Virus record (IMG/VR): IMGVR_UViG_3300032239_001225
Coordinates: 1 to 62,047 of that record
Strand: one strand, 5' to 3'
Origin: a virus
Lineage: Duplodnaviria > Caudoviricetes
Length of the DNA: 62,047 nucleotides
Shown here: positions 1-62,047 of the stretch, in pieces
Layout: the number at the start of each line of letters is the position of its first letter
How positions within the stretch are numbered: the stretch's first letter is position 1
Notes under the pieces: generated by a model
Databases searched by the model: none
What the model was told of the DNA's origin: nothing
Seen by the model: the letters and a program-made list of their open reading frames with translations, nothing else
Position numbers and translations under genes: made by a program

Positions 1-66
1 GAAACAAAAATACAAAAAAGTATATGGCAAGGACACTTCCTCGGTGTTAATAGCTTAACTAAATAA
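1..66 (+). CDS. C-terminal fragment of upstream gene, probably scaffold or prohead protease (ETKIQKSIWQGHFLGVNSLTK*)
   Basis: Open frame from base 1 to TAA at 64-66, directly upstream of the major capsid gene; function inferred from position only. Confidence 0.55.
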   Translation, partial: ETKIQKSIWQGHFLGVNSLTK

Positions 67-75
67 TCTAGAAAA

Positions 76-97
76 AATAAGGTGGTGAAATAAATAA
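76..97 (+). promoter_or_regulatory. Extended Shine-Dalgarno leader AATAAGGTGGTGAAATAAATAA
   Basis: AAGGTGGTGA is a 9/10 match to the anti-SD complement; near-identical leaders precede 4439 and 54394. Confidence 0.7.
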
Positions 98-1225
98 ATG
101 AGTAATGAACTTTTACAAAAAGTAATAGATACAACAAATCTCGGAACATCAGGTTCTGATCTTTCAGGTGACGGACGTACCCTCTCAGGTACTGGTTTAC
201 TTTATCCAGATCAGGCTAATCGTTTCCTTGATTACATGTGGGATGCAACGATTCTTGCTAAGGCAGCTCGTACAATCCGCATGCGTTCAAACACAACAGA
301 GATTGATCGTGTTGCAGTAGGACAAAGAATCATGACAGTTGCACAGGAAGATAATCCTCGTGATTATGTTAACGCTGGTGGATCACAATTCGCTAATGCA
401 GCAGCAACTTTCGCAAAGATTTCTTTGACAACTCGCAAGCTTCGTCTTGATTGGGAACTTTCATCTGAGTCTCTTGAGGATAACCTCGAAGGCCCAGACC
501 TAGAAGATCACATTGCACGTTTGATGGCTACCCAGGCTGGTAACGACATTGAGGATGTTTTGATCAATGGTACAGGTACTGACACTGGTTTGCTCTCAGC
601 GTTTAAGGGCTTCCGTAAGCTTGCAGTAGACAACGCTCACGTTGTTGATGCACAGGGTGTTGGACTTGATAAGGCTGTTTTCAACCTTGCAATTAAGACC
701 CTCCCACGTAAGTACAAGCAACGCCGTAATCAGCTTCGCTTCTTCACAGGATCGAATTTGGTACAAGATTACCTATACAACCTAACAGCTAATGCTGGTT
801 CGCTCAACCCATTCGATATCGCTTCTGGCGTTATTCGTGGTGATGTTGCAGCTAACGATGGTGGTCCAGGTACTACTACTCCGTTTGCTTTCGGTATTCC
901 CGTTATCAACGTTCCATTGATGGATGAGACACTTGCTGGAGATTACAATTCTCCTTCAGGTCTTCATGGAGATGTCCATTTGACATTCCCGCAGAACTTC
1001 ATCATTGGTATCAAGCGTGATGTAACTGTCTATCGCTTGTTCCAACCAAAGAAGGATACAATTGAGTATACCCTCTTTATACGTGTTGGTGCAGCAATGG
1101 AAAACTACGACGCACACGTTATCGTTAAGAACGTCAAGGTATCAGGTTCAGTTGCCGATGGTGCATTTGGTTCCGTATCACACGGAGCACATGTCCAAGG
1201 TGGTAACTCAACATACACATTCTAA
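98..1225 (+). CDS. Major capsid protein (HK97 fold)
   Basis: 375 aa; L.P.QA.RF.D, ESLEDNLEG, NDIED..INGTG and P.N.I.G motifs; strong leader and downstream terminator. Confidence 0.92.
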   Translation: MSNELLQKVIDTTNLGTSGSDLSGDGRTLSGTGLLYPDQANRFLDYMWDATILAKAARTIRMRSNTTEIDRVAVGQRIMTVAQEDNPRDYVNAGGSQFANAAATFAKISLTTRKLRLDWELSSESLEDNLEGPDLEDHIARLMATQAGNDIEDVLINGTGTDTGLLSAFKGFRKLAVDNAHVVDAQGVGLDKAVFNLAIKTLPRKYKQRRNQLRFFTGSNLVQDYLYNLTANAGSLNPFDIASGVIRGDVAANDGGPGTTTPFAFGIPVINVPLMDETLAGDYNSPSGLHGDVHLTFPQNFIIGIKRDVTVYRLFQPKKDTIEYTLFIRVGAAMENYDAHVIVKNVKVSGSVADGAFGSVSHGAHVQGGNSTYTF

Positions 1226-1242
1226 TTTTAAATTAGATGCAA

Positions 1243-1280
1243 GATCGGGGGAATACACGAGTATTCCCCTTGATCATTTT
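1243..1280 (+). terminator. Intrinsic terminator after capsid gene
   Basis: GGGGAATAC-ACGA-GTATTCCCC stem extended by GATC/GATC, followed by ATTTT. Confidence 0.75.
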
Positions 1281-1281
1281 C

Positions 1282-1290
1282 TGCTATAAT
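1282..1290 (+). promoter_or_regulatory. Extended -10 promoter (TGcTATAAT)
   Basis: Consensus TGnTATAAT just after the terminator and upstream of 1315. Confidence 0.6.
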
Positions 1291-1314
1291 TATCAATGAC
1301 GAGAGGAAAAATAA

Positions 1315-1701
1315 ATGTCATTTACAGAATTAAAAATTTCAGATTTAAGAAAAGTTGCAGACTCATTCGGAGTTGATGCAAAAGAAGCTAAAACAAAGCA
1401 AGAAATAGTAGCACTTCTTGAAGAAGAAGGCGTTACATATCAGATGTATAATCAATTAAATTCTAATGAAAAAGTTGAAATAGATTTACCTAAAAAGAAA
1501 GAGGCAAAGATGCCAAAGACACAAAATTCAGTATTGGTTAAGATGGAAAGATCAAATCATTCATATCAAACTATTGGATACACATTTACAGATACACACC
1601 CATTTGTGGCTATGTCAGAATCAGACGCACAGCGTATTTTTGACACACAAGAGGGATTCCGCCTAGCAACTCCAAGAGAAGCTCAGGAGTTCTACGCATA
1701 A
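1315..1701 (+). CDS. Head-associated protein with N-terminal Rho-N/HeH-like helical motif
   Basis: LKISDLRKVADSFGV...KTKQEIVALL pattern; lies between capsid and adaptor genes. Confidence 0.5.
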   Translation: MSFTELKISDLRKVADSFGVDAKEAKTKQEIVALLEEEGVTYQMYNQLNSNEKVEIDLPKKKEAKMPKTQNSVLVKMERSNHSYQTIGYTFTDTHPFVAMSESDAQRIFDTQEGFRLATPREAQEFYA

Positions 1702-1716
1702 TAGGAGGCAATTCAA

Positions 1717-2664
1717 TTGCAAGATATAACCAAAGGTACGCAAGAAAAAATACACTTAAACGTATTTAATGATAATGTGTTGGTGCAAGCAGACCACCCA
1801 CCATTGGTTACTATCTACGATGCCGATAATGATGCTAACCCAATCCCTGGGTTCACGGGGATTGCAACAGACGAAGAACCAGAAGGTATATACTCATATA
1901 TGCTAACTCCTTCTTTAACAGATGTTACTCGTGTTTTAAAAATTGTATGGGCATATTCAATCAATTCTGTAGCATTTACTCAATATGATTATTACAGAGT
2001 AAGTCAAGTATATGCTACTGTAAGTGATATTATAGACTTTATGGGATTTGGATCTACTCCATATGACCTCAATTATCAAAGTCCCGAAAAAATTACATCT
2101 GCTGAAAAGCTTGCCAGAACTATTATTGATGGCTACACTGGACAATCATTTTCTACATATTATGGTTCACAAGAAGTATTTGGTACAGGTTCAGATGCTG
2201 CAGAATTAACAGAAAGAGCTTTAACTCTTGATAAAGTTTGGGAAAACGACATACTTGTAATTGATAATACTGTAGATCCTTATATCAATACATTTGGGTT
2301 TGCACTTGAAATAAGCCCAACAGGTAGAGCAATAAGAATTGTAAATGCGGGATGGGATGTAAGGTATGATAATCAAGTAGACCCATTAGTATTATATTAT
2401 GGTAGATTTAGAGCAGGAACAAGATATAAGTTCCAAGGTCAAATTGGATATAAGTATGTACCAGAAGATATTAAAATTGCAGCAATGTTGCTAGTCGGAG
2501 ATATTCTTGCTAATGACTTTAACTGGAGAAACAAGTATCTTAAAAAGATTGACCTTTCCGAAATTTCATTTGAAATGGCAGGGGGAGCATTTAACGGAAC
2601 TGGTAATGTAACTGTAGATAATATCTTGGATCAATACCGCAACGTTAATATCATAATCATCTAA
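1717..2664 (+). CDS. Head-to-tail adaptor protein
   Basis: YATVSDI, ARTIIDGYTG and G.IGY..VPEDIKIAAMLL motifs typical of adaptors; TTG start with GGAGG SD. Confidence 0.75.
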   Translation: MQDITKGTQEKIHLNVFNDNVLVQADHPPLVTIYDADNDANPIPGFTGIATDEEPEGIYSYMLTPSLTDVTRVLKIVWAYSINSVAFTQYDYYRVSQVYATVSDIIDFMGFGSTPYDLNYQSPEKITSAEKLARTIIDGYTGQSFSTYYGSQEVFGTGSDAAELTERALTLDKVWENDILVIDNTVDPYINTFGFALEISPTGRAIRIVNAGWDVRYDNQVDPLVLYYGRFRAGTRYKFQGQIGYKYVPEDIKIAAMLLVGDILANDFNWRNKYLKKIDLSEISFEMAGGAFNGTGNVTVDNILDQYRNVNIIII

Positions 2665-3119
2665 TGTTAAATTCAATTATAGGTTCTATTATGAACATGT
2701 CTGCAGAAATATTTATGCAGCAGAATGCCCAAGATCCTGCATCAGGTGCTATAACCAGAGAATGGGTTTATGAAAAAACAATTCCTTGCAAGATTGAACC
2801 ATTTAAAGCAAGAGGAACAAGTTCAAGAGGAGACAGTAAGACCTTCTCAGCGGGCAATAATGCACAAGCAGAATATACTGAAGGATTGCTACTTAAAATG
2901 AAATGTACAGAGCTTTTAAGTAAGCGTTGGAGAATAAACTTTATTAGATCAAGCGATGGTCAACCAGTGTTTGTTGAAATAGATAGATATGGAAATCCAG
3001 ATTCTGTATTTGAAGTTGTTGCATCACATGCAGTTCTTGATCCGTTTGGAAAAGTTTCATATTATGAAGCCACATTAAAGAGAGTTCCTGTCCAAACAAA
3101 TGATAAAACTATCAATTGA
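2664..3119 (+). CDS. Head-to-tail stopper/closure protein
   Basis: Position after adaptor; beta-rich 151 aa with QDP.SG....W and DPFG motifs. Confidence 0.6.
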   Translation: MLNSIIGSIMNMSAEIFMQQNAQDPASGAITREWVYEKTIPCKIEPFKARGTSSRGDSKTFSAGNNAQAEYTEGLLLKMKCTELLSKRWRINFIRSSDGQPVFVEIDRYGNPDSVFEVVASHAVLDPFGKVSYYEATLKRVPVQTNDKTIN

Positions 3120-3828
3120 TCAAATAAGTTTAAATAGTTTAAGTAAAGAGCTTGAATCAAAAATTGAAACATTTTCTAAGTTTACAGAAAGCTCAATAAT
3201 AGATGATATTGCAAGAGCAGCTTTTGTAATATTAGGTGAAAGATTTATGAAGGCTACAGATGTTTACTCTTCTGTTTTTCCTAAAAGAATGCACCATGTA
3301 TATGAGTGGAAGCAAGTTGGAAATCCAAGAGCAAGATTATTTGTACTTGAAAGATCATATATTTTAAATGGAAAACTTGAAATATCTTCAAAATTTTTAA
3401 TGTCAAAAACTCCAGTTCCAGTTCCTGCTGAATTAACTGCTATTAATAAAAAGGGTAAATATGTAAGCACACGAACTATTTTTGCACAAAAAGCAGAAGT
3501 TATGGAAAGCGGAAGAGCGGTAAGTTTTGTAGCAAAAAAGACCTTGGCGTTTTTGGGCACACAAGGTATTCAATTTATAAGAGCAGGAAAAATTGTTAAT
3601 ATAGCAAATCCTGGAGGAGTAGCAGTAAAGAACTCTTTTGGAACTCATATGTCTGAATGGTTTGCTAAGAATTCTCAACCAATTATGGATTCTTCTGGGT
3701 TATATGAGAAAATAGTACAAGAAGCAACCAAAGTACTTAACCAAAATGGAGCGGGAATAAAGGATGTAGAAATTGTTGTAAAGCAAATAGTAGATACAAT
3801 AGCAACGAATATGGTGGAGATTAAATGA
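3100..3828 (+). CDS. Neck/tail completion protein (putative)
   Basis: Position in the neck module; HHVYEW motif. Confidence 0.45.
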   Translation: MIKLSIDQISLNSLSKELESKIETFSKFTESSIIDDIARAAFVILGERFMKATDVYSSVFPKRMHHVYEWKQVGNPRARLFVLERSYILNGKLEISSKFLMSKTPVPVPAELTAINKKGKYVSTRTIFAQKAEVMESGRAVSFVAKKTLAFLGTQGIQFIRAGKIVNIANPGGVAVKNSFGTHMSEWFAKNSQPIMDSSGLYEKIVQEATKVLNQNGAGIKDVEIVVKQIVDTIATNMVEIK

Positions 3829-4340
3829 CTGCAGATTATAAAAAGATAGCTTTCTATGATATTAGAAACGTTTTATGGCAAGAATTACAAAACGCCAACA
3901 TGTTGGATTATAACGACTATTATGCTGATGGATTTGATGAGGGTATGATTCCTATTATCCCAGCACAAGAAATTCCAGAATTTAATAATTTATTGCCAGG
4001 AAAAACATATATAATTTATGATATTGTTAAAAAGAACATAGGCGTGGGCTGGTGGATGGACGAAGAAACTGTCACCTTAAGCATTGTTTCAAGAAGTCAA
4101 AATCAGATTCAAACAATAGTCAACTTCCTAGTTGACGTATTTAGAAGATATGACAAATCGGCCAAAGAAGTTCAACTGCAAATATCCGCAAATAGTCCAT
4201 TTAAGTTTCATTATTTTAAGCTTGATTCTGCAGACCCAGTTCAAGCCTTTAGTGATGAGGGCGGGTTTATGTTGGGCAATATATCAATCTCGTATGCTTT
4301 TACAAGAGATCTAGACCCAGTTACTGGAAGATACCTATAA
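3825..4340 (+). CDS. Tail terminator protein (putative)
   Basis: 171 aa immediately upstream of the tail tube gene. Confidence 0.55.
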   Translation: MTADYKKIAFYDIRNVLWQELQNANMLDYNDYYADGFDEGMIPIIPAQEIPEFNNLLPGKTYIIYDIVKKNIGVGWWMDEETVTLSIVSRSQNQIQTIVNFLVDVFRRYDKSAKEVQLQISANSPFKFHYFKLDSADPVQAFSDEGGFMLGNISISYAFTRDLDPVTGRYL

Positions 4341-4438
4341 ATTTGCTTTATATCAAACTAATGCTATCCTTTTATATGAGGAAGTAAAATTGTTTTATTT
4401 TTTTTATTCTAAATAAAATAAGGTGGTGAAATAAAAAA

Positions 4439-5167
4439 ATGGCTACAAATACAAAAAATGTTATTGTCGGAGCAGCAGATCTATTCCTTAGCGTTGGAAA
4501 CAACTCTAATTCAACTGGTCGTCCAGCTACTGACGCAACAACTCTAGGATCTTTGTTTGGTGCAACTCAGTCAGCACGTACAGGTCTATTATCGTCAACT
4601 GCTTACAGCGAACTCGGATTCACATCAACAGGTCTTGAAATTTCATACGAACCAGTATATGGTGAAGTAATGGTTGATCAGCTTTTAGACGCAGCTCGTT
4701 TATTCAAGCAAACCCTTAAGGTTATGCTTAAGACAGAGCTTGTAGAAGCAACTCTTGAGAATCTTACTCTTTCATGGGGTCAGATGGATTCATACTATGT
4801 AAACGCTTCAGGAAGTGCGATTTCTAATGTAAACACATTAGCATCAGGAACTCCAGTAAATGCTGAGACAGGTGCAACCCTTAATATGGCTGCAGGTGCT
4901 CTCGGAGATGCTCCAGTAGAACGTACACTCATTGCTGTTGGAAATGCTCCATCAACAATTAAGGGTGCTGCAACTACAAAGCGTAACAAAGAGCGTGTAT
5001 ATGTTGCACGTCGTGTTGTTTCAATTGACACAACGGCTCACGGATTAAAGCGTGATTCAGCAACAGTATTCCCAGTAAACTTCCGTTGCTTACCAGATGA
5101 TTCAAATGCTTCTTATGCAGGAGCTGAATATGGTGTAGTAATTGACCGTGTATGGGGATCTAATTAA
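4439..5167 (+). CDS. Major tail tube protein
   Basis: NVIVGAA, LGFTS.GLEISYEP and T.L.EATLENL motifs; strong leader and terminator. Confidence 0.88.
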   Translation: MATNTKNVIVGAADLFLSVGNNSNSTGRPATDATTLGSLFGATQSARTGLLSSTAYSELGFTSTGLEISYEPVYGEVMVDQLLDAARLFKQTLKVMLKTELVEATLENLTLSWGQMDSYYVNASGSAISNVNTLASGTPVNAETGATLNMAAGALGDAPVERTLIAVGNAPSTIKGAATTKRNKERVYVARRVVSIDTTAHGLKRDSATVFPVNFRCLPDDSNASYAGAEYGVVIDRVWGSN

Positions 5168-5198
5168 TTTAAAAAATTAGTCTACAACTTAATATTGA

Positions 5199-5240
5199 AT
5201 TCAAGCCCTCCAAGAAATTGGGGGGTCTTGAGTTTGTTTA
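5199..5240 (+). terminator. Intrinsic terminator after tail tube gene
   Basis: TCAAGCCCTCCAA-GAAA-TTGGGGGGTCTTGA hairpin followed by GTTTGTTT. Confidence 0.7.
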
Positions 5241-5252
5241 TACTTATTTTAT

Positions 5253-5261
5253 TGGTATAAT
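5253..5261 (+). promoter_or_regulatory. Extended -10 promoter (TGgTATAAT)
   Basis: Consensus match upstream of the tail chaperone gene. Confidence 0.6.
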
Positions 5262-5288
5262 TTAACTAACTAACAAAGGAGCTACAAA

Positions 5289-5624
5289 TTGGCAACAACA
5301 GTATATGATATATTAGAGATATCTCTTAGAGATGGTAGTACACTAGAGCTTAAGCCATTGGCTATTAAGCAGTTAAGAAAATTCATGGAGATTGTTAATT
5401 CCATGCAAGAACAGGAAAATGAAAATCCAGATGCAGCAATGGATATTTTTATTAAAGCAGCAATGGTATGCCTAGAAACAATTAGACCAGAATTATCAAC
5501 AGATAAAGATAAGTTTGAGGAATTAATTGAAGTTCCAACAATGATGAAGATTCTTGAAGTTGTTGGTGGATTAAAGCTTACAGACCCAAACCTACTAGGA
5601 GCGGCACTAGTTGGGACGGACTAG
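5289..5624 (+). CDS. Tail assembly chaperone (gpG-like)
   Basis: Between tail tube and tape measure genes; slippery heptamer near the 3' end. Confidence 0.8.
   Translation: MATTVYDILEISLRDGSTLELKPLAIKQLRKFMEIVNSMQEQENENPDAAMDIFIKAAMVCLETIRPELSTDKDKFEELIEVPTMMKILEVVGGLKLTDPNLLGAALVGTD
5585..5591 (+). other. -1 ribosomal frameshift slippery site C CCA AAC
   Basis: X XXY YYZ in the correct phase; -1 frame is open from here to 5908. Confidence 0.75.
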
Positions 5625-5908
5625 ACTTACGCTCCTTAGAATCCGAAGTATTCTTGCTAGGTCATTGGAAAAATTTTGATGAACTAGAATCTAATCTCTC
5701 TTTGGAGGAATTGATGGCTTTGCTTGATGTTTCAAGAAAAAAAGATTATGATGACAAGAAGTTTATTGCAGCAATAAATGGAGTTGATCTTGAAGAGCAA
5801 TCTAAAGACAACGAAGATATAGCTGATCTTAAAGGTTTTGCAGCAAGCAAAGATGGCTTTGGTGTAGATCAAGGTATCGCAGTGATGCAAATGGGGGAGG
5901 ATGAGTAA
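5591..5908 (+). CDS. Tail assembly chaperone frameshift extension (gpT-like; track ORF 5654..5908)
   Basis: -1 frame reads PTRSGTSWDGLDLRSLESEVFLLGHWKNFDELE... without stops into the track ORF. Confidence 0.75.
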   Translation, partial: PTRSGTSWDGLDLRSLESEVFLLGHWKNFDELESNLSLEELMALLDVSRKKDYDDKKFIAAINGVDLEEQSKDNEDIADLKGFAASKDGFGVDQGIAVMQMGEDE

Positions 5909-8900
5909 TGGCACAAGTTGAATTAAATATAGTTGCCCTTGGCGATTTCTCCTCCGTTAATGCACAGATAAAATCTTTGCAAGAACAAGTATTGCTTTTA
6001 CAAAAGAATATGGCAGGAGTTGGAGTAAGCTCTAACTTTGCTAAAGAATTAGCAAGTGTCAACGCAGCATTCAGGCAAACAATGCTATCAACTGGTCAAT
6101 TTACTGCTGCAACAGTAAAAATGACTTCAGAAACAGAAAAATTTGGTCAAGCACTTGTTACTGGTAAATTAAAACTTACTGATTATTACAATATAATTAA
6201 ACAAAAGAATTCTGAAGCAGTAACTCAAATGAAAGCTCTTGCAGTAGAGCAAACAAAACTTCAAAATTCTATAGTTATGAATGATCCTTCTAAGCAAGGA
6301 ATTCTTTCTGTATACACCCCAACTCAAATTAATAAAGTTGCAAATGCTACAAAGATTGCAACTCATGAAGCAAATCTTTATGCTATAGCAGTTCAAAAAG
6401 GATCTGAGCAATTAATTACTTGGGGTAAAAATACTCAGTGGGCAGGTCGTCAGTTAACTGTTGGTATGTCTGTTCCACTTATGATATTTGGACAGCAAGC
6501 AACAAAAGTATTTACTGATGTAAATAATGAATTAGTTAGATTACAAAAAGTTTATGGAACAGGTTTAGTACAACCTTCAAAGCAAGCACTTGATGCAATA
6601 AAATCACAAGTTACAGGATTAGCAAGAGAGCTTGCAAGCACTATGGGTGTTGCTGCAAAAGATACTGCAGCAATGGCAGCTGACTTAGCTGCAACTGGAA
6701 AAACTGGAAATGATTTGCTTGTAGCAACAAGAGAAGCTATGAGGCTTTCAAAATTAGGAGAGCTTGATACTCAAGCAGCAATGAAAGCAACAGTATCATT
6801 GCAAAATGTTTATAAGTTAAGCACACAACAACTTTCTGGAGCAATAGATTTTCTTAACGCAGTTGAAAACCAAACATCAACAAGCTTACAAGATTTAGTT
6901 GATGGTATTCCCCGTGTAGGACCAATTGTTCAACAACTTGGCGGTTCCTTCAAAGATACTGCTGTAATGATGGTAGCTATGAAAGAAGCAGGAGTTCCAG
7001 CAGCTCAATCTGCAAATGCAATTAAATCTGCAATTGCTTCATTAATTAATCCTACAGTAGGTGCACAAAAAGCTTTTGCTGCATTTCATATTAATTTAAA
7101 AGATATAGCAACTTCAACAGGTGGAAATCCAATAAAAATGATTATGGAGTTGCAAACTGCATTAAAAGGTTTGCAGCCTTTAGCACAAGCTCAATTAATT
7201 GAAAAGCTTTTTGGTAAATTCCAAGAAGCAAGAATCCAAGCACTTATAGCAAATTTGGGTGCTAATAATAGTCAAACAAAAACAGCTTTTGACCTTATGA
7301 ATGCTAATAGTCAACAACTTGCAGCAGTAGCTGCGGGAGAAATGAAAACTGCCACAGAGTCAGTTACTGGCAAATATCAAAGATCATTACAAACTTTTAA
7401 AGCTAATTTAATTCCAGTAGGACAAGAATTAGTTAAAATAGCAACTAAGCTTTTAGATTTTGGAAATTCAGTGGGTAAAGTATTTAGTGGATTGCCAGGA
7501 CCATTAAAATCTATTATGGGTGCAATTGCAATAGGTATTGCATTAGCTGGTCCAATTATTATGTTAACTGGTTTATTTGCTAACTTTGCAGGATATGTAT
7601 TAAAAGGATTTTTTAATTTAAAACAGTTAGCAACAGGTGGAAAAACATTAGGTCAGCTTTTAACACCAGAATTAATTGCTGCAGAAAATGCAAGTAGGTT
7701 ATTTCAATCAGGAATTGCTGGAGATGTTGAAGCAGTAAATCTTCTTTCAAAGGCTATTAAAGATTTAACATTAAGTATTGAAAGCATGGTTGGTTCAATT
7801 TCAACAGGAACAGGAATTGGTAGAGTTCTGCAAAATGTTGCAACAACAGCAAGAACTGCAGAACAAATGCCTCTTCCAGGATTTGCAACTGGAAAGATGC
7901 CAAGTGGCATTGTTCCAGGAACTGGCTCTGGAAAGGTTGATACTTTCCCAGCAATGCTTGCACCAGGTGAGCTTGTTGTTGATACAGAAACAACAAGGAA
8001 ATATTGGCCACTATTAAGTCGAATAGTTACTGGAAAAGTTCCAGGATATCACGAAGGAAATTATTATGATACTAAGGGCAACTTACAGGCATTAGGTCCA
8101 CACAGTCATACATCATCAAGTCAAATTGATAAAAGAAGTAAAGAAAGAATAACAGAGCAAAGCGGAAATGCTGTATATGTTGGCCCACAAGCTGGTAATG
8201 AAGGAAGCGGTTCTATACCATCAGTCTTAAGTGGCCTTGCTGGTTATATTTCTAGAATTAGTGGTTTGGGTAATAAGTTAGAGCAAGAAGTTACTCCAGC
8301 AGTTAATGCCTTAGCCAAAGAATTAGAATTTGACCCAATGAGTGCTAATTCACAAAGAGCACAAATTTCAATGATGCATTTTTCTCCAAAAAGAACTGTA
8401 TTGCCAGGAGATGATCCAAGTAAAGGAACAAGAAAAGTTTGGGATTTCCCAGATATGGCAGCAGGTTCTCAAGGAGATAATCAGCTTTCAGTATACTTTG
8501 ATGCAACTAAAACCACTGGTAAAAAAATACGTCCATACTTAATGGGACAAGCAGAAAAAGCAAGAGCAGCAATGATTGCTGAAATTACAGATCCAAAAAC
8601 AGGAATTCTTAATGAAAACGATAGAAAAGAAGCACTTAAAGCAATAGAAGAAGGATTTGCTACAGTAACATCTGGTGGGGCAGCTATAACAAAAGAAGCA
8701 GTAGATTTAACTCATAGAGTAACTGATTTAGTTGTACAAGATATTAAAAATAAATCTGATAATTTGCCAGAGCAAATTGTTGCTCCAGAAAAATTAGATA
8801 AAAAAGGAAATATTAAATCAAAGCGTCAATTGACTGGTGCTGGCTATGATATTCTTTGGGCAAATGAAACAACAAGAAGACAGCTTTCAGGAGAACTCCC

Positions 8901-11900
8901 TGCTCCTAGTGATTTAACTGCAGACAAATGGATGCAAGAAGCAGATGTTTCAAGCCATCCAACTCCAGCTGCATTAAAGGGCAGAAAAGAACTTCCTTTT
9001 GTTCCATTAATGGGTGCAAATGCAAATGTTGCAGAAACTGGAGGTCAGTATAATTTCTCACAACTTACCCCAGAACAAGTTGCTGTACATCAAAAAGCAC
9101 TTGATCAATTTATTGCTATTGAAGTAAAAGCGGGAAGAACGGGAACTCAAGAATTTAAAGCACTACAAGATGCATATAAGAATGCAATGCAAGAATTTGA
9201 TACTCAAGCAAAAACAATAGAATCTGAGATAGAATCAATACAGCAAAGAATTTTATCTGAAGGTCCAAATATGGCTGCAAAGCAGTTAGATAAATTAAAA
9301 ATTCAATTAGAAGAACAACAAAATGCACTTGCAAGTATTGGACAAGTTATGTCCAATGGATTTGCAACAGGAATACTTGGTGGAATTCCTGAAGTTGAAG
9401 CAAGTGCAAGAAGACTTGCACAATCAGCAATTATAAGTGTTGCAAGAACTCAAAAGAGTGCTTCTAAATCTAAAGTAACAGAACAATTAGGATTTGATTT
9501 TGGCGATGGATATGATTATGGAATATTGTCAACGGTTCCACAAACAATAATTGCAGGAGAAACATTAGGTAAATCAGGCATACAAGGATTAGAAGAAGGA
9601 ATCGGTGCTTCAGGCGGTTCTACCATGCTGGGCAGAATAACTAGCAAAATTCCATTTATGGGCAAGATGATGCCTAAATTAGGCAATATGATGAATTTTG
9701 GTTTAGGAACTGCGTTTATGATTGGTGGTCAAATGTTGGCCAGCTCACTTCCAAAGAATAGTAATGCAGCTGGCCTAGCCTCAGCAGCAGCAACTGGAGC
9801 AGGAATGGCAGCTTTCATTCCTGGAGTAGGTCCAGTTGGAGGAGCAGCAATTGGATTAGCAATAGCTGGAATTAAAGATTTAATAAAGGCAGGGAAAGAA
9901 CAAGAAGCACAATCTAAAGCAACTTGGCAATCAAGTACAGCTGCAGCAACATTTTATAACAGAGCTACTGTAGATACAGTAAATCACCTTAAAGATATTA
10001 AGTATGAAGAGACTGGTTTATTTAAACCAGTTGCAGATTTAGCTAATCAATATAAACAAGTAAATGTTCAACTTGATAAATTTATAGCTATGGTTAAATC
10101 ATTACCTTCAAATGATCCATTAAGTCTTTTAATTAAAAATATTAAAGAAACATCAGATTCTAATGCTGCTGGAAAATTAGCACAAAATTTTGTAAACATA
10201 CAAACAGCAATTGGTCAAATTGATTCAGCTAAAGCAAAAGACCTTGTTAATTTAATACTTACTGCAGGTGAAAAAGGAGCATTAGTAGGATCAGTAAATG
10301 TTGCTAAATCTCAAATTGATGCAGTTATTAGTACACTCAATGCATCCTCAACAGCTGGAACATTTGGAACAGTGTTGCAACAAATTACAGCAGCAGCACA
10401 AAATACAACAAGTTTAACAACATTTAAAAACATAATTAGCGGGATACAACAGTCTAGTGCAAATTCATCTGCAGGAATTGATGCATACCGTATAAGTTTA
10501 ACTAAACTTTCAGATCAGACATTAGTTACAAAACTTGCTGCAATGGGATATAAATTAGCTGACATCATTAAGATAATGACGTTATTTCAATCTGGTGCAA
10601 TAGTAAATGTTGCAGGTGGTCCAGCAAAAACAATCGAAGCAATTAATAAACAAATTGATGCCCAATTTGCAAAAATAAATGCAGCAACTGCTCCATTAAA
10701 AGCACAACAAACAGCAACTCAGGGTCAACTTGATAACACTAACAATCAAATAACGGCTTTAGAAAAAAAGAAAGCAATTATAGATAAAGAATTAAAAACT
10801 CAACGTGATATTGCAACAGAAATGCAAAGACAGCATGATTATACTGTTTCTCAAATTGATCTTCAAAACAAACAAAAAGATGCATTTATTCACGGCGACT
10901 ATTTATCAGCAGCAACAATAGGTCAGCAAAAAGACTATGCAACAATGCAATTTAACCAACAAACAAAAGCAGTTGGATTACAAGGTCAATCTGATTTGCT
11001 TGCACAAAAAATTGCTGATCTTCAAGCCTCAGCCTCTAGTTTGTCATCTTCTATAACTACACTTGGAAATAAAATTCAAACTCTTGCAGATACAATTGCA
11101 AAAACACCTGTAAAAACAGGAGGAGATGTTATTGGTGTAGATTCTGGTAATTTAGGAATACATGCAGTATATCCAAAACCAAATGAACCTGGTTACAATC
11201 CTGCGGGAATGCCAATATATGAGGATAAATATGGAAACATAGTAGATCCAAACACTGCAGCTACAATTCCAGTAAATGCTCCAAAAGGAATAGATTCAAA
11301 AGGAACACATAATCCAGTTGAAGAAAAGGGAGTTCATAAAGCTTATAGTGGAGTTCCAACAGATCTTAAAGGAGGACCATATCCATATAAAGATAAAGCA
11401 ACTGGATTAACATATCTATCGAACGGTCTAGTGCTTGATAAAAACAATAAAATAATTTCTCAATGGTATAGAGCACCAGAAGGTGATAACTCTGGAAGTA
11501 CTGTTGTTGCATTTGCAGATGGTGGTCATATAAGAGGAGCTGGAACTGCAACATCTGATTCAATCCCAGCCTACCTTTCTAACGGAGAATATGTTGTTAA
11601 AGCAGATGCTGTATCTCATTATGGAACTAGTTTTTTTGATTCAGTAAATGCAAAGAAATTTAAAGATGGTGGGCCAACTACACCTAATAAATCATTAGTT
11701 CAAAAAGCCTGGGATTATATGATATTTCCTCAAATTCTAGCACTAGATAGATTAAATGCTACAGCTGCTCAATCAGATCCAATTGCTTCTACAAATAAAA
11801 AACAATATAAAGCATGGGAAATCGCAGCTAAAAATGGAAAGGGTATGTCTGTTTTTTGGCAAGAATTTTTACAAACATTATTTGATACTTCTATGCTTCT

Positions 11901-14364
11901 TACCCCTTCAAGCGGAGTAATGAGAAGTTTTGTGGAAAATTTTGGTGCAGCAAAAGGAATAACAGGATTAGGTTCTTTATTACCAAAAGGCTCATTACCA
12001 TTTTTAGGATCAACTAGTTCAAAAATTGCAACAAATGCAGCAACTGCTGCAATAATTGGTGCAGCAAAACCATTTGTTGAATCAAAATCTAATTCTTTAT
12101 TGTCAGATTTAAGACCAAAAATAAAAATAACTTCTTCGATTGACGATTTGATGAAAAAAACTGTAAAACCAGGATGGGTAGAATATAATGGTAAAAAAAT
12201 TCCTACTTATACTGGCGGACCATTTGGAGAAAAAACAATAGTTTATCAAGGCGTGGGAGATGATTTTAGTGAACTTCTAAAAAGAGGAAAAGTAGATAGA
12301 GTTATTCCAACAAGTGCAAAAGGTTTATTAGAATACATAGTTTCACAAAAACCAAAAGATAAAAACCTTCAAGCAATGCTTGCTAATTTTGATGTTGGGC
12401 ATACAGCAATGGGTGCACCCGAAACACAATTTTTAACAAAAATGTTAGCTGTAACTAATTTTGCTCCAAAAAAACTTGATTTAAAGGGATTAGTTTCACA
12501 ATTACCAAAAGAATATTTAGATAAAATAAAAGCTAATAATCTTGATATGGGTAAAGACTGGCCTCATAAAACTGTAGACCAATTACCAGAAAATGTCATA
12601 GAAGCTTTACAAAAAATGCAATTAGAAAAAGAATTGCAACAACAAAGAATAAAGGAATTGTGGTATGGGCTTCCTAAATCTGAATTATCAACATCTCAAT
12701 TAGGACTTACTAGGCAGTCAGATACACAAGGTCTTACAACATTAATTAGCTCCATGCTAGGTGATAAAGGTGCAACGGAACAAGTTAATGCAAGATTAAA
12801 AATGATTAGCCCAACTCTTGCTAAAATAGTATCTGCATATAAAAGTAATTTAACAGAAAAAGAACCAAATAACAATTTTGATTTAAGTCAATTGCCAATG
12901 ATTAGATCATTTGATTTTGGAATTAAATATGATAAATATGGAAATATTGCTTCAAATGCACCTGGCTTTGAAATATTTGATAATATATTTAAACCCTATA
13001 ACGGTTTAAGGGGTGGGGATGCAAGAGTAACAGAACATTGGGCTCCTTTTGATGTTGTTCAAAATAGTGTATTTCATTTAAATAGTGGAGCATGGAACAC
13101 ACAAAAACCAGTAGCTGTTACATCTTTAGAAAATTTAATTAAATCAAGCGACCAACCTGCGTTAGAATCGTTAATAGCTGTAGATTCATGGCGTGTACCA
13201 AATTGGTTAAAACAAAATAAAGTACTTAGAAAAAATACTTCTATTATACAACCATATACAACAAAAGAAGCATATGTTAATGCTTTAAAAGAACGTGGAC
13301 TTTATAAAGAAGGTAAGCCATTAAGTCTTTTTACAGAAAATACGAATCCAAATCAAAAAGAAGTGCTTATGTTGTTAAAGAAAAAATATTCAAATTCAGA
13401 TTTAAATGAAATACAAAAACTGTTTGATGAAGATAAATTTTTGCCAAAAATTAAAAGAATAGAAAAATCAGATAGAAATCTTTGGGATATGGAAAATGAT
13501 ATCGTATTTCAAGCTGATGAAAAATATAATAATGCTCATTATACTACTGATAGGTTAATGCAAATGTATTCAAATAGACTTGCACAAAAACAAATTGGAA
13601 TTGATATGCCTTACAAAGAAGTTGTTGGAGGAAGTCAGGGAGTAGGAGAACCATACTTAGGATATATTCGCTCACAACTTGGAATCGCTAATCAAGGATT
13701 ACATCAGGGGACCCCACTTGCTAATTTAGAAACAGAAGGCTTTAGCCTTAAAGGTAGTCCCTATGATTTTGCAAAAATTAGTAACCCATTTGTAACATTA
13801 CTTGACGGAGGGGTTTCAACAAAAAAAGCTGCATTAAGTGCACTTTTGATGCATACTTATTTTGGAAAATTTAGTAGTGATGCTTTACGAGCAGGATGGA
13901 GTGATACAGAAAGTAAAAGAATTGAATCATTAATTTCTGGTTATGTAAGACATGTAACTGCATACAAATATGGTGAAACAAAAATACCACCAATATCTGA
14001 GGAAAAACTTACAGAAGAAATTCAAAAGATTAAAGAAGATTATAAAAATAAACTTTCTACAGGTGGTTATGTTTCTAGCAAAATACAAACTCCAAAATTA
14101 CCTACATATAGTCTTCCTTCATTTGCTGTAGGAACAGATTATGTTCCACATGATATGATTGCTCAAATCCATAAAGGAGAAAGAATTGTACCTGCAAGTG
14201 AAAATAGTGGTACAATGGTAGGACATACCTTTAATATTAATATTGATGGAGCCAGATATACTGATCCAGATAAGCTTGCTAAAATAATTACTGATACTGT
14301 TATTGCAAAGCTTAATGTAAATTCTTCAAAGGTAAATGTAACAAATAGGGTGGGGAGAAACTAA
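5908..14364 (+). CDS. Tape measure protein with large inserted regions
   Basis: 2818 aa after the chaperones; Ala-rich helical N-terminal TMP domain; FADGG...SDSIPA.LSNGE.VV and FAVG...H.GE...P motifs. Confidence 0.92.
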   Translation: MAQVELNIVALGDFSSVNAQIKSLQEQVLLLQKNMAGVGVSSNFAKELASVNAAFRQTMLSTGQFTAATVKMTSETEKFGQALVTGKLKLTDYYNIIKQKNSEAVTQMKALAVEQTKLQNSIVMNDPSKQGILSVYTPTQINKVANATKIATHEANLYAIAVQKGSEQLITWGKNTQWAGRQLTVGMSVPLMIFGQQATKVFTDVNNELVRLQKVYGTGLVQPSKQALDAIKSQVTGLARELASTMGVAAKDTAAMAADLAATGKTGNDLLVATREAMRLSKLGELDTQAAMKATVSLQNVYKLSTQQLSGAIDFLNAVENQTSTSLQDLVDGIPRVGPIVQQLGGSFKDTAVMMVAMKEAGVPAAQSANAIKSAIASLINPTVGAQKAFAAFHINLKDIATSTGGNPIKMIMELQTALKGLQPLAQAQLIEKLFGKFQEARIQALIANLGANNSQTKTAFDLMNANSQQLAAVAAGEMKTATESVTGKYQRSLQTFKANLIPVGQELVKIATKLLDFGNSVGKVFSGLPGPLKSIMGAIAIGIALAGPIIMLTGLFANFAGYVLKGFFNLKQLATGGKTLGQLLTPELIAAENASRLFQSGIAGDVEAVNLLSKAIKDLTLSIESMVGSISTGTGIGRVLQNVATTARTAEQMPLPGFATGKMPSGIVPGTGSGKVDTFPAMLAPGELVVDTETTRKYWPLLSRIVTGKVPGYHEGNYYDTKGNLQALGPHSHTSSSQIDKRSKERITEQSGNAVYVGPQAGNEGSGSIPSVLSGLAGYISRISGLGNKLEQEVTPAVNALAKELEFDPMSANSQRAQISMMHFSPKRTVLPGDDPSKGTRKVWDFPDMAAGSQGDNQLSVYFDATKTTGKKIRPYLMGQAEKARAAMIAEITDPKTGILNENDRKEALKAIEEGFATVTSGGAAITKEAVDLTHRVTDLVVQDIKNKSDNLPEQIVAPEKLDKKGNIKSKRQLTGAGYDILWANETTRRQLSGELPAPSDLTADKWMQEADVSSHPTPAALKGRKELPFVPLMGANANVAETGGQYNFSQLTPEQVAVHQKALDQFIAIEVKAGRTGTQEFKALQDAYKNAMQEFDTQAKTIESEIESIQQRILSEGPNMAAKQLDKLKIQLEEQQNALASIGQVMSNGFATGILGGIPEVEASARRLAQSAIISVARTQKSASKSKVTEQLGFDFGDGYDYGILSTVPQTIIAGETLGKSGIQGLEEGIGASGGSTMLGRITSKIPFMGKMMPKLGNMMNFGLGTAFMIGGQMLASSLPKNSNAAGLASAAATGAGMAAFIPGVGPVGGAAIGLAIAGIKDLIKAGKEQEAQSKATWQSSTAAATFYNRATVDTVNHLKDIKYEETGLFKPVADLANQYKQVNVQLDKFIAMVKSLPSNDPLSLLIKNIKETSDSNAAGKLAQNFVNIQTAIGQIDSAKAKDLVNLILTAGEKGALVGSVNVAKSQIDAVISTLNASSTAGTFGTVLQQITAAAQNTTSLTTFKNIISGIQQSSANSSAGIDAYRISLTKLSDQTLVTKLAAMGYKLADIIKIMTLFQSGAIVNVAGGPAKTIEAINKQIDAQFAKINAATAPLKAQQTATQGQLDNTNNQITALEKKKAIIDKELKTQRDIATEMQRQHDYTVSQIDLQNKQKDAFIHGDYLSAATIGQQKDYATMQFNQQTKAVGLQGQSDLLAQKIADLQASASSLSSSITTLGNKIQTLADTIAKTPVKTGGDVIGVDSGNLGIHAVYPKPNEPGYNPAGMPIYEDKYGNIVDPNTAATIPVNAPKGIDSKGTHNPVEEKGVHKAYSGVPTDLKGGPYPYKDKATGLTYLSNGLVLDKNNKIISQWYRAPEGDNSGSTVVAFADGGHIRGAGTATSDSIPAYLSNGEYVVKADAVSHYGTSFFDSVNAKKFKDGGPTTPNKSLVQKAWDYMIFPQILALDRLNATAAQSDPIASTNKKQYKAWEIAAKNGKGMSVFWQEFLQTLFDTSMLLTPSSGVMRSFVENFGAAKGITGLGSLLPKGSLPFLGSTSSKIATNAATAAIIGAAKPFVESKSNSLLSDLRPKIKITSSIDDLMKKTVKPGWVEYNGKKIPTYTGGPFGEKTIVYQGVGDDFSELLKRGKVDRVIPTSAKGLLEYIVSQKPKDKNLQAMLANFDVGHTAMGAPETQFLTKMLAVTNFAPKKLDLKGLVSQLPKEYLDKIKANNLDMGKDWPHKTVDQLPENVIEALQKMQLEKELQQQRIKELWYGLPKSELSTSQLGLTRQSDTQGLTTLISSMLGDKGATEQVNARLKMISPTLAKIVSAYKSNLTEKEPNNNFDLSQLPMIRSFDFGIKYDKYGNIASNAPGFEIFDNIFKPYNGLRGGDARVTEHWAPFDVVQNSVFHLNSGAWNTQKPVAVTSLENLIKSSDQPALESLIAVDSWRVPNWLKQNKVLRKNTSIIQPYTTKEAYVNALKERGLYKEGKPLSLFTENTNPNQKEVLMLLKKKYSNSDLNEIQKLFDEDKFLPKIKRIEKSDRNLWDMENDIVFQADEKYNNAHYTTDRLMQMYSNRLAQKQIGIDMPYKEVVGGSQGVGEPYLGYIRSQLGIANQGLHQGTPLANLETEGFSLKGSPYDFAKISNPFVTLLDGGVSTKKAALSALLMHTYFGKFSSDALRAGWSDTESKRIESLISGYVRHVTAYKYGETKIPPISEEKLTEEIQKIKEDYKNKLSTGGYVSSKIQTPKLPTYSLPSFAVGTDYVPHDMIAQIHKGERIVPASENSGTMVGHTFNINIDGARYTDPDKLAKIITDTVIAKLNVNSSKVNVTNRVGRN

Positions 14365-14366
14365 AG

Positions 14367-14897
14367 ATGACATATGCAATTCCACAAGGAATACAAGTAT
14401 CTTTAACTGGACAAGATGGATCATGGTATAAACTTTCTGACCATAACCGCCAACCTATTAGCATTACATATACACTTATTGAATCAACAGATAGAATGGC
14501 TAATGGTACATTAAGAAAGTTTGTTGTTGCCCGCAAATTTGTTATATCTGCAAACTGGAAAGATTTGCCATCCATAGACTCAAATGTTGTTGACTATAGT
14601 TCAACTAATTCAAAAATTGGAAAAGCTGGTGCTTGGATTAAAGCATTTTATGAAGGTAATTATGGAAACCCAGTTTATGTAAAGTTGATTTTTGCAAATG
14701 AAGCATCACAAAAAGCGGGATTGCCAACTGGATCATATACAGACTCTCAACATGCAGAATCTTCAAATCAAGTATATACTGCATTTATGACCACATTTAC
14801 TTATGATGTAACAAAGAGAAGACTAGGCCCAATAGTAAATGGCCTTCAAACTGGTTATGACTATGTTGATTTAAAGATAGAATTTACGGAGATCTAA
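14367..14897 (+). CDS. Distal tail (Dit-like) minor tail protein
   Basis: Directly after the tape measure gene; RMANGTLR motif. Confidence 0.6.
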   Translation: MTYAIPQGIQVSLTGQDGSWYKLSDHNRQPISITYTLIESTDRMANGTLRKFVVARKFVISANWKDLPSIDSNVVDYSSTNSKIGKAGAWIKAFYEGNYGNPVYVKLIFANEASQKAGLPTGSYTDSQHAESSNQVYTAFMTTFTYDVTKRRLGPIVNGLQTGYDYVDLKIEFTEI

Positions 14898-17800
14898 TGC
14901 TGCAAGTTGATGGAGTAAGTAATAATTTATTCTTAAATTCAAGTACCATTCAGATGGTTCCCGCAATTTCTGCTGAATGGAATCAAAATTTATTCAATCA
15001 ACCATATTTAACTGTTGCGGGATTAGGAAATAAACAAACTATTACTATAGGTGCAGATTATTATGAAAGACCTGTAATTGATGATGCATCTCATCCAGTA
15101 TTCAACACATATTATTTTCCTACTACAAATGGCTCGGGATCAATAGGGTACGATGTTGTTCCGCAAGGATTTCAATATGCATATAAAATAATAACCTATA
15201 TGATGACAGATAGTGCAACACCTGTAATGGTAAATTCTTATGCACAAGGTGAATTAAATACTCAATATGGTTCAACGGCCATAGACATAAATTCTTTTGG
15301 ATGGACAAAAGTTGAAACATACATTGGGTCAGATGGTAATACTACAATCGGTGATTTTGTTTATAAAATTCAAGTAAATAGATATAGCTCTAGTGATGTA
15401 AGTCCAAAAATATATTACACAGAACCAGAGGTATATGCAACTACATATTTTGACTATCAATATGGATCTTTATGGCCATCACAAAGCCCATTCACTTACT
15501 TCAGACCTGGGGAGTCATATGTTCAATCAGGTAATCAAAAAGCTATATTGCCTACAGGATTAAGATCTGTTAAAACAAAGATACTTAATTCACAAAGTGT
15601 TGATTCAAATGGCAATGTTACAAATCCCCCATCTTTTCCAATGACACCAGTTATAGAGAATCCACAATTTTCTGCTGTATCAGTTCCATCTCCATTTTAT
15701 AAAAATGTTATGCCAAGTGATATGTCTGCATACAAATATTTTGTTTCTGATGTTTACGATACATCAATTTCTGCAATTTACATGGAACCTATAAGTTCTA
15801 ATAAAATAGTTATTAAATTAAATACTATTATGACAATACCAACGGTAAACATATCAATAGATGGAAATATGATATCCGTAAACTCTAGTAATGATATAAC
15901 TCCAGATTCAAATGGATTGATTGTACTTTATGCTACAAAGCATACAGATAATTCTGTAACATGGTCAAAAGATAAATGGTCTACGATGCCAAAATTTAAT
16001 CTTGATGGCACACTTTCAAATTATATACAATTTAGTAAAATAACTGTTACTCAAACATTTGCTACTCCAAATAATGCTTTTTCAGATTATGCATCAAGAA
16101 GTTTTAATGCAGCAGATGATATGCAAAGAATGCACCTCATAGAAGCCTCCCCCAGATTAGAAATTGATTTGTCTGATTATGCTATGGAAGTTTCTATTAA
16201 TAAATCACTTGATAGTAAAAATTCATCTGTTCCAATTTCATCAATTAATACAGATGACGCTTCAATAACATTATCTGCTATTCCAATATTATTATCAGAT
16301 GGCTTGGTTCCGTTATTTTCTAGCCAAAGTAATCTTTCAATAAACGTTCTTTCGTCAATGCTTAGAAAAAATATTAAATTTTATGTTAACTTTAACTTGT
16401 TAGCCAATTTTGACCCAGCTAATGGAACTTTAACAAATGTAAATAAATATATTCCAGGTGGGGTTTACTATTCTGATGTTTGGGATGAAACAGATGTAAA
16501 GACTGTAAAGATACAATGTTATGATGCAACAAGGTATCTTCAAACAATGCCCGTGCCAGATTATGTTGCTAATCTTAAAAGCGTTTTTGACATCATTACA
16601 AACATATTAGATTTGGCGGGATATACGGATTATGACTATGACTCTCTTTATAAAGTTTGTAAAAATGCATCAAGCCCTATGGATCTAGCATACTATTATT
16701 GCAATAGTAAAGATACAACAATATATGATGCCCTTGCTCAAATATTTTTAGCTAATCAAATAGGTGCATATATTGATGAATATAATATAATGAGATTTTT
16801 AAGTCTTTCTCAAATTTTATCTAATAAAACATCTCAATTAACACTTGATGATGCACAAATTATTGAAGGTGGATATCAGATTTCTAACAAAGCTAAACCA
16901 GGAAAGATATCTGTTAGATACCAATCTCCTAAAATTAAACAATCTCCAGCTATACAAAATGCATATAGTTTTGCAGCAAAAGTAGATGGATCTTTTATTT
17001 ACACAACAGCAAATGACGTTGTTTGGACACAGCAAAATATTGATTCAGTTGGATTTAATCATTTAAGTGAAAGTTTTTCAAAAGAAAAAAACCGATATAA
17101 AATTAATATAAATGATTTATTAAACATTTTTCATACATTTTCTTTAAGTAATGATGGTTATGCTTCAATAGAAAATGAAATAGTTTCTTTTCTTTATAAA
17201 GAATATACAATTTCTGATAATCATGGAAGTACTCCAGTAACAGTGTCTGTTAAAAATGATCTTGAACTTCAATCAGAAATAAATAGATACGTTAAGCAAA
17301 ATGAAAGCGGATTGGCATTATCACTTATAGATAATGAAGGTAATCCAGTTTTGCCAAATGCAAATGTTACTGTCACTCCTACTGGCTATATTACAAACGT
17401 TCAAAGAGGATTGTTTGGAACACCTTGCGTAGATCATAATATAATAACAAGTTTAACTCAAAAGGGATTAAAGGAAGCAACTTTAAGTTCTGTTTTTGCT
17501 CTTACTGCTAATGCAAATGGAACAAATACAAAGGTTGTTACTAATAAAGTTAATGATGTCAAATTAAATTCAAATGTACCACAGGTAAGCGAGATACAGA
17601 TTGCAGCAAAAGCAAATAAAAAAACAATAATTTATCCAAATGAAAAAGATCAAGGATATAAAACTTATTCAGCTAAATTTGACATGCATGATTATGAAGT
17701 ACCTTCAGTTGGCTCTGCAGGAATATTCTTTAATGCTCAAGCTGATAGCAATTCTTTTGAAAATTCTTATTTTGTAGAACTTGTTAAATTTGGACAAAGC

Positions 17801-19375
17801 GTAACTTCTCCAACATATAAATTCCTTTTAGTTATTTCTCAAGTTGTCGGCGGTGTTTCAAAAGTTATTGCTTTTAGTGATGTAACAAGTATTGCTTATT
17901 CAGTTATTGCAAGTTTTGAAAAAATACTTTATCAGGCCCCAAATACATCAAGCACAGTAACTCAACAAAGTGTAGATAAATTAGTTTTTGATAAAAATAA
18001 TAACCGCATGATGGATCAATTAGATATGTTGCTAGTCTATGGAATATCTAAGGGAATGTATGTACAAGGGCATGGTATTGCTGAAAATACAAAAGTATCT
18101 TCAATATCTGGAAATAGAATTACTTTAGATAAATTAGTTTCTTCAAGCACAAAGGTTGATGATATACTTACTTTTTCACCATATACATATCAAACAACAT
18201 CTGATCAAACATTTAATTTAAAAATAAATCACTACTACAGTGATCCAACTACTAAAAATAATGGTGAAGATGACGGAGAATTAATTGAAGTTTTCATTAA
18301 CAATATTGAAATTCTTGGATGGCAAGTTCCAAGCGTTGTAGATGCAGCATCTCGATACGAATTATACTATGGCTGGAAATCAACTGGTCGCAATAAAATT
18401 ACAGGTTTAAGAAAAAAAGTTGTTATAAAACCAAATTCAGCACTTGATACATCTTCAACTAATTTTGGATTCTTTATGTCCACCTCACCAACTCCAGTAG
18501 CAACTACTGTAGTCGCATATAATAATTCCTTTTTAGAATCAACTCAGCATCCAATATTCACATACCCATCAAGTACAGATAAAATAGTAGGAAACCTTAG
18601 AGAGATATATGCTTCAGAAAAATTGTTAAATGAAAGAAGTGTAAATTATTGGTTCCAAGATCGTGAATTTTTAAATGGTCTTGTGCAAGGACAAAATATT
18701 TTTTCAAAGTATAAAACGTATATGATGCAGACTAATCCAGAAGTTTTAGGAATTAATTATTATGATGTTCAGTATACAACACCTGCTGCAGTTTCAGTTG
18801 ATGTTTTACCTGTTGAGTACCTTTGGTATTATTTTCCAGGAAACGAAACTCAAGATCAAAAATTTTATCAGACCCAGCTAGTAGATGAATATTCACTTGC
18901 ATACTCTACTCCAATCAACACAGGGTTTAGGGCAAAAATGGCAATTGCAAATAATTCATCTCACATGGTTTATTTAAAGAAAGATTCCGATTCTTTAAAT
19001 CAATTTACAATTAATCTCAACTTATGGACTCACGAAATTGTTGCACAATCAGATCCACAAATTATTGAAAAAATTATTGATCAATCAAACATAGCAGAAG
19101 TTATTCAGCTTGATTCACAATGGATACAGTCAAAAGATGCTGCAAATAAACTTCTTGCAACTGTAGAAAAAGGAATAGAAGGTTTTTCAAAAGATACTTC
19201 AATTCAAATATTTGGAAACCCCTTGGTGCAAGTTGGAGATGTTTTGACATTGACGTACAAATTGGCGGGATTAAAGCAGCAAAAGTACATAGTACACTCA
19301 GTATCTCAAACTTTTAATCAAGGCTTAAAAACCACATTAGTACTAAATATGCTAGACAAAGGCATAACATACTAA
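14897..19375 (+). CDS. Baseplate hub/large minor tail protein
   Basis: 1492 aa; C-terminal FGNPLVQVGD.L hub-like motif; position. Confidence 0.65.
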   Translation: MLQVDGVSNNLFLNSSTIQMVPAISAEWNQNLFNQPYLTVAGLGNKQTITIGADYYERPVIDDASHPVFNTYYFPTTNGSGSIGYDVVPQGFQYAYKIITYMMTDSATPVMVNSYAQGELNTQYGSTAIDINSFGWTKVETYIGSDGNTTIGDFVYKIQVNRYSSSDVSPKIYYTEPEVYATTYFDYQYGSLWPSQSPFTYFRPGESYVQSGNQKAILPTGLRSVKTKILNSQSVDSNGNVTNPPSFPMTPVIENPQFSAVSVPSPFYKNVMPSDMSAYKYFVSDVYDTSISAIYMEPISSNKIVIKLNTIMTIPTVNISIDGNMISVNSSNDITPDSNGLIVLYATKHTDNSVTWSKDKWSTMPKFNLDGTLSNYIQFSKITVTQTFATPNNAFSDYASRSFNAADDMQRMHLIEASPRLEIDLSDYAMEVSINKSLDSKNSSVPISSINTDDASITLSAIPILLSDGLVPLFSSQSNLSINVLSSMLRKNIKFYVNFNLLANFDPANGTLTNVNKYIPGGVYYSDVWDETDVKTVKIQCYDATRYLQTMPVPDYVANLKSVFDIITNILDLAGYTDYDYDSLYKVCKNASSPMDLAYYYCNSKDTTIYDALAQIFLANQIGAYIDEYNIMRFLSLSQILSNKTSQLTLDDAQIIEGGYQISNKAKPGKISVRYQSPKIKQSPAIQNAYSFAAKVDGSFIYTTANDVVWTQQNIDSVGFNHLSESFSKEKNRYKININDLLNIFHTFSLSNDGYASIENEIVSFLYKEYTISDNHGSTPVTVSVKNDLELQSEINRYVKQNESGLALSLIDNEGNPVLPNANVTVTPTGYITNVQRGLFGTPCVDHNIITSLTQKGLKEATLSSVFALTANANGTNTKVVTNKVNDVKLNSNVPQVSEIQIAAKANKKTIIYPNEKDQGYKTYSAKFDMHDYEVPSVGSAGIFFNAQADSNSFENSYFVELVKFGQSVTSPTYKFLLVISQVVGGVSKVIAFSDVTSIAYSVIASFEKILYQAPNTSSTVTQQSVDKLVFDKNNNRMMDQLDMLLVYGISKGMYVQGHGIAENTKVSSISGNRITLDKLVSSSTKVDDILTFSPYTYQTTSDQTFNLKINHYYSDPTTKNNGEDDGELIEVFINNIEILGWQVPSVVDAASRYELYYGWKSTGRNKITGLRKKVVIKPNSALDTSSTNFGFFMSTSPTPVATTVVAYNNSFLESTQHPIFTYPSSTDKIVGNLREIYASEKLLNERSVNYWFQDREFLNGLVQGQNIFSKYKTYMMQTNPEVLGINYYDVQYTTPAAVSVDVLPVEYLWYYFPGNETQDQKFYQTQLVDEYSLAYSTPINTGFRAKMAIANNSSHMVYLKKDSDSLNQFTINLNLWTHEIVAQSDPQIIEKIIDQSNIAEVIQLDSQWIQSKDAANKLLATVEKGIEGFSKDTSIQIFGNPLVQVGDVLTLTYKLAGLKQQKYIVHSVSQTFNQGLKTTLVLNMLDKGITY

Positions 19376-19387
19376 AAGTACAAATAA

Positions 19388-19396
19388 TGGTATAAT
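19388..19396 (+). promoter_or_regulatory. Extended -10 promoter (TGgTATAAT)
   Basis: Consensus match in the intergenic gap before 19423. Confidence 0.55.
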
Positions 19397-19422
19397 CTTT
19401 ATATAAACAAAAGGGGAAAATC

Positions 19423-19947
19423 ATGGCTTATATTAAAATATCAGATCCATCAATTATAGATCTTGCAGCATGGCAGCAAGTAATTAATGTGGTCAACCAA
19501 CATAGTGATAGTATTCTTGCTATAACCAACAATTTTGGTTCAGCAGGAGCAGCAGATTATACACTTCCAGATGTCCCGCACCTTTACGACCTAGGCTCAA
19601 ATAGCATCATATTTGGAAGGGCAACAGTAAAAGTAACAGCAGATAACCTTTCATCTGGTGCTTATACTGGAACAGTAACCTTTGCAAATACTACATATGG
19701 AATTAACTCTTTTTCAAATACACCAGTTGTTACTGCAACAATTCAAAATCCTTCAGATACAGCAAATGATGACTTAGTTGTTTCTGTTTATGGCGTTCAA
19801 GCAACACAATTTTCTTATAAAGTATATAGAACTCGTCAAGGATTAGCAACATTAAATGGCACTAAAAATGGAGTAACAAATGTAGTTTCTCCAAGTGCTC
19901 CAACAGGAACTTTTTATATAAATTGGACAGCAATAGGCCCTAAGTAA
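19423..19947 (+). CDS. Minor tail protein with H-type lectin-like C-terminal domain
   Basis: F...P.V.AT ... INW.AIG pattern. Confidence 0.55.
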   Translation: MAYIKISDPSIIDLAAWQQVINVVNQHSDSILAITNNFGSAGAADYTLPDVPHLYDLGSNSIIFGRATVKVTADNLSSGAYTGTVTFANTTYGINSFSNTPVVTATIQNPSDTANDDLVVSVYGVQATQFSYKVYRTRQGLATLNGTKNGVTNVVSPSAPTGTFYINWTAIGPK

Positions 19948-19961
19948 ACTGGAGGAGTGTA

Positions 19962-22900
19962 ATGGTAAAAAGAAATTCTCAATATACATCTGAATACCAA
20001 TCACCAAACTCTGTAGGTAAAAGACAGACCGTACCTATAGATGCTAATGATCCACGTCTTCGTTGGGATAAAATAGGTCAAACAAAAGCTAGACTAGGTG
20101 CAGAATTAGATATAGTTGATTTTTCTGGAAAAGCTTTGACTGCTTCACTTACTGGATTGAGCATAACAAATTTAGTAGTTCAAGAACAAGTTGCAAATTT
20201 AAATGTCTCAAGCTCAACAAGTTCTATTGCAGATAAGTTAACATCCTCATCAATATATCCATCGGATATTTCAAATCTTGCAGCATCCTGGGTGGGAACA
20301 ACTTTACGCATAACTTGGAATTTTGACACAACACTGCTTGAAAATAAATATTTCACTAATTTTTCAATTAAATTTACTATATCTGGAATAGATTATATTA
20401 TAAAGAGTTTTGTTGTAAATACGACTGGCACATCTCAATCTTATGATTTTACTTTAACTGCAAATGAATCTATGTTTGGTTTTTTTCAAACATCTTTTGA
20501 TTTAGTTTCTGTAGCTCCAGAAGATTCATTTAATAATATTGGTAATTATGCAAGTATTGTTCCGCCAGTCTATAAAAATTCTTTACCTGCACCAATAATT
20601 ACTGTAACATCAATGAATGAAGGATATACTGTTGCATGGACACCAATAACAGATATAACATTAAATTATATATCTATAGAAGAATATATATCAGCAGATA
20701 ATGTAAATATACCTACGGGAAATTATAAGCAAGTATATTTGGATAGCGTTAATCCAGCGGTTGTTTTAACATCTACAACAGAAGGTAGATGGGTAAAAGC
20801 TAGGTTTACAGATAAAGCGGGAACTTATGGAGAATACTGTACTGCTGTTTATATAACACCAACTGCAACTGTTGCAGTAAATACAACTCCTCCAAATGCT
20901 GTAACTTACGTATCAGCAGTATGGAGCGGTAACGATATTGTTATTTCATATACCCTTCCATCAACTTTAGCAGGATCATACTTTCAAGTAACATTAACTC
21001 CGTTTACTGGAATAAATGGATATTTCTATGTATACCCAGATGGAACATCTAACTTAAATCAGACAACAATAATTAGAAAAGCAGATATATTTGCACAATT
21101 TGGAAGATACTATTCATCATTTTCATCTGCTCTATTTACAAGCTTCTCTAGTATTGGAATTAAAGATCCTAATGGAGTAGCATTTTCTGTTGATCAAAGA
21201 ACAAATCCATTTGTTATAAATGGAGTGAGGTTAGTTCCAACTTTTACACTTACTGGAATTGTTAACGGATATTCTGCAACATTTAATTTGCCATCATATG
21301 CTACTTACGCAGAGGTTTATCAAAAATATACAAGTTGGTCTGGTATTACCGTACCTAATGATGCATTTACTGGAACATATTCTTCAGGAGGATCCAGCGG
21401 TACAGCAACAATTACTTTAACAAACATTAAAGATAATGATGGTGTTGCACTGTCACCAATTCCAACAGGATATATTATAACTGGAACGGGAATTCCAAAC
21501 AATACCTACATTGCATCTGTAAGTGGAAATACTATAACATTAAGCAATAATCTAACTACACAAGCATCAGGCACATATTCTGCACAAGGACTAGTATATT
21601 CTGGGATTGGACCAGCCAACATACCTTCAACTTTATATCAAAATACTTATATAATTGTTAGATACTATGATGATTTTGATAATTCTTCAGCAATTTCTGC
21701 AGAACAAATTGTTATACCATATCAGCCTACAACAGTAGATGTTGTTGGTCCCCCAAATGTTTTAAGTACTGGATTATCAACTACAAGCGGTATTGATTTA
21801 AGTGGCACATTAGGTTTTAATGGATATATAAATCTTTCATGGGCTGCAGTTACAGATTCACAATTGCGTGGATATAGAATTAGATTTACAACAGATGCCG
21901 TAAGTCCAGTTTATTCTTATGTTGATTATCCAATTGATCAATCAAATCCGCCAACAGGAACTCTATCTTATAAGTTGACGGGACTTGCGGTAGGTGCTAC
22001 ATATAAAATAGCTGTAGCAACATATGATCAATATAACAATTTATCTACAGGATTTACATCTTTTACAGATGCAACAATTACTGGATCTCCCGCCATAAGC
22101 AATTATATATCAGCTGGTAATTTTCAATTTGGACAAGGCGTAGATCCAGACAATGCAACTGGAATAACTGGAACAAAGCGTGGACTATATTTTAATAGTA
22201 GTAATTATTGGTTTTTAAATTCATCCAATAGTGCAAGACTTAAAGTTGGTGGTAGCACATCTAATTATCTTTTATGGGATGGATCAAATTTTACTATTGA
22301 TGGAAACATATCTGCAAGAGGTGGATCATTCCAAGGTAACGTTGCATTAACTGCATCAGGAGCATCTATTTATAGTGGAGATGTTACAACAAGTGCTGGT
22401 AATTTAACTGGCGATGGATTTATATTAAATAGTGGCGGTTTGTTAATAAGAAAAGGCACTAACCAAGTTTCATTAGACACAACAACTGGTGGAATAAATG
22501 CTAACTATGGTTCCATAGCTGGATGGGATATAACTTCTGCAAAGATTGAAAAGTTAGCATCAACAAAATATGCTGGCCTTTCTCCAAGTGGGACATATGC
22601 TTTTTGGGCGGGAAGTACAGTATCTGGTGGAGATACAACTCAATTTGCAGTAGATCGCACAGGTAAGGTATATGCAACATCTATGCAAATATCTGGTGGT
22701 GCTTTAGATATAGGTGCAACATCTTCAAATCTAACATCGGGTTTTCACGTAACAGCTGCAGGTAAAATGTATGCAGATGGTGCACAAATTACAGGTACAC
22801 TATCTGTAACTGGAGATTCAACATTTAAATCAAATATTCAGTTATGGACAGATAATACAACTTACGGATCTATATATGGCGGTGCATCACCAACATCTGG

Positions 22901-23951
22901 TGTAAGAACTGTAATGAATTATAAAGGTTTTGCAGCATACTCATCAAATGCAGCTGTAACAGAAATACTTACAACTCCAATAACAGATACTCAAACAACT
23001 CCAGGTGGCAATACAATTTCAATGCCATCAGATTATGTTGGAATTAATTTCTTTACCAAGGGTGCGATAATTGGTGGATGGATTGTAAATGATGGAGTAA
23101 TTACTTCTGATAAAAGCAAACAGATTACATTAACATCGGGCACAAATGCTGGAATAGTAATGTCTGGAATAGTTGGTGTTAACACTAATTATACTGTAGG
23201 CATGAGTGTTCCTTCTGCAGCAGGAGATAAAGTATTTTGGGCGGGAGCTTCAAAATCTGCTGCTAATTTTTATGTAGACACAACTGGAACAATGAATGCT
23301 ACAGGGGCAGTAATATCATCTAAGGGAAGCCTAACAACTGGAAACTCATATGTAAAAATAGATGGTGCTGCAGATAATCTTACGATATATGGACTTGCTA
23401 CAAACCATCCAGGAGCATCTCAAACATTTACTGCAACAATTACAGGTGGAGCAATTCAATCTGCTTATAGTGCAACGGTAGCGGATGTAATAACAAAAAC
23501 AACAACAACATTAAATTCTGGAAATATTTCAACTGATGGATTTATGTCAATTGTTGCATCAAAAGGTTTTCAAGTATTTGATGGTGGAACAACAACTGCT
23601 AATACTGCACCAATGATTTCTATAACTCCAGCAGGAAGTTATACAACTTTTAAAGAAACTCGTGATGGTGTTTTAAATACTTATAATGGCTCAGCTTTTG
23701 TTTCAAATGCTTCTGTTTCATTTTTAAATTCAGGTTCTGTTATATTAGGAAGCGGATCAGGCTTATCTGGCGGTACTTCAGATGGAAATACATCTTATGT
23801 TTATGTAAATGGATATGCAAGAGTTAGAAACTCAACTCCAGTAGGTACAGGTACAGGTTCATATATAAGAAATACTTATATATCGTCAGTCCCGCCATCT
23901 CCAACTGGCGGTGGCGGTTTTGTGGGGGATCTATGGGTATCAACAACATAG
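19962..23951 (+). CDS. Tail fibre/central fibre protein with fibronectin type III-like repeats
   Basis: LSWAAV..GYRIR..LTGL..G.TY.I.V FN3 pattern; Gly/Ser/Thr-rich beta-helical C-terminal half. Confidence 0.7.
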   Translation: MVKRNSQYTSEYQSPNSVGKRQTVPIDANDPRLRWDKIGQTKARLGAELDIVDFSGKALTASLTGLSITNLVVQEQVANLNVSSSTSSIADKLTSSSIYPSDISNLAASWVGTTLRITWNFDTTLLENKYFTNFSIKFTISGIDYIIKSFVVNTTGTSQSYDFTLTANESMFGFFQTSFDLVSVAPEDSFNNIGNYASIVPPVYKNSLPAPIITVTSMNEGYTVAWTPITDITLNYISIEEYISADNVNIPTGNYKQVYLDSVNPAVVLTSTTEGRWVKARFTDKAGTYGEYCTAVYITPTATVAVNTTPPNAVTYVSAVWSGNDIVISYTLPSTLAGSYFQVTLTPFTGINGYFYVYPDGTSNLNQTTIIRKADIFAQFGRYYSSFSSALFTSFSSIGIKDPNGVAFSVDQRTNPFVINGVRLVPTFTLTGIVNGYSATFNLPSYATYAEVYQKYTSWSGITVPNDAFTGTYSSGGSSGTATITLTNIKDNDGVALSPIPTGYIITGTGIPNNTYIASVSGNTITLSNNLTTQASGTYSAQGLVYSGIGPANIPSTLYQNTYIIVRYYDDFDNSSAISAEQIVIPYQPTTVDVVGPPNVLSTGLSTTSGIDLSGTLGFNGYINLSWAAVTDSQLRGYRIRFTTDAVSPVYSYVDYPIDQSNPPTGTLSYKLTGLAVGATYKIAVATYDQYNNLSTGFTSFTDATITGSPAISNYISAGNFQFGQGVDPDNATGITGTKRGLYFNSSNYWFLNSSNSARLKVGGSTSNYLLWDGSNFTIDGNISARGGSFQGNVALTASGASIYSGDVTTSAGNLTGDGFILNSGGLLIRKGTNQVSLDTTTGGINANYGSIAGWDITSAKIEKLASTKYAGLSPSGTYAFWAGSTVSGGDTTQFAVDRTGKVYATSMQISGGALDIGATSSNLTSGFHVTAAGKMYADGAQITGTLSVTGDSTFKSNIQLWTDNTTYGSIYGGASPTSGVRTVMNYKGFAAYSSNAAVTEILTTPITDTQTTPGGNTISMPSDYVGINFFTKGAIIGGWIVNDGVITSDKSKQITLTSGTNAGIVMSGIVGVNTNYTVGMSVPSAAGDKVFWAGASKSAANFYVDTTGTMNATGAVISSKGSLTTGNSYVKIDGAADNLTIYGLATNHPGASQTFTATITGGAIQSAYSATVADVITKTTTTLNSGNISTDGFMSIVASKGFQVFDGGTTTANTAPMISITPAGSYTTFKETRDGVLNTYNGSAFVSNASVSFLNSGSVILGSGSGLSGGTSDGNTSYVYVNGYARVRNSTPVGTGTGSYIRNTYISSVPPSPTGGGGFVGDLWVSTT

Positions 23952-23966
23952 AAAGGAATCTGCATA

Positions 23967-26900
23967 ATGCCATTATGGGTAAATACTAGTTCAGGTTGGC
24001 AAAAAGCTAAAACGCTTTCAGTAAAAAACGGTAGTACTTGGACTAAAATAAAAACTGCATATGTAAAGGTATCGGGCGGAAGCGGTGGTTGGAAAAGATT
24101 TTTTCCAACTACAGGTCCATATGCAGAAAATTATCCTACATTAACTTCAGATTCAGCAGGCAATAATTTTCCAGTATATGTCTATATAGGCACAATGCCA
24201 AATCCTAGTGCTCCAGCGGGATCAGGAAATGTATATGTTCAAAATAAATTATACGGACATATTGGCGATTGGAATACAAACGGATATACAATTAGCAATT
24301 TTGATTATATAATAAATGGATTTCCAGACGGGACTACAGATTTATCGGGGGTGCAATTATATACTTCAACATCATCTTTATCTGTTTCAAATAGTACAAA
24401 CATAGACTATCCTTATGACAAAACATCAACAACTGTTCCTATAATACTGTTAGATACAACTTATGATGGACAATGGACTGCTATTACAGTAACTGCAAAT
24501 ACAACATCAAAAGATTCAAATGGTGCATACATATATGGAACAGATTCAAGCGATGGCGGAAGTACTGGAAGAATATTAACAGTCAAACATCAACCAGTAA
24601 ATACATCAGCTTCAATAAGTGCATCATCATATGGTTCAGGATCAACACTCACCATGACATCTTATTGGCAAACAGCAGATGGCTACTCCATAGATTCAAA
24701 TAGAACAACATATGCTTGGTATAAAGCATCTTCAAATTCATATACAACACTTGCACAGTTGCAATCAAGTGCCACTCAGTTAAGTGGATCATCCAGCACT
24801 TATTTAGTTCAATCATCAGATATAGGATCTTATGTTTATGGAGTTGTAACTTGCTATAATGGTGGTTCTGATTATTTTAATAATGGAGTTGGAGTTTCAG
24901 TTGTTGCAGTAACATCGCAAAAAATATCTGCGGGAGTTACACAATTAACTACTCCAACATTAACTGCTCAAACTGCAGCGGGAGTTACAAAAACAACTAA
25001 TATTACAGCAGGAGATAAATTTGTATTTACTAAAGGTACATATTCAAACTATTCATCCGTTACACCTTGGTTACAATGGGGTTCAACACTTGCAAGTGCA
25101 TCGGGCACACAAAGTCAATATGTAGGTTATGATCCAAATAGTCCACATACAATCTCTACATCAGAATCATCAAATCAATATTATTTTATAGTAAGAGATA
25201 TTGTAATTGGTAATGATGGAAATCTTTATAATTTTTTTGGTAATTCGTATCAAGTAGTTCAACCATCAACTCCAGTTCCAACATTTTTTAATAATTCAAG
25301 CACAAAAGCTGGATTTAAAGGCTCAATAAATAATTACACAGGAGCTGAAAATTATACTTATTCTTTAATTAGCACAACATCAACATCAACCCCAGTATTT
25401 ACATGGGACTTACAATATGCTGCGGGGGGATATTACTCATTTATTGTTTCAAATATGAGTCCTGGAAGTACTGCAACCTACAGAATAACAGCAACTAAAA
25501 CTGGATATTCACCATCTTATGCAGATACTACAGGTGCTGCAGCAACTGCACCAGATCCATTTACTTACAGCGTAGAAGATAAATCAGTTATTCCAGATGC
25601 ACCAGTTAATGTTCAAATTATTGATAATCAAGACAATACATTTAAAGTGACATGGAGCCCACAACCTTTGTCAACAAATATTAGTGGCTACTCAGTGTAT
25701 TATTCTGGAGTAAAAACTGGAGTATCTGCAACTTACTCATTTAGTGGAACAGTATATCCCACAGGAGGCGGTCCAACCAATACTCCACCAATTGCATTTA
25801 CTTCAAGCGGTGGTGAAGATGCTCGAGTTAGATCTTTAGGACTATCACAACAATCCGTAAATGTTAATGTTTCAACAACAAATAATGCTTCTTTTTGGAC
25901 AATTAAATATGATATAACAGGAAGCGGTGCTGGAACTGGAACTGGTTTTACAGCAACTGCACTTTCTATGCCATATAACATACCGCTATATTCAGGAAAT
26001 ACTATCAGTATTACATCGGTGCAAGCATCAAATAATTATTATGATACTGTAGGAACAGCAGGAGCTTCAACATCTTTTACAATGGTTCTTCCATCTAATG
26101 AAACATATGCCAATACAACACAGCTGACTCTTAGCCCACCACCACCGATCAACACTGGATCACCATCTGCAACAGTTAATCCAATTCTTGTGTTCCAGTC
26201 AGGAACTGGAACGTCTGGACAATCAACAATATCAGTTTCAAGTTCAACAGGAATAGCAGTCGGTCAAAGTGTAACAGGTACAGGCATAGGTTCTGGTGCA
26301 AGTGTAACAAATGTAACTGGTAATACAATAACTCTTTCTTCAGCTAATTCAAGTACTGTAAGCGGCACTTTGACGTTTAGATATTCACCATCTGTTGTGT
26401 ACCTTGGAAAATCAGCTACAACAACAGACGGAACTTGGACGGGAAGTGCAAGTATTGGATACCAATGGAGATCTGCTTCCTACGGTGGTTTTTATAATGC
26501 AAGCAATTCACCAAGTACAAATTCTACATATACCGTTGCTGCTGGTGATGTTTATAATTTAAATGGAACTTTATATTGTAACGTATCTGCATATGCCCTA
26601 GCAAATCAAAAAGGCAATAAAACAACTGTTGCTTCAAACAGTATTTCAACACAAATTTCCGATACACCTACATTTAGTCAAACTGGAACCACTTGGACAT
26701 TTACTAATTTATCTAACAATATCTCTTCTTACTCTTGGTGTGTGGCTTCGACAGCAAACACATCTGCAATAACATATGGATTTTTAAATGGGTCAGGCTC
26801 ATCAAGTAATACCTGGTCAGCATCTGGAGCTACAATTTATAGTCAAGGAACAGGAAATACAATTAGCGTAGGCACAGCAGGAAGATATATTCACGTTATT

Positions 26901-27632
26901 GGCCTGGTTCAAGATCCATTAAATTCAACATATTATGCATCTTCAAGAGCAGTATCTGCTCCTACTACAATTTTGACCCCACCTGTTGTACCGCCTGTGG
27001 TTCCTCCTGTTGTACCGCCTGTGGTTCCTCCTGTTGTACCACCTGTAAGCCCACCTGTTTCAACTTCTGCACCACATGATGGATCTGTATCTATTACTGG
27101 TACAAGACAAGTTGGTTCACAACTTACAGCGGTTGTAACAAACGCATCTGGAAATCCAACTCCAACATATACAATTGTGTGGAGTACTTCAGGACAAGGA
27201 CAAGTAGGAACTGGATCAACCTATACATTAACTTCAGATGAACAAAGTAGTGCAGGCATAAACGCTATTGTAACATTTACAAATGGAATTTCTCCAAATC
27301 AAGTGGTTACTGTAAACTCGGGTTCAATTGCTGCTGCAACTACCCCACCTGTTGTTCCACCTGTTATACCACCACCTGTTGTTCCACCTGTTGTTCCACC
27401 TGTAATCCCACCACCTGTAGTTCCTCCTGTTGTACCACCTGTGGTTCCACCTGTTGTACCACCTGTAAGCCCACCTGCAGGTTGCTCAGGACCTTGTTCA
27501 GTTGCATATGCATGTGGATCAGGTACATGCGGTGCCCTAGGAGGATGTAATGCTTGTGGAGGACCTTGTTACAGAGATGGAACTTATAATTCATCATGTG
27601 GTTGTGTTGTAGCAGGAACTGCTTATTGTTAA
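23967..27632 (+). CDS. Tail fibre/adhesin with Ig-like repeats, Pro-Val linkers and Cys-rich C-terminus
   Basis: Repeated Y.W...G...STY....D.G Ig-like motifs; PPVV arrays; 10 Cys in the last 50 aa. Confidence 0.65.
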   Translation: MPLWVNTSSGWQKAKTLSVKNGSTWTKIKTAYVKVSGGSGGWKRFFPTTGPYAENYPTLTSDSAGNNFPVYVYIGTMPNPSAPAGSGNVYVQNKLYGHIGDWNTNGYTISNFDYIINGFPDGTTDLSGVQLYTSTSSLSVSNSTNIDYPYDKTSTTVPIILLDTTYDGQWTAITVTANTTSKDSNGAYIYGTDSSDGGSTGRILTVKHQPVNTSASISASSYGSGSTLTMTSYWQTADGYSIDSNRTTYAWYKASSNSYTTLAQLQSSATQLSGSSSTYLVQSSDIGSYVYGVVTCYNGGSDYFNNGVGVSVVAVTSQKISAGVTQLTTPTLTAQTAAGVTKTTNITAGDKFVFTKGTYSNYSSVTPWLQWGSTLASASGTQSQYVGYDPNSPHTISTSESSNQYYFIVRDIVIGNDGNLYNFFGNSYQVVQPSTPVPTFFNNSSTKAGFKGSINNYTGAENYTYSLISTTSTSTPVFTWDLQYAAGGYYSFIVSNMSPGSTATYRITATKTGYSPSYADTTGAAATAPDPFTYSVEDKSVIPDAPVNVQIIDNQDNTFKVTWSPQPLSTNISGYSVYYSGVKTGVSATYSFSGTVYPTGGGPTNTPPIAFTSSGGEDARVRSLGLSQQSVNVNVSTTNNASFWTIKYDITGSGAGTGTGFTATALSMPYNIPLYSGNTISITSVQASNNYYDTVGTAGASTSFTMVLPSNETYANTTQLTLSPPPPINTGSPSATVNPILVFQSGTGTSGQSTISVSSSTGIAVGQSVTGTGIGSGASVTNVTGNTITLSSANSSTVSGTLTFRYSPSVVYLGKSATTTDGTWTGSASIGYQWRSASYGGFYNASNSPSTNSTYTVAAGDVYNLNGTLYCNVSAYALANQKGNKTTVASNSISTQISDTPTFSQTGTTWTFTNLSNNISSYSWCVASTANTSAITYGFLNGSGSSSNTWSASGATIYSQGTGNTISVGTAGRYIHVIGLVQDPLNSTYYASSRAVSAPTTILTPPVVPPVVPPVVPPVVPPVVPPVSPPVSTSAPHDGSVSITGTRQVGSQLTAVVTNASGNPTPTYTIVWSTSGQGQVGTGSTYTLTSDEQSSAGINAIVTFTNGISPNQVVTVNSGSIAAATTPPVVPPVIPPPVVPPVVPPVIPPPVVPPVVPPVVPPVVPPVSPPAGCSGPCSVAYACGSGTCGALGGCNACGGPCYRDGTYNSSCGCVVAGTAYC
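26979..27062 (+). repeat. 12-nt tandem repeat encoding (PPVV)n
   Basis: Degenerate CCNCCTGTNGTN units. Confidence 0.9.
27345..27476 (+). repeat. Second 12/15-nt tandem repeat encoding PPVV/PPPVV
   Basis: CCACCTGTTGTT-type units. Confidence 0.9.
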
Positions 27633-27682
27633 TATTGACGATATTTATACGATATGATATTATAAAAAAGGAGAAAATAAAT

Positions 27683-28117
27683 ATGGCTAATTTTGCTTTT
27701 GTAGTAGAAAATGATGTATTTCATGTTGCGTATATGGATGAAAAAAACCATCCAACTGCTGAAAGGTGGGCAGCAGGACTAAGATCTAATCCTACTTTTG
27801 TTAATGTAGATGAATATCAATTTGTAGGCGTAGGATGGAAATTTAAGAATAAAAAATTTTATGATCAAGAAGATATAGAGTACACTGAAAAATATGATAA
27901 ACAAATTAAAGATTCATCAAATAAAAGCTTAGTTTTTGTTGGTATTGTAGGAGAAGAAATTTTTGGAAGAATGAGTTTTCCGTCACCAGATTTTAGCGAT
28001 GAATTTTTAGAAATGATAAATATTGCAATGAATTCAAATGTTAAAATAATTGAGTATCCTGATAAAGATATAGTTAAAATAGGCTATAAGTGGAATGGAG
28101 AAAACTTTTATGAATAA
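27683..28117 (+). CDS. Putative tail fibre assembly chaperone with internal duplication
   Basis: ATG 27683 follows AAGGAG SD; two similar halves ending GWKF..KKF and GYKW..ENF; follows the fibre gene. Confidence 0.5.
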   Translation: MANFAFVVENDVFHVAYMDEKNHPTAERWAAGLRSNPTFVNVDEYQFVGVGWKFKNKKFYDQEDIEYTEKYDKQIKDSSNKSLVFVGIVGEEIFGRMSFPSPDFSDEFLEMINIAMNSNVKIIEYPDKDIVKIGYKWNGENFYE

Positions 28118-28153
28118 AATTTTAAAATATGATATAATAAGAAAGGAGGAAAC

Positions 28154-28372
28154 ATGTCAATAGAACTTACAAATGATGAAAAAATTCAGGTAATTGAACA
28201 GCACTTGAGAAATCTTATTTATAGCGAATATAATATTGGTTTGAGTATTAAAGAAAATCAATCTGTGGCAATGCCTGATCAATCTAGCATTGATTCCTTA
28301 AATTTACAGCTTGCTGATCTTTCTGCTAAAAAAGCAGCACTAGAATCAGAACTATCTAAGTTTCAATCATAA
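28154..28372 (+). CDS. Small coiled-coil hypothetical protein
   Basis: AGGAGG SD; heptad pattern. Confidence 0.6.
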   Translation: MSIELTNDEKIQVIEQHLRNLIYSEYNIGLSIKENQSVAMPDQSSIDSLNLQLADLSAKKAALESELSKFQS

Positions 28373-28387
28373 TAGAAAAGAGATATA

Positions 28388-28600
28388 ATGGAAAAAGCGG
28401 AATTAATTATCACCGCACTACAACAACGTATTGGCGAGATGTCTGCATCTTATGAGTTAGAAAAAGCTATTTTAAGAGCTGAGTATACTGAGTTGCAAAA
28501 TAAATATGATGAACTAAATAAAAATCAACAAGATAAACAGAAAGCAATAGATGAATATTCTCAAAGCCTTTCAGAAAAAGCAACAGCCACAAATAACTAA
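28388..28600 (+). CDS. Small coiled-coil hypothetical protein
   Basis: ORF with heptad pattern. Confidence 0.6.
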   Translation: MEKAELIITALQQRIGEMSASYELEKAILRAEYTELQNKYDELNKNQQDKQKAIDEYSQSLSEKATATNN

Positions 28601-28958
28601 ATCTTTTACACCAATAGTGCCAAGTGGATTAATAGCCTTAACAGAAAAAGGCTATTTCTATATTAAAGGTAAGAAAAGATTTAAGTTTGTTTCTGAAAGA
28701 GCTATGTCCACATGGAACTTGCCAATTATAAATACAACAGAACAAAAGTTGGCGGGAATTACTGTTATGGGTACATTAGGATTAAGAGACGGATCTCTAG
28801 TAAAAGATATCTCAGATAGTAAGATCTATTTAATTAGTGATAATAAAAAAAGACATATTATTAATCCTGATGTGCTTCTTTGGATAAATTCTAGTATAAT
28901 AGAAGTATCCCAAAAGGATATTCTTGTTCACGAAGATGGAGATCCATTAGATGAATAA
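28551..28958 (+). CDS. Hypothetical protein
   Basis: 135-aa ORF with two similar Y.I...K.R segments. Confidence 0.55.
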   Translation: MNILKAFQKKQQPQITKSFTPIVPSGLIALTEKGYFYIKGKKRFKFVSERAMSTWNLPIINTTEQKLAGITVMGTLGLRDGSLVKDISDSKIYLISDNKKRHIINPDVLLWINSSIIEVSQKDILVHEDGDPLDE

Positions 28959-28979
28959 AAGGGTTTTTTATATCTTGTA

Positions 28980-29240
28980 ATGTACAAACCAGCAATGGAT
29001 TGGAAAAAACGGGATAGAAAAATAAGTCGTGAAGGTTACGTCTTAATTAAAGTTCCAGAACATCCAAAAGCATTTATGGGTTGGTATTATGAGCATAGAC
29101 TTATAATAGAAAAAGAAATAGGTAGAATTATTGATGGATGGGAAACCATACATCATATAAATGAAGATAAGCAAGATAATAGATTAATTAATCTATTTTT
29201 ATGTTCAAGATTAGAGCATAATAAAGCACACGCTGCTTGA
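28980..29240 (+). CDS. HNH endonuclease-like protein
   Basis: EHRL...E.IHHINEDKQDNRL.NL...EH...H. Confidence 0.8.
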   Translation: MYKPAMDWKKRDRKISREGYVLIKVPEHPKAFMGWYYEHRLIIEKEIGRIIDGWETIHHINEDKQDNRLINLFLCSRLEHNKAHAA

Positions 29241-29266
29241 CAGAATATAAAAATATACGCTACAAT
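29237..29266 (+). promoter_or_regulatory. Sigma-A-type promoter TTGACA-N18-TACAAT
   Basis: Consensus hexamers upstream of 29292. Confidence 0.6.
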
Positions 29267-29291
29267 GAACTAGACCTAGATAAAGGATTAT

Positions 29292-30053
29292 ATGACTACT
29301 GATTTAAAATGGATAATGGTATCGGATATTCACTTCCCCCGACACGATCCAAGAAAAGTAGAACTATTCATGAAGGTAATGAAGTGGTTCAAGCCAGATG
29401 CAGTTGATCTGCTTGGCGACATTGATGATGCAGATTCAACTTCACGTTGGTCAGCAGACTATCCTGCAGAGTTCACCATACCAGTTAGCGATGGTGGAGT
29501 TACAGGCACAAGAGATTTTCTTGCAGATGTTAGAAACATTGCAGGGTCGGAAGCAGAAATTCACTTCCACGATGGTAATCATGGCTGGACAAGACATGGT
29601 GATTACCTAGCAAAAAAAGCTCCAGCATTCCTAGAATTCATTACTCCTGATTCACTCTATGAATATAAAAAGCATGGCATTAACTGGCATGAATATGATC
29701 AGCCACCTGTTAAACGCTATGGTGATATGTATGGTCATCATGGTGAGTCCATTTCCAAACACTCTGGAGAATCAGTACGTAATGATGTCAACAACTGGGG
29801 AGTATCTCTAGTTCGTGGGCATTCGCATCGCATGGGTGCATATTATCAAACATACAATATCACGGGGCAAGAGTTACGTGGATATGAAATAGGACACTTA
29901 TGCGATGAATCAAAAATGGATTATTCCATTCAAAAGAATTGGCAGGCAGGATTTGCAGTGGCACACGTTGTCAATGATTATCCACATATGCAGCTAATAC
30001 AAATAACGCAGGATTACACCTGTGTGGTAGACGGTAAAATTTTTACCGCATAA
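29292..30053 (+). CDS. Calcineurin-like metallophosphoesterase
   Basis: SDIH, GD..D, GNH, HG and GHSH motifs. Confidence 0.85.
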   Translation: MTTDLKWIMVSDIHFPRHDPRKVELFMKVMKWFKPDAVDLLGDIDDADSTSRWSADYPAEFTIPVSDGGVTGTRDFLADVRNIAGSEAEIHFHDGNHGWTRHGDYLAKKAPAFLEFITPDSLYEYKKHGINWHEYDQPPVKRYGDMYGHHGESISKHSGESVRNDVNNWGVSLVRGHSHRMGAYYQTYNITGQELRGYEIGHLCDESKMDYSIQKNWQAGFAVAHVVNDYPHMQLIQITQDYTCVVDGKIFTA

Positions 30054-30070
30054 ATAATAGGAGAAAAAAA

Positions 30071-30334
30071 ATGAAGATTAACCAAGCGTTAATTGAGTCA
30101 TATGTTCGTAACTTGCTCGGTCAAGTTATTGCAGCAGCAACAATCGTGTCTACAACAAGCCACGTTTCTATCCCAAACTTTGGATCACACCAGTGGTCTT
30201 TGGTTGCAAACTCCCTTTGGGGTTCACTAGTACCAGTAATCTTGCGTTATGTTAACAAGAAGGATCCAGCATTCGGTCTTGTAGCAGAGCAGGCAACTGA
30301 TGCAGTCACAGCTAAGTTAGGTAAGACTAAGTAA
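30071..30334 (+). CDS. Small membrane protein, possible holin
   Basis: Two hydrophobic segments and a basic tail; GGAG SD. Confidence 0.45.
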   Translation: MKINQALIESYVRNLLGQVIAAATIVSTTSHVSIPNFGSHQWSLVANSLWGSLVPVILRYVNKKDPAFGLVAEQATDAVTAKLGKTK

Positions 30335-30355
30335 CTCTTAGTTTTATAACTTAAT

Positions 30356-30544
30356 ATGATGATTTGTAAAAGATGCAATGGACGAGTATTCGTTGATAGG
30401 GTTTATTCCCAGAACCTTCGGGTCGAATTGTTCTGCATCATGTGTGGGAAAAGATGGATGATCAAAAAGGATACGAGTAGGTTTGCACAATGGGTCGCAA
30501 AACAAGAAGCAAAAGTTCTACACGCTTACGGTATTTTTACCTAA
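30356..30544 (+). CDS. Zinc-ribbon protein
   Basis: CxxC...CxxC. Confidence 0.65.
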   Translation: MMICKRCNGRVFVDRVYSQNLRVELFCIMCGKRWMIKKDTSRFAQWVAKQEAKVLHAYGIFT

Positions 30545-31005
30545 ACGGTAAACTGCATAAAGTTTTGCGTCGTTCACGGGCAGAAGACTTAATGGTAGCC
30601 TGGGATTATCAGATGGGTAAGCGTGTTGCTTATAACTTAACTGACGTTGAGAAAAATAAACAACATGCTTATCCCATATCTGAAGTAGTTAAAATTATTG
30701 GAAGACACGAAGATACGATCAAGCAGCATTTATATAAAGGCAATATAAAAACTCCACAACAATGTTATTCTCTTAATGGAAATAAAACTCCAGGAAAATA
30801 CTATTGGAGTGAAGACGATGTAAGAGAACTGCATGAGTTTTTTAAAACTGTTCACAGGGGTAGGCCAAGAAAAGATGGCGAAACAACTCCAGGCAATATG
30901 CCAAGTAGAGCAGAGATAGAAGCTATAATGAAACAAGAAAACATTTTATACATTAAAAATGACGATGGGGCATTTGTCCCAGTTTGGAAGCAACCAGAAT
31001 GGTAG
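30490..31005 (+). CDS. Putative DNA-binding protein (MerR/Xis-like HTH)
   Basis: Y.ISEV.KIIGRH.DTI..H pattern followed by W...DV and GRPRK. Confidence 0.6.
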   Translation: MGRKTRSKSSTRLRYFYLNGKLHKVLRRSRAEDLMVAWDYQMGKRVAYNLTDVEKNKQHAYPISEVVKIIGRHEDTIKQHLYKGNIKTPQQCYSLNGNKTPGKYYWSEDDVRELHEFFKTVHRGRPRKDGETTPGNMPSRAEIEAIMKQENILYIKNDDGAFVPVWKQPEW

Positions 31006-31229
31006 ATAAGTTAAATAAAGAAGCAAAACACGTACTGGATCAATCATTACAAGTTTTAGAATATGCTATGGATATGGCTGTACAAAAAGACGATCTAGAT
31101 GCTATGATAGGTATATCGGATAGACTTATGATGCTATATCAGCACTTAGCAGATAAAAACGCTAAAAAGTTTAAGCCAGGATTTTCATTAAAAGAAAAGG
31201 AAGTTGAATCCTCAGATGAGTCAGACTAA
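30999..31229 (+). CDS. Hypothetical protein
   Basis: ORF coupled to neighbours; ATG 30999 preferred. Confidence 0.55.
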   Translation: MVDKLNKEAKHVLDQSLQVLEYAMDMAVQKDDLDAMIGISDRLMMLYQHLADKNAKKFKPGFSLKEKEVESSDESD

Positions 31230-31428
31230 TGTTAGGGTAGAGTTACAGTTTACAAAAAACTTGGGCAACTATGAAAGTTTAAAGATTGCAATTGGCATTG
31301 AAGATTTTAAGCGGGAACATGAAACAATTGACGAAGCCACAAACAGAGTGTATACTTTTGTTGAGAATAAAGTAATTGAAAAAGTCAATGAAGTTACAGA
31401 AGAGTTAAAGGGTGCAAACAAGAAATGA
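31216..31428 (+). CDS. Hypothetical protein
   Basis: T.NLGNYES motif; coupled ORF. Confidence 0.6.
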   Translation: MSQTNVRVELQFTKNLGNYESLKIAIGIEDFKREHETIDEATNRVYTFVENKVIEKVNEVTEELKGANKK

Positions 31429-31757
31429 CAAAAGATGAAGCAAAGCTGGCTTACGGACTAGTTTCGCTTTATTGTACTCTTTACAAGGAAACGTACAAGA
31501 AGCCTATTGTGATAAATAAATATCGTGAGAAGTGGGCTATGCAAGATGTAATTGATAGTGTTGGTTATGATAGAGCAAAGTTTTTACTTGAGTATTACTT
31601 TAAAACACAAAGGTCTGGGCATCCGCTAACTTGGTTTTTTTATAACTTTGAAAAGTTAGATTTTTCATTACAGCAAGAAGAAGAAGATAAAACACGCAGA
31701 GAATTAATTAGAGCAAGAACCAAATCTATGGTTACAGAAAGAGACAATGAACACTGA
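31425..31757 (+). CDS. Hypothetical protein upstream of helicase
   Basis: 110-aa ORF overlapping both neighbours. Confidence 0.6.
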   Translation: MTKDEAKLAYGLVSLYCTLYKETYKKPIVINKYREKWAMQDVIDSVGYDRAKFLLEYYFKTQRSGHPLTWFFYNFEKLDFSLQQEEEDKTRRELIRARTKSMVTERDNEH

Positions 31758-32973
31758 ATCAGCTTTAATCACAGCAGTCTGTAAGAACAAAGATATTTCT
31801 ACAGTCATGGCTGGTAACTTAGATGAGATTTTTACTTCACACAGAGATGTGTGGGAGGGTCTTAAGTCCTACTATCTTAAGTTTAAAGCAGTGCCAGATG
31901 TATCAGTACTTCAAGAAAAGTTTAAGGATTTTGAACCCGAAGGTGTTAAAGGTGAAACTGCATACTACCTAGATAACCTTAAGAATGAATATCTTTCAAG
32001 CAGAGTTAGAGATATCTTATTGGGTGCAGGAATAAGTCTAAAGTCTAATGCATCGTCCCGTGTTATTGCAGATATGCAGAAAGAACTTTCTAAGTTAAAT
32101 AAATTAACTAATAATGTTCGTGACGTAGATCTTACAGATTTTAAACTTGCAAAAGAACATTTTCAGGCAGTAAAGAATCGTTCTGATGCTATGGGTGGAA
32201 GTCCAGGAATTATGACTGGGTTCAAGGCTATTGACTATGCATACCCCACAGGAATGGCTCCAGGACACCTTATAGTGATGATTGGTTGGCCAGGTAGGGG
32301 TAAGACTTGGATGAGCTCCTATCTAGCCTGTAAAGCCTGGGAACAGGGTTTTAAGCCTATGATTATATCCCTTGAGATGACTCCAGAAAACATGCGAGAT
32401 CGTATCTATACCATGTTGGGCTCAGGCTTGTTTAAGGCTTCAGACTTTGCAAGGGGTGCCATTGATATTAGTGCCTTTGATGACTGGGGTGCTAAAAAGT
32501 TTGCTGACAAGAATCAATTTATCTTAGTTTCAAATGAAGGCTCAGGTGAGGTAACTCCTGCCACAGTACAAGCCAAAATTGATCAGCATAAGCCTGATAT
32601 TGTCATTCTAGACTATCATCAGTTATTTGCAGACAATCAGGGTTCTAAAAATCCTACAGAGCGTAATATGAATATTTCAAAATCATTTAAGGCTTTGGCT
32701 ATGAATAATAATATTCCAATCATTGATATTACTGCTGCAACTATGGATGATACAACTTCTCAGGATTCCCCACCACTTATGTCACAAGTCGCTTGGTCAA
32801 AGGCTATTGAATATGATGCTGATATGGCTATGGCTGTTCATAGAACTCCAGATACCAACATCATTGAAGTAGTAAGTCGCAAGAATCGTCATGGTACTGA
32901 CTTTGGTTTCTACCTAGATTGGGATCTAAATCGGGGAATTGTAAAAGAAATCTACGATACTCCAATACAATAA
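31747..32973 (+). CDS. dnaB: DnaB-like replicative helicase
   Basis: Walker A G.PGRGKT, SLEM, ILDY, IEYDAD and KNRHG. Confidence 0.9.
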   Translation: MNTESALITAVCKNKDISTVMAGNLDEIFTSHRDVWEGLKSYYLKFKAVPDVSVLQEKFKDFEPEGVKGETAYYLDNLKNEYLSSRVRDILLGAGISLKSNASSRVIADMQKELSKLNKLTNNVRDVDLTDFKLAKEHFQAVKNRSDAMGGSPGIMTGFKAIDYAYPTGMAPGHLIVMIGWPGRGKTWMSSYLACKAWEQGFKPMIISLEMTPENMRDRIYTMLGSGLFKASDFARGAIDISAFDDWGAKKFADKNQFILVSNEGSGEVTPATVQAKIDQHKPDIVILDYHQLFADNQGSKNPTERNMNISKSFKALAMNNNIPIIDITAATMDDTTSQDSPPLMSQVAWSKAIEYDADMAMAVHRTPDTNIIEVVSRKNRHGTDFGFYLDWDLNRGIVKEIYDTPIQ

Positions 32974-33026
32974 ACTATGTAATCATTCTCACGCTTGATA
33001 TAATTAGCATGAAGAGAATGGTGATC

Positions 33027-33308
33027 ATGTACCCAAGAAAAATACATGACTTTTGGATAAATGGAGTTATTAAAGATGACTCTAAATTTCAAAGCTCAAA
33101 GGAGAATTATGAAAGACTTTTGGTTCAGCAAATGCGGGACAAAGGTTACGTTCCTGTTCTTGACATGCAAACACAATTTAATGTAAAATATAATGAAGAA
33201 AAAGATCACTATACGTTCAATCTAGTAATGTATGGTATATATATCGGTAAAGCAAAAGCTAAGAAATACGAAGGCTTTTCTGGACAGAGCTTAATAGCCA
33301 AAGGATAA
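33027..33308 (+). CDS. Hypothetical protein
   Basis: Likely start ATG 33027 downstream of a TGaTATAAT element; track ORF starts at 32919. Confidence 0.55.
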   Translation: MYPRKIHDFWINGVIKDDSKFQSSKENYERLLVQQMRDKGYVPVLDMQTQFNVKYNEEKDHYTFNLVMYGIYIGKAKAKKYEGFSGQSLIAKG

Positions 33309-33310
33309 AC

Positions 33311-34273
33311 ATGTTGGATGCATACACTAAATCGGATCTCCGATCTATTTTGCTTGCCTGCAACATTGAGGTTGTTTCTTATACAGGTACAGATTTTTTG
33401 TGTTTATGTCCATTCCATCACAACACTGATTCCCCAGCATTTGCGGTAAGTTACTCAAAAGGTTTATATGTTTGCTACAATCAAAACTGCAACTCATCTG
33501 GAACTATACTAGATTTAGTTAAAGCATTAACTAATAGAAATGATTTTGAAGCACTTAGATTTATATCTGCAAACAAAGTTACTGATGAAGAAGCATTCGA
33601 AGAAGGCCTTAGAGATATATTGGATGACAAGCCAGAGTTTATTCCATTCCCTACTCAAACAGTTGAAAATGCAAATACCTTGCTTATGTCTGGAGAGCAT
33701 GGTGCAAAAGATTATTTATTGTCTAGAAACATTAATGAAGAAGCAATGCAGTATTTCCAACTTGGTTTTTCTGCAGTTCAACAAATGACTATGGTGCCAC
33801 TACATTCACCAGATGGAATTTTAGTTGGTGTTATTGGTAGATCAATACAAGGTAAGTCTTTTAAAAATAGTCCAAACCTTCCACGCAATAAAACTTTGTT
33901 TAACTTGCACAGAGCAAAACGTCAAGGTGGAACTATTATCGTTGTCGAATCCAGCTTTGATGCAATTCGTTTATGGCAAGTAGGCTTTCCAAATGCTGTT
34001 GCAACTTTGGGTGGCAGCATATCAGATATTAATATACAAAATTTAAATAAATATGCATCTACAATTATCATTATGACAGACAATGACAGTGCGGGACGGG
34101 CACTTGGAAAGACAATTGCTACTAAATTAAAGAACAAAAATGTATTATGGGCTAAGTATAACCATGATGTTATCTATCCACACCATGCAAAAGATGTGGG
34201 AGATATGACTGATCAAGAAATAAAACAGTGTATAAAGAATGCAATTCCGCATTTTGAGTACGCAATTTTGTGA
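33311..34273 (+). CDS. dnaG: DNA primase (CHC2 zinc finger plus TOPRIM)
   Basis: CPFH...C...C, VESSFD, DND.AG and KD.GD. Confidence 0.9.
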   Translation: MLDAYTKSDLRSILLACNIEVVSYTGTDFLCLCPFHHNTDSPAFAVSYSKGLYVCYNQNCNSSGTILDLVKALTNRNDFEALRFISANKVTDEEAFEEGLRDILDDKPEFIPFPTQTVENANTLLMSGEHGAKDYLLSRNINEEAMQYFQLGFSAVQQMTMVPLHSPDGILVGVIGRSIQGKSFKNSPNLPRNKTLFNLHRAKRQGGTIIVVESSFDAIRLWQVGFPNAVATLGGSISDINIQNLNKYASTIIIMTDNDSAGRALGKTIATKLKNKNVLWAKYNHDVIYPHHAKDVGDMTDQEIKQCIKNAIPHFEYAIL

Positions 34274-34279
34274 TATAAT
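34271..34279 (+). promoter_or_regulatory. Extended -10 promoter (TGaTATAAT)
   Basis: Consensus match upstream of the SSB gene. Confidence 0.55.
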
Positions 34280-34324
34280 AAAGACACAGGGCATTATATA
34301 GCCCCTTACACTAAGGAGAAATAA

Positions 34325-35002
34325 ATGGGAATAGTAACAGGCTTAGCAGCAATGAATAAGCAAATGGAAAGACCAGTGTCAACTGGAGATGGACAAAAAG
34401 GAAGATGGCTACAACTCAAAGATGGCCAATCATTAAAGATAAGATTCATGCAAGAAATTGATCCAGACTCACCAACGTATGTTGAAAAAGCTGGCTTAGC
34501 TTTTATTGCAGTTGAACACACAAATCCAAAAGATTACAAGCGTAAGGCTTTGTGTACAATTGAAGATCAGGGTCGTTGTTATGGGTGCGAGATGCATCGT
34601 CGTGATCCAAAGGCTGGATGGAAGGGTCGCTCACGTTTCTATGCAAATGTATTAGTAGATGATGGCAATGAAGATCCTTACGTAGCAATCTTCTCTCAGG
34701 GTGCTGGACCAAAGTCTGCAACTCCTGAAATCATCAACTATGCTGGTGAGACTGGCAGCATTACAAACCTTAATTGGAAGTTAAAGCGTACTGGAGAAAA
34801 GACAGATACTAACTATAGTATTATTCCTCTTCCAACTGCTGATGCAAAGCCACTTGATTTTGATAAGTATGAATTATTTGATCTTCAAAAGACAGCAGTT
34901 CGTGATGTTGCTTATGCAGAACAAGAAAACTTCTATCTCGGCATTACTTCTGATTCTCATGATTCAGAAGCATCATCAACATCATCTGCTGTTGAGTGGT
35001 AA
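34325..35002 (+). CDS. Single-stranded DNA-binding protein (gp32-like)
   Basis: Zn-binding H/C..C.GC, K.KR.G...DTNY motif and acidic tail ending in W; between primase and polymerase. Confidence 0.7.
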   Translation: MGIVTGLAAMNKQMERPVSTGDGQKGRWLQLKDGQSLKIRFMQEIDPDSPTYVEKAGLAFIAVEHTNPKDYKRKALCTIEDQGRCYGCEMHRRDPKAGWKGRSRFYANVLVDDGNEDPYVAIFSQGAGPKSATPEIINYAGETGSITNLNWKLKRTGEKTDTNYSIIPLPTADAKPLDFDKYELFDLQKTAVRDVAYAEQENFYLGITSDSHDSEASSTSSAVEW

Positions 35003-35029
35003 AATAAAAAACTAGTAGAAAAGATAAAC

Positions 35030-38000
35030 ATGTCTGACTTTGTGCATTTGCATTGCCATAGCCATTACTCGTTAATGGATGGGCTCAATACCCCTTATGA
35101 GTTGTTAGAGGCTGCAAAGAATCAAGGTCAGACTAGTTTGGCTATTACAGATCACGGCTCGTTAGCAGCACATAGAGATATGCAAATTGCTGCAAAGCAG
35201 TTGGGGGTTAAACCAATTTTAGGATTAGAAGCATACATATCTCCAACAGATAGATTTGATAAGAGATCTGTTTCTAAAAGAGAAGACAATGTTTCACTTT
35301 ACAATCATATTATTTTACTTGCCAAAAATGATCAAGGTTTAAAGAACCTGCAAAAACTTTCACAAATTGCTTGGACTGAAGGTTATTATCATAAACCCAG
35401 AATTGACATGGAAGTGCTTTGGGAGTTTGGTGACGGTATAATTGTAGTGTCAGGTTGTATGAATGGTCTTATTTCAAAAGCAATTGAACGTGGCGAAATA
35501 GATAAGGCTGAAGATCTTATTAAAACATTTAAAGCAAGGTTTAAAGAAGATTTTTATATTGAAGTACAATCTCACAATCCACAAGAATTGAATGCTAAGT
35601 TGTTTGAATTAGCCGATAAGTTTGGAGTAAAGCCAGTTGCAACAGGAGATTGTCATTTTGCAAAGAAAGAGGAGAGGGATTTGGAAGAACTTCTCCTTAT
35701 CTTATCCACAAAACCAACACAGAACAAAGATGCAGACTATACAAGTGGGCGTTTACGTAGTAACATCATTGATCGCTTTGACCATCTTTATCCCAATCGG
35801 CTTATTAGCTTCGCTGACATTAACGTTTATATTCAATCCTATTCTGAAATTAAATCAGACTTTGAAAAAACGGGCGTTAAAAGAGAAGACATATATCAAT
35901 CATCAGTAGAGATTGCAGATAAGATTGAAGCATATGATTTTCATGAAAACTTAGATTTACTTCCAGTACCAAAGAAAAATGCATTAAAAACATTAAAAGA
36001 AATGTGCAACAAGTCATTAGTAGAAAAAGGGTTAATTGATAATGACAAGTATACGGAAAGAGTTAAAGAAGAACTTAAAATCATTGAGGATAAAAACTTT
36101 GCTAGTTATTTTCTCGTTGTGTCTGATATGGTTAATTGGGCGAAGCAGAATGAAATTCTTGTTGGCCCAGGACGTGGATCAGCAGCAGGATCTCTAGTAT
36201 GTTATTTGTTGGGTATAACTGAAGTAGATCCAATTGAATTTGACTTACTGTTTTTTAGATTTATTAATCCAGAGCGTAATGACTTTCCTGATATTGATAC
36301 AGACTTCATGGATCGTCGTCGTGGAGAAGTAAAAGAATACCTTAGAAAGAAGTTTAAGCACGTTGCTTCTATTTCTACATATCAATACTTTAAGGATAAA
36401 GGAGTTATTCGTGACGTTGCTAGAACATTTTTGGTCCCACTCGGTGAGGTGGATAAGGCACTTAAGGGTGTTGAGACGTTTGAAGAGTATGAATCTTCCC
36501 CCAGTACGGACGAATTTAGAAAAAAATATCCAGAAGTAACTAAGTATGCTTCTATGTTGCGTGGAAAGATTCGTGGCAATGGTATGCATGCAGCGGGAGT
36601 TGTAGTAGCTAAGGACGATATCAGTAAGTATGTTCCCATTGAAACACGTAAAGATCCAAACGAATCAGTGTCTGGAAGAATTCCAGTCGTTGCTTATGAT
36701 ATGGAACAGACAGCAGATTTAGGTTTGATTAAGCTAGACGTACTTGGACTTAAAACACTTTCTGTTATTGATGATACTTTAAGAACTATTGAGCACATCA
36801 AGAAAAAAAAGATTGATATTGGCTCTGTTAAACTTGATGATCCAAAAGTATTTGAGATGCTTTCAAATGGATTTACAAAAGGAGTGTTTCAAGCAGAAGC
36901 AACTCCATATACAAACCTTCTTATGAAAATGGGTGTAAGTACCTTTGAAGATTTGGCTGCATCAAATGCATTAGTGCGTCCAGGTGCCATGAATACAGTC
37001 GGAGGATCCTATATAAGGCGTAAAAAGGGAGAAGAGATGATAACCTATGCTCACCCAATTATGCAGCAGTTTACAGCCAGAACTTATGGTGTTATTATTT
37101 ATCAAGAACAGGTTATGCAAGCATGCGTATATCTAGGAGGAATGTCTTGGGCAGATGCTGACAAAGTTAGAAAGATTATTGGTAAGAAAAAAAATGCAAG
37201 TGAATTTGATGCCTATAAAGATCAATTTATCACTGGTGCAAGTTTACATATCACGCCTGAAGATGCACAAAAGCTTTGGCATGATTTTGAAGCTCACGCA
37301 GGATATTCTTTTAACCGTTCACATGCTATTGCTTATTCTATGTTATCGTATTATACTGCGTGGCTTAAGTGTTATTATCCGTTGGAGTTTATGTTTGCCA
37401 TACTCAAAAACGAAAAAGATAAAGATGCTCGTACGGACTATTTATTGGAAGCAAAGCGACTTGGCATTAAAGTACTCCTTCCCCATATTAATGAATCTGA
37501 TTTGGATTTCACGATTCAAGGAAACTCTATAAGATTTGGTCTATCTAATATTAAGTATATTTCAGATAATATTGGAAGCAAGATAACTGCTTTACGTCCA
37601 TTTAAAACATATGAAGATTTTACTGAAAAGGCAAAACAGAAAGGCAGTGGCATCAACGCAAGAGCCATAGAATCCCTTAATATGATAGGTGCTGCTGCTT
37701 TTCCTGACAACCCACGTCAAGGTAATGAAAATGAAAACCTTTATGAGTATTTGGGAATTCCTAAATTTGATACAGGCAAGTTAAGTCCAAAAATTAAATC
37801 ACAAGTAAATCCATTATCTGAATTTCTTGAGTCAGGTTGTTTTGTCCTTTTGGCTATGGTTAAATCTATTAAGAAGGGAACGGGATGGTCTAGAGTTGAG
37901 CTTGTAGATGATACAGGATCAGTAGGTATATTCCATAGTGAGAATACTCAGATTGAAACAGGTATGATGTACTTTTTCCTAGTAGGAGACAATCGCATTC

Positions 38001-38311
38001 ATAAATATGTTACAATTAATGATGTAGTTGACAAAGTAGATGATCCTTTTGTACAATGGTTGTATAAGGATAAATTAAAGATTGAAGATGGTAAGAGATT
38101 AGTGTTAGATTTTACTAACTATAAAACAAAAGCAAACAAAATGATGGCTCACATAATACTATCTGATTCAGATAAAAATCTTGAGCGTGTTATTGCTTTC
38201 CCTAAAGTTTACACAACAGCACTTGGTAAAATGAGACCAGGAACTGTGTGTGATCCCGCAATATCCAAAATGGATGACGGTACTCTATTTGTAAAGGAGG
38301 TGACAATATGA
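35030..38311 (+). CDS. dnaE: DNA polymerase III alpha subunit
   Basis: PHP HLHCHSHYS.MDG and TDHG; GRGSAAGSL; PDIDTD; HAAG; KLD.LGL; GYSFNRSH. Confidence 0.96.
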   Translation: MSDFVHLHCHSHYSLMDGLNTPYELLEAAKNQGQTSLAITDHGSLAAHRDMQIAAKQLGVKPILGLEAYISPTDRFDKRSVSKREDNVSLYNHIILLAKNDQGLKNLQKLSQIAWTEGYYHKPRIDMEVLWEFGDGIIVVSGCMNGLISKAIERGEIDKAEDLIKTFKARFKEDFYIEVQSHNPQELNAKLFELADKFGVKPVATGDCHFAKKEERDLEELLLILSTKPTQNKDADYTSGRLRSNIIDRFDHLYPNRLISFADINVYIQSYSEIKSDFEKTGVKREDIYQSSVEIADKIEAYDFHENLDLLPVPKKNALKTLKEMCNKSLVEKGLIDNDKYTERVKEELKIIEDKNFASYFLVVSDMVNWAKQNEILVGPGRGSAAGSLVCYLLGITEVDPIEFDLLFFRFINPERNDFPDIDTDFMDRRRGEVKEYLRKKFKHVASISTYQYFKDKGVIRDVARTFLVPLGEVDKALKGVETFEEYESSPSTDEFRKKYPEVTKYASMLRGKIRGNGMHAAGVVVAKDDISKYVPIETRKDPNESVSGRIPVVAYDMEQTADLGLIKLDVLGLKTLSVIDDTLRTIEHIKKKKIDIGSVKLDDPKVFEMLSNGFTKGVFQAEATPYTNLLMKMGVSTFEDLAASNALVRPGAMNTVGGSYIRRKKGEEMITYAHPIMQQFTARTYGVIIYQEQVMQACVYLGGMSWADADKVRKIIGKKKNASEFDAYKDQFITGASLHITPEDAQKLWHDFEAHAGYSFNRSHAIAYSMLSYYTAWLKCYYPLEFMFAILKNEKDKDARTDYLLEAKRLGIKVLLPHINESDLDFTIQGNSIRFGLSNIKYISDNIGSKITALRPFKTYEDFTEKAKQKGSGINARAIESLNMIGAAAFPDNPRQGNENENLYEYLGIPKFDTGKLSPKIKSQVNPLSEFLESGCFVLLAMVKSIKKGTGWSRVELVDDTGSVGIFHSENTQIETGMMYFFLVGDNRIHKYVTINDVVDKVDDPFVQWLYKDKLKIEDGKRLVLDFTNYKTKANKMMAHIILSDSDKNLERVIAFPKVYTTALGKMRPGTVCDPAISKMDDGTLFVKEVTI

Positions 38312-38592
38312 CAGACGAGAGAACAGTTGCACCAGATGCAACTACAGATGCATCTGCTTCAAATAATGTAAACATTAGCATTGAGCAGATCTGTGCAGCA
38401 ATTCTTAACACAGTAACTTCAGTAGAGGTTCCTCTAGATAATCTTCTTGCAAATTATGGCAATAAAGTTATTGCTATTAATCAGGATGAAGAGACTAAGG
38501 CAGTAACATTTACTCTTGCAGATACTCCAGAACCACAGGAGCTTCCAGCAGATGATGTAGAAGCTACAGAAGACACAGAAGCAGCTGAATAA
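38308..38592 (+). CDS. Acidic hypothetical protein
   Basis: AGGAGGTG SD; 94-aa ORF. Confidence 0.6.
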   Translation: MTDERTVAPDATTDASASNNVNISIEQICAAILNTVTSVEVPLDNLLANYGNKVIAINQDEETKAVTFTLADTPEPQELPADDVEATEDTEAAE

Positions 38593-38594
38593 AA

Positions 38595-38855
38595 TTGGCT
38601 ACATCTTATGTACTTAAAGGAACGGAAAACGAGTATCTTTTGGTCATTAAAGCAGAAGATGAAAAAGCAATACAAAAGATCATAGACCATCTTTATTCTA
38701 GCAGGAATGCTGAAATAAAAGAGGTAGCAACTGAATTAGAAAAGAGCTTAAACGAAGATGTTAACAGAAGAGATATTAGCAAAGTTAGATCCAAAAACAA
38801 GAGCAAGAGTTCAAATAGCAACAACAGTGGACGTAGAAAAACAAAAGACACCTAG
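38595..38855 (+). CDS. Hypothetical protein overlapping the recA start
   Basis: TTG-start ORF filling the gap before recA. Confidence 0.5.
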   Translation: MATSYVLKGTENEYLLVIKAEDEKAIQKIIDHLYSSRNAEIKEVATELEKSLNEDVNRRDISKVRSKNKSKSSNSNNSGRRKTKDT

Positions 38856-39756
38856 CATTGGTCTTAACATGGCCTTAAAAGGTGGGTTTGGATATGGTCG
38901 TCAAGTTCTTGTTTGGGGTAACAAGTCTGCTGGAAAATCTTCATTTTGTTTGCAGATGATTGCAGATGCTCAAAAAAATGGTAAGACTTGTGCATGGATT
39001 GATGCAGAGGCATCTTATTCTGCTGATTGGGCATTTAAATTAGGCGTAGATTCAGAAAAGTTAATTTATTCTCCTGCTAAAACTATTAATGATATGGTTG
39101 ACGTTGCTACGCAACTTATGGATGCTGGTGTAGACTTAATTGTGGTAGATTCAATATCTGCCTTACTCCCAGCCATTTACTTTGAAAAAGATAGTTCTGA
39201 TCTTAAGAAGCTTGAGGATACAAAGCAAATTGGTGCAGAAGCAAAGGATATGACTCACGCAGTCAAAATGTTAAACTATGCCAACAAAAACACGCTATTG
39301 GTTCTCATTTCACAACAACGTAATCAATTTGGTAGCATGCATGCATCCCACATCCCAACTGGAGGAATGGCGGTTAAGTTCTTTTCTTCTACCGTTATCA
39401 AACTCTGGTCGTCGGAAGCTGAAGCGAATGCTATTAAGTCTGGTATTCAAGTGGGCGATAAAATCATTGAACAAAGAGTCGGAAGACCCGTCAATTGGAT
39501 TATTGATTACAATAAACTCGGACCGCCAAATCTCTCAGGACAATATGACTTTTACTACCAGGGTGCACATGTTGGTGTAGACTCAATAGGAGAAGTTGTT
39601 GACGTTGCAGAAATGATGGGGATAATTCAAAAGGGTGGTGCATGGTATACTGTTGGAGAAGAAAGATTCCAAGGTAGAGCAAAGGTTGTGGATTACGTTA
39701 GAAGCAATCCAGATGTTGCATTAAGGTTACAGGAGCAAATATATGCCAAGTCTTGA
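38758..39756 (+). CDS. recA: RecA-like recombinase
   Basis: G..SAGKS Walker A, IDAE, VVDS, ISQ.R, TGG.A.KF and KGGAWY. Confidence 0.93.
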   Translation: MLTEEILAKLDPKTRARVQIATTVDVEKQKTPSIGLNMALKGGFGYGRQVLVWGNKSAGKSSFCLQMIADAQKNGKTCAWIDAEASYSADWAFKLGVDSEKLIYSPAKTINDMVDVATQLMDAGVDLIVVDSISALLPAIYFEKDSSDLKKLEDTKQIGAEAKDMTHAVKMLNYANKNTLLVLISQQRNQFGSMHASHIPTGGMAVKFFSSTVIKLWSSEAEANAIKSGIQVGDKIIEQRVGRPVNWIIDYNKLGPPNLSGQYDFYYQGAHVGVDSIGEVVDVAEMMGIIQKGGAWYTVGEERFQGRAKVVDYVRSNPDVALRLQEQIYAKS

Positions 39757-39931
39757 TGACTTCCTTAATAACAGCAACAAGATAGAAGAATTTTTAGATC
39801 CAGTAGAAGGTTCTTTTGCTTGTCAAAATTCTGAATGTAAAGATGTTACAACAGAAGCTTTTCTTGATAGAATGCATAACACAATAAAATGGACTTGTAT
39901 TAATGGTCATGATTCGAGTGTTAAAATATGA
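39743..39931 (+). CDS. Small zinc-binding hypothetical protein
   Basis: C....C ... C..GH. Confidence 0.55.
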   Translation: MPSLDDFLNNSNKIEEFLDPVEGSFACQNSECKDVTTEAFLDRMHNTIKWTCINGHDSSVKI

Positions 39932-40239
39932 GTGAGCGTGGAGAAATAAAACGTGACGGAGCAAAAGGACAAAAAAATTCTGGTCGTGGCGATTACCAAA
40001 AAGGGGATGCTATCTGGCACAATTTTGTGGTGGATTACAAAGAGTATGCTAAATCAATCTCTATTTCAAAAGATATATGGGCGAAAATTTGCACAGACAC
40101 TTTTAAAGTTAGTAGGGATAAGAGCCCAGTACTTAAACTCATCCTTGGTGGCGAAGGAGCTAAAACTAGACTTGCAGTAATTGAATGGGCGTTACTAGAG
40201 CAGTTAATAGAGTGTTGGGAGACACATAATGGACTTTAA
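39928..40239 (+). CDS. Putative Holliday junction resolvase (PD-(D/E)xK)
   Basis: E...NSG...KGD...VDYK pattern. Confidence 0.6.
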   Translation: MSERGEIKRDGAKGQKNSGRGDYQKGDAIWHNFVVDYKEYAKSISISKDIWAKICTDTFKVSRDKSPVLKLILGGEGAKTRLAVIEWALLEQLIECWETHNGL

Positions 40240-40393
40240 TGAGTGGATGAAATTTGGGTACGATAAAGGTTGGATTAGTGATGTATTTTGTAATACACAT
40301 GATGGTGGTCCACTAACTGATGATGAGCAACAAGAATGGGATGAAGGCGGAGACCCATGTATGTTTTGTGTAAGGGTGAATGAACTTGACTGA
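40229..40393 (+). CDS. Small hypothetical protein (54 aa, not in track)
   Basis: MDFNEWMKFGYDKGWISDVFCNTHDG...GGDPCMFCVRV; fills the gap and overlaps both neighbours. Confidence 0.6.
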   Translation: MDFNEWMKFGYDKGWISDVFCNTHDGGPLTDDEQQEWDEGGDPCMFCVRVNELD

Positions 40394-40712
40394 TAAAGCA
40401 ACTATAGATTTAGTAAGTGAACTTACAGAGTTTAACGATATTAAAGAGTATATGAATGATAAAGATCTTGACTATGCTCTTGATTTGATTATTAAACTTA
40501 TTGTTAAGCCTGATGTTCCATCATCAAAAGCCCCCGATCTTATCATTAAGATGCAGGCATTGGCAGCAAAGTTTGCCATAATGTCACGATATTACACTAC
40601 CTTTGAAAAAGGCGGGGAGAATAGCAAGAAGAAAAACGTATATTACACAGCTGAAGAAGCTATTAATAGATTAGTAGATGCTCTAAAGTATTCTGCAAAG
40701 TATGGAGCATAA
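40380..40712 (+). CDS. Hypothetical helical protein
   Basis: 110-aa ORF coupled to 40712. Confidence 0.6.
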   Translation: MNLTDKATIDLVSELTEFNDIKEYMNDKDLDYALDLIIKLIVKPDVPSSKAPDLIIKMQALAAKFAIMSRYYTTFEKGGENSKKKNVYYTAEEAINRLVDALKYSAKYGA

Positions 40713-41497
40713 TGGGTAGAGATTTAATAGCAAACTTAAAGTTTCAAAAAATATCTGATCCAGAAGGATTTGATCCTGCAAAGTTTGCACAAATGTATGA
40801 AGAAGCAGTTTTAAATGGAAAGAGACCAAATGAATTTACACAGAAAAAAACTTTTAGTCCTAGCACTGTTGGTTATGGTAACGGTAACTGTCCTAGATAT
40901 TGGTTCATTGCTTTTAGTGGTGCAGAGTTTGAAAATGAAACCGATGCTATGGGTGTCGTTAACATGGATAACGGTACGTATGTCCATGATCGCATTCAGA
41001 AAGTCATGGCTAAAACGCCAGTATTCAAAGCAAATGAAACAGAAGTTACCCATGATGATCCACCAATTAGAGGCTTTGCAGACACTTTTATAGAGTGGAA
41101 CGGTAAAGAAGTAGTAGGAGAAATTAAATCTGCCAAAGAAGAAATTTTTGCTATTAGGCAAGCAGAGATGCAAGGTTTGCCATATCACAAAGTTCAATTG
41201 CTAACCTACATGAAAATTCGTGGAGCACAACAAGGCTTTTTCTTTTATGAAAATAAAAACGATAATTCATTTTTAATTATTCCAATTAATATGGATGAGC
41301 GTAATACAAAACTTGTTGACGGAGTATGGGATTGGATGCGTAAAGTTTATGCAGCATATGAGGCTGGAACTTTGCCAGAAAGAAAGTTTACTAAATCTAC
41401 TTGGGCTTGTAAAGGCTGTCCTGTTAAAAAAGTTTGTTGGGCAGAAAAGAAAGATCTTGGTGAAGTTGACATAGAAGCTTTGGTACTTGAAAAATGA
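40712..41497 (+). CDS. Cas4-like PD-(D/E)xK exonuclease
   Basis: CPR, GT..H, G.AD, EIKS, Q...Y and C..C.....C motifs. Confidence 0.8.
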   Translation: MGRDLIANLKFQKISDPEGFDPAKFAQMYEEAVLNGKRPNEFTQKKTFSPSTVGYGNGNCPRYWFIAFSGAEFENETDAMGVVNMDNGTYVHDRIQKVMAKTPVFKANETEVTHDDPPIRGFADTFIEWNGKEVVGEIKSAKEEIFAIRQAEMQGLPYHKVQLLTYMKIRGAQQGFFFYENKNDNSFLIIPINMDERNTKLVDGVWDWMRKVYAAYEAGTLPERKFTKSTWACKGCPVKKVCWAEKKDLGEVDIEALVLEK

Positions 41498-41781
41498 TAT
41501 GTTCATACGATCAGTGTGATAATGAATTTACTCCTAAAACCCACAATCAAAAGTATTGCTCAGATGAATGCTGTCGTATAGCAACAAATCAAAAGTTAAA
41601 AGATGCTTATTATGAAAAGAAGGAAAGACTTGCAGGCAAAGAGAGAATATGTAGGGTAAAGGGTTGTAATACCTTGCTGAGCAGATACAAAGAAGATAAT
41701 GTTTGTTCATTGTGTAAAGCAAAAGAAGAAAGTAAAAAGCGTCAAAACTTACTAGATATGGTGAAACGTGTCTCTGGCTAA
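41494..41781 (+). CDS. Zinc-finger protein
   Basis: C....C...KYCS..C plus a second Cys cluster. Confidence 0.65.
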   Translation: MICSYDQCDNEFTPKTHNQKYCSDECCRIATNQKLKDAYYEKKERLAGKERICRVKGCNTLLSRYKEDNVCSLCKAKEESKKRQNLLDMVKRVSG

Positions 41782-42325
41782 ACTTGCAAAACCAAAAGCA
41801 AAAAAAGTACTAGGCATAGATGCCAGTACAAATAGTTTTGCTTTCTGTTTAATGGATGGAAAAACACCTGTTAAATGGGGAGAAATAAACTTTGAAGGTG
41901 GCAATATCTACGAAAGAATACTTGATGCTAAAAATAAGATTAGGTCATTTAAGCGTGAGCTGGATACAGATTTTATAGTAATTGAAGCAGCCATATCTGT
42001 TAAATCAATCCATACTGGAATTAAAATGGCATACGTTTTTGGTGCTATAATGGGAGAGTTGCTTAGTGATGGAGTACGTGTGGAAGAGATACATCCAATA
42101 ACATGGCAGTCCTATTTGGGTAATAAAAATTTTACAAAATCAGAAAAACAGGCGGTTAAAGATGAGTTTCCAGGAAAATCAGAAAACTGGTACAAGGGAA
42201 AAATTAGAGAAATCAGAAAGCAGCGTACATTGGATTTTGCTAGAACGCTTGGCATTGAAGTTCAAAGTGATAATGTCTCTGATGCTGCGGGAATAGCATG
42301 GTATGCAGTAAATGAAATTGTGTGA
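41768..42325 (+). CDS. RuvC-like resolvase
   Basis: LGID.S, VIE, P..W and D..SDA.GI. Confidence 0.8.
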   Translation: MSLAKLAKPKAKKVLGIDASTNSFAFCLMDGKTPVKWGEINFEGGNIYERILDAKNKIRSFKRELDTDFIVIEAAISVKSIHTGIKMAYVFGAIMGELLSDGVRVEEIHPITWQSYLGNKNFTKSEKQAVKDEFPGKSENWYKGKIREIRKQRTLDFARTLGIEVQSDNVSDAAGIAWYAVNEIV

Positions 42326-42334
42326 GGAGGTATA

Positions 42335-42511
42335 ATGGCTAAAAGTACAAAGCTTTGGGAAAACAAAGACTGGGTAGTTAAGAGATATGTAGTCGAAAAG
42401 AAGACTGTCTTAGATATGGCTATGGAAGCTAAATGCTCACATATGACTATACAAAGAGCGTTAGAACGTTTTGATTTAATTAAACAAGCAAGGAAATGGA
42501 CTAAGAAGTGA
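42335..42511 (+). CDS. Small HTH protein (58 aa, not in track)
   Basis: GAGGAGG SD; KDW...RY...K....MA.E..CS..TI.R.L.RF. Confidence 0.65.
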   Translation: MAKSTKLWENKDWVVKRYVVEKKTVLDMAMEAKCSHMTIQRALERFDLIKQARKWTKK

Positions 42512-43161
42512 TACCAGTATTAATCATACCCGTATTAAATAGATACGACCTACTAGATCAAAATCTTGAAACAATTGATTACCCTATAGGCGAGATATTA
42601 ATTATAAATAATGGAAAAGAAAATTATGTTTCTAAGCGTACGGATTTAAATGTAAGAGTTCTCAATCTTCCATCCAACCTTGGAATGTCTGGTTCTTGGA
42701 ACTTAGGGATAAAATTATACCCTCATGAACAATATTGGATCTATTCTTCAGCAGACACACACTGGATCCCAGGATCTTTAAAAAAATTAAATGCCGCAAG
42801 TGGCAAGGGCAATCTTGTTATGACAACCGAAGCTTGGAGTTGTTTTTCAATTGGTGAAGATATTGTAAGAGAAGTTGGATTGTTTGATGAATTTTTCTAT
42901 CCAATATATTTTGAGGATAACGATTACTATGAAAGAATGATGCGTTCAAAAGTTAAAGACGGATATGTTGATGGAACAATTGAAGTTAACGCACCTCATG
43001 GAGCATCACAAACAATCAACAGTGATGAAACATTAAAGAAAAGAAATAATGAAACTTTTGTTGTTAACGAAGAATATTTTAATAAAAAGAAAGATCAAAA
43101 CTTTAGTGCAATGGGTTACTGGAATATTGATCGTAGAAGGGCTCAAGAATGGCTGCGATAA
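42508..43161 (+). CDS. Glycosyltransferase (GT2-like)
   Basis: IIPVLN, IINNG, NLG.SGSWN.G and G.FDE.FYP.YFEDND. Confidence 0.85.
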   Translation: MIPVLIIPVLNRYDLLDQNLETIDYPIGEILIINNGKENYVSKRTDLNVRVLNLPSNLGMSGSWNLGIKLYPHEQYWIYSSADTHWIPGSLKKLNAASGKGNLVMTTEAWSCFSIGEDIVREVGLFDEFFYPIYFEDNDYYERMMRSKVKDGYVDGTIEVNAPHGASQTINSDETLKKRNNETFVVNEEYFNKKKDQNFSAMGYWNIDRRRAQEWLR

Positions 43162-43811
43162 TTGGTTTGTTGCCAGCTTCTGGCAGTGCTTCAAGGTTGG
43201 GTGGGATCCCAAAGTTTTGCTTACCATTAACTGATACTCAAAATATATTGCAGTGGCACGTAGAGCAAATGCTCAAAGTATGCGATATAGTTAAGATATC
43301 AACTAGATCAACTTGGATGCCAATTGTAAAACAAATGGATCTTCCATCTGAAGTTATGTTATATGAAATTGAGCCATCTACGATGTCTGATGCTGTTTTA
43401 AAGATGATGTCTTATCAAGATAGTAAATATATTATTGGTATGCCAGATACATATATGCCAGGATCAAATGGTGATTTTTATAAACAACTTGCTAAATCTG
43501 ACGCAGATGTTACTTTAGCTGCCTTTGATTGTCATTCAGATTTAATGGGTAGAGTCGGACAAATATTGTTTGATGATAATGGTTCTGTTATTGATGTAAA
43601 AGATAAAGTAAAAAATTGTCCATACCCTTACATGTGGGGTGCTATGGCATTACAAAATATTTATGTTAACGAAGAACTTCCTAATCCAGGAGTCCAGATA
43701 AATAATTGGATTGAGGATGGCAAGGAAGTAAAGGCTGTAATATCTAAAGGTAAGTACCTAGACATAGGTACTGTTAATGGACTTAAGATGTTATACAGAG
43801 AGGAATTATAA
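43149..43811 (+). CDS. Sugar-phosphate nucleotidyltransferase (RmlA-like)
   Basis: LPASG.ASRL...PK..LP, MPD and YLDIGT. Confidence 0.8.
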   Translation: MAAIIGLLPASGSASRLGGIPKFCLPLTDTQNILQWHVEQMLKVCDIVKISTRSTWMPIVKQMDLPSEVMLYEIEPSTMSDAVLKMMSYQDSKYIIGMPDTYMPGSNGDFYKQLAKSDADVTLAAFDCHSDLMGRVGQILFDDNGSVIDVKDKVKNCPYPYMWGAMALQNIYVNEELPNPGVQINNWIEDGKEVKAVISKGKYLDIGTVNGLKMLYREEL

Positions 43812-44152
43812 TGTTAAAAGGCGTATATAGCGATAAAGAAGATTTTGATTGCAAAGACCTATATTTACATTCGGTAAGTGCCCCATCAGGCGGAAAAATC
43901 TGGAATGTTTGTCATGAAATTGCCAAATTACTTATTGAGAAGAACATATCATATGGTGACTCAGCTCTATCGCCAAATAGAATATTTGCTCAATCTGATA
44001 ATGTAGAACAACTCAAGGTTAGAATTGATGATAAGTTAAATAGAATAAAGAACAATCAGGGCTTTGCTGGAGATAATGATGTTGATGATTTGATTGGTTA
44101 TTTAATCTTACTTAAAATTGCCCTTGACAAAAAGGATAATAAAGGAGTATAA
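43811..44152 (+). CDS. Nucleotide-modification-associated helical protein (DUF1599-like)
   Basis: KN..YGDS ... RIDDKL.R ... DL.GY pattern. Confidence 0.6.
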   Translation: MLKGVYSDKEDFDCKDLYLHSVSAPSGGKIWNVCHEIAKLLIEKNISYGDSALSPNRIFAQSDNVEQLKVRIDDKLNRIKNNQGFAGDNDVDDLIGYLILLKIALDKKDNKGV

Positions 44153-44153
44153 T
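44124..44153 (+). promoter_or_regulatory. Sigma-A promoter TTGACA-N18-TATAAT, probably giving a leaderless mRNA
   Basis: Perfect hexamers; ATG lies 5 nt after the -10 box. Confidence 0.7.
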
Positions 44154-44158
44154 TAAAT

Positions 44159-44344
44159 ATGCCAACATATGTATATAGATGTGTAGATGATGAAGATCAT
44201 GCAATTCTTGAAGTTACCCGTTCAATTACAGATGAAGAAGGTTCTTACAAGTGTGAAGAGTGTGAATCAATAATGGTAAGGTACTACACACCTTTTGGTG
44301 TTCAATTTAAAGGATCAGGGTTTTATAAAACAGACAATGGATAA
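44159..44344 (+). CDS. FmdB-like zinc-ribbon protein
   Basis: MPTY.Y.C ... C..C ... FKGSGFY.TD. Confidence 0.8.
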   Translation: MPTYVYRCVDDEDHAILEVTRSITDEEGSYKCEECESIMVRYYTPFGVQFKGSGFYKTDNG

Positions 44345-44864
44345 TGAAATAGAAGTTGCAGGAAAGTTTGATCAAATGAATAAAGTAGTTGAAGAACTAC
44401 TTAAAGGCAATTCGCCTGCACAAATTTCTAAATCACTTGGTATTACCCGTGCACAAGTTGAAAATTACATTGATGCATGGAAAGGTTTTGTTCATGACAA
44501 TAATGCTATTCGTGAACGTGCTAAAGAGGCACTTGCAGGAGCAGATGAACATTACAACATGCTTATTAAAGAAGCGTGGGATGTTGTCAATGAAGCAGGA
44601 GTTGCATCTGAATTAAATACCAAAAATGCAGCCTTAAAGTTAATTGCTGATATTGAAGCAAAAAGAATTGACATGCTTAATAAAGCAGGAGTCCTAGAAG
44701 ATAATTCTATGGCTGATCAGATATTAGAATCAGAAAGAAAACAAGATATTCTTGTTGGTATATTAAAAGATGTTACAGCAAATTGCGATCATTGTAAATG
44801 GGAAGTTTCAAAAAGACTGTCAGAAGTAACAGGGCAAGTTGAAGCTGTAGTAATCAATGACTGA
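44337..44864 (+). CDS. Putative terminase small subunit (N-terminal HTH)
   Basis: HTH G.S..QI...LGITR..V; directly upstream of the large subunit. Confidence 0.55.
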   Translation: MDNEIEVAGKFDQMNKVVEELLKGNSPAQISKSLGITRAQVENYIDAWKGFVHDNNAIRERAKEALAGADEHYNMLIKEAWDVVNEAGVASELNTKNAALKLIADIEAKRIDMLNKAGVLEDNSMADQILESERKQDILVGILKDVTANCDHCKWEVSKRLSEVTGQVEAVVIND

Positions 44865-46710
44865 CTTTAGTGCTTTTATAGACGCACTTGAAGGCGATGA
44901 GTTTTCAGAAAAACCAGCACCTCTTGAAGAGTTTGTAACAAGTAAAGATTACTTGGGTTTGCCACCACTATCTGATTATCAATACACAATGATTAAAGCA
45001 TCCACGCAAATTTATAAGCGTGAAACACTTCACAAAATATATGGTTATGATGAAGGCGAAAAAATATTTAAACAAACTTGTTCTGAAGTTATTTTACAAC
45101 TCGGAAAAGGATCTGGAAAAGACTACACATCTACAATTGCTTGTGCTTATATGGTGCACTTATTGCTATGCCTTTCTGATCCAGCAAGATATTATGGAAA
45201 GCCACCAGGCGATGCTATTGATATTATTAATATTGCTATTAACGCTGTTCAGGCTAATAGAGTTTTCTTTAAAGGTTTTAATCAGCGTATTGAAAAATCT
45301 CCTTGGTTTCAAGGAAAGTATATTGCTAAAGCAAACATGGTTGAGTTTGATAAATCAGTAACAGTTCACTCAGGTCACTCAGAAAGAGAAGCTTGGGAAG
45401 GATATAACGTTCTTGTAATTATCCTTGATGAAATCTCGGGATTTGAACTGGAATCAACAACTGGACATGATCAAGCTAAAACAGCATCAGCAATCTATAA
45501 GATGTATCGTGCATCAGTAAACTCTCGTTTCCCAGATTTTGGTAAGGTAATTTTACTTTCATTCCCACGTTTTAAAAATGATTATATCCAGCAAAAATAC
45601 AACGAAGCAATTGCAGAAAAAGAAACCGTACTTAGACATCATAAATTTAAGGTAGATCCAGATTTGCCAGATGGTACAGAAGGAAATGAATTTGAAATTG
45701 AATGGGAAGAAGACCATATTATTTCGTATAAGATGCCAAAGATGTTTGCATTAAAAAGACCAACTTGGGATATCAATCCAACAAGAAAGATTGAAGATTT
45801 TACCCCAGACTTTTATACGGATCCAACCGATGCTCTTTCTCGTTTTGCATGTATGCCACCAGACGCAACAGATGCATTCTTTAAAAATCGTGCAGTAATT
45901 GAAAAAGCATTCAGTAATCCAAATCTGGGTGTTGATAGTTATGGTAGATTTGCAGACTCATTCCAACCAGATCCAGAAAAGTTATATTATGTTCACGTTG
46001 ACTTAGCTCAAAAGCATGACCATTGTGCAGTAGCACTTAGCCATGTACAAGGATGGGTTACTATGAAAATCGGGGAACAGTATAAAGAAGCAGCCCCTAG
46101 AGTTATTGTTGATGCAGTAAGATACTGGACACCAACTGCATCAAGGTCGGTTGACTTTACAGAAGTTAAAGATTATATTTTATCTTTACGTGCAAGAGGA
46201 TTTAATTTAAAATTAGTTACATTTGACCGATGGAACTCTCACGACATGATGCAACAATTAAAAGCAAATGGAATAAACAGTGAATTACTTTCTGTGGCAA
46301 AAAAACATTATGAAGATTTATCTTTATGTTTAACTGAAGAAAGATTATACGGACCACATATTCAATTATTGATTGATGAATTGCTTCAGTTAAGAATCAT
46401 GAAGGATAAGGTAGACCACCCTAGAAAGGGTTCTAAGGACCTTTCAGATGCTGTTTGTGGTGCAGTGTACAATGCAATAGCATTAACTCCTCCAGACGCA
46501 GATAAAGAAGTTGAAATTTATACCTATTCTGGTGTATTCTCTACAGAGCTTGAACAATTAAGAAAAGAATCAGAAGATAGATTAAATAATAGTAAAACCA
46601 TTCGTATGCCAGATAAACCAGATATGCCTGCAAATTTGCGGGAGTATCTAGGAATAGATGATGACGAAGATGATGAAGAATTTAGAATTGACAGCCTAAG
46701 AGTACTGTAG
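44857..46710 (+). CDS. Terminase large subunit
   Basis: Walker A GKGSGKD, Walker B IILDE, coupling motif LSFP, nuclease HVDLA..HD, TFDRW and KD.SDA. Confidence 0.9.
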   Translation: MTDFSAFIDALEGDEFSEKPAPLEEFVTSKDYLGLPPLSDYQYTMIKASTQIYKRETLHKIYGYDEGEKIFKQTCSEVILQLGKGSGKDYTSTIACAYMVHLLLCLSDPARYYGKPPGDAIDIINIAINAVQANRVFFKGFNQRIEKSPWFQGKYIAKANMVEFDKSVTVHSGHSEREAWEGYNVLVIILDEISGFELESTTGHDQAKTASAIYKMYRASVNSRFPDFGKVILLSFPRFKNDYIQQKYNEAIAEKETVLRHHKFKVDPDLPDGTEGNEFEIEWEEDHIISYKMPKMFALKRPTWDINPTRKIEDFTPDFYTDPTDALSRFACMPPDATDAFFKNRAVIEKAFSNPNLGVDSYGRFADSFQPDPEKLYYVHVDLAQKHDHCAVALSHVQGWVTMKIGEQYKEAAPRVIVDAVRYWTPTASRSVDFTEVKDYILSLRARGFNLKLVTFDRWNSHDMMQQLKANGINSELLSVAKKHYEDLSLCLTEERLYGPHIQLLIDELLQLRIMKDKVDHPRKGSKDLSDAVCGAVYNAIALTPPDADKEVEIYTYSGVFSTELEQLRKESEDRLNNSKTIRMPDKPDMPANLREYLGIDDDEDDEEFRIDSLRVL

Positions 46711-46716
46711 TAGAAT
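46688..46716 (+). promoter_or_regulatory. Sigma-A promoter TTGACA-N17-TAGAAT
   Basis: Consensus at the end of the terminase gene; same architecture as 52276. Confidence 0.65.
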
Positions 46717-46746
46717 ACACCTACAACAACAAACAAAGGATAATAA

Positions 46747-47034
46747 ATGTTAGCAAATGGAACTATTAAAACTATTGAAGATGAAGAAGATATCTATATT
46801 AGTTTAACTTCATTGTGTGAGTATTTTACACAATCATCAGTAAATATGAAAAAAGAAATTAGACACGCAGATCCAAAAGATAAAAGATATGCAGCAGGAT
46901 TGTATGACATGATGCATACAATTGCACAGGAAATGTGTGAACTTGGAAAGTATGAAGCACAGAGAAGAATGATTTTGGGCCCAGATGATCTATTAAATAT
47001 GATTGACAAAGCAAATAATGGTTTGATAGAATAA
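46747..47034 (+). CDS. Hypothetical protein
   Basis: AAGGA SD; 95-aa ORF. Confidence 0.6.
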   Translation: MLANGTIKTIEDEEDIYISLTSLCEYFTQSSVNMKKEIRHADPKDKRYAAGLYDMMHTIAQEMCELGKYEAQRRMILGPDDLLNMIDKANNGLIE

Positions 47035-47043
47035 CGTGTGAAA

Positions 47044-47116
47044 TGGGGTGTAGCTCAGATGGCAGAGCATTCGACTGTTAATCGAAATGTCACAGGTTCG
47101 ATCCCTGTCACCCCAG
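47044..47116 (+). tRNA. tRNA-Asn (GTT)
   Basis: Cloverleaf: TGGGGTG/CACCCCA acceptor, TTCGA-CTGTTAA-TCGAA anticodon arm, TTCGATC T-loop. Confidence 0.93.
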
Positions 47117-47151
47117 CAAGTTATTAAACAACTACTAGAGAGAGTATAATT

Positions 47152-47400
47152 ATGAATATGATAGTTGATCAAGAAGTAGAAGAAGTAATACCAGTTAAAG
47201 AGTACGTACTCAGTCCAGTTAATCGCTGTGATCAATGTTCTGCTGAAGCACTTGTTCTTGTCAAAGGAGTGACGGGAGAACTAATGTTTTGTGGTCATCA
47301 TTACGCTAAAAATGAAGTTGCCCTAGTAAACTTTGCATATGAAGTTATTGATGAAAGAGAAAAGTTGATACAAAACAAGCTTATAGGATCTGAAAACTAA
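47152..47400 (+). CDS. Small zinc-binding protein
   Basis: RCD.C...L.FCGHH; a leaderless start at 47158 is possible. Confidence 0.65.
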   Translation: MNMIVDQEVEEVIPVKEYVLSPVNRCDQCSAEALVLVKGVTGELMFCGHHYAKNEVALVNFAYEVIDEREKLIQNKLIGSEN

Positions 47401-47408
47401 ATAGTTTT

Positions 47409-47483
47409 GGTCCAATAGCTTAATCTGGTTAAAGCATTAGTCTTATATACTAACGAGTGTAGGTTCAAATCCTACTTGGACTA
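47409..47483 (+). tRNA. tRNA-Ile (TAT)
   Basis: GGTCCAA/TTGGACT acceptor, TTAGT-CTTATAT-ACTAA anticodon arm, TTCAAAT T-loop. Confidence 0.85.
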
Positions 47484-47484
47484 C

Positions 47485-47561
47485 GGAGCAGTAGCTTAGT
47501 TGGTCAAAGCCCCGAACTCATAATTCGGTAATCGTCAGTTCAAGTCTGACCTGCTCCACCA
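47485..47561 (+). tRNA. tRNA-CAT (elongator Met or Ile2)
   Basis: GGAGCAG/CTGCTCC acceptor, CCGAA-CTCATAA-TTCGG, encoded CCA; lacks initiator features. Confidence 0.9.
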
Positions 47562-47562
47562 A

Positions 47563-47639
47563 GGTTCCATAGATCAATTGGTTAGATCGCCACCCTGTCA
47601 CGGTGGAGGTTACGGGTTCAAGTCCCGTTGGAATCGCCA
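47563..47639 (+). tRNA. tRNA-Asp (GTC)
   Basis: GGTTCCA/TGGAATC acceptor, CCACC-CTGTCAC-GGTGG, G73, encoded CCA. Confidence 0.93.
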
Positions 47640-47640
47640 G

Positions 47641-47713
47641 GCCCCAGTAATCCAGTGGTAGAGATAGTGGACTTAAAATCCATACAGCGACAGTTCGAAT
47701 CTGTCTTGGGGTA
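47641..47713 (+). tRNA. tRNA-Leu (TAA), short variable loop
   Basis: GCCCCAG/TTGGGGT acceptor, GTGGA-CTTAAAA-TCCAT, TTCGAAT T-loop. Confidence 0.85.
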
Positions 47714-47750
47714 CAAAGTTTAAAGTTAATCTGATAAATAAGGAATCAAA

Positions 47751-48704
47751 ATGAAAAACAAAACAGTATTAATAACGGGTGGCTTAGGCTTTATTGGTTC
47801 ACATGCAATCAGTAAATGGATAAAAAAAGGTTGGAAAGTAGTTGTTTTTGATAATCTTTCTTCAAATGTTATAGATATAGACAATAAATTATTAAAAAAT
47901 GTTGAGTTAGTTATAGGTGATGTTTCAAAGATAAAATATACAAAAAAAATTGACCTTATAATTCATTTAGCCTCTCCAATAGGAACAGTTTCTCTGCTTG
48001 ATCATCCTGGCAAAATTGCAAAAATAATTATTGATGATTTATATTCAGTTATATCTTTATCTAAAGATAACAAATGTCCTTTAATATTTGCATCTACATG
48101 TGAAGTATATGGTAGCAAAAAAAATATTTTTGTTACAGAAAATGATGAAAAAGTTGTGTCAAGTAAATATGAAGTAAGAAGCGAATATTCAGTAGCAAAA
48201 ATGTTATGTGAAGTTATTTTATCAAACATAGCAAAATCTGATACAAGCTTTAAATACCAGATTATAAGACCATTTAATGTGGCGGGGCCAAATCAAAAAT
48301 GGTCTGGTGGTCATGTAATACCTAGATTTGTAAAGCAAGCAAAATCAAATGAAGACATAACTGTATATGGAAACGGTATGCAAATACGGTCTTTTACTTA
48401 TGTAGAAGATGTTATTAATGCCATTTATTTAATTTCTAAAGCACCAAACAGATTATATAATAATACTTGGGATGTAGGAAACATTCAAAATGCAATAACA
48501 ATAGATGAATTAGCACATTTAATAAAAGATATTTCTAATTCTAATTCAAAAATAGTTTATGTAGATCCAAAAAATTTGCATGGAAAATTGTTTTCAGAAG
48601 TTAATACAAAAATTTCTCAAAGCAATAAATTAACAAAATTTTTTGGATGGAAATCAACAAAAGATTTAAAAAGCATATTAAAGGAAATAATATATGAGAA
48701 ATAA
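47751..48704 (+). CDS. NAD-dependent nucleotide-sugar epimerase/dehydratase/decarboxylase (extended SDR)
   Basis: TGGLGFIGSH, HLAS, ASTCEVYG, YSVAK, RPFNV.GP and RSFTYVED. Confidence 0.9.
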   Translation: MKNKTVLITGGLGFIGSHAISKWIKKGWKVVVFDNLSSNVIDIDNKLLKNVELVIGDVSKIKYTKKIDLIIHLASPIGTVSLLDHPGKIAKIIIDDLYSVISLSKDNKCPLIFASTCEVYGSKKNIFVTENDEKVVSSKYEVRSEYSVAKMLCEVILSNIAKSDTSFKYQIIRPFNVAGPNQKWSGGHVIPRFVKQAKSNEDITVYGNGMQIRSFTYVEDVINAIYLISKAPNRLYNNTWDVGNIQNAITIDELAHLIKDISNSNSKIVYVDPKNLHGKLFSEVNTKISQSNKLTKFFGWKSTKDLKSILKEIIYEK

Positions 48705-49416
48705 AATTGGAATTATTGGATATGGAGAAATTGGATCTGGTCTTTATTCTTTGTATAACAAATTTAATTACCCTATTGCAGTATTAGATCCTAAACTTGA
48801 ATATAAAGATGAAATGTCTGGTTGTTATATATTAAATATTTGCATACCATTTTCAGATAATTTTGTTGATATTGTTAATGATTATATAAATAAATATAAA
48901 CCTTTTATGACAATAATTCATTCTACAATTGCTCCAGGAACCACAAAAAAAATAATTGGTGCTGTTTGTCATTCACCCGTTCGTGGAACTCATCCAAATA
49001 TTTATGAGGGGCTAAAAACATTTTTAAAATATATAGGATCAGAAGATAGCAAAATTGCTTTAAAATATCAAGAACATTTAACGGAATTAGGTATTAAATC
49101 TTATATTTGCAAAGATAGCAAAACAACAGAGTACTCCAAGCTGTTAGACACAACATACTATGGTTTATGCATAGCATTTCACTCAGATGTTCTTGCTATG
49201 TGTGAAAAAGAAAATTTAGATTTTTATGAAGTAATGACATTATTTAATACGACTTATAATGAAGGATACGGTATTTTAAACAAACATAATTATATTCGAC
49301 CAGTTTTATATGGAGATAAAAAAATAGGTGGCCATTGTGTTGTTCCAAATGCTAAAATATTAAAAAATTATTTTGATTCAAATATTATTGACAATATCTT
49401 AAAATATGATGTATAA
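48694..49416 (+). CDS. UDP-glucose/GDP-mannose dehydrogenase family protein (short form)
   Basis: GIIGYGEIG Rossmann motif, HSTI.PGTT, E..KL and IGGHCV catalytic Cys. Confidence 0.75.
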   Translation: MRNKIGIIGYGEIGSGLYSLYNKFNYPIAVLDPKLEYKDEMSGCYILNICIPFSDNFVDIVNDYINKYKPFMTIIHSTIAPGTTKKIIGAVCHSPVRGTHPNIYEGLKTFLKYIGSEDSKIALKYQEHLTELGIKSYICKDSKTTEYSKLLDTTYYGLCIAFHSDVLAMCEKENLDFYEVMTLFNTTYNEGYGILNKHNYIRPVLYGDKKIGGHCVVPNAKILKNYFDSNIIDNILKYDV

Positions 49417-49417
49417 T
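49388..49417 (+). promoter_or_regulatory. Sigma-A promoter TTGACA-N18-TATAAT
   Basis: Perfect hexamers 7 nt upstream of the structured element. Confidence 0.75.
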
Positions 49418-49424
49418 AAAAATA

Positions 49425-49534
49425 GGTTATACACGGCACACCTTGGGATGTTATAGTTACAATATAATGTACACCCGATGTAAGAGTCAGGTGAGACAGG
49501 GCAGCCATTCAGTGCTGGAAATCCGTGTATAACC
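49425..49534 (+). ncRNA. Candidate structured ncRNA of unknown family
   Basis: Perfect 12-bp terminal stem GGTTATACACGG/CCGTGTATAACC with inner helices; own promoter; abuts tRNA-Gly. Confidence 0.55.
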
Positions 49535-49538
49535 CCTT

Positions 49539-49609
49539 GCGGATGTTGCATATTGGTAGTGCCTCTGCCTTCCAAGCAGAAGGGGTCAGTTCGATTCTGA
49601 TCATCCGCT
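49539..49609 (+). tRNA. tRNA-Gly (TCC)
   Basis: GCGGATG/CATCCGC acceptor, TCTGC-CTTCCAA-GCAGA, U73. Confidence 0.92.
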
Positions 49610-49614
49610 CACAT

Positions 49615-49685
49615 TCCCAGATCGTCTAACGGTAGGACACGGCCCTTTGGAGGCTGGTATCTTGGTTCGAATCCAGGTCAGGGAG
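49615..49685 (+). tRNA. tRNA-Gln (TTG)
   Basis: TCCCAGA/TCAGGGA acceptor (one A-A mismatch), CGGCC-CTTTGGA-GGCTG, TTCGAAT. Confidence 0.85.
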
Positions 49686-49730
49686 CAAATAATGTTATAA
49701 TATATTTATATTAATTTTTTAGGAGATACA

Positions 49731-50420
49731 ATGCCATACAAAATTGTACAACACGGAAATAAGTTTTCAGTAGTAGCACAAAATACTGGAAATGTTGCAG
49801 GAACACATGAATCTAAAAAGCAAGCACAGGCACAAATGGCTGCTTTATATGCAAATGAACCAGAGGCAAGTGTAAAAAAGTGTATGACTTGCGGATGCGA
49901 TGATTTAGGTAACGATCATCATTATATTTCTGATACAGAAAAGTGTATGTCATGTATTGAAAAGAAACAAGGGCCATGTTGGGATGGATATGCTTATGCT
50001 GGAACCAAAGATAAAAATGGTAAGACTGTTCCAAATTGCATTCCCGTCAAAAAATCTGATGGTGGATATCAACCAAATGCAGGTATGAAAGCTGCAGCAC
50101 GTAGAGCTTTAAAGTGGAAAGAAGATGGAAAAGCAAATGGTGCAGGAACTGGTGTAGGTTGGGGACGTGCAAGCGATATTGCTGCTGGTAGATCAATGTC
50201 TCTTGATACTGTAAAAAGAATGTTTTCTTTCTTTTCACGTCATGAAGTTGATAAGCAAGGAAAAGATTGGGATAAACCATCTCACGGAAAGATTATGTGG
50301 AATGCTTGGGGCGGAGATGCTGGGTATTCATGGTCTCGTGCAATTGTTGAAAGAGAAAAGAAAATTGAAAAAGAAATCTGGAAAGGTGCTTTTTCGCCAA
50401 GCATAAAGAAAAATAAATAA
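49731..50420 (+). CDS. Modular protein, putative internal head protein
   Basis: Short modules separated by xxK sites; C-terminal IWKGAF motif. Confidence 0.6.
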   Translation: MPYKIVQHGNKFSVVAQNTGNVAGTHESKKQAQAQMAALYANEPEASVKKCMTCGCDDLGNDHHYISDTEKCMSCIEKKQGPCWDGYAYAGTKDKNGKTVPNCIPVKKSDGGYQPNAGMKAAARRALKWKEDGKANGAGTGVGWGRASDIAAGRSMSLDTVKRMFSFFSRHEVDKQGKDWDKPSHGKIMWNAWGGDAGYSWSRAIVEREKKIEKEIWKGAFSPSIKKNK

Positions 50421-50421
50421 A

Positions 50422-50820
50422 ATGTCATTTCAAAAAGAGTCAGCAGGTGCTGGACGAATTAGTGGTGGCGTAGGCTTTAAGCTTGAATACAATGTTCCAG
50501 ATTGTCAAGGCGGATATGCCATTACAAAAGCGGGAACTGGTCAAGTAATTGGTTGTTATACAACTAAAGAGCATGCTGAAGAAGCAATGAAAGCAATTGC
50601 AGTTAATGAACCAGTAGTTAAATCAGATCAAACACAACAAGATAATCAAGATGGCATAGGTGCACTTCACACATGGGCTGGATCATTTGCACCAGTTTTT
50701 GGCAATGAAAAAGTTCAATTTAGCTGGATGTCTAATTACAATACTCCGCCACAGAAAGATGGGCAGCCGTCAGTTGGATACGGAAATAGTTCAAGCCCAG
50801 AAGGTAAATCTAATTCTTGA
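50422..50820 (+). CDS. Modular protein sharing a domain with 49731
   Basis: TG.V.G....K..A...M.A...NEP module; WAGSFAP motif. Confidence 0.55.
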   Translation: MSFQKESAGAGRISGGVGFKLEYNVPDCQGGYAITKAGTGQVIGCYTTKEHAEEAMKAIAVNEPVVKSDQTQQDNQDGIGALHTWAGSFAPVFGNEKVQFSWMSNYNTPPQKDGQPSVGYGNSSSPEGKSNS

Positions 50821-50821
50821 T

Positions 50822-50851
50822 TTGACAGCAATATAAACAATTTGATATAAT
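50822..50851 (+). promoter_or_regulatory. Sigma-A promoter TTGACA-N18-TATAAT with extended TG
   Basis: Consensus upstream of hsp20. Confidence 0.75.
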
Positions 50852-50856
50852 ATACA

Positions 50857-50914
50857 TGAATTGCTTTCGGGGATTCAAAAATCTAACTAACTTGCTGAAA
50901 AGGAGCTAAGTATA
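50857..50914 (+). promoter_or_regulatory. ROSE-like RNA thermometer 5' UTR
   Basis: CUUGCU-GAAA-AGGAG hairpin pairing the SD with a bulged G; upstream hairpin with UUCG loop. Confidence 0.6.
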
Positions 50915-51403
50915 ATGACACATTTAAAACCTTATGGATGGGATGAATATGAAGTCCATCAAACAAAAAAAACAACACCAACACAATATAACCCATTTGC
51001 AACAATTGAAGCATGGTTTAATGATCCATTCTTTTTGGGATTCCATGATCAATTTTCAAGATGGAATACTAATAAGGTAGCAACCTCTACATTCCCACCT
51101 TACAATGTTAAGAAAATTGATGAGGACAACTATATTGTTGAACTTGCAATTGCGGGATATGAGCGTGAAGACATTGATGTAACAGTAGATAAAGATACAT
51201 TAATTATCAAGAGTGAACGTGAGAATGATGATAAGGCAGATTACCTTCATAAGGGTATTGCTGGACGTAATTTTACACAAACATTCACCCTTGGTGAGTA
51301 TATGATTGTTAAATCTGCTGCACTTGATAATGGATTGTTAACTGTTAAAATTGAACGGGAACTTCCAGAGTCTGTTAAGCCTAGACAAATCAAGATCAAG
51401 TAA
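50915..51403 (+). CDS. Small heat shock protein (Hsp20/IbpA-like)
   Basis: FPPYN, ELAIAG, YLHKGIAGRNF and A.LDNGLL.V...R..PE..KPR.I.I. Confidence 0.93.
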   Translation: MTHLKPYGWDEYEVHQTKKTTPTQYNPFATIEAWFNDPFFLGFHDQFSRWNTNKVATSTFPPYNVKKIDEDNYIVELAIAGYEREDIDVTVDKDTLIIKSERENDDKADYLHKGIAGRNFTQTFTLGEYMIVKSAALDNGLLTVKIERELPESVKPRQIKIK

Positions 51404-51417
51404 GATATAATGTATAT

Positions 51418-51442
51418 GCAGGCTCTCATTGTGGGAGCCTGC
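51418..51442 (+). promoter_or_regulatory. 11-bp hairpin between hsp20 and the next ORF
   Basis: GCAGGCTCTCA-TTG-TGGGAGCCTGC just after a TATAAT box; no U-tract. Confidence 0.45.
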
Positions 51443-51460
51443 TCTAAACAAAGGATATAT

Positions 51461-51583
51461 ATGCCAAGCAATACAGATAAGATCAAGAAAGCTTTAGAAA
51501 TTCGTATTAAGAATCACAAGGGTCCAGGCGGTAAAGTTCCAGGGTCTATGAACAAAAAAAAGACTGGCTACGCTAAACCATAA
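51461..51583 (+). CDS. Small basic protein (40 aa, not in track)
   Basis: AAGGA SD; MPSNTDKIKKALEIRIKNHKGPGGKVPGSMNKKKTGYAKP. Confidence 0.5.
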   Translation: MPSNTDKIKKALEIRIKNHKGPGGKVPGSMNKKKTGYAKP

Positions 51584-51604
51584 AAACAATGTATAATTAG
51601 TTAT

Positions 51605-51856
51605 ATGTGGAACAAAATCTCAACATATGCTAGAAGATACCCTGCGAGAATATCGGGATATACTTCCGCATTAATTTTGTGGGGACATAAATATTTTTCG
51701 GGCAAACTTGTTGATCTATTAATACCTTCAATTATGTTTATGATTGGTATGGGGGAAATGGCTCAAAGAGCAGAAAATAAAAAGACAATAAAAGCACTTT
51801 ATACTGATAATGATCCACATAGATCAGATGAAGAAATAATTAAGGATATTATATGA
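51605..51856 (+). CDS. Small membrane protein
   Basis: Two moderately hydrophobic segments; ATG 7 nt after TATAAT. Confidence 0.55.
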   Translation: MWNKISTYARRYPARISGYTSALILWGHKYFSGKLVDLLIPSIMFMIGMGEMAQRAENKKTIKALYTDNDPHRSDEEIIKDII

Positions 51857-52296
51857 ACGAGCAAGATTTGATTGACGCTTTAAAAACATTAAAATCAATG
51901 GTTGTAAAAATGTATGTTCAATCTCACGGATATCATTGGAATGTAGAAGGATCTAATTTTCCACAATACCACAAGTTTCTTTTAAAAATTTATTCAGATG
52001 TATATGAGTCTATTGATCCAATTGCAGAAAATATTCGTAAATTAGGTGCAAAAGCACCATTTGGATTAAAGTCTTGGCAAGAAGGCAGCAAATTAGAAAT
52101 TAATGATTCAGAAAATCTTGATGCAAGGACTATGCTTCAAGAATTAGTACAAACTAATACAGTTGTTCTTGCAATGTTAAAAAGAACCTACGACATATCT
52201 AATGAATTAGATGAACAAGGTATATGTAACTTTTTAGCAGGAAGAATTGAGCAGCATAAATTCTGGCAATGGCAATTGACAAGCACTTTAAAGTAG
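51853..52296 (+). CDS. dps: Dps/ferritin-like DNA protection protein
   Basis: HGYHWNVEG..F..YH, D.IAE.IR.LG and H.F..WQL. Confidence 0.9.
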   Translation: MNEQDLIDALKTLKSMVVKMYVQSHGYHWNVEGSNFPQYHKFLLKIYSDVYESIDPIAENIRKLGAKAPFGLKSWQEGSKLEINDSENLDARTMLQELVQTNTVVLAMLKRTYDISNELDEQGICNFLAGRIEQHKFWQWQLTSTLK

Positions 52297-52304
52297 TATA
52301 GAAT
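52276..52304 (+). promoter_or_regulatory. Sigma-A promoter TTGACA-N17-TAGAAT
   Basis: Consensus upstream of tRNA-Lys and tRNA-Arg. Confidence 0.65.
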
Positions 52305-52320
52305 ACAACTACAACTTGAT

Positions 52321-52352
52321 AAGGGGCACTAGAAATAGTGCCTCTTGTGTTT
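52321..52352 (+). terminator. Hairpin (terminator or tRNA leader stem)
   Basis: AAGGGGCACTA-GAAA-TAGTGCCTCTT with a weak T-tract. Confidence 0.5.
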
Positions 52353-52425
52353 GTCCTTATAGCTCAGTCGGTAGAGCAGCAGACTTTTAATCTGCGGGTC
52401 GTTGGTTCGAATCCAACTGGGGACA
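52353..52425 (+). tRNA. tRNA-Lys (TTT)
   Basis: GTCCTTA/TGGGGAC acceptor, GCAGA-CTTTTAA-TCTGC, TTCGAAT. Confidence 0.92.
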
Positions 52426-52426
52426 C

Positions 52427-52498
52427 GCCTCTGTAGCTCAGCGGAAGAGCGTACGGTTTCTACCCGTCAGGCCAGGAGTTCGAATCTCTTCAGGGGCA
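52427..52498 (+). tRNA. tRNA-Arg (TCT)
   Basis: GCCTCTG/CAGGGGC acceptor, ACGG-TTTCTAC-CCGT, TTCGAAT. Confidence 0.88.
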
Positions 52499-52531
52499 CG
52501 TAAGAAAACAACTACTAACAGAAAGAGTAAA

Positions 52532-53416
52532 ATGAAAAAGTTAATCTTAGCAGTAATGATTGCAACAAGTTTAATTCCAGTATCAGCCAATGCAGATGTA
52601 CCAAATACAAACATTGCAATTATTGATACAGGTTATGATGCTTCAGTTGCACAATTTTCAGGAAAGATTGTATATGAAGTTTGTTTCACAAACAACTATT
52701 GTCCTAATGGTAAGTCCTTTCAAGAAGGAACAGGGTCTGCAGTATTAACACCTGCACAACTAACAGCAAAAGATGCTACGCATGGAACACAGATGTTATC
52801 TGCATCAATTGCAACAAACCCTAATACAAAGTTTGTTTATATTCGTGCTTACGGAATTAATAATGGTGTGTTAAATTCACCAGTAGATGCTGATTTTATT
52901 ACCATGCTTAGCTGGATTAATAATAATAAGACAAAGTTTAATATTGGTGCGGTTGTATGGAGTGGTGCTCGTCATATTACTACAGCATGTCCTGTAAATG
53001 ATCCAATTACAGCAGCAGTAATCAATCTTAACAATAATGGCATCCCAGTAATTTCTGCAGCAGGTAATGATTATGACTATGTTCACGTATCATTCCCCGC
53101 TTGCTTGCAACCAATTATTGCAGTAGGCTCAATTGACGCTTACGGACATGCACTTTACAGTAATGCTGGAAAAGATCTTGATTTTGATGCAATGGGAACT
53201 ATGACGGTTTCAAATGGCGGGACAGCAAAGATCCAATCAGTAGGAACTTCACTAGCAGCACAGGTATTTGCAGCATCTTGGATTGCAATTAAACAAGCAA
53301 AGCCAACACTTAGCTATCAGCAAGAATATGCTTTAATCCAAAACACACAAACTACCTCAAAAAACGTATATGTAAAAAATATACCTACGCTTAATTTGGC
53401 TGGGTCTCTAAAGTAA
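52532..53416 (+). CDS. Secreted subtilisin-like serine protease (S8)
   Basis: Signal peptide; IAIIDTG (Asp), HGT (His), AAGN oxyanion, GTS.AA (Ser). Confidence 0.88.
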   Translation: MKKLILAVMIATSLIPVSANADVPNTNIAIIDTGYDASVAQFSGKIVYEVCFTNNYCPNGKSFQEGTGSAVLTPAQLTAKDATHGTQMLSASIATNPNTKFVYIRAYGINNGVLNSPVDADFITMLSWINNNKTKFNIGAVVWSGARHITTACPVNDPITAAVINLNNNGIPVISAAGNDYDYVHVSFPACLQPIIAVGSIDAYGHALYSNAGKDLDFDAMGTMTVSNGGTAKIQSVGTSLAAQVFAASWIAIKQAKPTLSYQQEYALIQNTQTTSKNVYVKNIPTLNLAGSLK

Positions 53417-53473
53417 TAGAGTGTATAATAAGCATAGAGGAAGTTTTTGAGTCACTAATTTAGGGAGAATAAA

Positions 53474-54025
53474 ATGGGAGCAGCAAAACCAGTTCCACCA
53501 GTTACTGGAGCAAAAGAAGGATCAGCAGCACGATTTGTTGAAATTGCAAGATCGCAAATTGGCGTTATTGAAGGTCCAAAAGATAATGAAACAGATTTTG
53601 GTAAGTTTACAAAGCATGATGGACAACCTTGGTGTGGAAGCTTTATGATGTGGTGCGGATCACAATCAAAAGTAAAATTATTTGATGTAGTTTCTACAAT
53701 TGCGGGTGCAGAAGCATATAAAAAAGCAGGAAAGTGGACGGATGCAAAAGATGCAACCCCAAAGCCAGGAGATTTAATCTTCTTCCACTTTGCAGCAGAA
53801 GCAAAGCCAACAGATCAGATTCAACACGTTGGTGTTGTCGTTAAAGACAATGGCGATGGAACAATTGTAACTGTTGAGGGAAATACAAGTCCAGACTCAA
53901 AGCCAGCAGGATCTGCAGCAAATGGCGGAGAAGTTGCAATGAATGTTCGTGGATATAAAGTTGGCAACAAGCGTGGCAAGTGGGCTGTTGTTGTAGGCTT
54001 TGGTCATCCAGACTACACAGCATAA
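53474..54025 (+). CDS. CHAP-domain peptidoglycan hydrolase
   Basis: QPWCGSF, PKPGDL.FF, HVGVV and TVEGNT. Confidence 0.85.
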   Translation: MGAAKPVPPVTGAKEGSAARFVEIARSQIGVIEGPKDNETDFGKFTKHDGQPWCGSFMMWCGSQSKVKLFDVVSTIAGAEAYKKAGKWTDAKDATPKPGDLIFFHFAAEAKPTDQIQHVGVVVKDNGDGTIVTVEGNTSPDSKPAGSAANGGEVAMNVRGYKVGNKRGKWAVVVGFGHPDYTA

Positions 54026-54032
54026 GGTTAAA

Positions 54033-54359
54033 ATGGATTACGATTCTTCTGATGAAAACCATCAAGAACTTATGGAGTATCTTGTTTCAGAGGGTGCTGC
54101 CATAATTGACGGGATAGACGACAATGGAGAAGCAATTTACAGGTTCGATATGGAGATTTTGGAAGAAGTAATGCCAGAATTACATCAAGTTCTTGTACAA
54201 GATATGGACAATATTTTAATTGATTTATATCAAAAAGACTTAATAGAAGTATCTTATGACGAAAATCTAAACGCTCATATGACAGTTTCAGAAGAGGGTA
54301 AAAGAATCCTTGAAGAAAATGGTTTTGATATGAGCAGTTCGGAAGATTATGACTTTTAA
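54033..54359 (+). CDS. Acidic hypothetical protein
   Basis: ATG 54033 after AAGG; track ORF starts at 54000. Confidence 0.6.
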   Translation: MDYDSSDENHQELMEYLVSEGAAIIDGIDDNGEAIYRFDMEILEEVMPELHQVLVQDMDNILIDLYQKDLIEVSYDENLNAHMTVSEEGKRILEENGFDMSSSEDYDF

Positions 54360-54393
54360 GGTATAATTAGACAATAAGGTGGTGATTAAATAA

Positions 54394-54630
54394 ATGGATA
54401 ACAATCAACAGGTATCAGGCAGCGGAACAGAGCAGCCATCAAGCCCAGCACACGTTGCTGAGCAAGCAGGGCCAGACGGAGGTCACGTAACACCTTCAGT
54501 AACAAATCTTGGTGTAAACAACCCTGGAAAGGCAACTACAGCAGGAGCATTCACTGGATCAGATGTTTCAATGACAACCCCACAACATGGTGGCGGTAAT
54601 ATTACAACAACTGAGGCAGGTTCAAAGTAA
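54394..54630 (+). CDS. Small low-complexity protein with a capsid-gene-type leader
   Basis: AATAAGGTGGTGATTAAATAAATG leader; TATAAT upstream. Confidence 0.6.
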   Translation: MDNNQQVSGSGTEQPSSPAHVAEQAGPDGGHVTPSVTNLGVNNPGKATTAGAFTGSDVSMTTPQHGGGNITTTEAGSK

Positions 54631-55298
54631 TGAATACTAAAGAATTTTTTAATGAAGTAGCAGATATGTTAAAAGCAATCGGAACTTCATCTTCAATTAA
54701 TGAAGAGCGTGACGAAAGAAGCGTTGAAAATTATGTTAGAGGAAATTCTAACACTAATACAAATAATCAGACAGGAGGTAATACAATAGTGTCAAACACA
54801 ACAGAGCCAGATCCAAAGGGAGACATTGCAGTAACAAAGTCATTCCCAACAGCAGGAGGAGATCATCTTGTTTCACAAGATACTCGTCCAACAGATGGAG
54901 CAACTTCAGTTTCAGATGCACCTAACAGCGAAGCAGTTGTTCCTAATCAGGAAACAATTCCTAGCTCAGCAACCTCAGCAATTGCACCATCACGTCAAGG
55001 TGAAATGCAAAATGCCACAGAAGAAAATATTGCAAAGGCAGCAACTTGCAAAGAGTGCGGTCAAGCACTTCCAGTAGCAAAAGCTGATGAAATCACAAAG
55101 GCAGCAGCATGTGCAGATTGCGGAAAGTCTATGGACTTATGCGATTGCATGGGTAAAGCAGTAGATTCAGAATCTAAGGAAACTCCTGCTGATGAAGCAA
55201 GAGAAACAAAAGATGAGCAAGCTGCAGAAGCAAAAGCAGGAACTGAGAAGCCAATGAAGAAGTCCCTATGGGGCGGAGCATTTGCACCACTTAAGTAA
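54630..55298 (+). CDS. Disordered modular protein, putative internal head protein
   Basis: Repeated xxKA sites, CxxC modules and C-terminal KSLWGGAFAPLK. Confidence 0.6.
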   Translation: MNTKEFFNEVADMLKAIGTSSSINEERDERSVENYVRGNSNTNTNNQTGGNTIVSNTTEPDPKGDIAVTKSFPTAGGDHLVSQDTRPTDGATSVSDAPNSEAVVPNQETIPSSATSAIAPSRQGEMQNATEENIAKAATCKECGQALPVAKADEITKAAACADCGKSMDLCDCMGKAVDSESKETPADEARETKDEQAAEAKAGTEKPMKKSLWGGAFAPLK

Positions 55299-55321
55299 TT
55301 AAATATATACGTATATATTCA

Positions 55322-55354
55322 CATAAGGACGGGAAACCGTTCTTATGTGCTTTT
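55322..55354 (+). terminator. Intrinsic terminator
   Basis: CATAAGGACGG-GAAA-CCGTTCTTATG followed by TGCTTTT. Confidence 0.7.
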
Positions 55355-55367
55355 AAGAAAGGAAAAC

Positions 55368-55733
55368 ATGAGAGTATTAGTTTTTGGGTCAAAAGACTAT
55401 GAAGATTATAATGAGTTTATGAGACAAATTACTGTTTTGATTGATGATAGAAAGCATTGGTTTCCAGAAGATAAAGAATACCTTTTTGTTCATAAAGGAA
55501 TAAGGGGTGCTGAAAATATGGTTACTGAATATATTGGTAAGGTAGAAAAGTTAATACGTCAAAATGGATACAAGATTAAAGAAGAGATTGTAAGAGATAA
55601 GTCTTCTTTTTCTGATGTTACAATGATTGAATCTACCCCAGATTTTGCACTTATATTTGGTAAATCACCTAGAAATACCGCTTGTATTAACCTATTGGAA
55701 TCATATGGCGTTCCATTTAGGCATGTAGAATAA
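55368..55733 (+). CDS. SLOG/YspA-like (DUF2493-like) protein
   Basis: MRVLVFGSKD..DY ... H.G.RGAE ... PD.ALIFG. Confidence 0.6.
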   Translation: MRVLVFGSKDYEDYNEFMRQITVLIDDRKHWFPEDKEYLFVHKGIRGAENMVTEYIGKVEKLIRQNGYKIKEEIVRDKSSFSDVTMIESTPDFALIFGKSPRNTACINLLESYGVPFRHVE

Positions 55734-55735
55734 GC

Positions 55736-55765
55736 TTGACACTATCGTATTAATAATGATACAAT
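55736..55765 (+). promoter_or_regulatory. Sigma-A promoter TTGACA-N18-TACAAT with extended TG
   Basis: Consensus upstream of groES. Confidence 0.65.
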
Positions 55766-55797
55766 AGTATAAATGTCCCTACTAACAAAGGAAAATA

Positions 55798-56103
55798 ATG
55801 ACTAATGTCGAACCGCTAGGCAGTTTGATTTTAATTAAAGAAATAGAAGAAACCGATAAGACTACTAAATCTGGTCTTGTTATTGCTGCCACATTTATTG
55901 ATAATGCATTAAAGCGTGGCACTGTTGTAAAAGTTGGTCTAGGAGATTACGATAATGCGGGAAATCATCATGATATCCCTCTAAAAGCAGATGATGTGAT
56001 TATCTATTCAGCAAATCATGCAACAGAGTTTGAAGATACAAATGGAGATAAATATTTCTTCATTAACTGGAGACAACTATTCGGAATGGAAAACAATGCC
56101 TAA
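55798..56103 (+). CDS. groES: GroES-like co-chaperonin
   Basis: PLG..ILI, TKSGLVI mobile loop and G.VVKVG.G. Confidence 0.85.
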   Translation: MTNVEPLGSLILIKEIEETDKTTKSGLVIAATFIDNALKRGTVVKVGLGDYDNAGNHHDIPLKADDVIIYSANHATEFEDTNGDKYFFINWRQLFGMENNA

Positions 56104-56326
56104 GATCACTTTAAATTACGATGAAGCAAACAAGTTTGTGGAGAAGAACAAGAAGAATGGCTTTTTTTGGGATGGATACACCATTGTAAAATGGACTCCA
56201 GGCTCAAATGGTTACATGCAAAAAAATGGCATGTATCGAAATAATCAGTGGGGGTATTCTTCAAAGTATGATTTTGACTCCAATGGCATGTGGAATTTAA
56301 GTGATAAATATGCCAAATTTATTTAA
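56096..56326 (+). CDS. Hypothetical protein
   Basis: ATG 56096 overlaps the groES end; FWDGY.IV motif. Confidence 0.55.
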   Translation: MPKITLNYDEANKFVEKNKKNGFFWDGYTIVKWTPGSNGYMQKNGMYRNNQWGYSSKYDFDSNGMWNLSDKYAKFI

Positions 56327-56645
56327 CCAACTTGGATTAGACGAGCAAGATATTAAATGGTATCATCTTGCAGCATGTATTAATATGACAACTAACCCTA
56401 AGTTTGATTGGTTTTATGATCTTTATGAATCAGATAAAGAAACAGCAAAACAAGTTGATCAAATTTGTTTACATTGTCCAGTAATTAAACAGTGCTATCA
56501 AGAAGGTGTATCTAATAAAGAAAAAGGTGTTTGGGGCGGAATCTACTTAGATTTAGGTAGAACTGACAAACAAAACAATGAACATAAAACTCCAGAAATA
56601 TGGAAAGAGTTAAAGAAACTTCATGGCAATAAAATACACGGTTGA
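56310..56645 (+). CDS. whiB: WhiB-family Fe-S transcription factor
   Basis: W...AAC ... IC..CPV..QC ... GVWGG. Confidence 0.9.
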   Translation: MPNLFNQLGLDEQDIKWYHLAACINMTTNPKFDWFYDLYESDKETAKQVDQICLHCPVIKQCYQEGVSNKEKGVWGGIYLDLGRTDKQNNEHKTPEIWKELKKLHGNKIHG

Positions 56646-56901
56646 GATGGCAAAAAAGCTGAGAGGGATAAAGCCTCCAGTTAAAAACCTAATCTTAGAC
56701 ATAAGAGCAAGACCTAATTATCTTGCATTAACTGTGTATGAAAGCAACATTATGGAATACAATGAGTCTGAAAGAATGCAGGTAATGGAATACTTATTAC
56801 TTGTTAGACAATTAATTCAATCTTTTGAAACACCATGTGAAATAGAAGGGATGAAGTATACTGATGAGCAAGCAAGAAAACAACGAAGACAGCAGTCCTG
56901 A
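56623..56901 (+). CDS. Hypothetical protein
   Basis: Coupled ORF. Confidence 0.55.
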   Translation: MAIKYTVEMAKKLRGIKPPVKNLILDIRARPNYLALTVYESNIMEYNESERMQVMEYLLLVRQLIQSFETPCEIEGMKYTDEQARKQRRQQS

Positions 56902-57094
56902 AAACACTATAACGTATGTCTATGTGCCAGATGAGCAATTATATGGTACAGTTATTCAATACGGTGCTTGGGCATCTTTAATTGAATACTATGACATTGG
57001 GATAAAGTATACTATTGAAATTCCTAATGATGAGTTTATTGTTGTAGATGAAATTGGAATCGGATATCTAGAAGAAACGGAAAAAGATTTATAA
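56864..57094 (+). CDS. Hypothetical protein
   Basis: Coupled acidic ORF. Confidence 0.55.
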   Translation: MSKQENNEDSSPENTITYVYVPDEQLYGTVIQYGAWASLIEYYDIGIKYTIEIPNDEFIVVDEIGIGYLEETEKDL

Positions 57095-57324
57095 TGCTAT
57101 GTTATTCATGTGGTAAACAAAAAAATGAACTTCAGCCAAAGAAGTCAGAGATTATGGATGGCGTGACATTGTTTATGTGCCAGTTATGCCTAGACTCTAA
57201 GTTTGAGCCTAGATGGGTTATCATCCTTTGCGGTAGACAAAATGGTGCTGAGTCTGTTAGAGATTATATAATTAAGCGTCGTTATGTTGGAAGAACAATT
57301 GATGCTGAGGAGCTGATTGCATAA
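57094..57324 (+). CDS. Zinc-finger hypothetical protein
   Basis: CxxC...CxxC. Confidence 0.6.
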   Translation: MLCYSCGKQKNELQPKKSEIMDGVTLFMCQLCLDSKFEPRWVIILCGRQNGAESVRDYIIKRRYVGRTIDAEELIA

Positions 57325-57630
57325 ATGTTAAAGATCAGTAATGATATGGAAGAAATCATTAATCAGGATAATGCAATAGTGTATTTTAGTGCAGAATGGT
57401 GTGGTCCTTGTAAGCAACTAAAGCCACAGTATGCAAAAGCAGCGGTAATTGATAAAGATACACTCTATTATGTTGTTGATGTTGACAAGATTGACTCAAA
57501 GTATTTAAATGAATATGGAATTCAAAGTATTCCACAGATTTTTGAAATGAATAAAGGAAAGATAAGTAAGAAAATAAAAGGTAAAACGTCAAATGATATT
57601 TTGACAGAAATGGGTAAAAATGAAGGTTAG
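57325..57630 (+). CDS. trxA: Thioredoxin
   Basis: FSAEWCGPCK and IQSIP. Confidence 0.92.
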   Translation: MLKISNDMEEIINQDNAIVYFSAEWCGPCKQLKPQYAKAAVIDKDTLYYVVDVDKIDSKYLNEYGIQSIPQIFEMNKGKISKKIKGKTSNDILTEMGKNEG

Positions 57631-58144
57631 AGTCACTACTTTAGCATTACTTGCTATGATTTCAGTTGCAGGAATTGCAAATGCATCAACACCAGACTGG
57701 GTTTTGCCAAATGCAAAGATAACTCCAGGAGTACTTAATACTGCTGTTACACAAGCAAATATTAAAGATAATGTTTGTAAAGCTAATTGGACATCAACAA
57801 TTCGCCCAACAGTCGCATACACAAACAAATTAAAAACAACTCAGATGGCTGGAGATTATAAGTATCTTCAAGCACAATTTGGTGCTTTGCCAAGTGCATA
57901 TGAAGAAGATCATTTGATCTCCCTTCAATTAGGTGGTAATCCAACAGATCCAAAAAATCTTTGGCCTCAACCATATGCTGGAAATAATGCACGTAAAAAA
58001 GATGTTGTTGAGTCAGCATTAAAGCGTTTAGTATGTGCGGGAACATTAAAGTTAGCTGATGCACAAAAAGCTATTCTTAATTGGCCTGTAGCATATAAGA
58101 AATATGTAACATCAAAAGATGTTGCAGATACTTCAGACAACTAA
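57620..58144 (+). CDS. Secreted HNH-like protein
   Basis: Signal peptide; YEEDHLISL.LGG.P....NLWPQ. Confidence 0.65.
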   Translation: MKVRVTTLALLAMISVAGIANASTPDWVLPNAKITPGVLNTAVTQANIKDNVCKANWTSTIRPTVAYTNKLKTTQMAGDYKYLQAQFGALPSAYEEDHLISLQLGGNPTDPKNLWPQPYAGNNARKKDVVESALKRLVCAGTLKLADAQKAILNWPVAYKKYVTSKDVADTSDN

Positions 58145-58157
58145 TTAAAAGGATAAA

Positions 58158-58709
58158 ATGACAACCATAGTAGGCGTTTGTAAAAATGGAAATGTAACAA
58201 TAGGTGCTGATTCTCAGGTTACTGATGGTAATCGGAGAAACAATCATCCTAAAATGGAAAAGATTTCTAAAAAAAATGGTTACTTAATTGCTGGAAGTGG
58301 GGATTCGCAGCCATGCGATATATTGCAACATATATTCCTTCCACCAGTTCCAACAGTTAAAGAAAGAGAAGATCTTTATCATTTTATGATTGTTAAGTTT
58401 ATTCCAGCAATGCGGGAATGCCTAGAAGAAAATGGTTGGAAGCCTGACAGAGAAGATAAAGATTCAGGATTTAACTTCCTGATAGCCTTTGACGGAGAGA
58501 TATTTGACATAGGTGATGACTTTAGTGTAATATTAAACTCTGAAGGAATTTATGGCGTGGGAGCAGGCTCCCAATACGCCATTGGTGCGTTGTACGCTGG
58601 AGCATCAGTAGAGAAATCTCTCGAAATTGCTGCTAACAATGATGTTTATACTTCTGGACCATTCCAGATTGTAAGACAACAAAAGCAAAATAAAACAAAA
58701 AAAGATTGA
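58158..58709 (+). CDS. Ntn-hydrolase peptidase (proteasome beta/HslV-like)
   Basis: N-terminal MTTIVG, GADSQ, K.I, G.G.G..YA.GAL and D.YT. Confidence 0.85.
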   Translation: MTTIVGVCKNGNVTIGADSQVTDGNRRNNHPKMEKISKKNGYLIAGSGDSQPCDILQHIFLPPVPTVKEREDLYHFMIVKFIPAMRECLEENGWKPDREDKDSGFNFLIAFDGEIFDIGDDFSVILNSEGIYGVGAGSQYAIGALYAGASVEKSLEIAANNDVYTSGPFQIVRQQKQNKTKKD

Positions 58710-58761
58710 TTGCAAACGCAATCATTATCCTGTACAGGGATACTAACTAGATAGGAATAAA

Positions 58762-59841
58762 ATGAACATAACAAAAAAGATCGCCCTTGCAACTGCTGCA
58801 GCCCTTGCAATCGTAGGCGTTTCAACTTCAGCACACGCAGCACCGTTAGCGGTAACTGTCGCTGGAGCAACAAATGCAACAACATCTGCAGCACCAGTAA
58901 CGGTGGCAGTACCAGTATCAAATGTAATTGATTCATCAAATACAGTAGCACTTGCTGCTGCAGCAGATACTGCAACAGTTATTAATTTCGTTGCATCAGG
59001 CGTAAAGCTTGTATCAGCACTTAACACAACACTTGCACCAGTTTCTGTTGCATCAGGTGTATCATCACTTTCTGTAACATCAACAGGTGTTGCAGCAACA
59101 GTTTATGCATACACAACTTCAACTTCTGTTGGATCAGTTACCATCACAAATGGTTCATATTCAACAATTGTTTATATCAAGGGTAATGCTGGAGTAGCAG
59201 CAAATATTGCACTTTCAGTACCAGCAACTACTGCAGTCGGTACAGTTCCAACAATTTCAGTTTCAGCAACTGACGTATTTGGAAATCCAGTCGGTTCAGA
59301 AGCAGTTTCAGTAACACTTATTGGTGCAAGCTTCTCTGATGCATCAGTTACAAAGGTTCTTACTACCGCATCAGTTACCTCTGCTGCTGGTGTTACACCA
59401 GTAACAGTTCTTGGTTCAGCAACAGGTACACTTGCTACAGCAGTAGCAGGAACAGTAACTGTAGTTGCAACAGATGCTTCAATTGCAGCAACTGCAACAG
59501 GATTGCCTGCAGCAGTAAAGTCAGCACTTGCAACATTTACCATCACTGACCTTGGTGCACAGATTGCAGCATTAAATTCTGCACTTTCAGCAGAAAAGGT
59601 AGCACACGCTGCTGATATTGCTGCACTTACAGCAGAAAAGGCAGCACATGCTGCTGATTTAACATCTGCAAAGTCTGCACTTGATGCAGCAACAACTGCA
59701 CTTACAGTTGAGAAAGCAGCACATGCTGCTGATAATGCTACAAATGCAACTGCTTCTGCAGCAGCAAGTGTAAAGTATGCAGCACTAGTTGCTAAGTACA
59801 ATGCTATGGCTAAGAAGTACAAGTTCGCAGCAATTAAGTAA
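58762..59841 (+). CDS. Secreted Ala/Thr/Val-rich surface protein with Ig-like domain and C-terminal coiled coil
   Basis: Signal peptide ending AHA-A; ATDVFGNPV motif; AEKAAHAAD repeats. Confidence 0.7.
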   Translation: MNITKKIALATAAALAIVGVSTSAHAAPLAVTVAGATNATTSAAPVTVAVPVSNVIDSSNTVALAAAADTATVINFVASGVKLVSALNTTLAPVSVASGVSSLSVTSTGVAATVYAYTTSTSVGSVTITNGSYSTIVYIKGNAGVAANIALSVPATTAVGTVPTISVSATDVFGNPVGSEAVSVTLIGASFSDASVTKVLTTASVTSAAGVTPVTVLGSATGTLATAVAGTVTVVATDASIAATATGLPAAVKSALATFTITDLGAQIAALNSALSAEKVAHAADIAALTAEKAAHAADLTSAKSALDAATTALTVEKAAHAADNATNATASAAASVKYAALVAKYNAMAKKYKFAAIK

Positions 59842-59854
59842 ATAGTACAACCTT

Positions 59855-59887
59855 GGGGGACGGGAATTTAATTGTCCCGTCCCTTTT
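59855..59887 (+). terminator. Intrinsic terminator
   Basis: GGGACGGGA-N9-TCCCGTCCC followed by TTTT. Confidence 0.8.
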
Positions 59888-59911
59888 GGTATAATAATAC
59901 AGGAGGCATAA

Positions 59912-60193
59912 ATGCAACAATGGCAATCATGGGCACTATCAATTGTAGGTGTCATAGGTATATATCTTACAGGACGTAAAAACTGGAGGGGATATGCAGT
60001 AGGTATCTTTACAGAATGTGCTTGGGTATGGTATGCTATAGTAACAAAGCAATGGGGATTCATATTTGGATCAACAATTTATGTCTCAGTTTATCTATTT
60101 AATATTAATAAATGGATTACAGAAGCAAGAGCAAATAAAATTAAAAGCATGTTCCACATAAACCCTTTACACACATACAGAAAGAGTAAATAA
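59912..60193 (+). CDS. PnuC-like small membrane protein
   Basis: Three hydrophobic helices; W.LS..G..G..L.G.K.W.G...W..Y pattern. Confidence 0.55.
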   Translation: MQQWQSWALSIVGVIGIYLTGRKNWRGYAVGIFTECAWVWYAIVTKQWGFIFGSTIYVSVYLFNINKWITEARANKIKSMFHINPLHTYRKSK

Positions 60194-60417
60194 TGGCCAG
60201 TGTACCACTATCTTTATTAGAACTTGAAACAATTGCTGCAGATATAGCACAAGAATTATTGGAAGATTGGGCTATCAATGATCGTCAAATCAATAAAGAT
60301 TCAGTTAAAGCAGCACAAGATGCAATTAGTGACACGATTCTAGTAATAAATAGCTTTATGGAAAAGATGAATAATGCTATGGATGAAAAAGCAAGAGAAC
60401 AAAGAATCATTAATTAA
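60193..60417 (+). CDS. Hypothetical protein
   Basis: Coupled ORF. Confidence 0.55.
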   Translation: MASVPLSLLELETIAADIAQELLEDWAINDRQINKDSVKAAQDAISDTILVINSFMEKMNNAMDEKAREQRIIN

Positions 60418-60469
60418 ACAATAATTGTGGTAAGATTATCATATACTTAATATAACCGAGGTGTGATAA

Positions 60470-60826
60470 ATTAAAAAGACATTTAAAAAAATAAGAGTTA
60501 AATCAGAAGAATTTTCTGATATTGTTTCAGATATTGCTGCAAATCCCTGGTTCATTGTTTCCCATTTAATTTGGTGGGCATTGTGGATAGGATTTAAGGT
60601 AGAACCTTTCCCATACGGGCTATTAACCCTTATAGTGTCATTAGAAGCCATTGTATTGTCTGGCCTACTATTATCTTCAGGAAATCGTGAAGGTGAGCAG
60701 GAAAAGAAAATTGCCAGAAAAGACCTTAGAATCAGTACAGAAACTAATATGATGGTTGAAGAAATTCAAGAAATTTTGCGGGATCTTCAAGAAGATGTAA
60801 GACTCCTCATAGATGAGGAGGAATAG
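60470..60826 (+). CDS. DUF1003-like membrane protein, probable ATT start
   Basis: F...H..W...W....PFPYGLLTLIVSLEAI.LS pattern; frame is open from ATT 60470 with GAGGTG SD. Confidence 0.65.
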   Translation: MKKTFKKIRVKSEEFSDIVSDIAANPWFIVSHLIWWALWIGFKVEPFPYGLLTLIVSLEAIVLSGLLLSSGNREGEQEKKIARKDLRISTETNMMVEEIQEILRDLQEDVRLLIDEEE

Positions 60827-60828
60827 CA

Positions 60829-60930
60829 ATGTTTTCATTAGAACTAGTAAACACTATAATTCTATGCATAAACACAAGTGCCATAATAGGAATATCTATC
60901 ATGGCACGTAATAAGTGTAAAGCTAAATAA
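60829..60930 (+). CDS. Small single-TM protein (33 aa, not in track)
   Basis: GAGGAGG SD; hydrophobic core and basic tail. Confidence 0.4.
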   Translation: MFSLELVNTIILCINTSAIIGISIMARNKCKAK

Positions 60931-61218
60931 TTACTTTAAAGCTTTTTTATCTACTGAAGCAAATGCATCATTAATTTCATCAACAGTTAATTTGCCATCG
61001 TCAAGGAATCCACGAGCAAGTTTTTCTACGACAGTAGCTACTCCTAGAGTTCCAGCAAGTATGACAGCTTTTACTGTATTAATTCCTACTACCGCACCAG
61101 CACCAATAATACTTAAGCCAGAGGCAGCAAATACTGCTACTATTCTAGCAAAAATATTATTAACGCTTGCAATTGCACCTGATCCAACTTGAGTTGGGTC
61201 TTGATTTTTTTTAGCCAT
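60931..61218 (-). CDS. Small membrane protein, holin-like
   Basis: Two hydrophobic helices; AAGGAG SD. Confidence 0.55.
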   Translation of the reverse strand: MAKKNQDPTQVGSGAIASVNNIFARIVAVFAASGLSIIGAGAVVGINTVKAVILAGTLGVATVVEKLARGFLDDGKLTVDEINDAFASVDKKALK

Positions 61219-61219
61219 G

Positions 61220-61405
61220 TTATTCTCCTTCTTTTGGATTTCTTAGTCTTAAGGTTATTACCCAAACAACAAATGATATTAGTGTTACCTTACCAATTAC
61301 TGTTTTTGCTGATCCAGTAAGAACGAGCCATGCTGAGAATAGCCCAACAAATGTCCAAATCTCACTGAAAAAGTCTTTTGATATATCTTTAAAGAACTGT
61401 TTCAT
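61220..61405 (-). CDS. Small two-TM membrane protein
   Basis: Hydrophobic 61-aa ORF with AGGAGG SD, coupled to neighbours. Confidence 0.6.
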   Translation of the reverse strand: MKQFFKDISKDFFSEIWTFVGLFSAWLVLTGSAKTVIGKVTLISFVVWVITLRLRNPKEGE

Positions 61406-62047
61406 TAATTGAACCTCCTTCTGATGGCAGCAACCGCTATGGTCAATACCAAGATTTTTTTAGCTTTCTTTCTCGTTACAGGTGACATATCGTTTCCGAT
61501 ATTAGACATAGCAACGAATGCTTGATTAACTGCTTCTATTCCAGGCACTGCAGCAAGTGCACCAGTTACTGGTGTTAAAACAACAGGAACAGCAATGTCT
61601 GGAGAATTGAAACTAGTGCCTCCTGGTTGACCTATAAATGTATCAGCAGTAGTGATTGCGTCTGGAGGAATAGGTAAACCAGATCCTGGAGGTGGAGCAG
61701 GTGGGGTAAGGCTACCATCTTCTCCAACAACTTGAGGTGCAATTTGTGTACCAAAGAATTGAATACCACCATTTTCTACTCCTTTTACATCTACTTGAAT
61801 ATGAGGAACTAAAATTTCTGCAGGTGCAGGTTTTGGAATATCTGTTGGCAATTGTGAAGGATTGTTTGGAACAACTCCAATTGTTGTAATTGCTGCCTTG
61901 TCTGCTGCCTGTTGTGCTGCCAATGCCTCTGCTGCCTGTTGTGCTGCCAATGCCTCTGCTGCTGCTTTATCTGCTGCTGCTTTAGCCTCTGCTGCCTGTT
62001 GTGCTGCCAATGCCTCTGCTGCTGCTTTATCTGCTGCTGCTTTAGCC
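61405..62047 (-). CDS. Partial surface/membrane-anchored protein with Ala-rich stalk repeats (start beyond window)
   Basis: Frame open to the window edge; AQQAAEA/AAADKAAA repeats, Pro-rich region, C-terminal hydrophobic segment plus RRR. Confidence 0.65.
   Translation of the reverse strand, partial: AKAAADKAAAEALAAQQAAEAKAAADKAAAEALAAQQAAEALAAQQAADKAAITTIGVVPNNPSQLPTDIPKPAPAEILVPHIQVDVKGVENGGIQFFGTQIAPQVVGEDGSLTPPAPPPGSGLPIPPDAITTADTFIGQPGGTSFNSPDIAVPVVLTPVTGALAAVPGIEAVNQAFVAMSNIGNDMSPVTRKKAKKILVLTIAVAAIRRRFN
61901..62047 (-). repeat. Nested 27-nt and 60-nt tandem repeats
   Basis: TCTGCTGCCTGTTGTGCTGCCAATGCC units; 61925-61984 nearly identical to 61985-62044. Confidence 0.9.

Follow-up and report, generated by a model that had tools for sequence, protein, structure and literature searches.

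Which proteins lie inside a phage head, and by what route they are loaded, is known for few model phages and can seldom be read from sequence. The window analysed here, the 62,047-nucleotide stretch at positions 1 to 62,047 of the Caudoviricetes record IMGVR_UViG_3300032239_001225, raises this question through a short peptide, W-x-G-x-F, that stands near the end of the gene preceding the capsid gene and again on three accessory proteins, P0002, P0003 and P0004. A preliminary description had proposed that the peptide addresses these proteins to the capsid interior. The head end of the window comprises the following features:

1..66, + strand: 3' end (21 codons and stop) of the prohead protease-scaffold gene, with the tail KSIWQGHFLG (W codon 25-27)
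78..88, + strand: TAAGGTGGTGA, an extended ribosome-binding site ahead of the capsid gene, from an exact-match scan
98..1225, + strand: HK97-type major capsid protein, 375 aa (Phage_capsid PF05065, phrog_1623)

Bases 1-66 translate to ETKIQKSIWQGHFLGVNSLTK followed by a stop. The earlier assignment of this gene to a scaffold or protease, made from its position, was borne out by its full-length relatives, which are prohead proteases with a scaffold-like C-terminal half, and the full-length copy recovered from them encodes an S78 protease between the portal and capsid genes. The counterpart in L003, to whose tail the 21 protease codons of the window are identical, is 458 aa long, and the gene order there is portal (63-1649), protease-scaffold (1703-3079) and capsid (3111-4235), with no separate scaffold gene between portal and capsid. 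In Streptomyces phage Gilson a 152-aa ORF stands between portal and protease, and the capsid gene follows the protease. The L003, L075 and Gilson proteins scored 24.2-28.3 bits against Peptidase_S78 (curated cut-off 21) and matched phrog_9427, 'head maturation protease', at E 1e-115 to 1e-187; the L003 protein also matched S78_2. An AlphaFold model of the protease-scaffold predicted a beta-rich domain at residues 30-213, a disordered stretch at 234-339, a single 90-residue helix at 341-430 (pLDDT 60-72) and a disordered tail from 425, and weak apolipoprotein-like helical matches were found at 362-455. As judged by these matches and the model, the gene cut at base 66 is an S78 head maturation protease fused to a scaffold-like region.

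The tail is the best-conserved part of the C-terminal half of the protease. Once 3 loci whose upstream sequence was too short had been dropped, 74 relatives remained; W.G.F falls within the last 25 residues in 73 of them, where it extends to W-x-G-x-F-L, and W.[GN].F does so in all 74. In a 22-row alignment, the only columns invariant over the last 120 residues were A425, K428, S429, W446, G448, F450 and L451. The C-terminus of Gilson gp30 reads STWGGRFLGLSDLH, and that of the more distant G006 protease has KSLWGGRFL. The major capsid protein is 56% identical to that of Gilson and contains no W.G.F. PDB sequence searches with the protease-scaffold and with a capsid profile returned no related solved structure.

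The accessory genes and their signals lie about 50 kb further on:

49731..50420, + strand: P0002, 229 aa, with a DUF2188-like N-domain, a Cys/His knuckle, a CWDGY module, a helical phrog_2859 domain (residues 113-213) and the tail
50370..50399, + strand: P0002 tail motif, K214-E-I-W-K-G-A-F-S-P223 (W at 50379), best match of the protease-tail profile
50422..50820, + strand: P0003, 132 aa, with a DUF2188-like domain, the motif and a conserved 43-residue end
50674..50694, + strand: P0003 motif W-A-G-S-F-A-P (in LHTWAGSFAP; W at 50674), 48 residues from the C-end
54375..54385, + strand: capsid-type ribosome-binding site again, the third exact copy, preceding a 78-aa ORF (exact-match scan)
54394..54630, + strand: this 78-aa low-complexity ORF, its stop overlapping the P0004 start (TAATG)
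54630..55298, + strand: P0004, 222 aa, with a conserved N-terminal block, a TTEPDP..IAV.KS block, CxxC pairs, an acidic stretch and the tail
55257..55289, + strand: P0004 tail motif, K210-K-S-L-W-G-G-A-F-A-P220 (W at 55269), conserved in homologues

P0002 ends in EKEIWKGAFSPSIKKNK and a stop, its residues 213-229 are predicted to be disordered, and P0003 starts one base past its stop. P0004 ends in KKSLWGGAFAPLK and a stop. Apart from fusions in relatives, P0002, P0003 and P0004 have no other mutual similarity. No family match was found for the 78-aa ORF. Exact + strand copies of the capsid-type ribosome-binding site occur only at 78, 4419 and 54375, so that the capsid gene, the gene at 4439 and the P0004 operon have it in common, which was counted in favour of the capsid-loading reading; the copy ahead of the 78-aa ORF is kept in 6 of 16 P0004 loci.

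All four peptides were confirmed when the sequence was reread. They are not literal protein ends, W lying 13 residues before the stop in the protease, 13 in P0002, 9 in P0004 and 48 in P0003, and the proposed prefix K-x-[IL] fits three of the four, P0003 having H-T. A six-frame scan of the window found W.G.F five times, always in + strand coding frames. For 80 crudely called proteins, residue shuffling predicted 0.63 occurrences (at most 3 in any of 300 shuffles), and 4 were observed; for matches no more than 60 residues from the C-end the expectation was 0.14 (never above 2 in 300 shuffles), and 3 were observed. P0010, which is small and Cys-rich, has the motif as well. Another short motif, [AP]-V-[KT]-K-S, is found 2 times in the window's proteome, in P0002 and P0004, against 0.1 expected, and the protease-scaffold has ATAVKKS.

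Several other peptides were considered and rejected as tags. These were the fifth scan match, in a CHAP domain endolysin (53630); GVWGGIY in a WhiB-like protein (56301-56645) and GVWGGVF, which fits W.G.F, in its G002 homologue (68679-69005); FFWDGYT in 56018-56326 and homologues; and WFNDPFF in the N-terminus of Hsp20.

When all 535 six-frame ORFs of the window were searched with a profile built from 54 distinct protease tails, the P0002 tail ranked first (E 4.3e-4) and the P0004 tail third (E 0.1), and P0003 was not found; as judged by this search, tail-to-tail similarity is statistically firm for P0002 only. With a profile of 60 accessory tails, the protease was the best non-accessory match in G003 (E 0.038) and G004 (E 0.0098), reached only E 0.98 in G005 and lay outside the top 7 in G001 and G002, a weak reciprocal result, significant in 2 of 5 relatives. 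The accessory consensus is K-S-hydrophobic-W-x-G-x-F-x-P, and accessory tails have F-[AS]-P where protease tails have F-L-G, a systematic difference that counts against a shared tag. To say, as the preliminary description did, that the scaffold peptide was copied onto the accessory proteins is therefore too strong, since the tails differ in type and at synonymous sites and only that of P0002 is significantly alike. The same synonymous differences rule out a recent DNA repeat or recombination cassette.

The prediction that the motif is conserved in homologues held for P0002, P0003 and P0004, in a survey of proteins of relatives, and the peptide is kept where the remainder of the protein varies. 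Its description as C-terminal held in part: it is near the end in many proteins, but 48-56 residues from it in the P0003 type and internal in some fusions, in which it can lie 144-207 residues from the end, an observation that counts against the tag. MKKS[LIV]WGGAF[AS]P ends 16 of 16 IMG/VR homologues of P0004 and forms the family's longest invariant block, and synonymous codon variation at 7 of its 12 positions points to selection on the peptide itself. Among 36 more distant relatives (fetched representatives at 50% clustering, from 45 matches), W.[GN].F stands 9-22 residues from the end in 31, mostly with K-S before it. Four of the 36 carry an SFFSRHE signature at the N-terminus, each with a single tail, and phrog_2859 was confirmed in both of these that were scanned. 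As the loci were picked by homology, such motif counts are not independent events.

In the P0002/P0003 family, the motif follows the domain by at most 40 residues in 41 of 57 distinct ORFs. Direct fusions to the P0003 module account for 15 of the remaining 16, and in 14 of these the motif stands 48-56 residues before the C-end. Where the gene is split, the downstream (P0003-type) gene has its own motif at the same position (5/5). Nearly all free-standing proteins of the P0002 and P0003 types have the motif; L206 and L146 lack it in strict form, which counts against the tag.

A different arrangement is seen where the P0002 body belongs to a head protein. Of 63 full-length proteases, one, the protease-scaffold of L075/G004, contains a counterpart of P0002 residues 41-214 (38% identity); the fused domain is not followed by the motif, and a search of that record yielded no free copy. 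Synechococcus S-CBS1 and Limnohabitans DC31 likewise have this P0002-type domain fused to head proteins, and Vibrio phage 1.112.O has it at the start of a coil protein directly upstream of the head-morphogenesis gene, in each case with no motif past the domain. Together with the SFFSRHE-bearing P0004 relatives, these fusions, as read from the sequences, support a tie of P0002 and P0004 to head-interior proteins. Against the tag stand the distance of the accessory genes from the head module (~50 kb), their mixed neighbours (Hsp20, a Dps-like protein, a subtilase and an endolysin), and the lack of an accessory copy in G005 and in Gilson, which has the protease tail. In Synechococcus S-CBS4 the domain forms a protein of its own that lacks the motif, which also counts against the tag, but the S-CBS4 protease lacks the tail too. 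Because P0004 had no match in the cultured-phage collection and Gilson has no accessory copy, no cultured model for the tagged proteins was found. For the metagenome-assembled genome DSL-LC01, virion proteomics is not reported in the available part of its description (PMC10611076).

Since the peptide ends the protease-scaffold, recurs on unrelated accessory proteins and has been kept by evolution, it may serve as a natural address tag by which proteins are brought into the head. The best reading, given about an even chance of being right, is that the motif is a capsid-loading tag imitating the scaffold tail. The protease-scaffold fusion would supply the only scaffold of the phage, and by analogy with other scaffolds its tail would grip the interior of the capsid shell during assembly, the major capsid protein being the receptor. 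The accessory K-S/E-hydrophobic-W-x-G-x-F-[AS]-P would dock at the same site or an overlapping one, and because of this docking P0002, P0003 and P0004 would be co-assembled into the prohead alongside the scaffold. The rule would be at least one tag per polypeptide: one tag would serve a whole chain of fused modules, every product of a split gene, as in the window, would have its own, and a P0002 body inside a head protein would have no motif past the domain. More speculatively, the protease may remove the tag at the K-S bond, and the tagged proteins may be delivered into the host. A complex prediction for the capsid protein and the last 40 residues of P0004 gave 'no answer' (score 0.00, without controls) and counts neither way.

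The conservation and fusion data would fit any common partner within the assembling head, and the motif might bind the portal, the protease domain (as substrate docking), the scaffold helix itself or a host protein, with the accessory proteins recruited there. Scaffolds are reported, in the part of the source available, to interact with portals (PMC13386823), the F-L-G and F-x-P endings could mean separate sites, and the present data do not discriminate between portal and coat. A host partner, in contrast, leaves unexplained both the motif at the protease-scaffold end in 74 of 74 relatives and the motif-free P0002 body in head-protein fusions, and a partner other than the shell is on balance considered unlikely. 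The likeness of the tails could also be a short-motif coincidence or a relic of ancestry, the accessory motif then having a role of its own such as fold-capping or oligomerisation. Only 3 to 6 positions are shared, with significance for P0002 alone and a weak reciprocal search, and the WhiB-like proteins of these phages have G-V-W-G-G-[IV]-[YF] without any head link. Yet W.G.F, expected ~0.6 times per proteome, is the invariant core of the scaffold tail and of two or three unrelated families, in a shared basic and mostly near-terminal setting that is predicted to be flexible, and the fusion pattern is hard to account for without a head-related role; such an origin is considered improbable.

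The hydrophobic-W is directly preceded by K-S both in the tail of the protease and in the majority of P0004 relatives, which suggests another function, in which the motif is chiefly a processing signal that the prohead protease recognises or cuts (at K-S, for example); the protease would trim its own scaffold and divide the modular accessory proteins into pieces, and these proteins would be targeted otherwise. HK97, whose protease is the founder of S78, is described as cutting its capsid protein at K103/S104 (PMC10275583, consulted in part), [AP]-V-[KT]-K-S in P0002 and P0004 and ATAVKKS in the protease-scaffold would suit such cleavage, and the motif lies between modules in some fusions. However, the junction has no motif in the 15 P0002-P0003 module fusions, K-E stands before W in P0002 and H-T in P0003, and the capsid protein lacks W.G.F. 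Trimming 9-13 terminal residues would moreover gain little unless the tail had served another job first, and the T4 targeting sequence is itself removed after its job, according to the excerpt available (PMC7411985). A mainly processing role is given a small probability. Returning to the capsid-loading tag, a broader joint reading is put forward tentatively, as one that may well prove wrong: an uncultured phage group would have a portable capsid-loading system, in which any protein with ~10 residues (K-S-hydrophobic-W-x-G-x-F-x-P) mimicking the coat-binding end of the protease-scaffold enters the prohead, the tag is perhaps clipped at K-S by that protease, and modules shuttle between scaffold-fused forms and free forms with their own tag.

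Several known systems share parts of this arrangement. In P2 gpO and lambda C/Nu3 (protease-scaffold fusions, nested genes), a prohead protease and a C-terminal capsid-binding scaffold are combined in one polypeptide; the architecture matches that of the protease-scaffold here, whereas the families differ, and we know of no accessory proteins with a common tail described there. Encapsulins load unrelated cargo into an HK97-fold shell by short flexible C-terminal peptides, but scaffold, protease, portal and DNA are all absent from them, and their peptide consensus is unrelated. For HK97 gp4, work by Duda and colleagues from 2013 is said to have found that the C-terminal part of the prohead protease is needed for prohead entry. 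To our knowledge, no other phage protein shares the protease tail in HK97 or SPN3US, nor has a consensus peptide been described. The C-terminal part of the protease SPN3US gp245 is needed for entry into the prohead, as stated in the accessible text (PMC7411985).

The nearest precedent is Staphylococcus phage 80alpha, whose scaffolding protein has a C-terminal motif, RIIK, in common with SaPI1 CpmB; both proteins touch the capsid protein through it, and tail swaps were tested (PMC5644958, available in part). There, as proposed here, a homologous short near-C-terminal motif on two proteins contacts the capsid interior. CpmB, however, is a satellite's rival scaffold that alters capsid size, whereas the proteins here are the phage's own and belong to several unrelated modular families without a scaffold-like coiled coil, and RIIK and W-x-G-x-F are unrelated in sequence. 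In T4, IPI-III and Alt carry a capsid targeting sequence that the prohead protease removes, and these cargo proteins reach the host by ejection (PMC7411985); P1 DarB has an N-terminal signal, the P1 Dar proteins having no consensus (PMC9024508). Short peptides thus address unrelated proteins to the prohead in both phages, as far as the available text of these reports goes, but their signals are N-terminal, while the tag here, which is placed C-terminally or internally, is similar to the tail of the scaffold itself; the T4 signals are described as binding the scaffold core and do not mimic its coat-binding end. The polyvalent-protein concept covers multidomain proteins packaged in heads, and the accessory modules found here are not named in the accessible portion of that work (PMC5512222).

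If true, the scaffold-tail tag would be a variant of known targeting (the T4 and P1 sequences; 80alpha SP/CpmB) and a phage counterpart of encapsulin cargo loading, linking phage scaffolding to it. Capsid-travelling proteins would become predictable from genome sequence in a large uncultured phage group, and a simple handle would be available for loading foreign proteins into HK97-fold capsids. The phages concerned, a widespread uncultured group, are probably actinobacterial, judging by the WhiB-like gene and the Streptomyces and Rhodococcus phage relatives. The head interior would also become the likely location of phrog_2859, the P0004 family and the small modules that accompany them, all widespread and without an assigned function.

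When the P0002 model was compared by fold with the PDB, nothing matched at E <= 0.001, and an ESM Atlas search with residues 108-229 returned only unnamed viral clusters. The nearest named cluster in the ESM Atlas was DUF6321, at 0.86, which is noted as a lead only.

Translation of the window confirmed the positions previously assigned to all four W-x-G-x-F-type peptides. None of the four strings quoted in the preliminary description is the literal end of its protein, and the K-x-[IL] prefix proposed there is present in three of the peptides and missing from the remaining one. The features are as follows.

1-66, + strand: end of the truncated gene directly 5' of the capsid gene (98-1225), reading ETKIQKSIWQGHFLGVNSLTK and a stop codon
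49731-50420, + strand: accessory protein P0002, terminating EKEIWKGAFSPSIKKNK and a stop codon
50422-50820, + strand: accessory protein P0003, with the motif LHTWAGSFAP 48 residues before the protein end
54630-55298, + strand: accessory protein P0004, terminating KKSLWGGAFAPLK and a stop codon

In a six-frame scan of the window, W.G.F was found five times, in every case in a + strand coding frame; the fifth occurrence lies inside a CHAP domain endolysin and is not a tag. The chance expectation was estimated by 300 rounds of residue shuffles of 80 crudely called window proteins. Four motifs were observed where 0.63 were expected (maximum 3 in 300 shuffles); for motifs no more than 60 residues from a C-end the figures are three and 0.14 (maximum 2).

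The record is linear, 62,047 bases long and estimated to be 56% complete, and as the window is the entire record, the missing part of the upstream gene was not recoverable from it. IMG/VR contains 596 confirmed relatives of the capsid protein, for which 80 loci were retained; among cultured phages, the relatives are Gilson-type Streptomyces phages (~56% identity). At locus L003, where the capsid protein is 98% identical, the portal gene (528 aa) is followed by the gene of a 458-aa protein and then by the capsid gene, and the final 21 residues of the 458-aa protein are identical to the product of window positions 1-66. This protein matches Peptidase_S78, Peptidase_S78_2 and phrog_9427 'head maturation protease', and its Gilson homologue, gp30, is annotated as a capsid maturation protease. 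The AlphaFold model (mean pLDDT 58) has a beta-rich domain (30-213), a disordered acidic linker (234-339), a single long helix (341-430) and a disordered tail. Given these matches, the layout of the model, and a portal-capsid interval in L003 with no other gene able to supply a scaffold, the upstream gene is assigned as a protease-scaffold fusion. Its earlier identification, made from position, is thus upheld by family matches and the L003 gene order.

The protease tail was tallied in the 74 relatives that had 50 or more codons upstream; three loci were dropped because the sequence there was too short. The last 25 residues include W.G.F in 73 of the 74 and W.[GN].F in all of them, every motif variant tallied continues as F-L, and the W lies 11-13 residues before the end in 71. 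In a 22-row alignment reaching down to 38% identity, only A425, K428 and S429, which belong to an ATAVKKS block, and W446, G448, F450 and L451 are invariant among the last 120 residues.

The motif, whose lack of conservation in homologues was named earlier as a refuting condition, is conserved in homologues of all three accessory proteins. In all 16 IMG/VR homologues of P0004 the protein ends with MKKS[LIV]WGGAF[AS]P and a further 3-8 residues. No invariant block in the family is longer, and synonymous variation occurs at 7 of the 12 codons of the motif (17 sequences). Among 1.84 billion representative proteins, a profile search found 45 P0004 matches, of which 36 were fetched, leaving out nine long repetitive zinc-ribbon matches. 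W.[GN].F lies 9-22 residues from the end in 31 of the 36, preceded in most by K-S; among the five exceptions, one has L replacing F, and the other four, possibly fragments, lack the C-terminal region typical of the family. A SFFSRHE signature stands at the N-terminus of a single-tailed P0004-like body in 4 of the 36. The helical phrog_2859 domain of P0002 was confirmed in both of the two that were scanned, and one SFFSRHE-bearing representative also has the Hva1_TUDOR module found in the protease of locus L075. A module with the signature DGS[FY]PI...L.NAI recurs, N-terminally or directly before the tail, in seven of the 36 (P0017, P0022, P0027, P0035, P0037, P0038 and P0051), and had no Pfam or PHROG match in the four carriers scanned (P0017, P0035, P0037 and P0051).

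P0002 and P0003 are members of one modular family. In many relatives (loci L136-L155) the P0002 body is continuous with the P0003 module in one ORF, with no motif at the junction, and in the window (50370-50440) the two are separated by ~20 residues that include the motif, followed by a stop codon and, one base on, a new start. The motif (W.G..F allowed) follows the phrog_2859 domain within 40 residues in 41 of 57 distinct ORFs; 15 of the other 16 are P0002-P0003 fusions, 14 of which have it 48-56 residues from the end, and L146 and L206 have no strict motif. Where the two are split, the second gene, P0003-like, carries a motif too, 48 residues before its end (5/5). Small versions of 115-139 aa found in other lineages terminate in ...EKVWNGSPFSFRKG or in ...KFWQASPFNLKG, and in G006, the one small-version record with a protease, this protease ends KVQKSLWGGRFL... 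A further small Cys-rich protein, P0010 at L131, terminates INKDISWGGSFAPIKKI. P0003 and its relatives have a second conserved C-terminal segment, W.STYN.PPQ.DGKP.VGYGN..., after the motif (window 50695-50817).

An 18-column profile built from 54 distinct protease tails was run against all 535 ORFs from the six frames of the window. The P0002 tail came out on top (E 4.3e-4), the P0004 tail was third (E 0.1), and P0003 was not found. A profile made the other way round, from 60 accessory tails, was searched in relatives' genome records G001-G005. Its best non-accessory match was the protease in G003 (E 0.038) and likewise in G004 (E 0.0098); the protease match was not significant in G005 and was absent from the top 7 in G001 and G002. 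The core common to the protease and accessory tails, including the wider P0004 family, is K-S-hydrophobic-W-x-G-x-F. The accessory tails are of their own type, F-[AS]-P rather than the F-L-G of the protease, and their DNA differs at synonymous sites. This makes them old peptides under selection, and the suggestion that the scaffold peptide had been copied onto the accessory proteins does not hold as regards recent copying.

The phrog_2859 domain also forms an internal part, or the beginning, of head-module proteins from unrelated phages. Residues 208-393 of the L075/G004 protease-scaffold align with P0002 41-214 (38% identity), the domain being present in 1 of 63 full-length proteases, and a free copy of it was not found in the 82%-complete L075/G004 record. 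The domain opens an 836-aa 'major head protein' adjoining the portal gene in Synechococcus phage S-CBS1 and a coil protein immediately 5' of the head-morphogenesis gene in Vibrio phage 1.112.O, and is joined to a probable XkdF-like protease (judged from its sequence) near the capsid gene in Limnohabitans phage DC31. Proteins carrying it in other records are annotated 'capsid maturation protease' or 'head morphogenesis'. The motif follows the domain in none of these four fused cases, L075/G004 included. Together with the free tagged forms, the P0002/P0004-type fusions indicate that the same modules exist in two states, one joined to a protein of the head interior and the other free and carrying a tag of its own.

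The W-x-G-x-F motif is best read, from its distribution in these sequences, as a putative procapsid-interior address. During assembly the flexible scaffold tail would grip the coat, and a peptide related to it would let the accessory proteins be built into the prohead. A role in cleavage or linking alone is less favoured, since the pattern is one of at least one tag per polypeptide: direct fusions have no junction motif, split genes have one each and head-protein fusions have none after the domain. Several observations count against an address. The motif is sometimes far from the protein end, the accessory genes are ~50 kb away from the head module in a mixed gene neighbourhood, no accessory tail copy was found in Gilson or G005, and the free domain protein of S-CBS4 lacks the motif, although the protease there is tail-less too.

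Work by Duda and colleagues from 2013 is said to show that the C-terminal part of the HK97 protease is needed for entry into the prohead. The closest precedent is the 80alpha scaffold and SaPI1 CpmB, which have a common C-terminal RIIK motif touching the capsid protein (PMC5644958). The targeting sequences described for T4 and P1 (PMC9024508, PMC7411985) are N-terminal, that of T4 being removed after use (PMC7411985), and the C-terminus of the SPN3US protease is apparently needed for incorporation (PMC7411985, section 16). Unlike the T4 and P1 signals, the proposed tag of the window phage is C-terminal or internal; it resembles the phage's own scaffold tail and is found on several of its own accessory families. 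If the address reading is true, such a tag would be of the same general kind as the 80alpha/SaPI1, T4, P1 and SPN3US signals, and a new form among them.

K-S directly precedes the motif in the protease and most P0004 relatives, and the HK97 S78 protease cleaves at K103/S104 (PMC10275583); speculatively, the tag might thus be clipped at K-S once it has served, in the manner of the T4 targeting sequence. Another short motif, [AP]-V-[KT]-K-S, which may be a processing site, was found twice in the scan of the 80 window proteins, against 0.1 expected.

50046-50060, + strand: PVKKS in P0002
54828-54842, + strand: AVTKS in P0004

In the protease-scaffold the block is ATAVKKS (around residues 424-429 of the L003 protease), partly invariant (A, K, S). 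Capsid residues 1-12 (MSNELLQKVIDT, window 98-133) are invariant in 21 relatives and precede a variable Gly/Ser-rich stretch; they are a candidate scaffold contact or processing site.

The exact extended ribosome-binding site TAAGGTGGTGA has only three + strand copies in the window, in start regions that are nearly identical to one another and consist of ATAAGGTGGTGA, an A/T-rich spacer and ATG.

64-100, + strand: before the capsid gene
4405-4441, + strand: before the Ig-domain gene at 4439, probably a tail protein gene
54360-54396, + strand: before a 78-aa ORF preceding P0004

The 78-aa ORF is translationally coupled to P0004, and the site is kept in 6 of 16 P0004 loci. As a weaker hint, a ribosome-binding site common to the capsid gene and the P0004 operon may tie P0004 to the head.

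The genes between P0003 and P0004 include the following three, and the tag is in none of these.

51853-52296: Dps/ferritin-like protein
52532-53416: subtilase
53474-54025: CHAP endolysin

An Hsp20 small heat-shock gene (50915-51403) lies 3' of P0002/P0003, and ORFs sharing its N-terminal sequence, by which the likeness was judged, come next in five relatives (L130, L133, L135, L147 and L160). Nine tRNA genes form three groups around the P0002 region (47044-52499). A WhiB-like small Cys protein with GVWGGIY (56301-56645) and the relatives among Streptomyces and Rhodococcus phages point to an actinobacterial host, although the G+C content is 35%. The large terminase gene (44857-46710) is ~44 kb downstream of the capsid gene, distant from portal and protease, and Gilson has the same layout, with gp89 as terminase. 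An ORF of 2818 aa (5908-14364) occupies the tape measure position; the tape measure gene of Gilson is 6.3 kb.

Follow-up and report, generated by a model that had tools for sequence, protein, structure and literature searches.

To our knowledge, it is about 50 years since T4 and T5 revealed small stable RNAs encoded in phage tRNA clusters, and no function has been assigned to them. According to GenBank, T4 encodes RNAC (species 1, 139 nt) and RNAD (species 2, 119 nt) within its tRNA cluster and in the orientation of the tRNAs, with gaps of 1-6 nt to the adjacent genes; the passages on them in PMC3014915 and PMC9697503 describe their biological roles as unknown. In T5, RNAIII (106 nt), RNAI (107 nt), RNAIV (103 nt), RNA1 and RNA2 adjoin tRNAs in the tRNA region, with a size range of 103-144 nt, and carry the GenBank note 'stable RNA with unknown functions'. 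T5 also has tRNA-Gly(UCC) beside tRNA-Gln(UUG). Two further kinds of RNA are of interest here. Several non-tRNA substrates of RNase P (the 4.5S RNA precursor, phage P1/P7 C4 RNA and the tmRNA precursor) are matured via a helix resembling the acceptor/T-arm stack, and in a tRNA the stacked acceptor and T stems add up to 12 bp. YrlA (Y RNA-like, RF02553) is an RNA of ~110 nt with a long stem formed by its 5' and 3' ends, and has been reported in some phages.

The RNA described here occurs in IMG/VR record IMGVR_UViG_3300032239_001225, a tailed phage of which 62,047 nt were analysed (the window). Measured between the outer ends of its closing helix, it is 110 nt long (49425-49534, plus strand), and it was matched by our covariance model of the structured RNA, R1, with a score of 117 bits (E = 1.4e-28). 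A49424 ahead of the helix and the tail CCTT (49535-49538) after it are probably also parts of the RNA. Like the T4 and T5 species, it is encoded among or directly ahead of clustered tRNA genes, within a few bases of them and in their orientation, is non-coding and is not a tRNA. We therefore place it among the small stable RNAs of phage tRNA operons, a class assignment by setting and not by homology.

The RNA is preceded by a 12/12 sigma-70-type promoter, with the -35 hexamer TTGACA at 49388-49393 and the -10 hexamer TATAAT at 49412-49417, separated by an 18-nt spacer. Reading of the sequence bore out these positions, which had been reported in an initial annotation of this DNA. The -35 hexamer is within the 3' end of the ORF at 48694-49416, whose stop codon falls inside the -10 hexamer, and the gap between the -10 hexamer and the closing helix is 7 nt. 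Transcription is predicted to start at A49424 or at G49425, the first base of the helix. Perfect TTGACA-N16-18-TATAAT sites were found three times in the window, all on the plus strand, versus 0.16 expected from shuffled sequence (none of 100 shuffles reached three), so this promoter is more than a chance occurrence. Four further sites matching 11 of 12 positions are located on the plus strand within 46.5-53 kb, two of them just upstream of tRNA-Asn and tRNA-Lys. Considering the perfect and the 11-of-12 sites together, this phage clearly uses promoters of this type.

Downstream, tRNA-Gly(tcc) (49539-49610) and tRNA-Gln(ttg) (49615-49686), both on the plus strand and both detected by ARAGORN and Rfam, follow the RNA in what appears to be one transcription unit. 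The tail between the closing helix and tRNA-Gly is 4 nt (49535-49538), as originally described, and the 5' end of this tRNA is the likely RNase P site at which the 3' end of the RNA would be freed. No terminator-like sites were found in 49534-49731, which supports the earlier proposal that the RNA is co-transcribed with both tRNAs. Among 20 sequencing runs obtained for 48900-50100, none was of RNA. In total, ARAGORN detected nine tRNAs and no tmRNA in the window.

The RNA is separated from tRNA-Leu (47641-47714) by two genes: an NAD-dependent epimerase/dehydratase gene (47751-48704) and the above-mentioned ORF (48694-49416), which matches UDP-glucose dehydrogenase weakly. tRNA-Leu(taa) adjoins the structured RNA directly in L003, L004 and L147, the closest relatives. 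The insertion of two sugar-metabolism genes upstream explains why the promoter form of the RNA gene is used in the window. The promoter at the end of this insertion would restore expression of the structured RNA, tRNA-Gly and tRNA-Gln. The element is not defined by its promoter, however, as 52 of the 74 contexts in which the RNA was found lie after a tRNA inside an array.

To describe the fold we used A2, an alignment of 32 distinct rows fitted to R1, and two independent MAFFT alignments, A1 and A4. The closing helix, P1, is a perfect 12-bp helix (49425-49436/49523-49534), as had been noted from the single sequence; in A2 every one of its 12 pairs is changed on both sides, with pairing in 99.7% of cells. 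It is followed by the junction CACA (49437-49440), of which CAC is found after P1 in 58 of 61 sequences. P2 pairs CCTTG with CAGGG (49441-49445/49497-49501) and is paired in 94% of cells, with one pair changed on both sides; in the family it consists of 5 bp with a conserved U-G wobble that is compatible with the plus strand only. P3 is a hairpin at 49448-49470 (stems 49448-49455 and 49463-49470, loop 49456-49462), obtained from single-sequence folds and from alignments, and its tip carries the octamer ATAGTTAC (49453-49460), which was found in 61 of 61 sequences. The next hairpin, P4 (49472-49493), has stems at 49472-49479/49486-49493 and the loop GTAAGA, and shows changes on both sides in 3 of 5 counted pairs in A4 and 4 of 6 in A2. 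The junction AGA and then the 3' strand of P2, CAGGG, occupy 49494-49501 according to both fold and alignment. P5, the CAGC/GCTG hairpin (49502-49517), holds CATTC in its loop, and in the alignments the junction GAAAT (49518-49522), which is of GGAAT type in relatives, leads back to P1.

Single-sequence folds and alignments agree on the order of elements inside P1: CAC junction, P2, P3, P4, GAGA-type junction, P5 and GGAAT-type junction. The five helices of the family fold create two three-way junctions. The predicted fold of the 118-nt stretch has a free energy of -36.1 kcal/mol (z = -2.98 versus shuffles). This arrangement agrees only in part with the inner helices proposed in the initial annotation: its CAGC/GCTG and TGTTATA/TATAATG hairpins are kept in the family model, whereas the suggested CACCT/AGGTG pairing is better replaced by P2 together with the P4 hairpin.

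Two tertiary contacts are possible. GGATG (49446-49450) might form a pseudoknot with CATTC in the P5 loop. This pairing was present in 92% of cells in A4 with zero pairs changed on both sides; in a wider set, pairing was full in 28 of 58 sequences, and one position changed from G-C to U-A in four sequences and formed a G.A mismatch in six. The P3 loop (TTAC) may also form a kissing contact with the P4 loop (GTAA) in the main subtype. Both loops are invariant in this subtype, and P4 of the other subtypes does not have GTAA.

To collect relatives, we started from a 229-aa protein encoded downstream, which had 441 confirmed IMG/VR relatives, and kept 80 loci. When these were searched by nhmmer with the 118-nt sequence as query, 33 of the 80 proved to contain the RNA (E < 1e-3), which gave 25 distinct sequences including that of the window. 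With R1 we obtained 44 matches in 82 sources, 45 in 45 loci gathered by a 23-nt core pattern, 27 in 28 loci gathered by two further DNA patterns, and one in one contig from a metagenome-assembled genome (MAG). The one pattern locus without an R1 match at E <= 0.01 was L160, in which the DNA pattern is present. Overall, R1 yielded 117 hits that represent 64 distinct sequences (61 full length) in 74 distinct contexts, and the full-length RNAs span 79-127 nt from helix end to helix end. The short forms of 87-88 nt retain P1, CAC, P2, P3 and one small hairpin, and the 3' modules P4 and P5 are swapped or lost in some subtypes. All five large records that were searched contained a single copy; four of these records are at least 99% complete and 101-112 kb in size. 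One of five further fragments contained the RNA. A blastn search of 49300-49800 against 50,697 phage records gave matches to the tRNA part only.

Homologues and covariation, which had been proposed as a check on the initial annotation, were thus both found, with 117 copies and compensation in all 12 pairs of P1. For the whole structure, the covariation score in A2 was 0.358 versus 0.174 in shuffled alignments (none of 500 reached the observed value), and it was at most 0.079 when pairing partners were slid. The MAFFT alignments A1 and A4 gave the same picture as the model-fitted A2; in A4, 95.2% of cells were paired and 16 of 37 pairs were changed on both sides. The G-U pairs are compatible with the plus strand only. 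The apical pairs of P3 never vary and are therefore beyond the reach of covariation.

The length of P1 is nearly constant in the family: 58 of the 61 full-length RNAs have exactly 12 contiguous pairs, although the helix strand occurs in 30 distinct forms. The base preceding P1 is A in 54 of 61 sequences, and because this A is mismatched with the C after P1, the helix stays at 12 bp. The 3' tail begins with CC in 46 of 61 sequences and mostly reads CCT, with CCCA in 5 of the first 47.

Among close relatives, the RNAs differ by single-base insertions and deletions, giving lengths of 116, 117 and 118 nt, and the region is therefore not protein-coding. Two minus-strand ORFs, 49368-49508 and 49399-49575, were ruled out as genes by these single-base differences, and the latter was also rejected because it overlaps tRNA-Gly. 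Together these data support the initial description of an independent non-coding RNA that is structured and, in the window, has a promoter of its own, and we consider it very probable that the RNA represents a real, new RNA family.

The element was also compared with known RNA classes. ARAGORN and Rfam found neither a tRNA (RF00005) nor a tmRNA at 49425-49534, in agreement with the earlier remark that it is not a cloverleaf and belongs to no recognised family. Rfam 15 (4227 models, including ribozymes, riboswitches, SRP, 6S, YrlA and T-box) gave no match to the element in the window at the gathering thresholds. When cmscan was run at E <= 10 on 49380-49700 (321 nt), only the two flanking tRNAs were detected, and at E <= 5 no match was obtained at the RNA positions of nine diverse loci. 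A riboswitch or T-box leader was rejected on the basis of the distance of 3-12 nt to the next tRNA (55 of 74 contexts) and the lack of a terminator-like site in 49534-49731. Hammerhead, HDV-like, 5S, SRP and T-box RNAs were rejected by Rfam and, by eye, on topology.

The described stable RNAs resemble this RNA to different degrees. The T4 species are of similar size; however, they share no sequence or structure homology with it, and R1 with filters off found nothing at their annotated positions on their strand. T4 RNAC ends in a T-arm-like hairpin, a feature that the present RNA does not have, and T4 RNAD folds no better than shuffled sequences (z = -0.83), unlike the present RNA. The outline of T5 RNAIII is closer: its predicted fold, based on a single sequence, has a 12-bp closing stem around three hairpins, the same outline as in the present RNA, and RNAIV is likewise predicted from a single sequence to be stem-closed with three hairpins. 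R1 nevertheless gave no match with filters off in the T5 tRNA region, and host and phage family differ. With regard to RNase P substrates, the 12-bp helix and the position in a tRNA operon suggest the same maturation route, but the SRP RNA, C4 and tmRNA models of Rfam do not match the present RNA, and a cut at its own 5' end would not be needed in the promoter-headed form. The YrlA model RF02553 misses the element and gives weak matches (E 0.17-1.8, far below gathering) only on neighbouring tRNA pairs. The present RNA also differs from YrlA in having no T-arm mimic, and no Ro/TROVE protein was found among the 35 ORFs scanned.

The RNA gene is always located in a tRNA operon and on the tRNA strand. 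An upstream tRNA (Leu, Met, Gln, Thr or Ile) ends within 3 nt of the helix (0-2 nt) in 52 of the 74 contexts. Another 21 have no upstream tRNA and instead have a -10 hexamer 7-8 nt before P1; 16 of these have a -35 hexamer matching at least 4 of 6 positions (nine being perfect 12/12 promoters) and five have a weak -35. In the one context left, the upstream side is cut by the contig end. The 5' end of P1 would therefore be either a transcription start or a processing site, which marks it as the probable true end of the RNA. On the other side, a downstream tRNA begins within 12 nt (3-12 nt) in 55 of 74 contexts, a spacing that fits release by RNase P at this tRNA. In 17 of 74 contexts, the downstream neighbour is not a nearby tRNA, and RNase P release therefore cannot be universal. 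Twelve of the exceptions were inspected; most lead into an ORF with its ribosome-binding site and lack a terminator, and in two a tRNA follows at a distance of 12 or 35 nt. It is possible that the RNA has a cis role as a 5' leader in the contexts before ORFs.

The explanation that we favor, with a probability of roughly 0.55 for the explanation as a whole, is that the element is a small, discrete, folded non-coding RNA of an undescribed family that has tRNA-linked biogenesis and serves as a trans-acting binder or decoy. In the window, it would be the first cistron of a promoter-RNA-tRNA-Gly-tRNA-Gln unit, and RNase P cleavage at the start of tRNA-Gly, 4 nt further on, would generate its 3' end. 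For most relatives, the 5' end of the RNA would arise through processing 2 nt behind the upstream tRNA. Exonucleases are probably kept from both ends by the 12-bp helix, which may also let the enzymes that act on tRNA ends handle the RNA. The mature RNA might then act in trans as a binding partner (decoy or sponge) of a host or phage factor, for which the P3 hairpin would be the recognition site. Three features lead us to prefer a trans binder to a pure cis filler: the octamer is invariant, the length of the helix is fixed, and the gene is conserved as a single copy. Taken separately, action in trans through the invariant P3 hairpin is a tentative proposal, to which we assign somewhat less than even odds. 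The scans of the 35 window ORFs with Pfam or PHROGs revealed no RNA-binding family. An antisense target was also sought in the window, where the complement of the P3 apex occurs seven times with at most 2 mismatches versus 5.0 expected, showing no enrichment.

The variety of positions occupied by the RNA, which is found first after a promoter (21/74), between tRNAs (52/74) and directly before ORFs, would be natural for a cis-acting processing or stability cassette that folds on itself, protects the 5' end, spaces tRNAs or insulates cistrons and has no target in trans. The sequestering of both ends by the closing helix and the exchange or absence of the P4 and P5 modules in some subtypes also agree with such a cassette. 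However, a filler is not expected to keep the octamer in 61/61, CAC in 58/61 and the 12-bp helix in 58/61 sequences amid 30 helix forms, nor to be present as a single copy in every complete genome searched, and we consider this explanation unlikely. The same helix could instead be read, together with the CC tail, as an acceptor/T-arm minihelix by RNase P, by the CCA-adding enzyme or by an enzyme that attacks tRNA 3' ends, in which case the RNA would be a competitor of tRNAs and could, for instance, serve as a decoy for a defence system that targets tRNAs. Such mimicry of a tRNA end could account for the 12-bp helix in 58/61 sequences, the A before it in 54/61, the tail that begins with CC in 46/61 (CCCA in 5/47), the placement of the RNA exactly like a tRNA within arrays and the 12-bp closing stem predicted for T5 RNAIII. 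On the other hand, the inner end of the helix has no T-loop-like sequence, the Rfam tRNA model and ARAGORN miss the element, and the tail is mostly CCT and not CCA. In this respect the mimicry is imperfect, and we regard this possibility as improbable. A more specific version, in which the 12-bp helix and CC tail pass as a minihelix and the hairpin serves as bait, so that the RNA soaks up a host enzyme attacking tRNAs or their 3' ends as a counter-defence decoy, appears quite improbable.

Two other readings would account for particular features of the RNA. The two three-way junctions, the conserved purine-rich joining strands (GAGA, GGAAT and CAC) and the possible loop-to-junction pseudoknot might belong to a new class of ribozymes or of aptamers that bind a ligand. 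Yet no Rfam ribozyme or riboswitch matched at E <= 10 in the 321-nt region or at E <= 5 in the nine diverse loci, the lengths of the junction strands, judged by eye, do not suit a hammerhead core, and 3-12 nt before the next tRNA offers no expression platform. The pseudoknot has no convincing covariation, and nothing in the analysis favors a ribozyme, which the initial annotation had suggested as a role alongside a decoy and a protein sponge, so that a catalytic or ligand-binding function is very improbable. Finally, the conserved core might act at the DNA level. The window and most subtypes contain TG-N-TATAGT, so that the P3 apex also reads as an extended -10 element, which could serve as an internal promoter for the downstream tRNAs or as a protein-binding site; a promoter scan lists TATACA-N18-TATAGT with TG at 49428-49457, and similar TGnTATAAT elements occur ahead of ORFs just downstream of the RNA. 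A role in DNA would, however, leave unexplained the compensatory changes in P1, P2 and P4 and the strand-specific G-U pairs. In addition, the TG spacing is lost in the TGGATATAGT subtypes, and the true -10 hexamers of the same phages vary (TATAAT, TACAAT and TATACT), unlike the invariant octamer. Of all the readings considered, this one is the hardest to credit.

The family offers a much better handle on the stable RNAs of phage tRNA operons than the single-genome cases, as it comprises 64 distinct sequences with clear covariation. Further handles are the ends, which are sharply set by promoter phasing and tRNA spacing, the 12-bp helix and the invariant hairpin. They make it possible to ask which factor binds the hairpin and whether enzymes that act on tRNA ends read the 12-bp helix. 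The family is also a candidate for Rfam. If the RNA were indeed a counter-defence decoy, this would be the first function assigned to the small stable RNAs of phage tRNA operons.

The window has genes for a 2818-aa tape-measure protein and a large terminase, and for a DNA polymerase, a primase, a DnaB-like helicase and RecA. The terminase shares 66% identity with its counterpart in Streptomyces phages, the closest being Stanwilliamsviridae. One member of this family, Streptomyces phage Enygma, has the same order of terminase ... tRNA-Gly(tcc)-tRNA-Gln as the window, and R1 detected no homologue at this locus or in the whole Enygma genome. As far as we searched, the RNA family appears confined to a single clade of uncultured tailed phages from freshwater, ~100-112 kb in size. 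When the 23-nt core pattern was searched across a collection of genome contigs, it matched one contig of 23.8 kb; this lone match includes the same tRNA array of the phages, so that the collection showed no copy encoded by a host. The contig was binned with a Bacteroidia MAG.

In the window, an insertion with two sugar-metabolism genes (47715-49424) separates tRNA-Leu(taa) from the structured RNA (49425-49534) and fills exactly the space between them, whereas in the closest relatives, which are contigs of uncultured phages, tRNA-Leu(taa) directly abuts the RNA without intervening genes. The first of the two encodes an NAD-dependent epimerase/dehydratase (47751-48704) and the second, an ORF at 48694-49416, gave a weak match to the UDP-glucose/GDP-mannose dehydrogenase central domain. 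The tRNA-Leu(taa) itself (window 47641-47714; Rfam score 56.2 bits) is only 74 nt long and therefore lacks the long variable arm that is normal in bacterial leucine tRNAs. Further upstream in the tRNA array, an 82-aa ORF with a Cys/His-rich DUF7455 domain (window 47152-47400) lies between tRNA-Asn and tRNA-Ile. Most related loci have an equal-sized gap after tRNA-Asn, and the DUF7455 ORF could belong to the tRNA/RNA cluster as a conserved partner.

The RNA can also be compared with RNAIII of phage T5 (positions 6285-6390 of the T5 locus, minus strand), whose predicted fold consists of a 12-bp closing stem enclosing three hairpins (z = -2.85). This predicted outline is the same as that of the RNA of the window. 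Another stem-closed leader preceding a tRNA is present at window 52276-52352. It consists of a 13-bp hairpin (52319-52348), which ends 4 nt upstream of tRNA-Lys and lies downstream of a promoter that is close to perfect, TTGACA-N17-TAGAAT (52276-52304). In addition to the promoter of the RNA, two more perfect TTGACA-N18-TATAAT promoters were detected on the plus strand (window 44124-44153 and 50822-50851), and the phage seems to depend on host-type consensus promoters in the whole of this region.

The same tRNA array, including the RNA, was detected at positions 4296-5065 of a 23.8 kb contig (JBBALJ010000049.1) binned with a Bacteroidia MAG. In contrast to this binning, the large terminase of the window (66% identical to that of Streptomyces phages) points to actinobacterial-phage relatives. 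The occurrence of the array on this contig either results from faulty binning or gives a hint as to the host.

Adjoining the tRNA region, auxiliary genes were observed at window 50915-54025, which code for an Hsp20-family protein, a ferritin-like protein, a subtilase and a CHAP-domain peptidase. The gene for a tape-measure protein (window 5908-14364) is followed downstream by large ORFs of 1492, 1329 and 1221 aa. No family match was found for the 1329-aa and 1221-aa ORFs; the 1492-aa ORF matched a PHROGs minor tail protein family. The tape-measure protein is 2818 aa long, which implies an unusually long tail.
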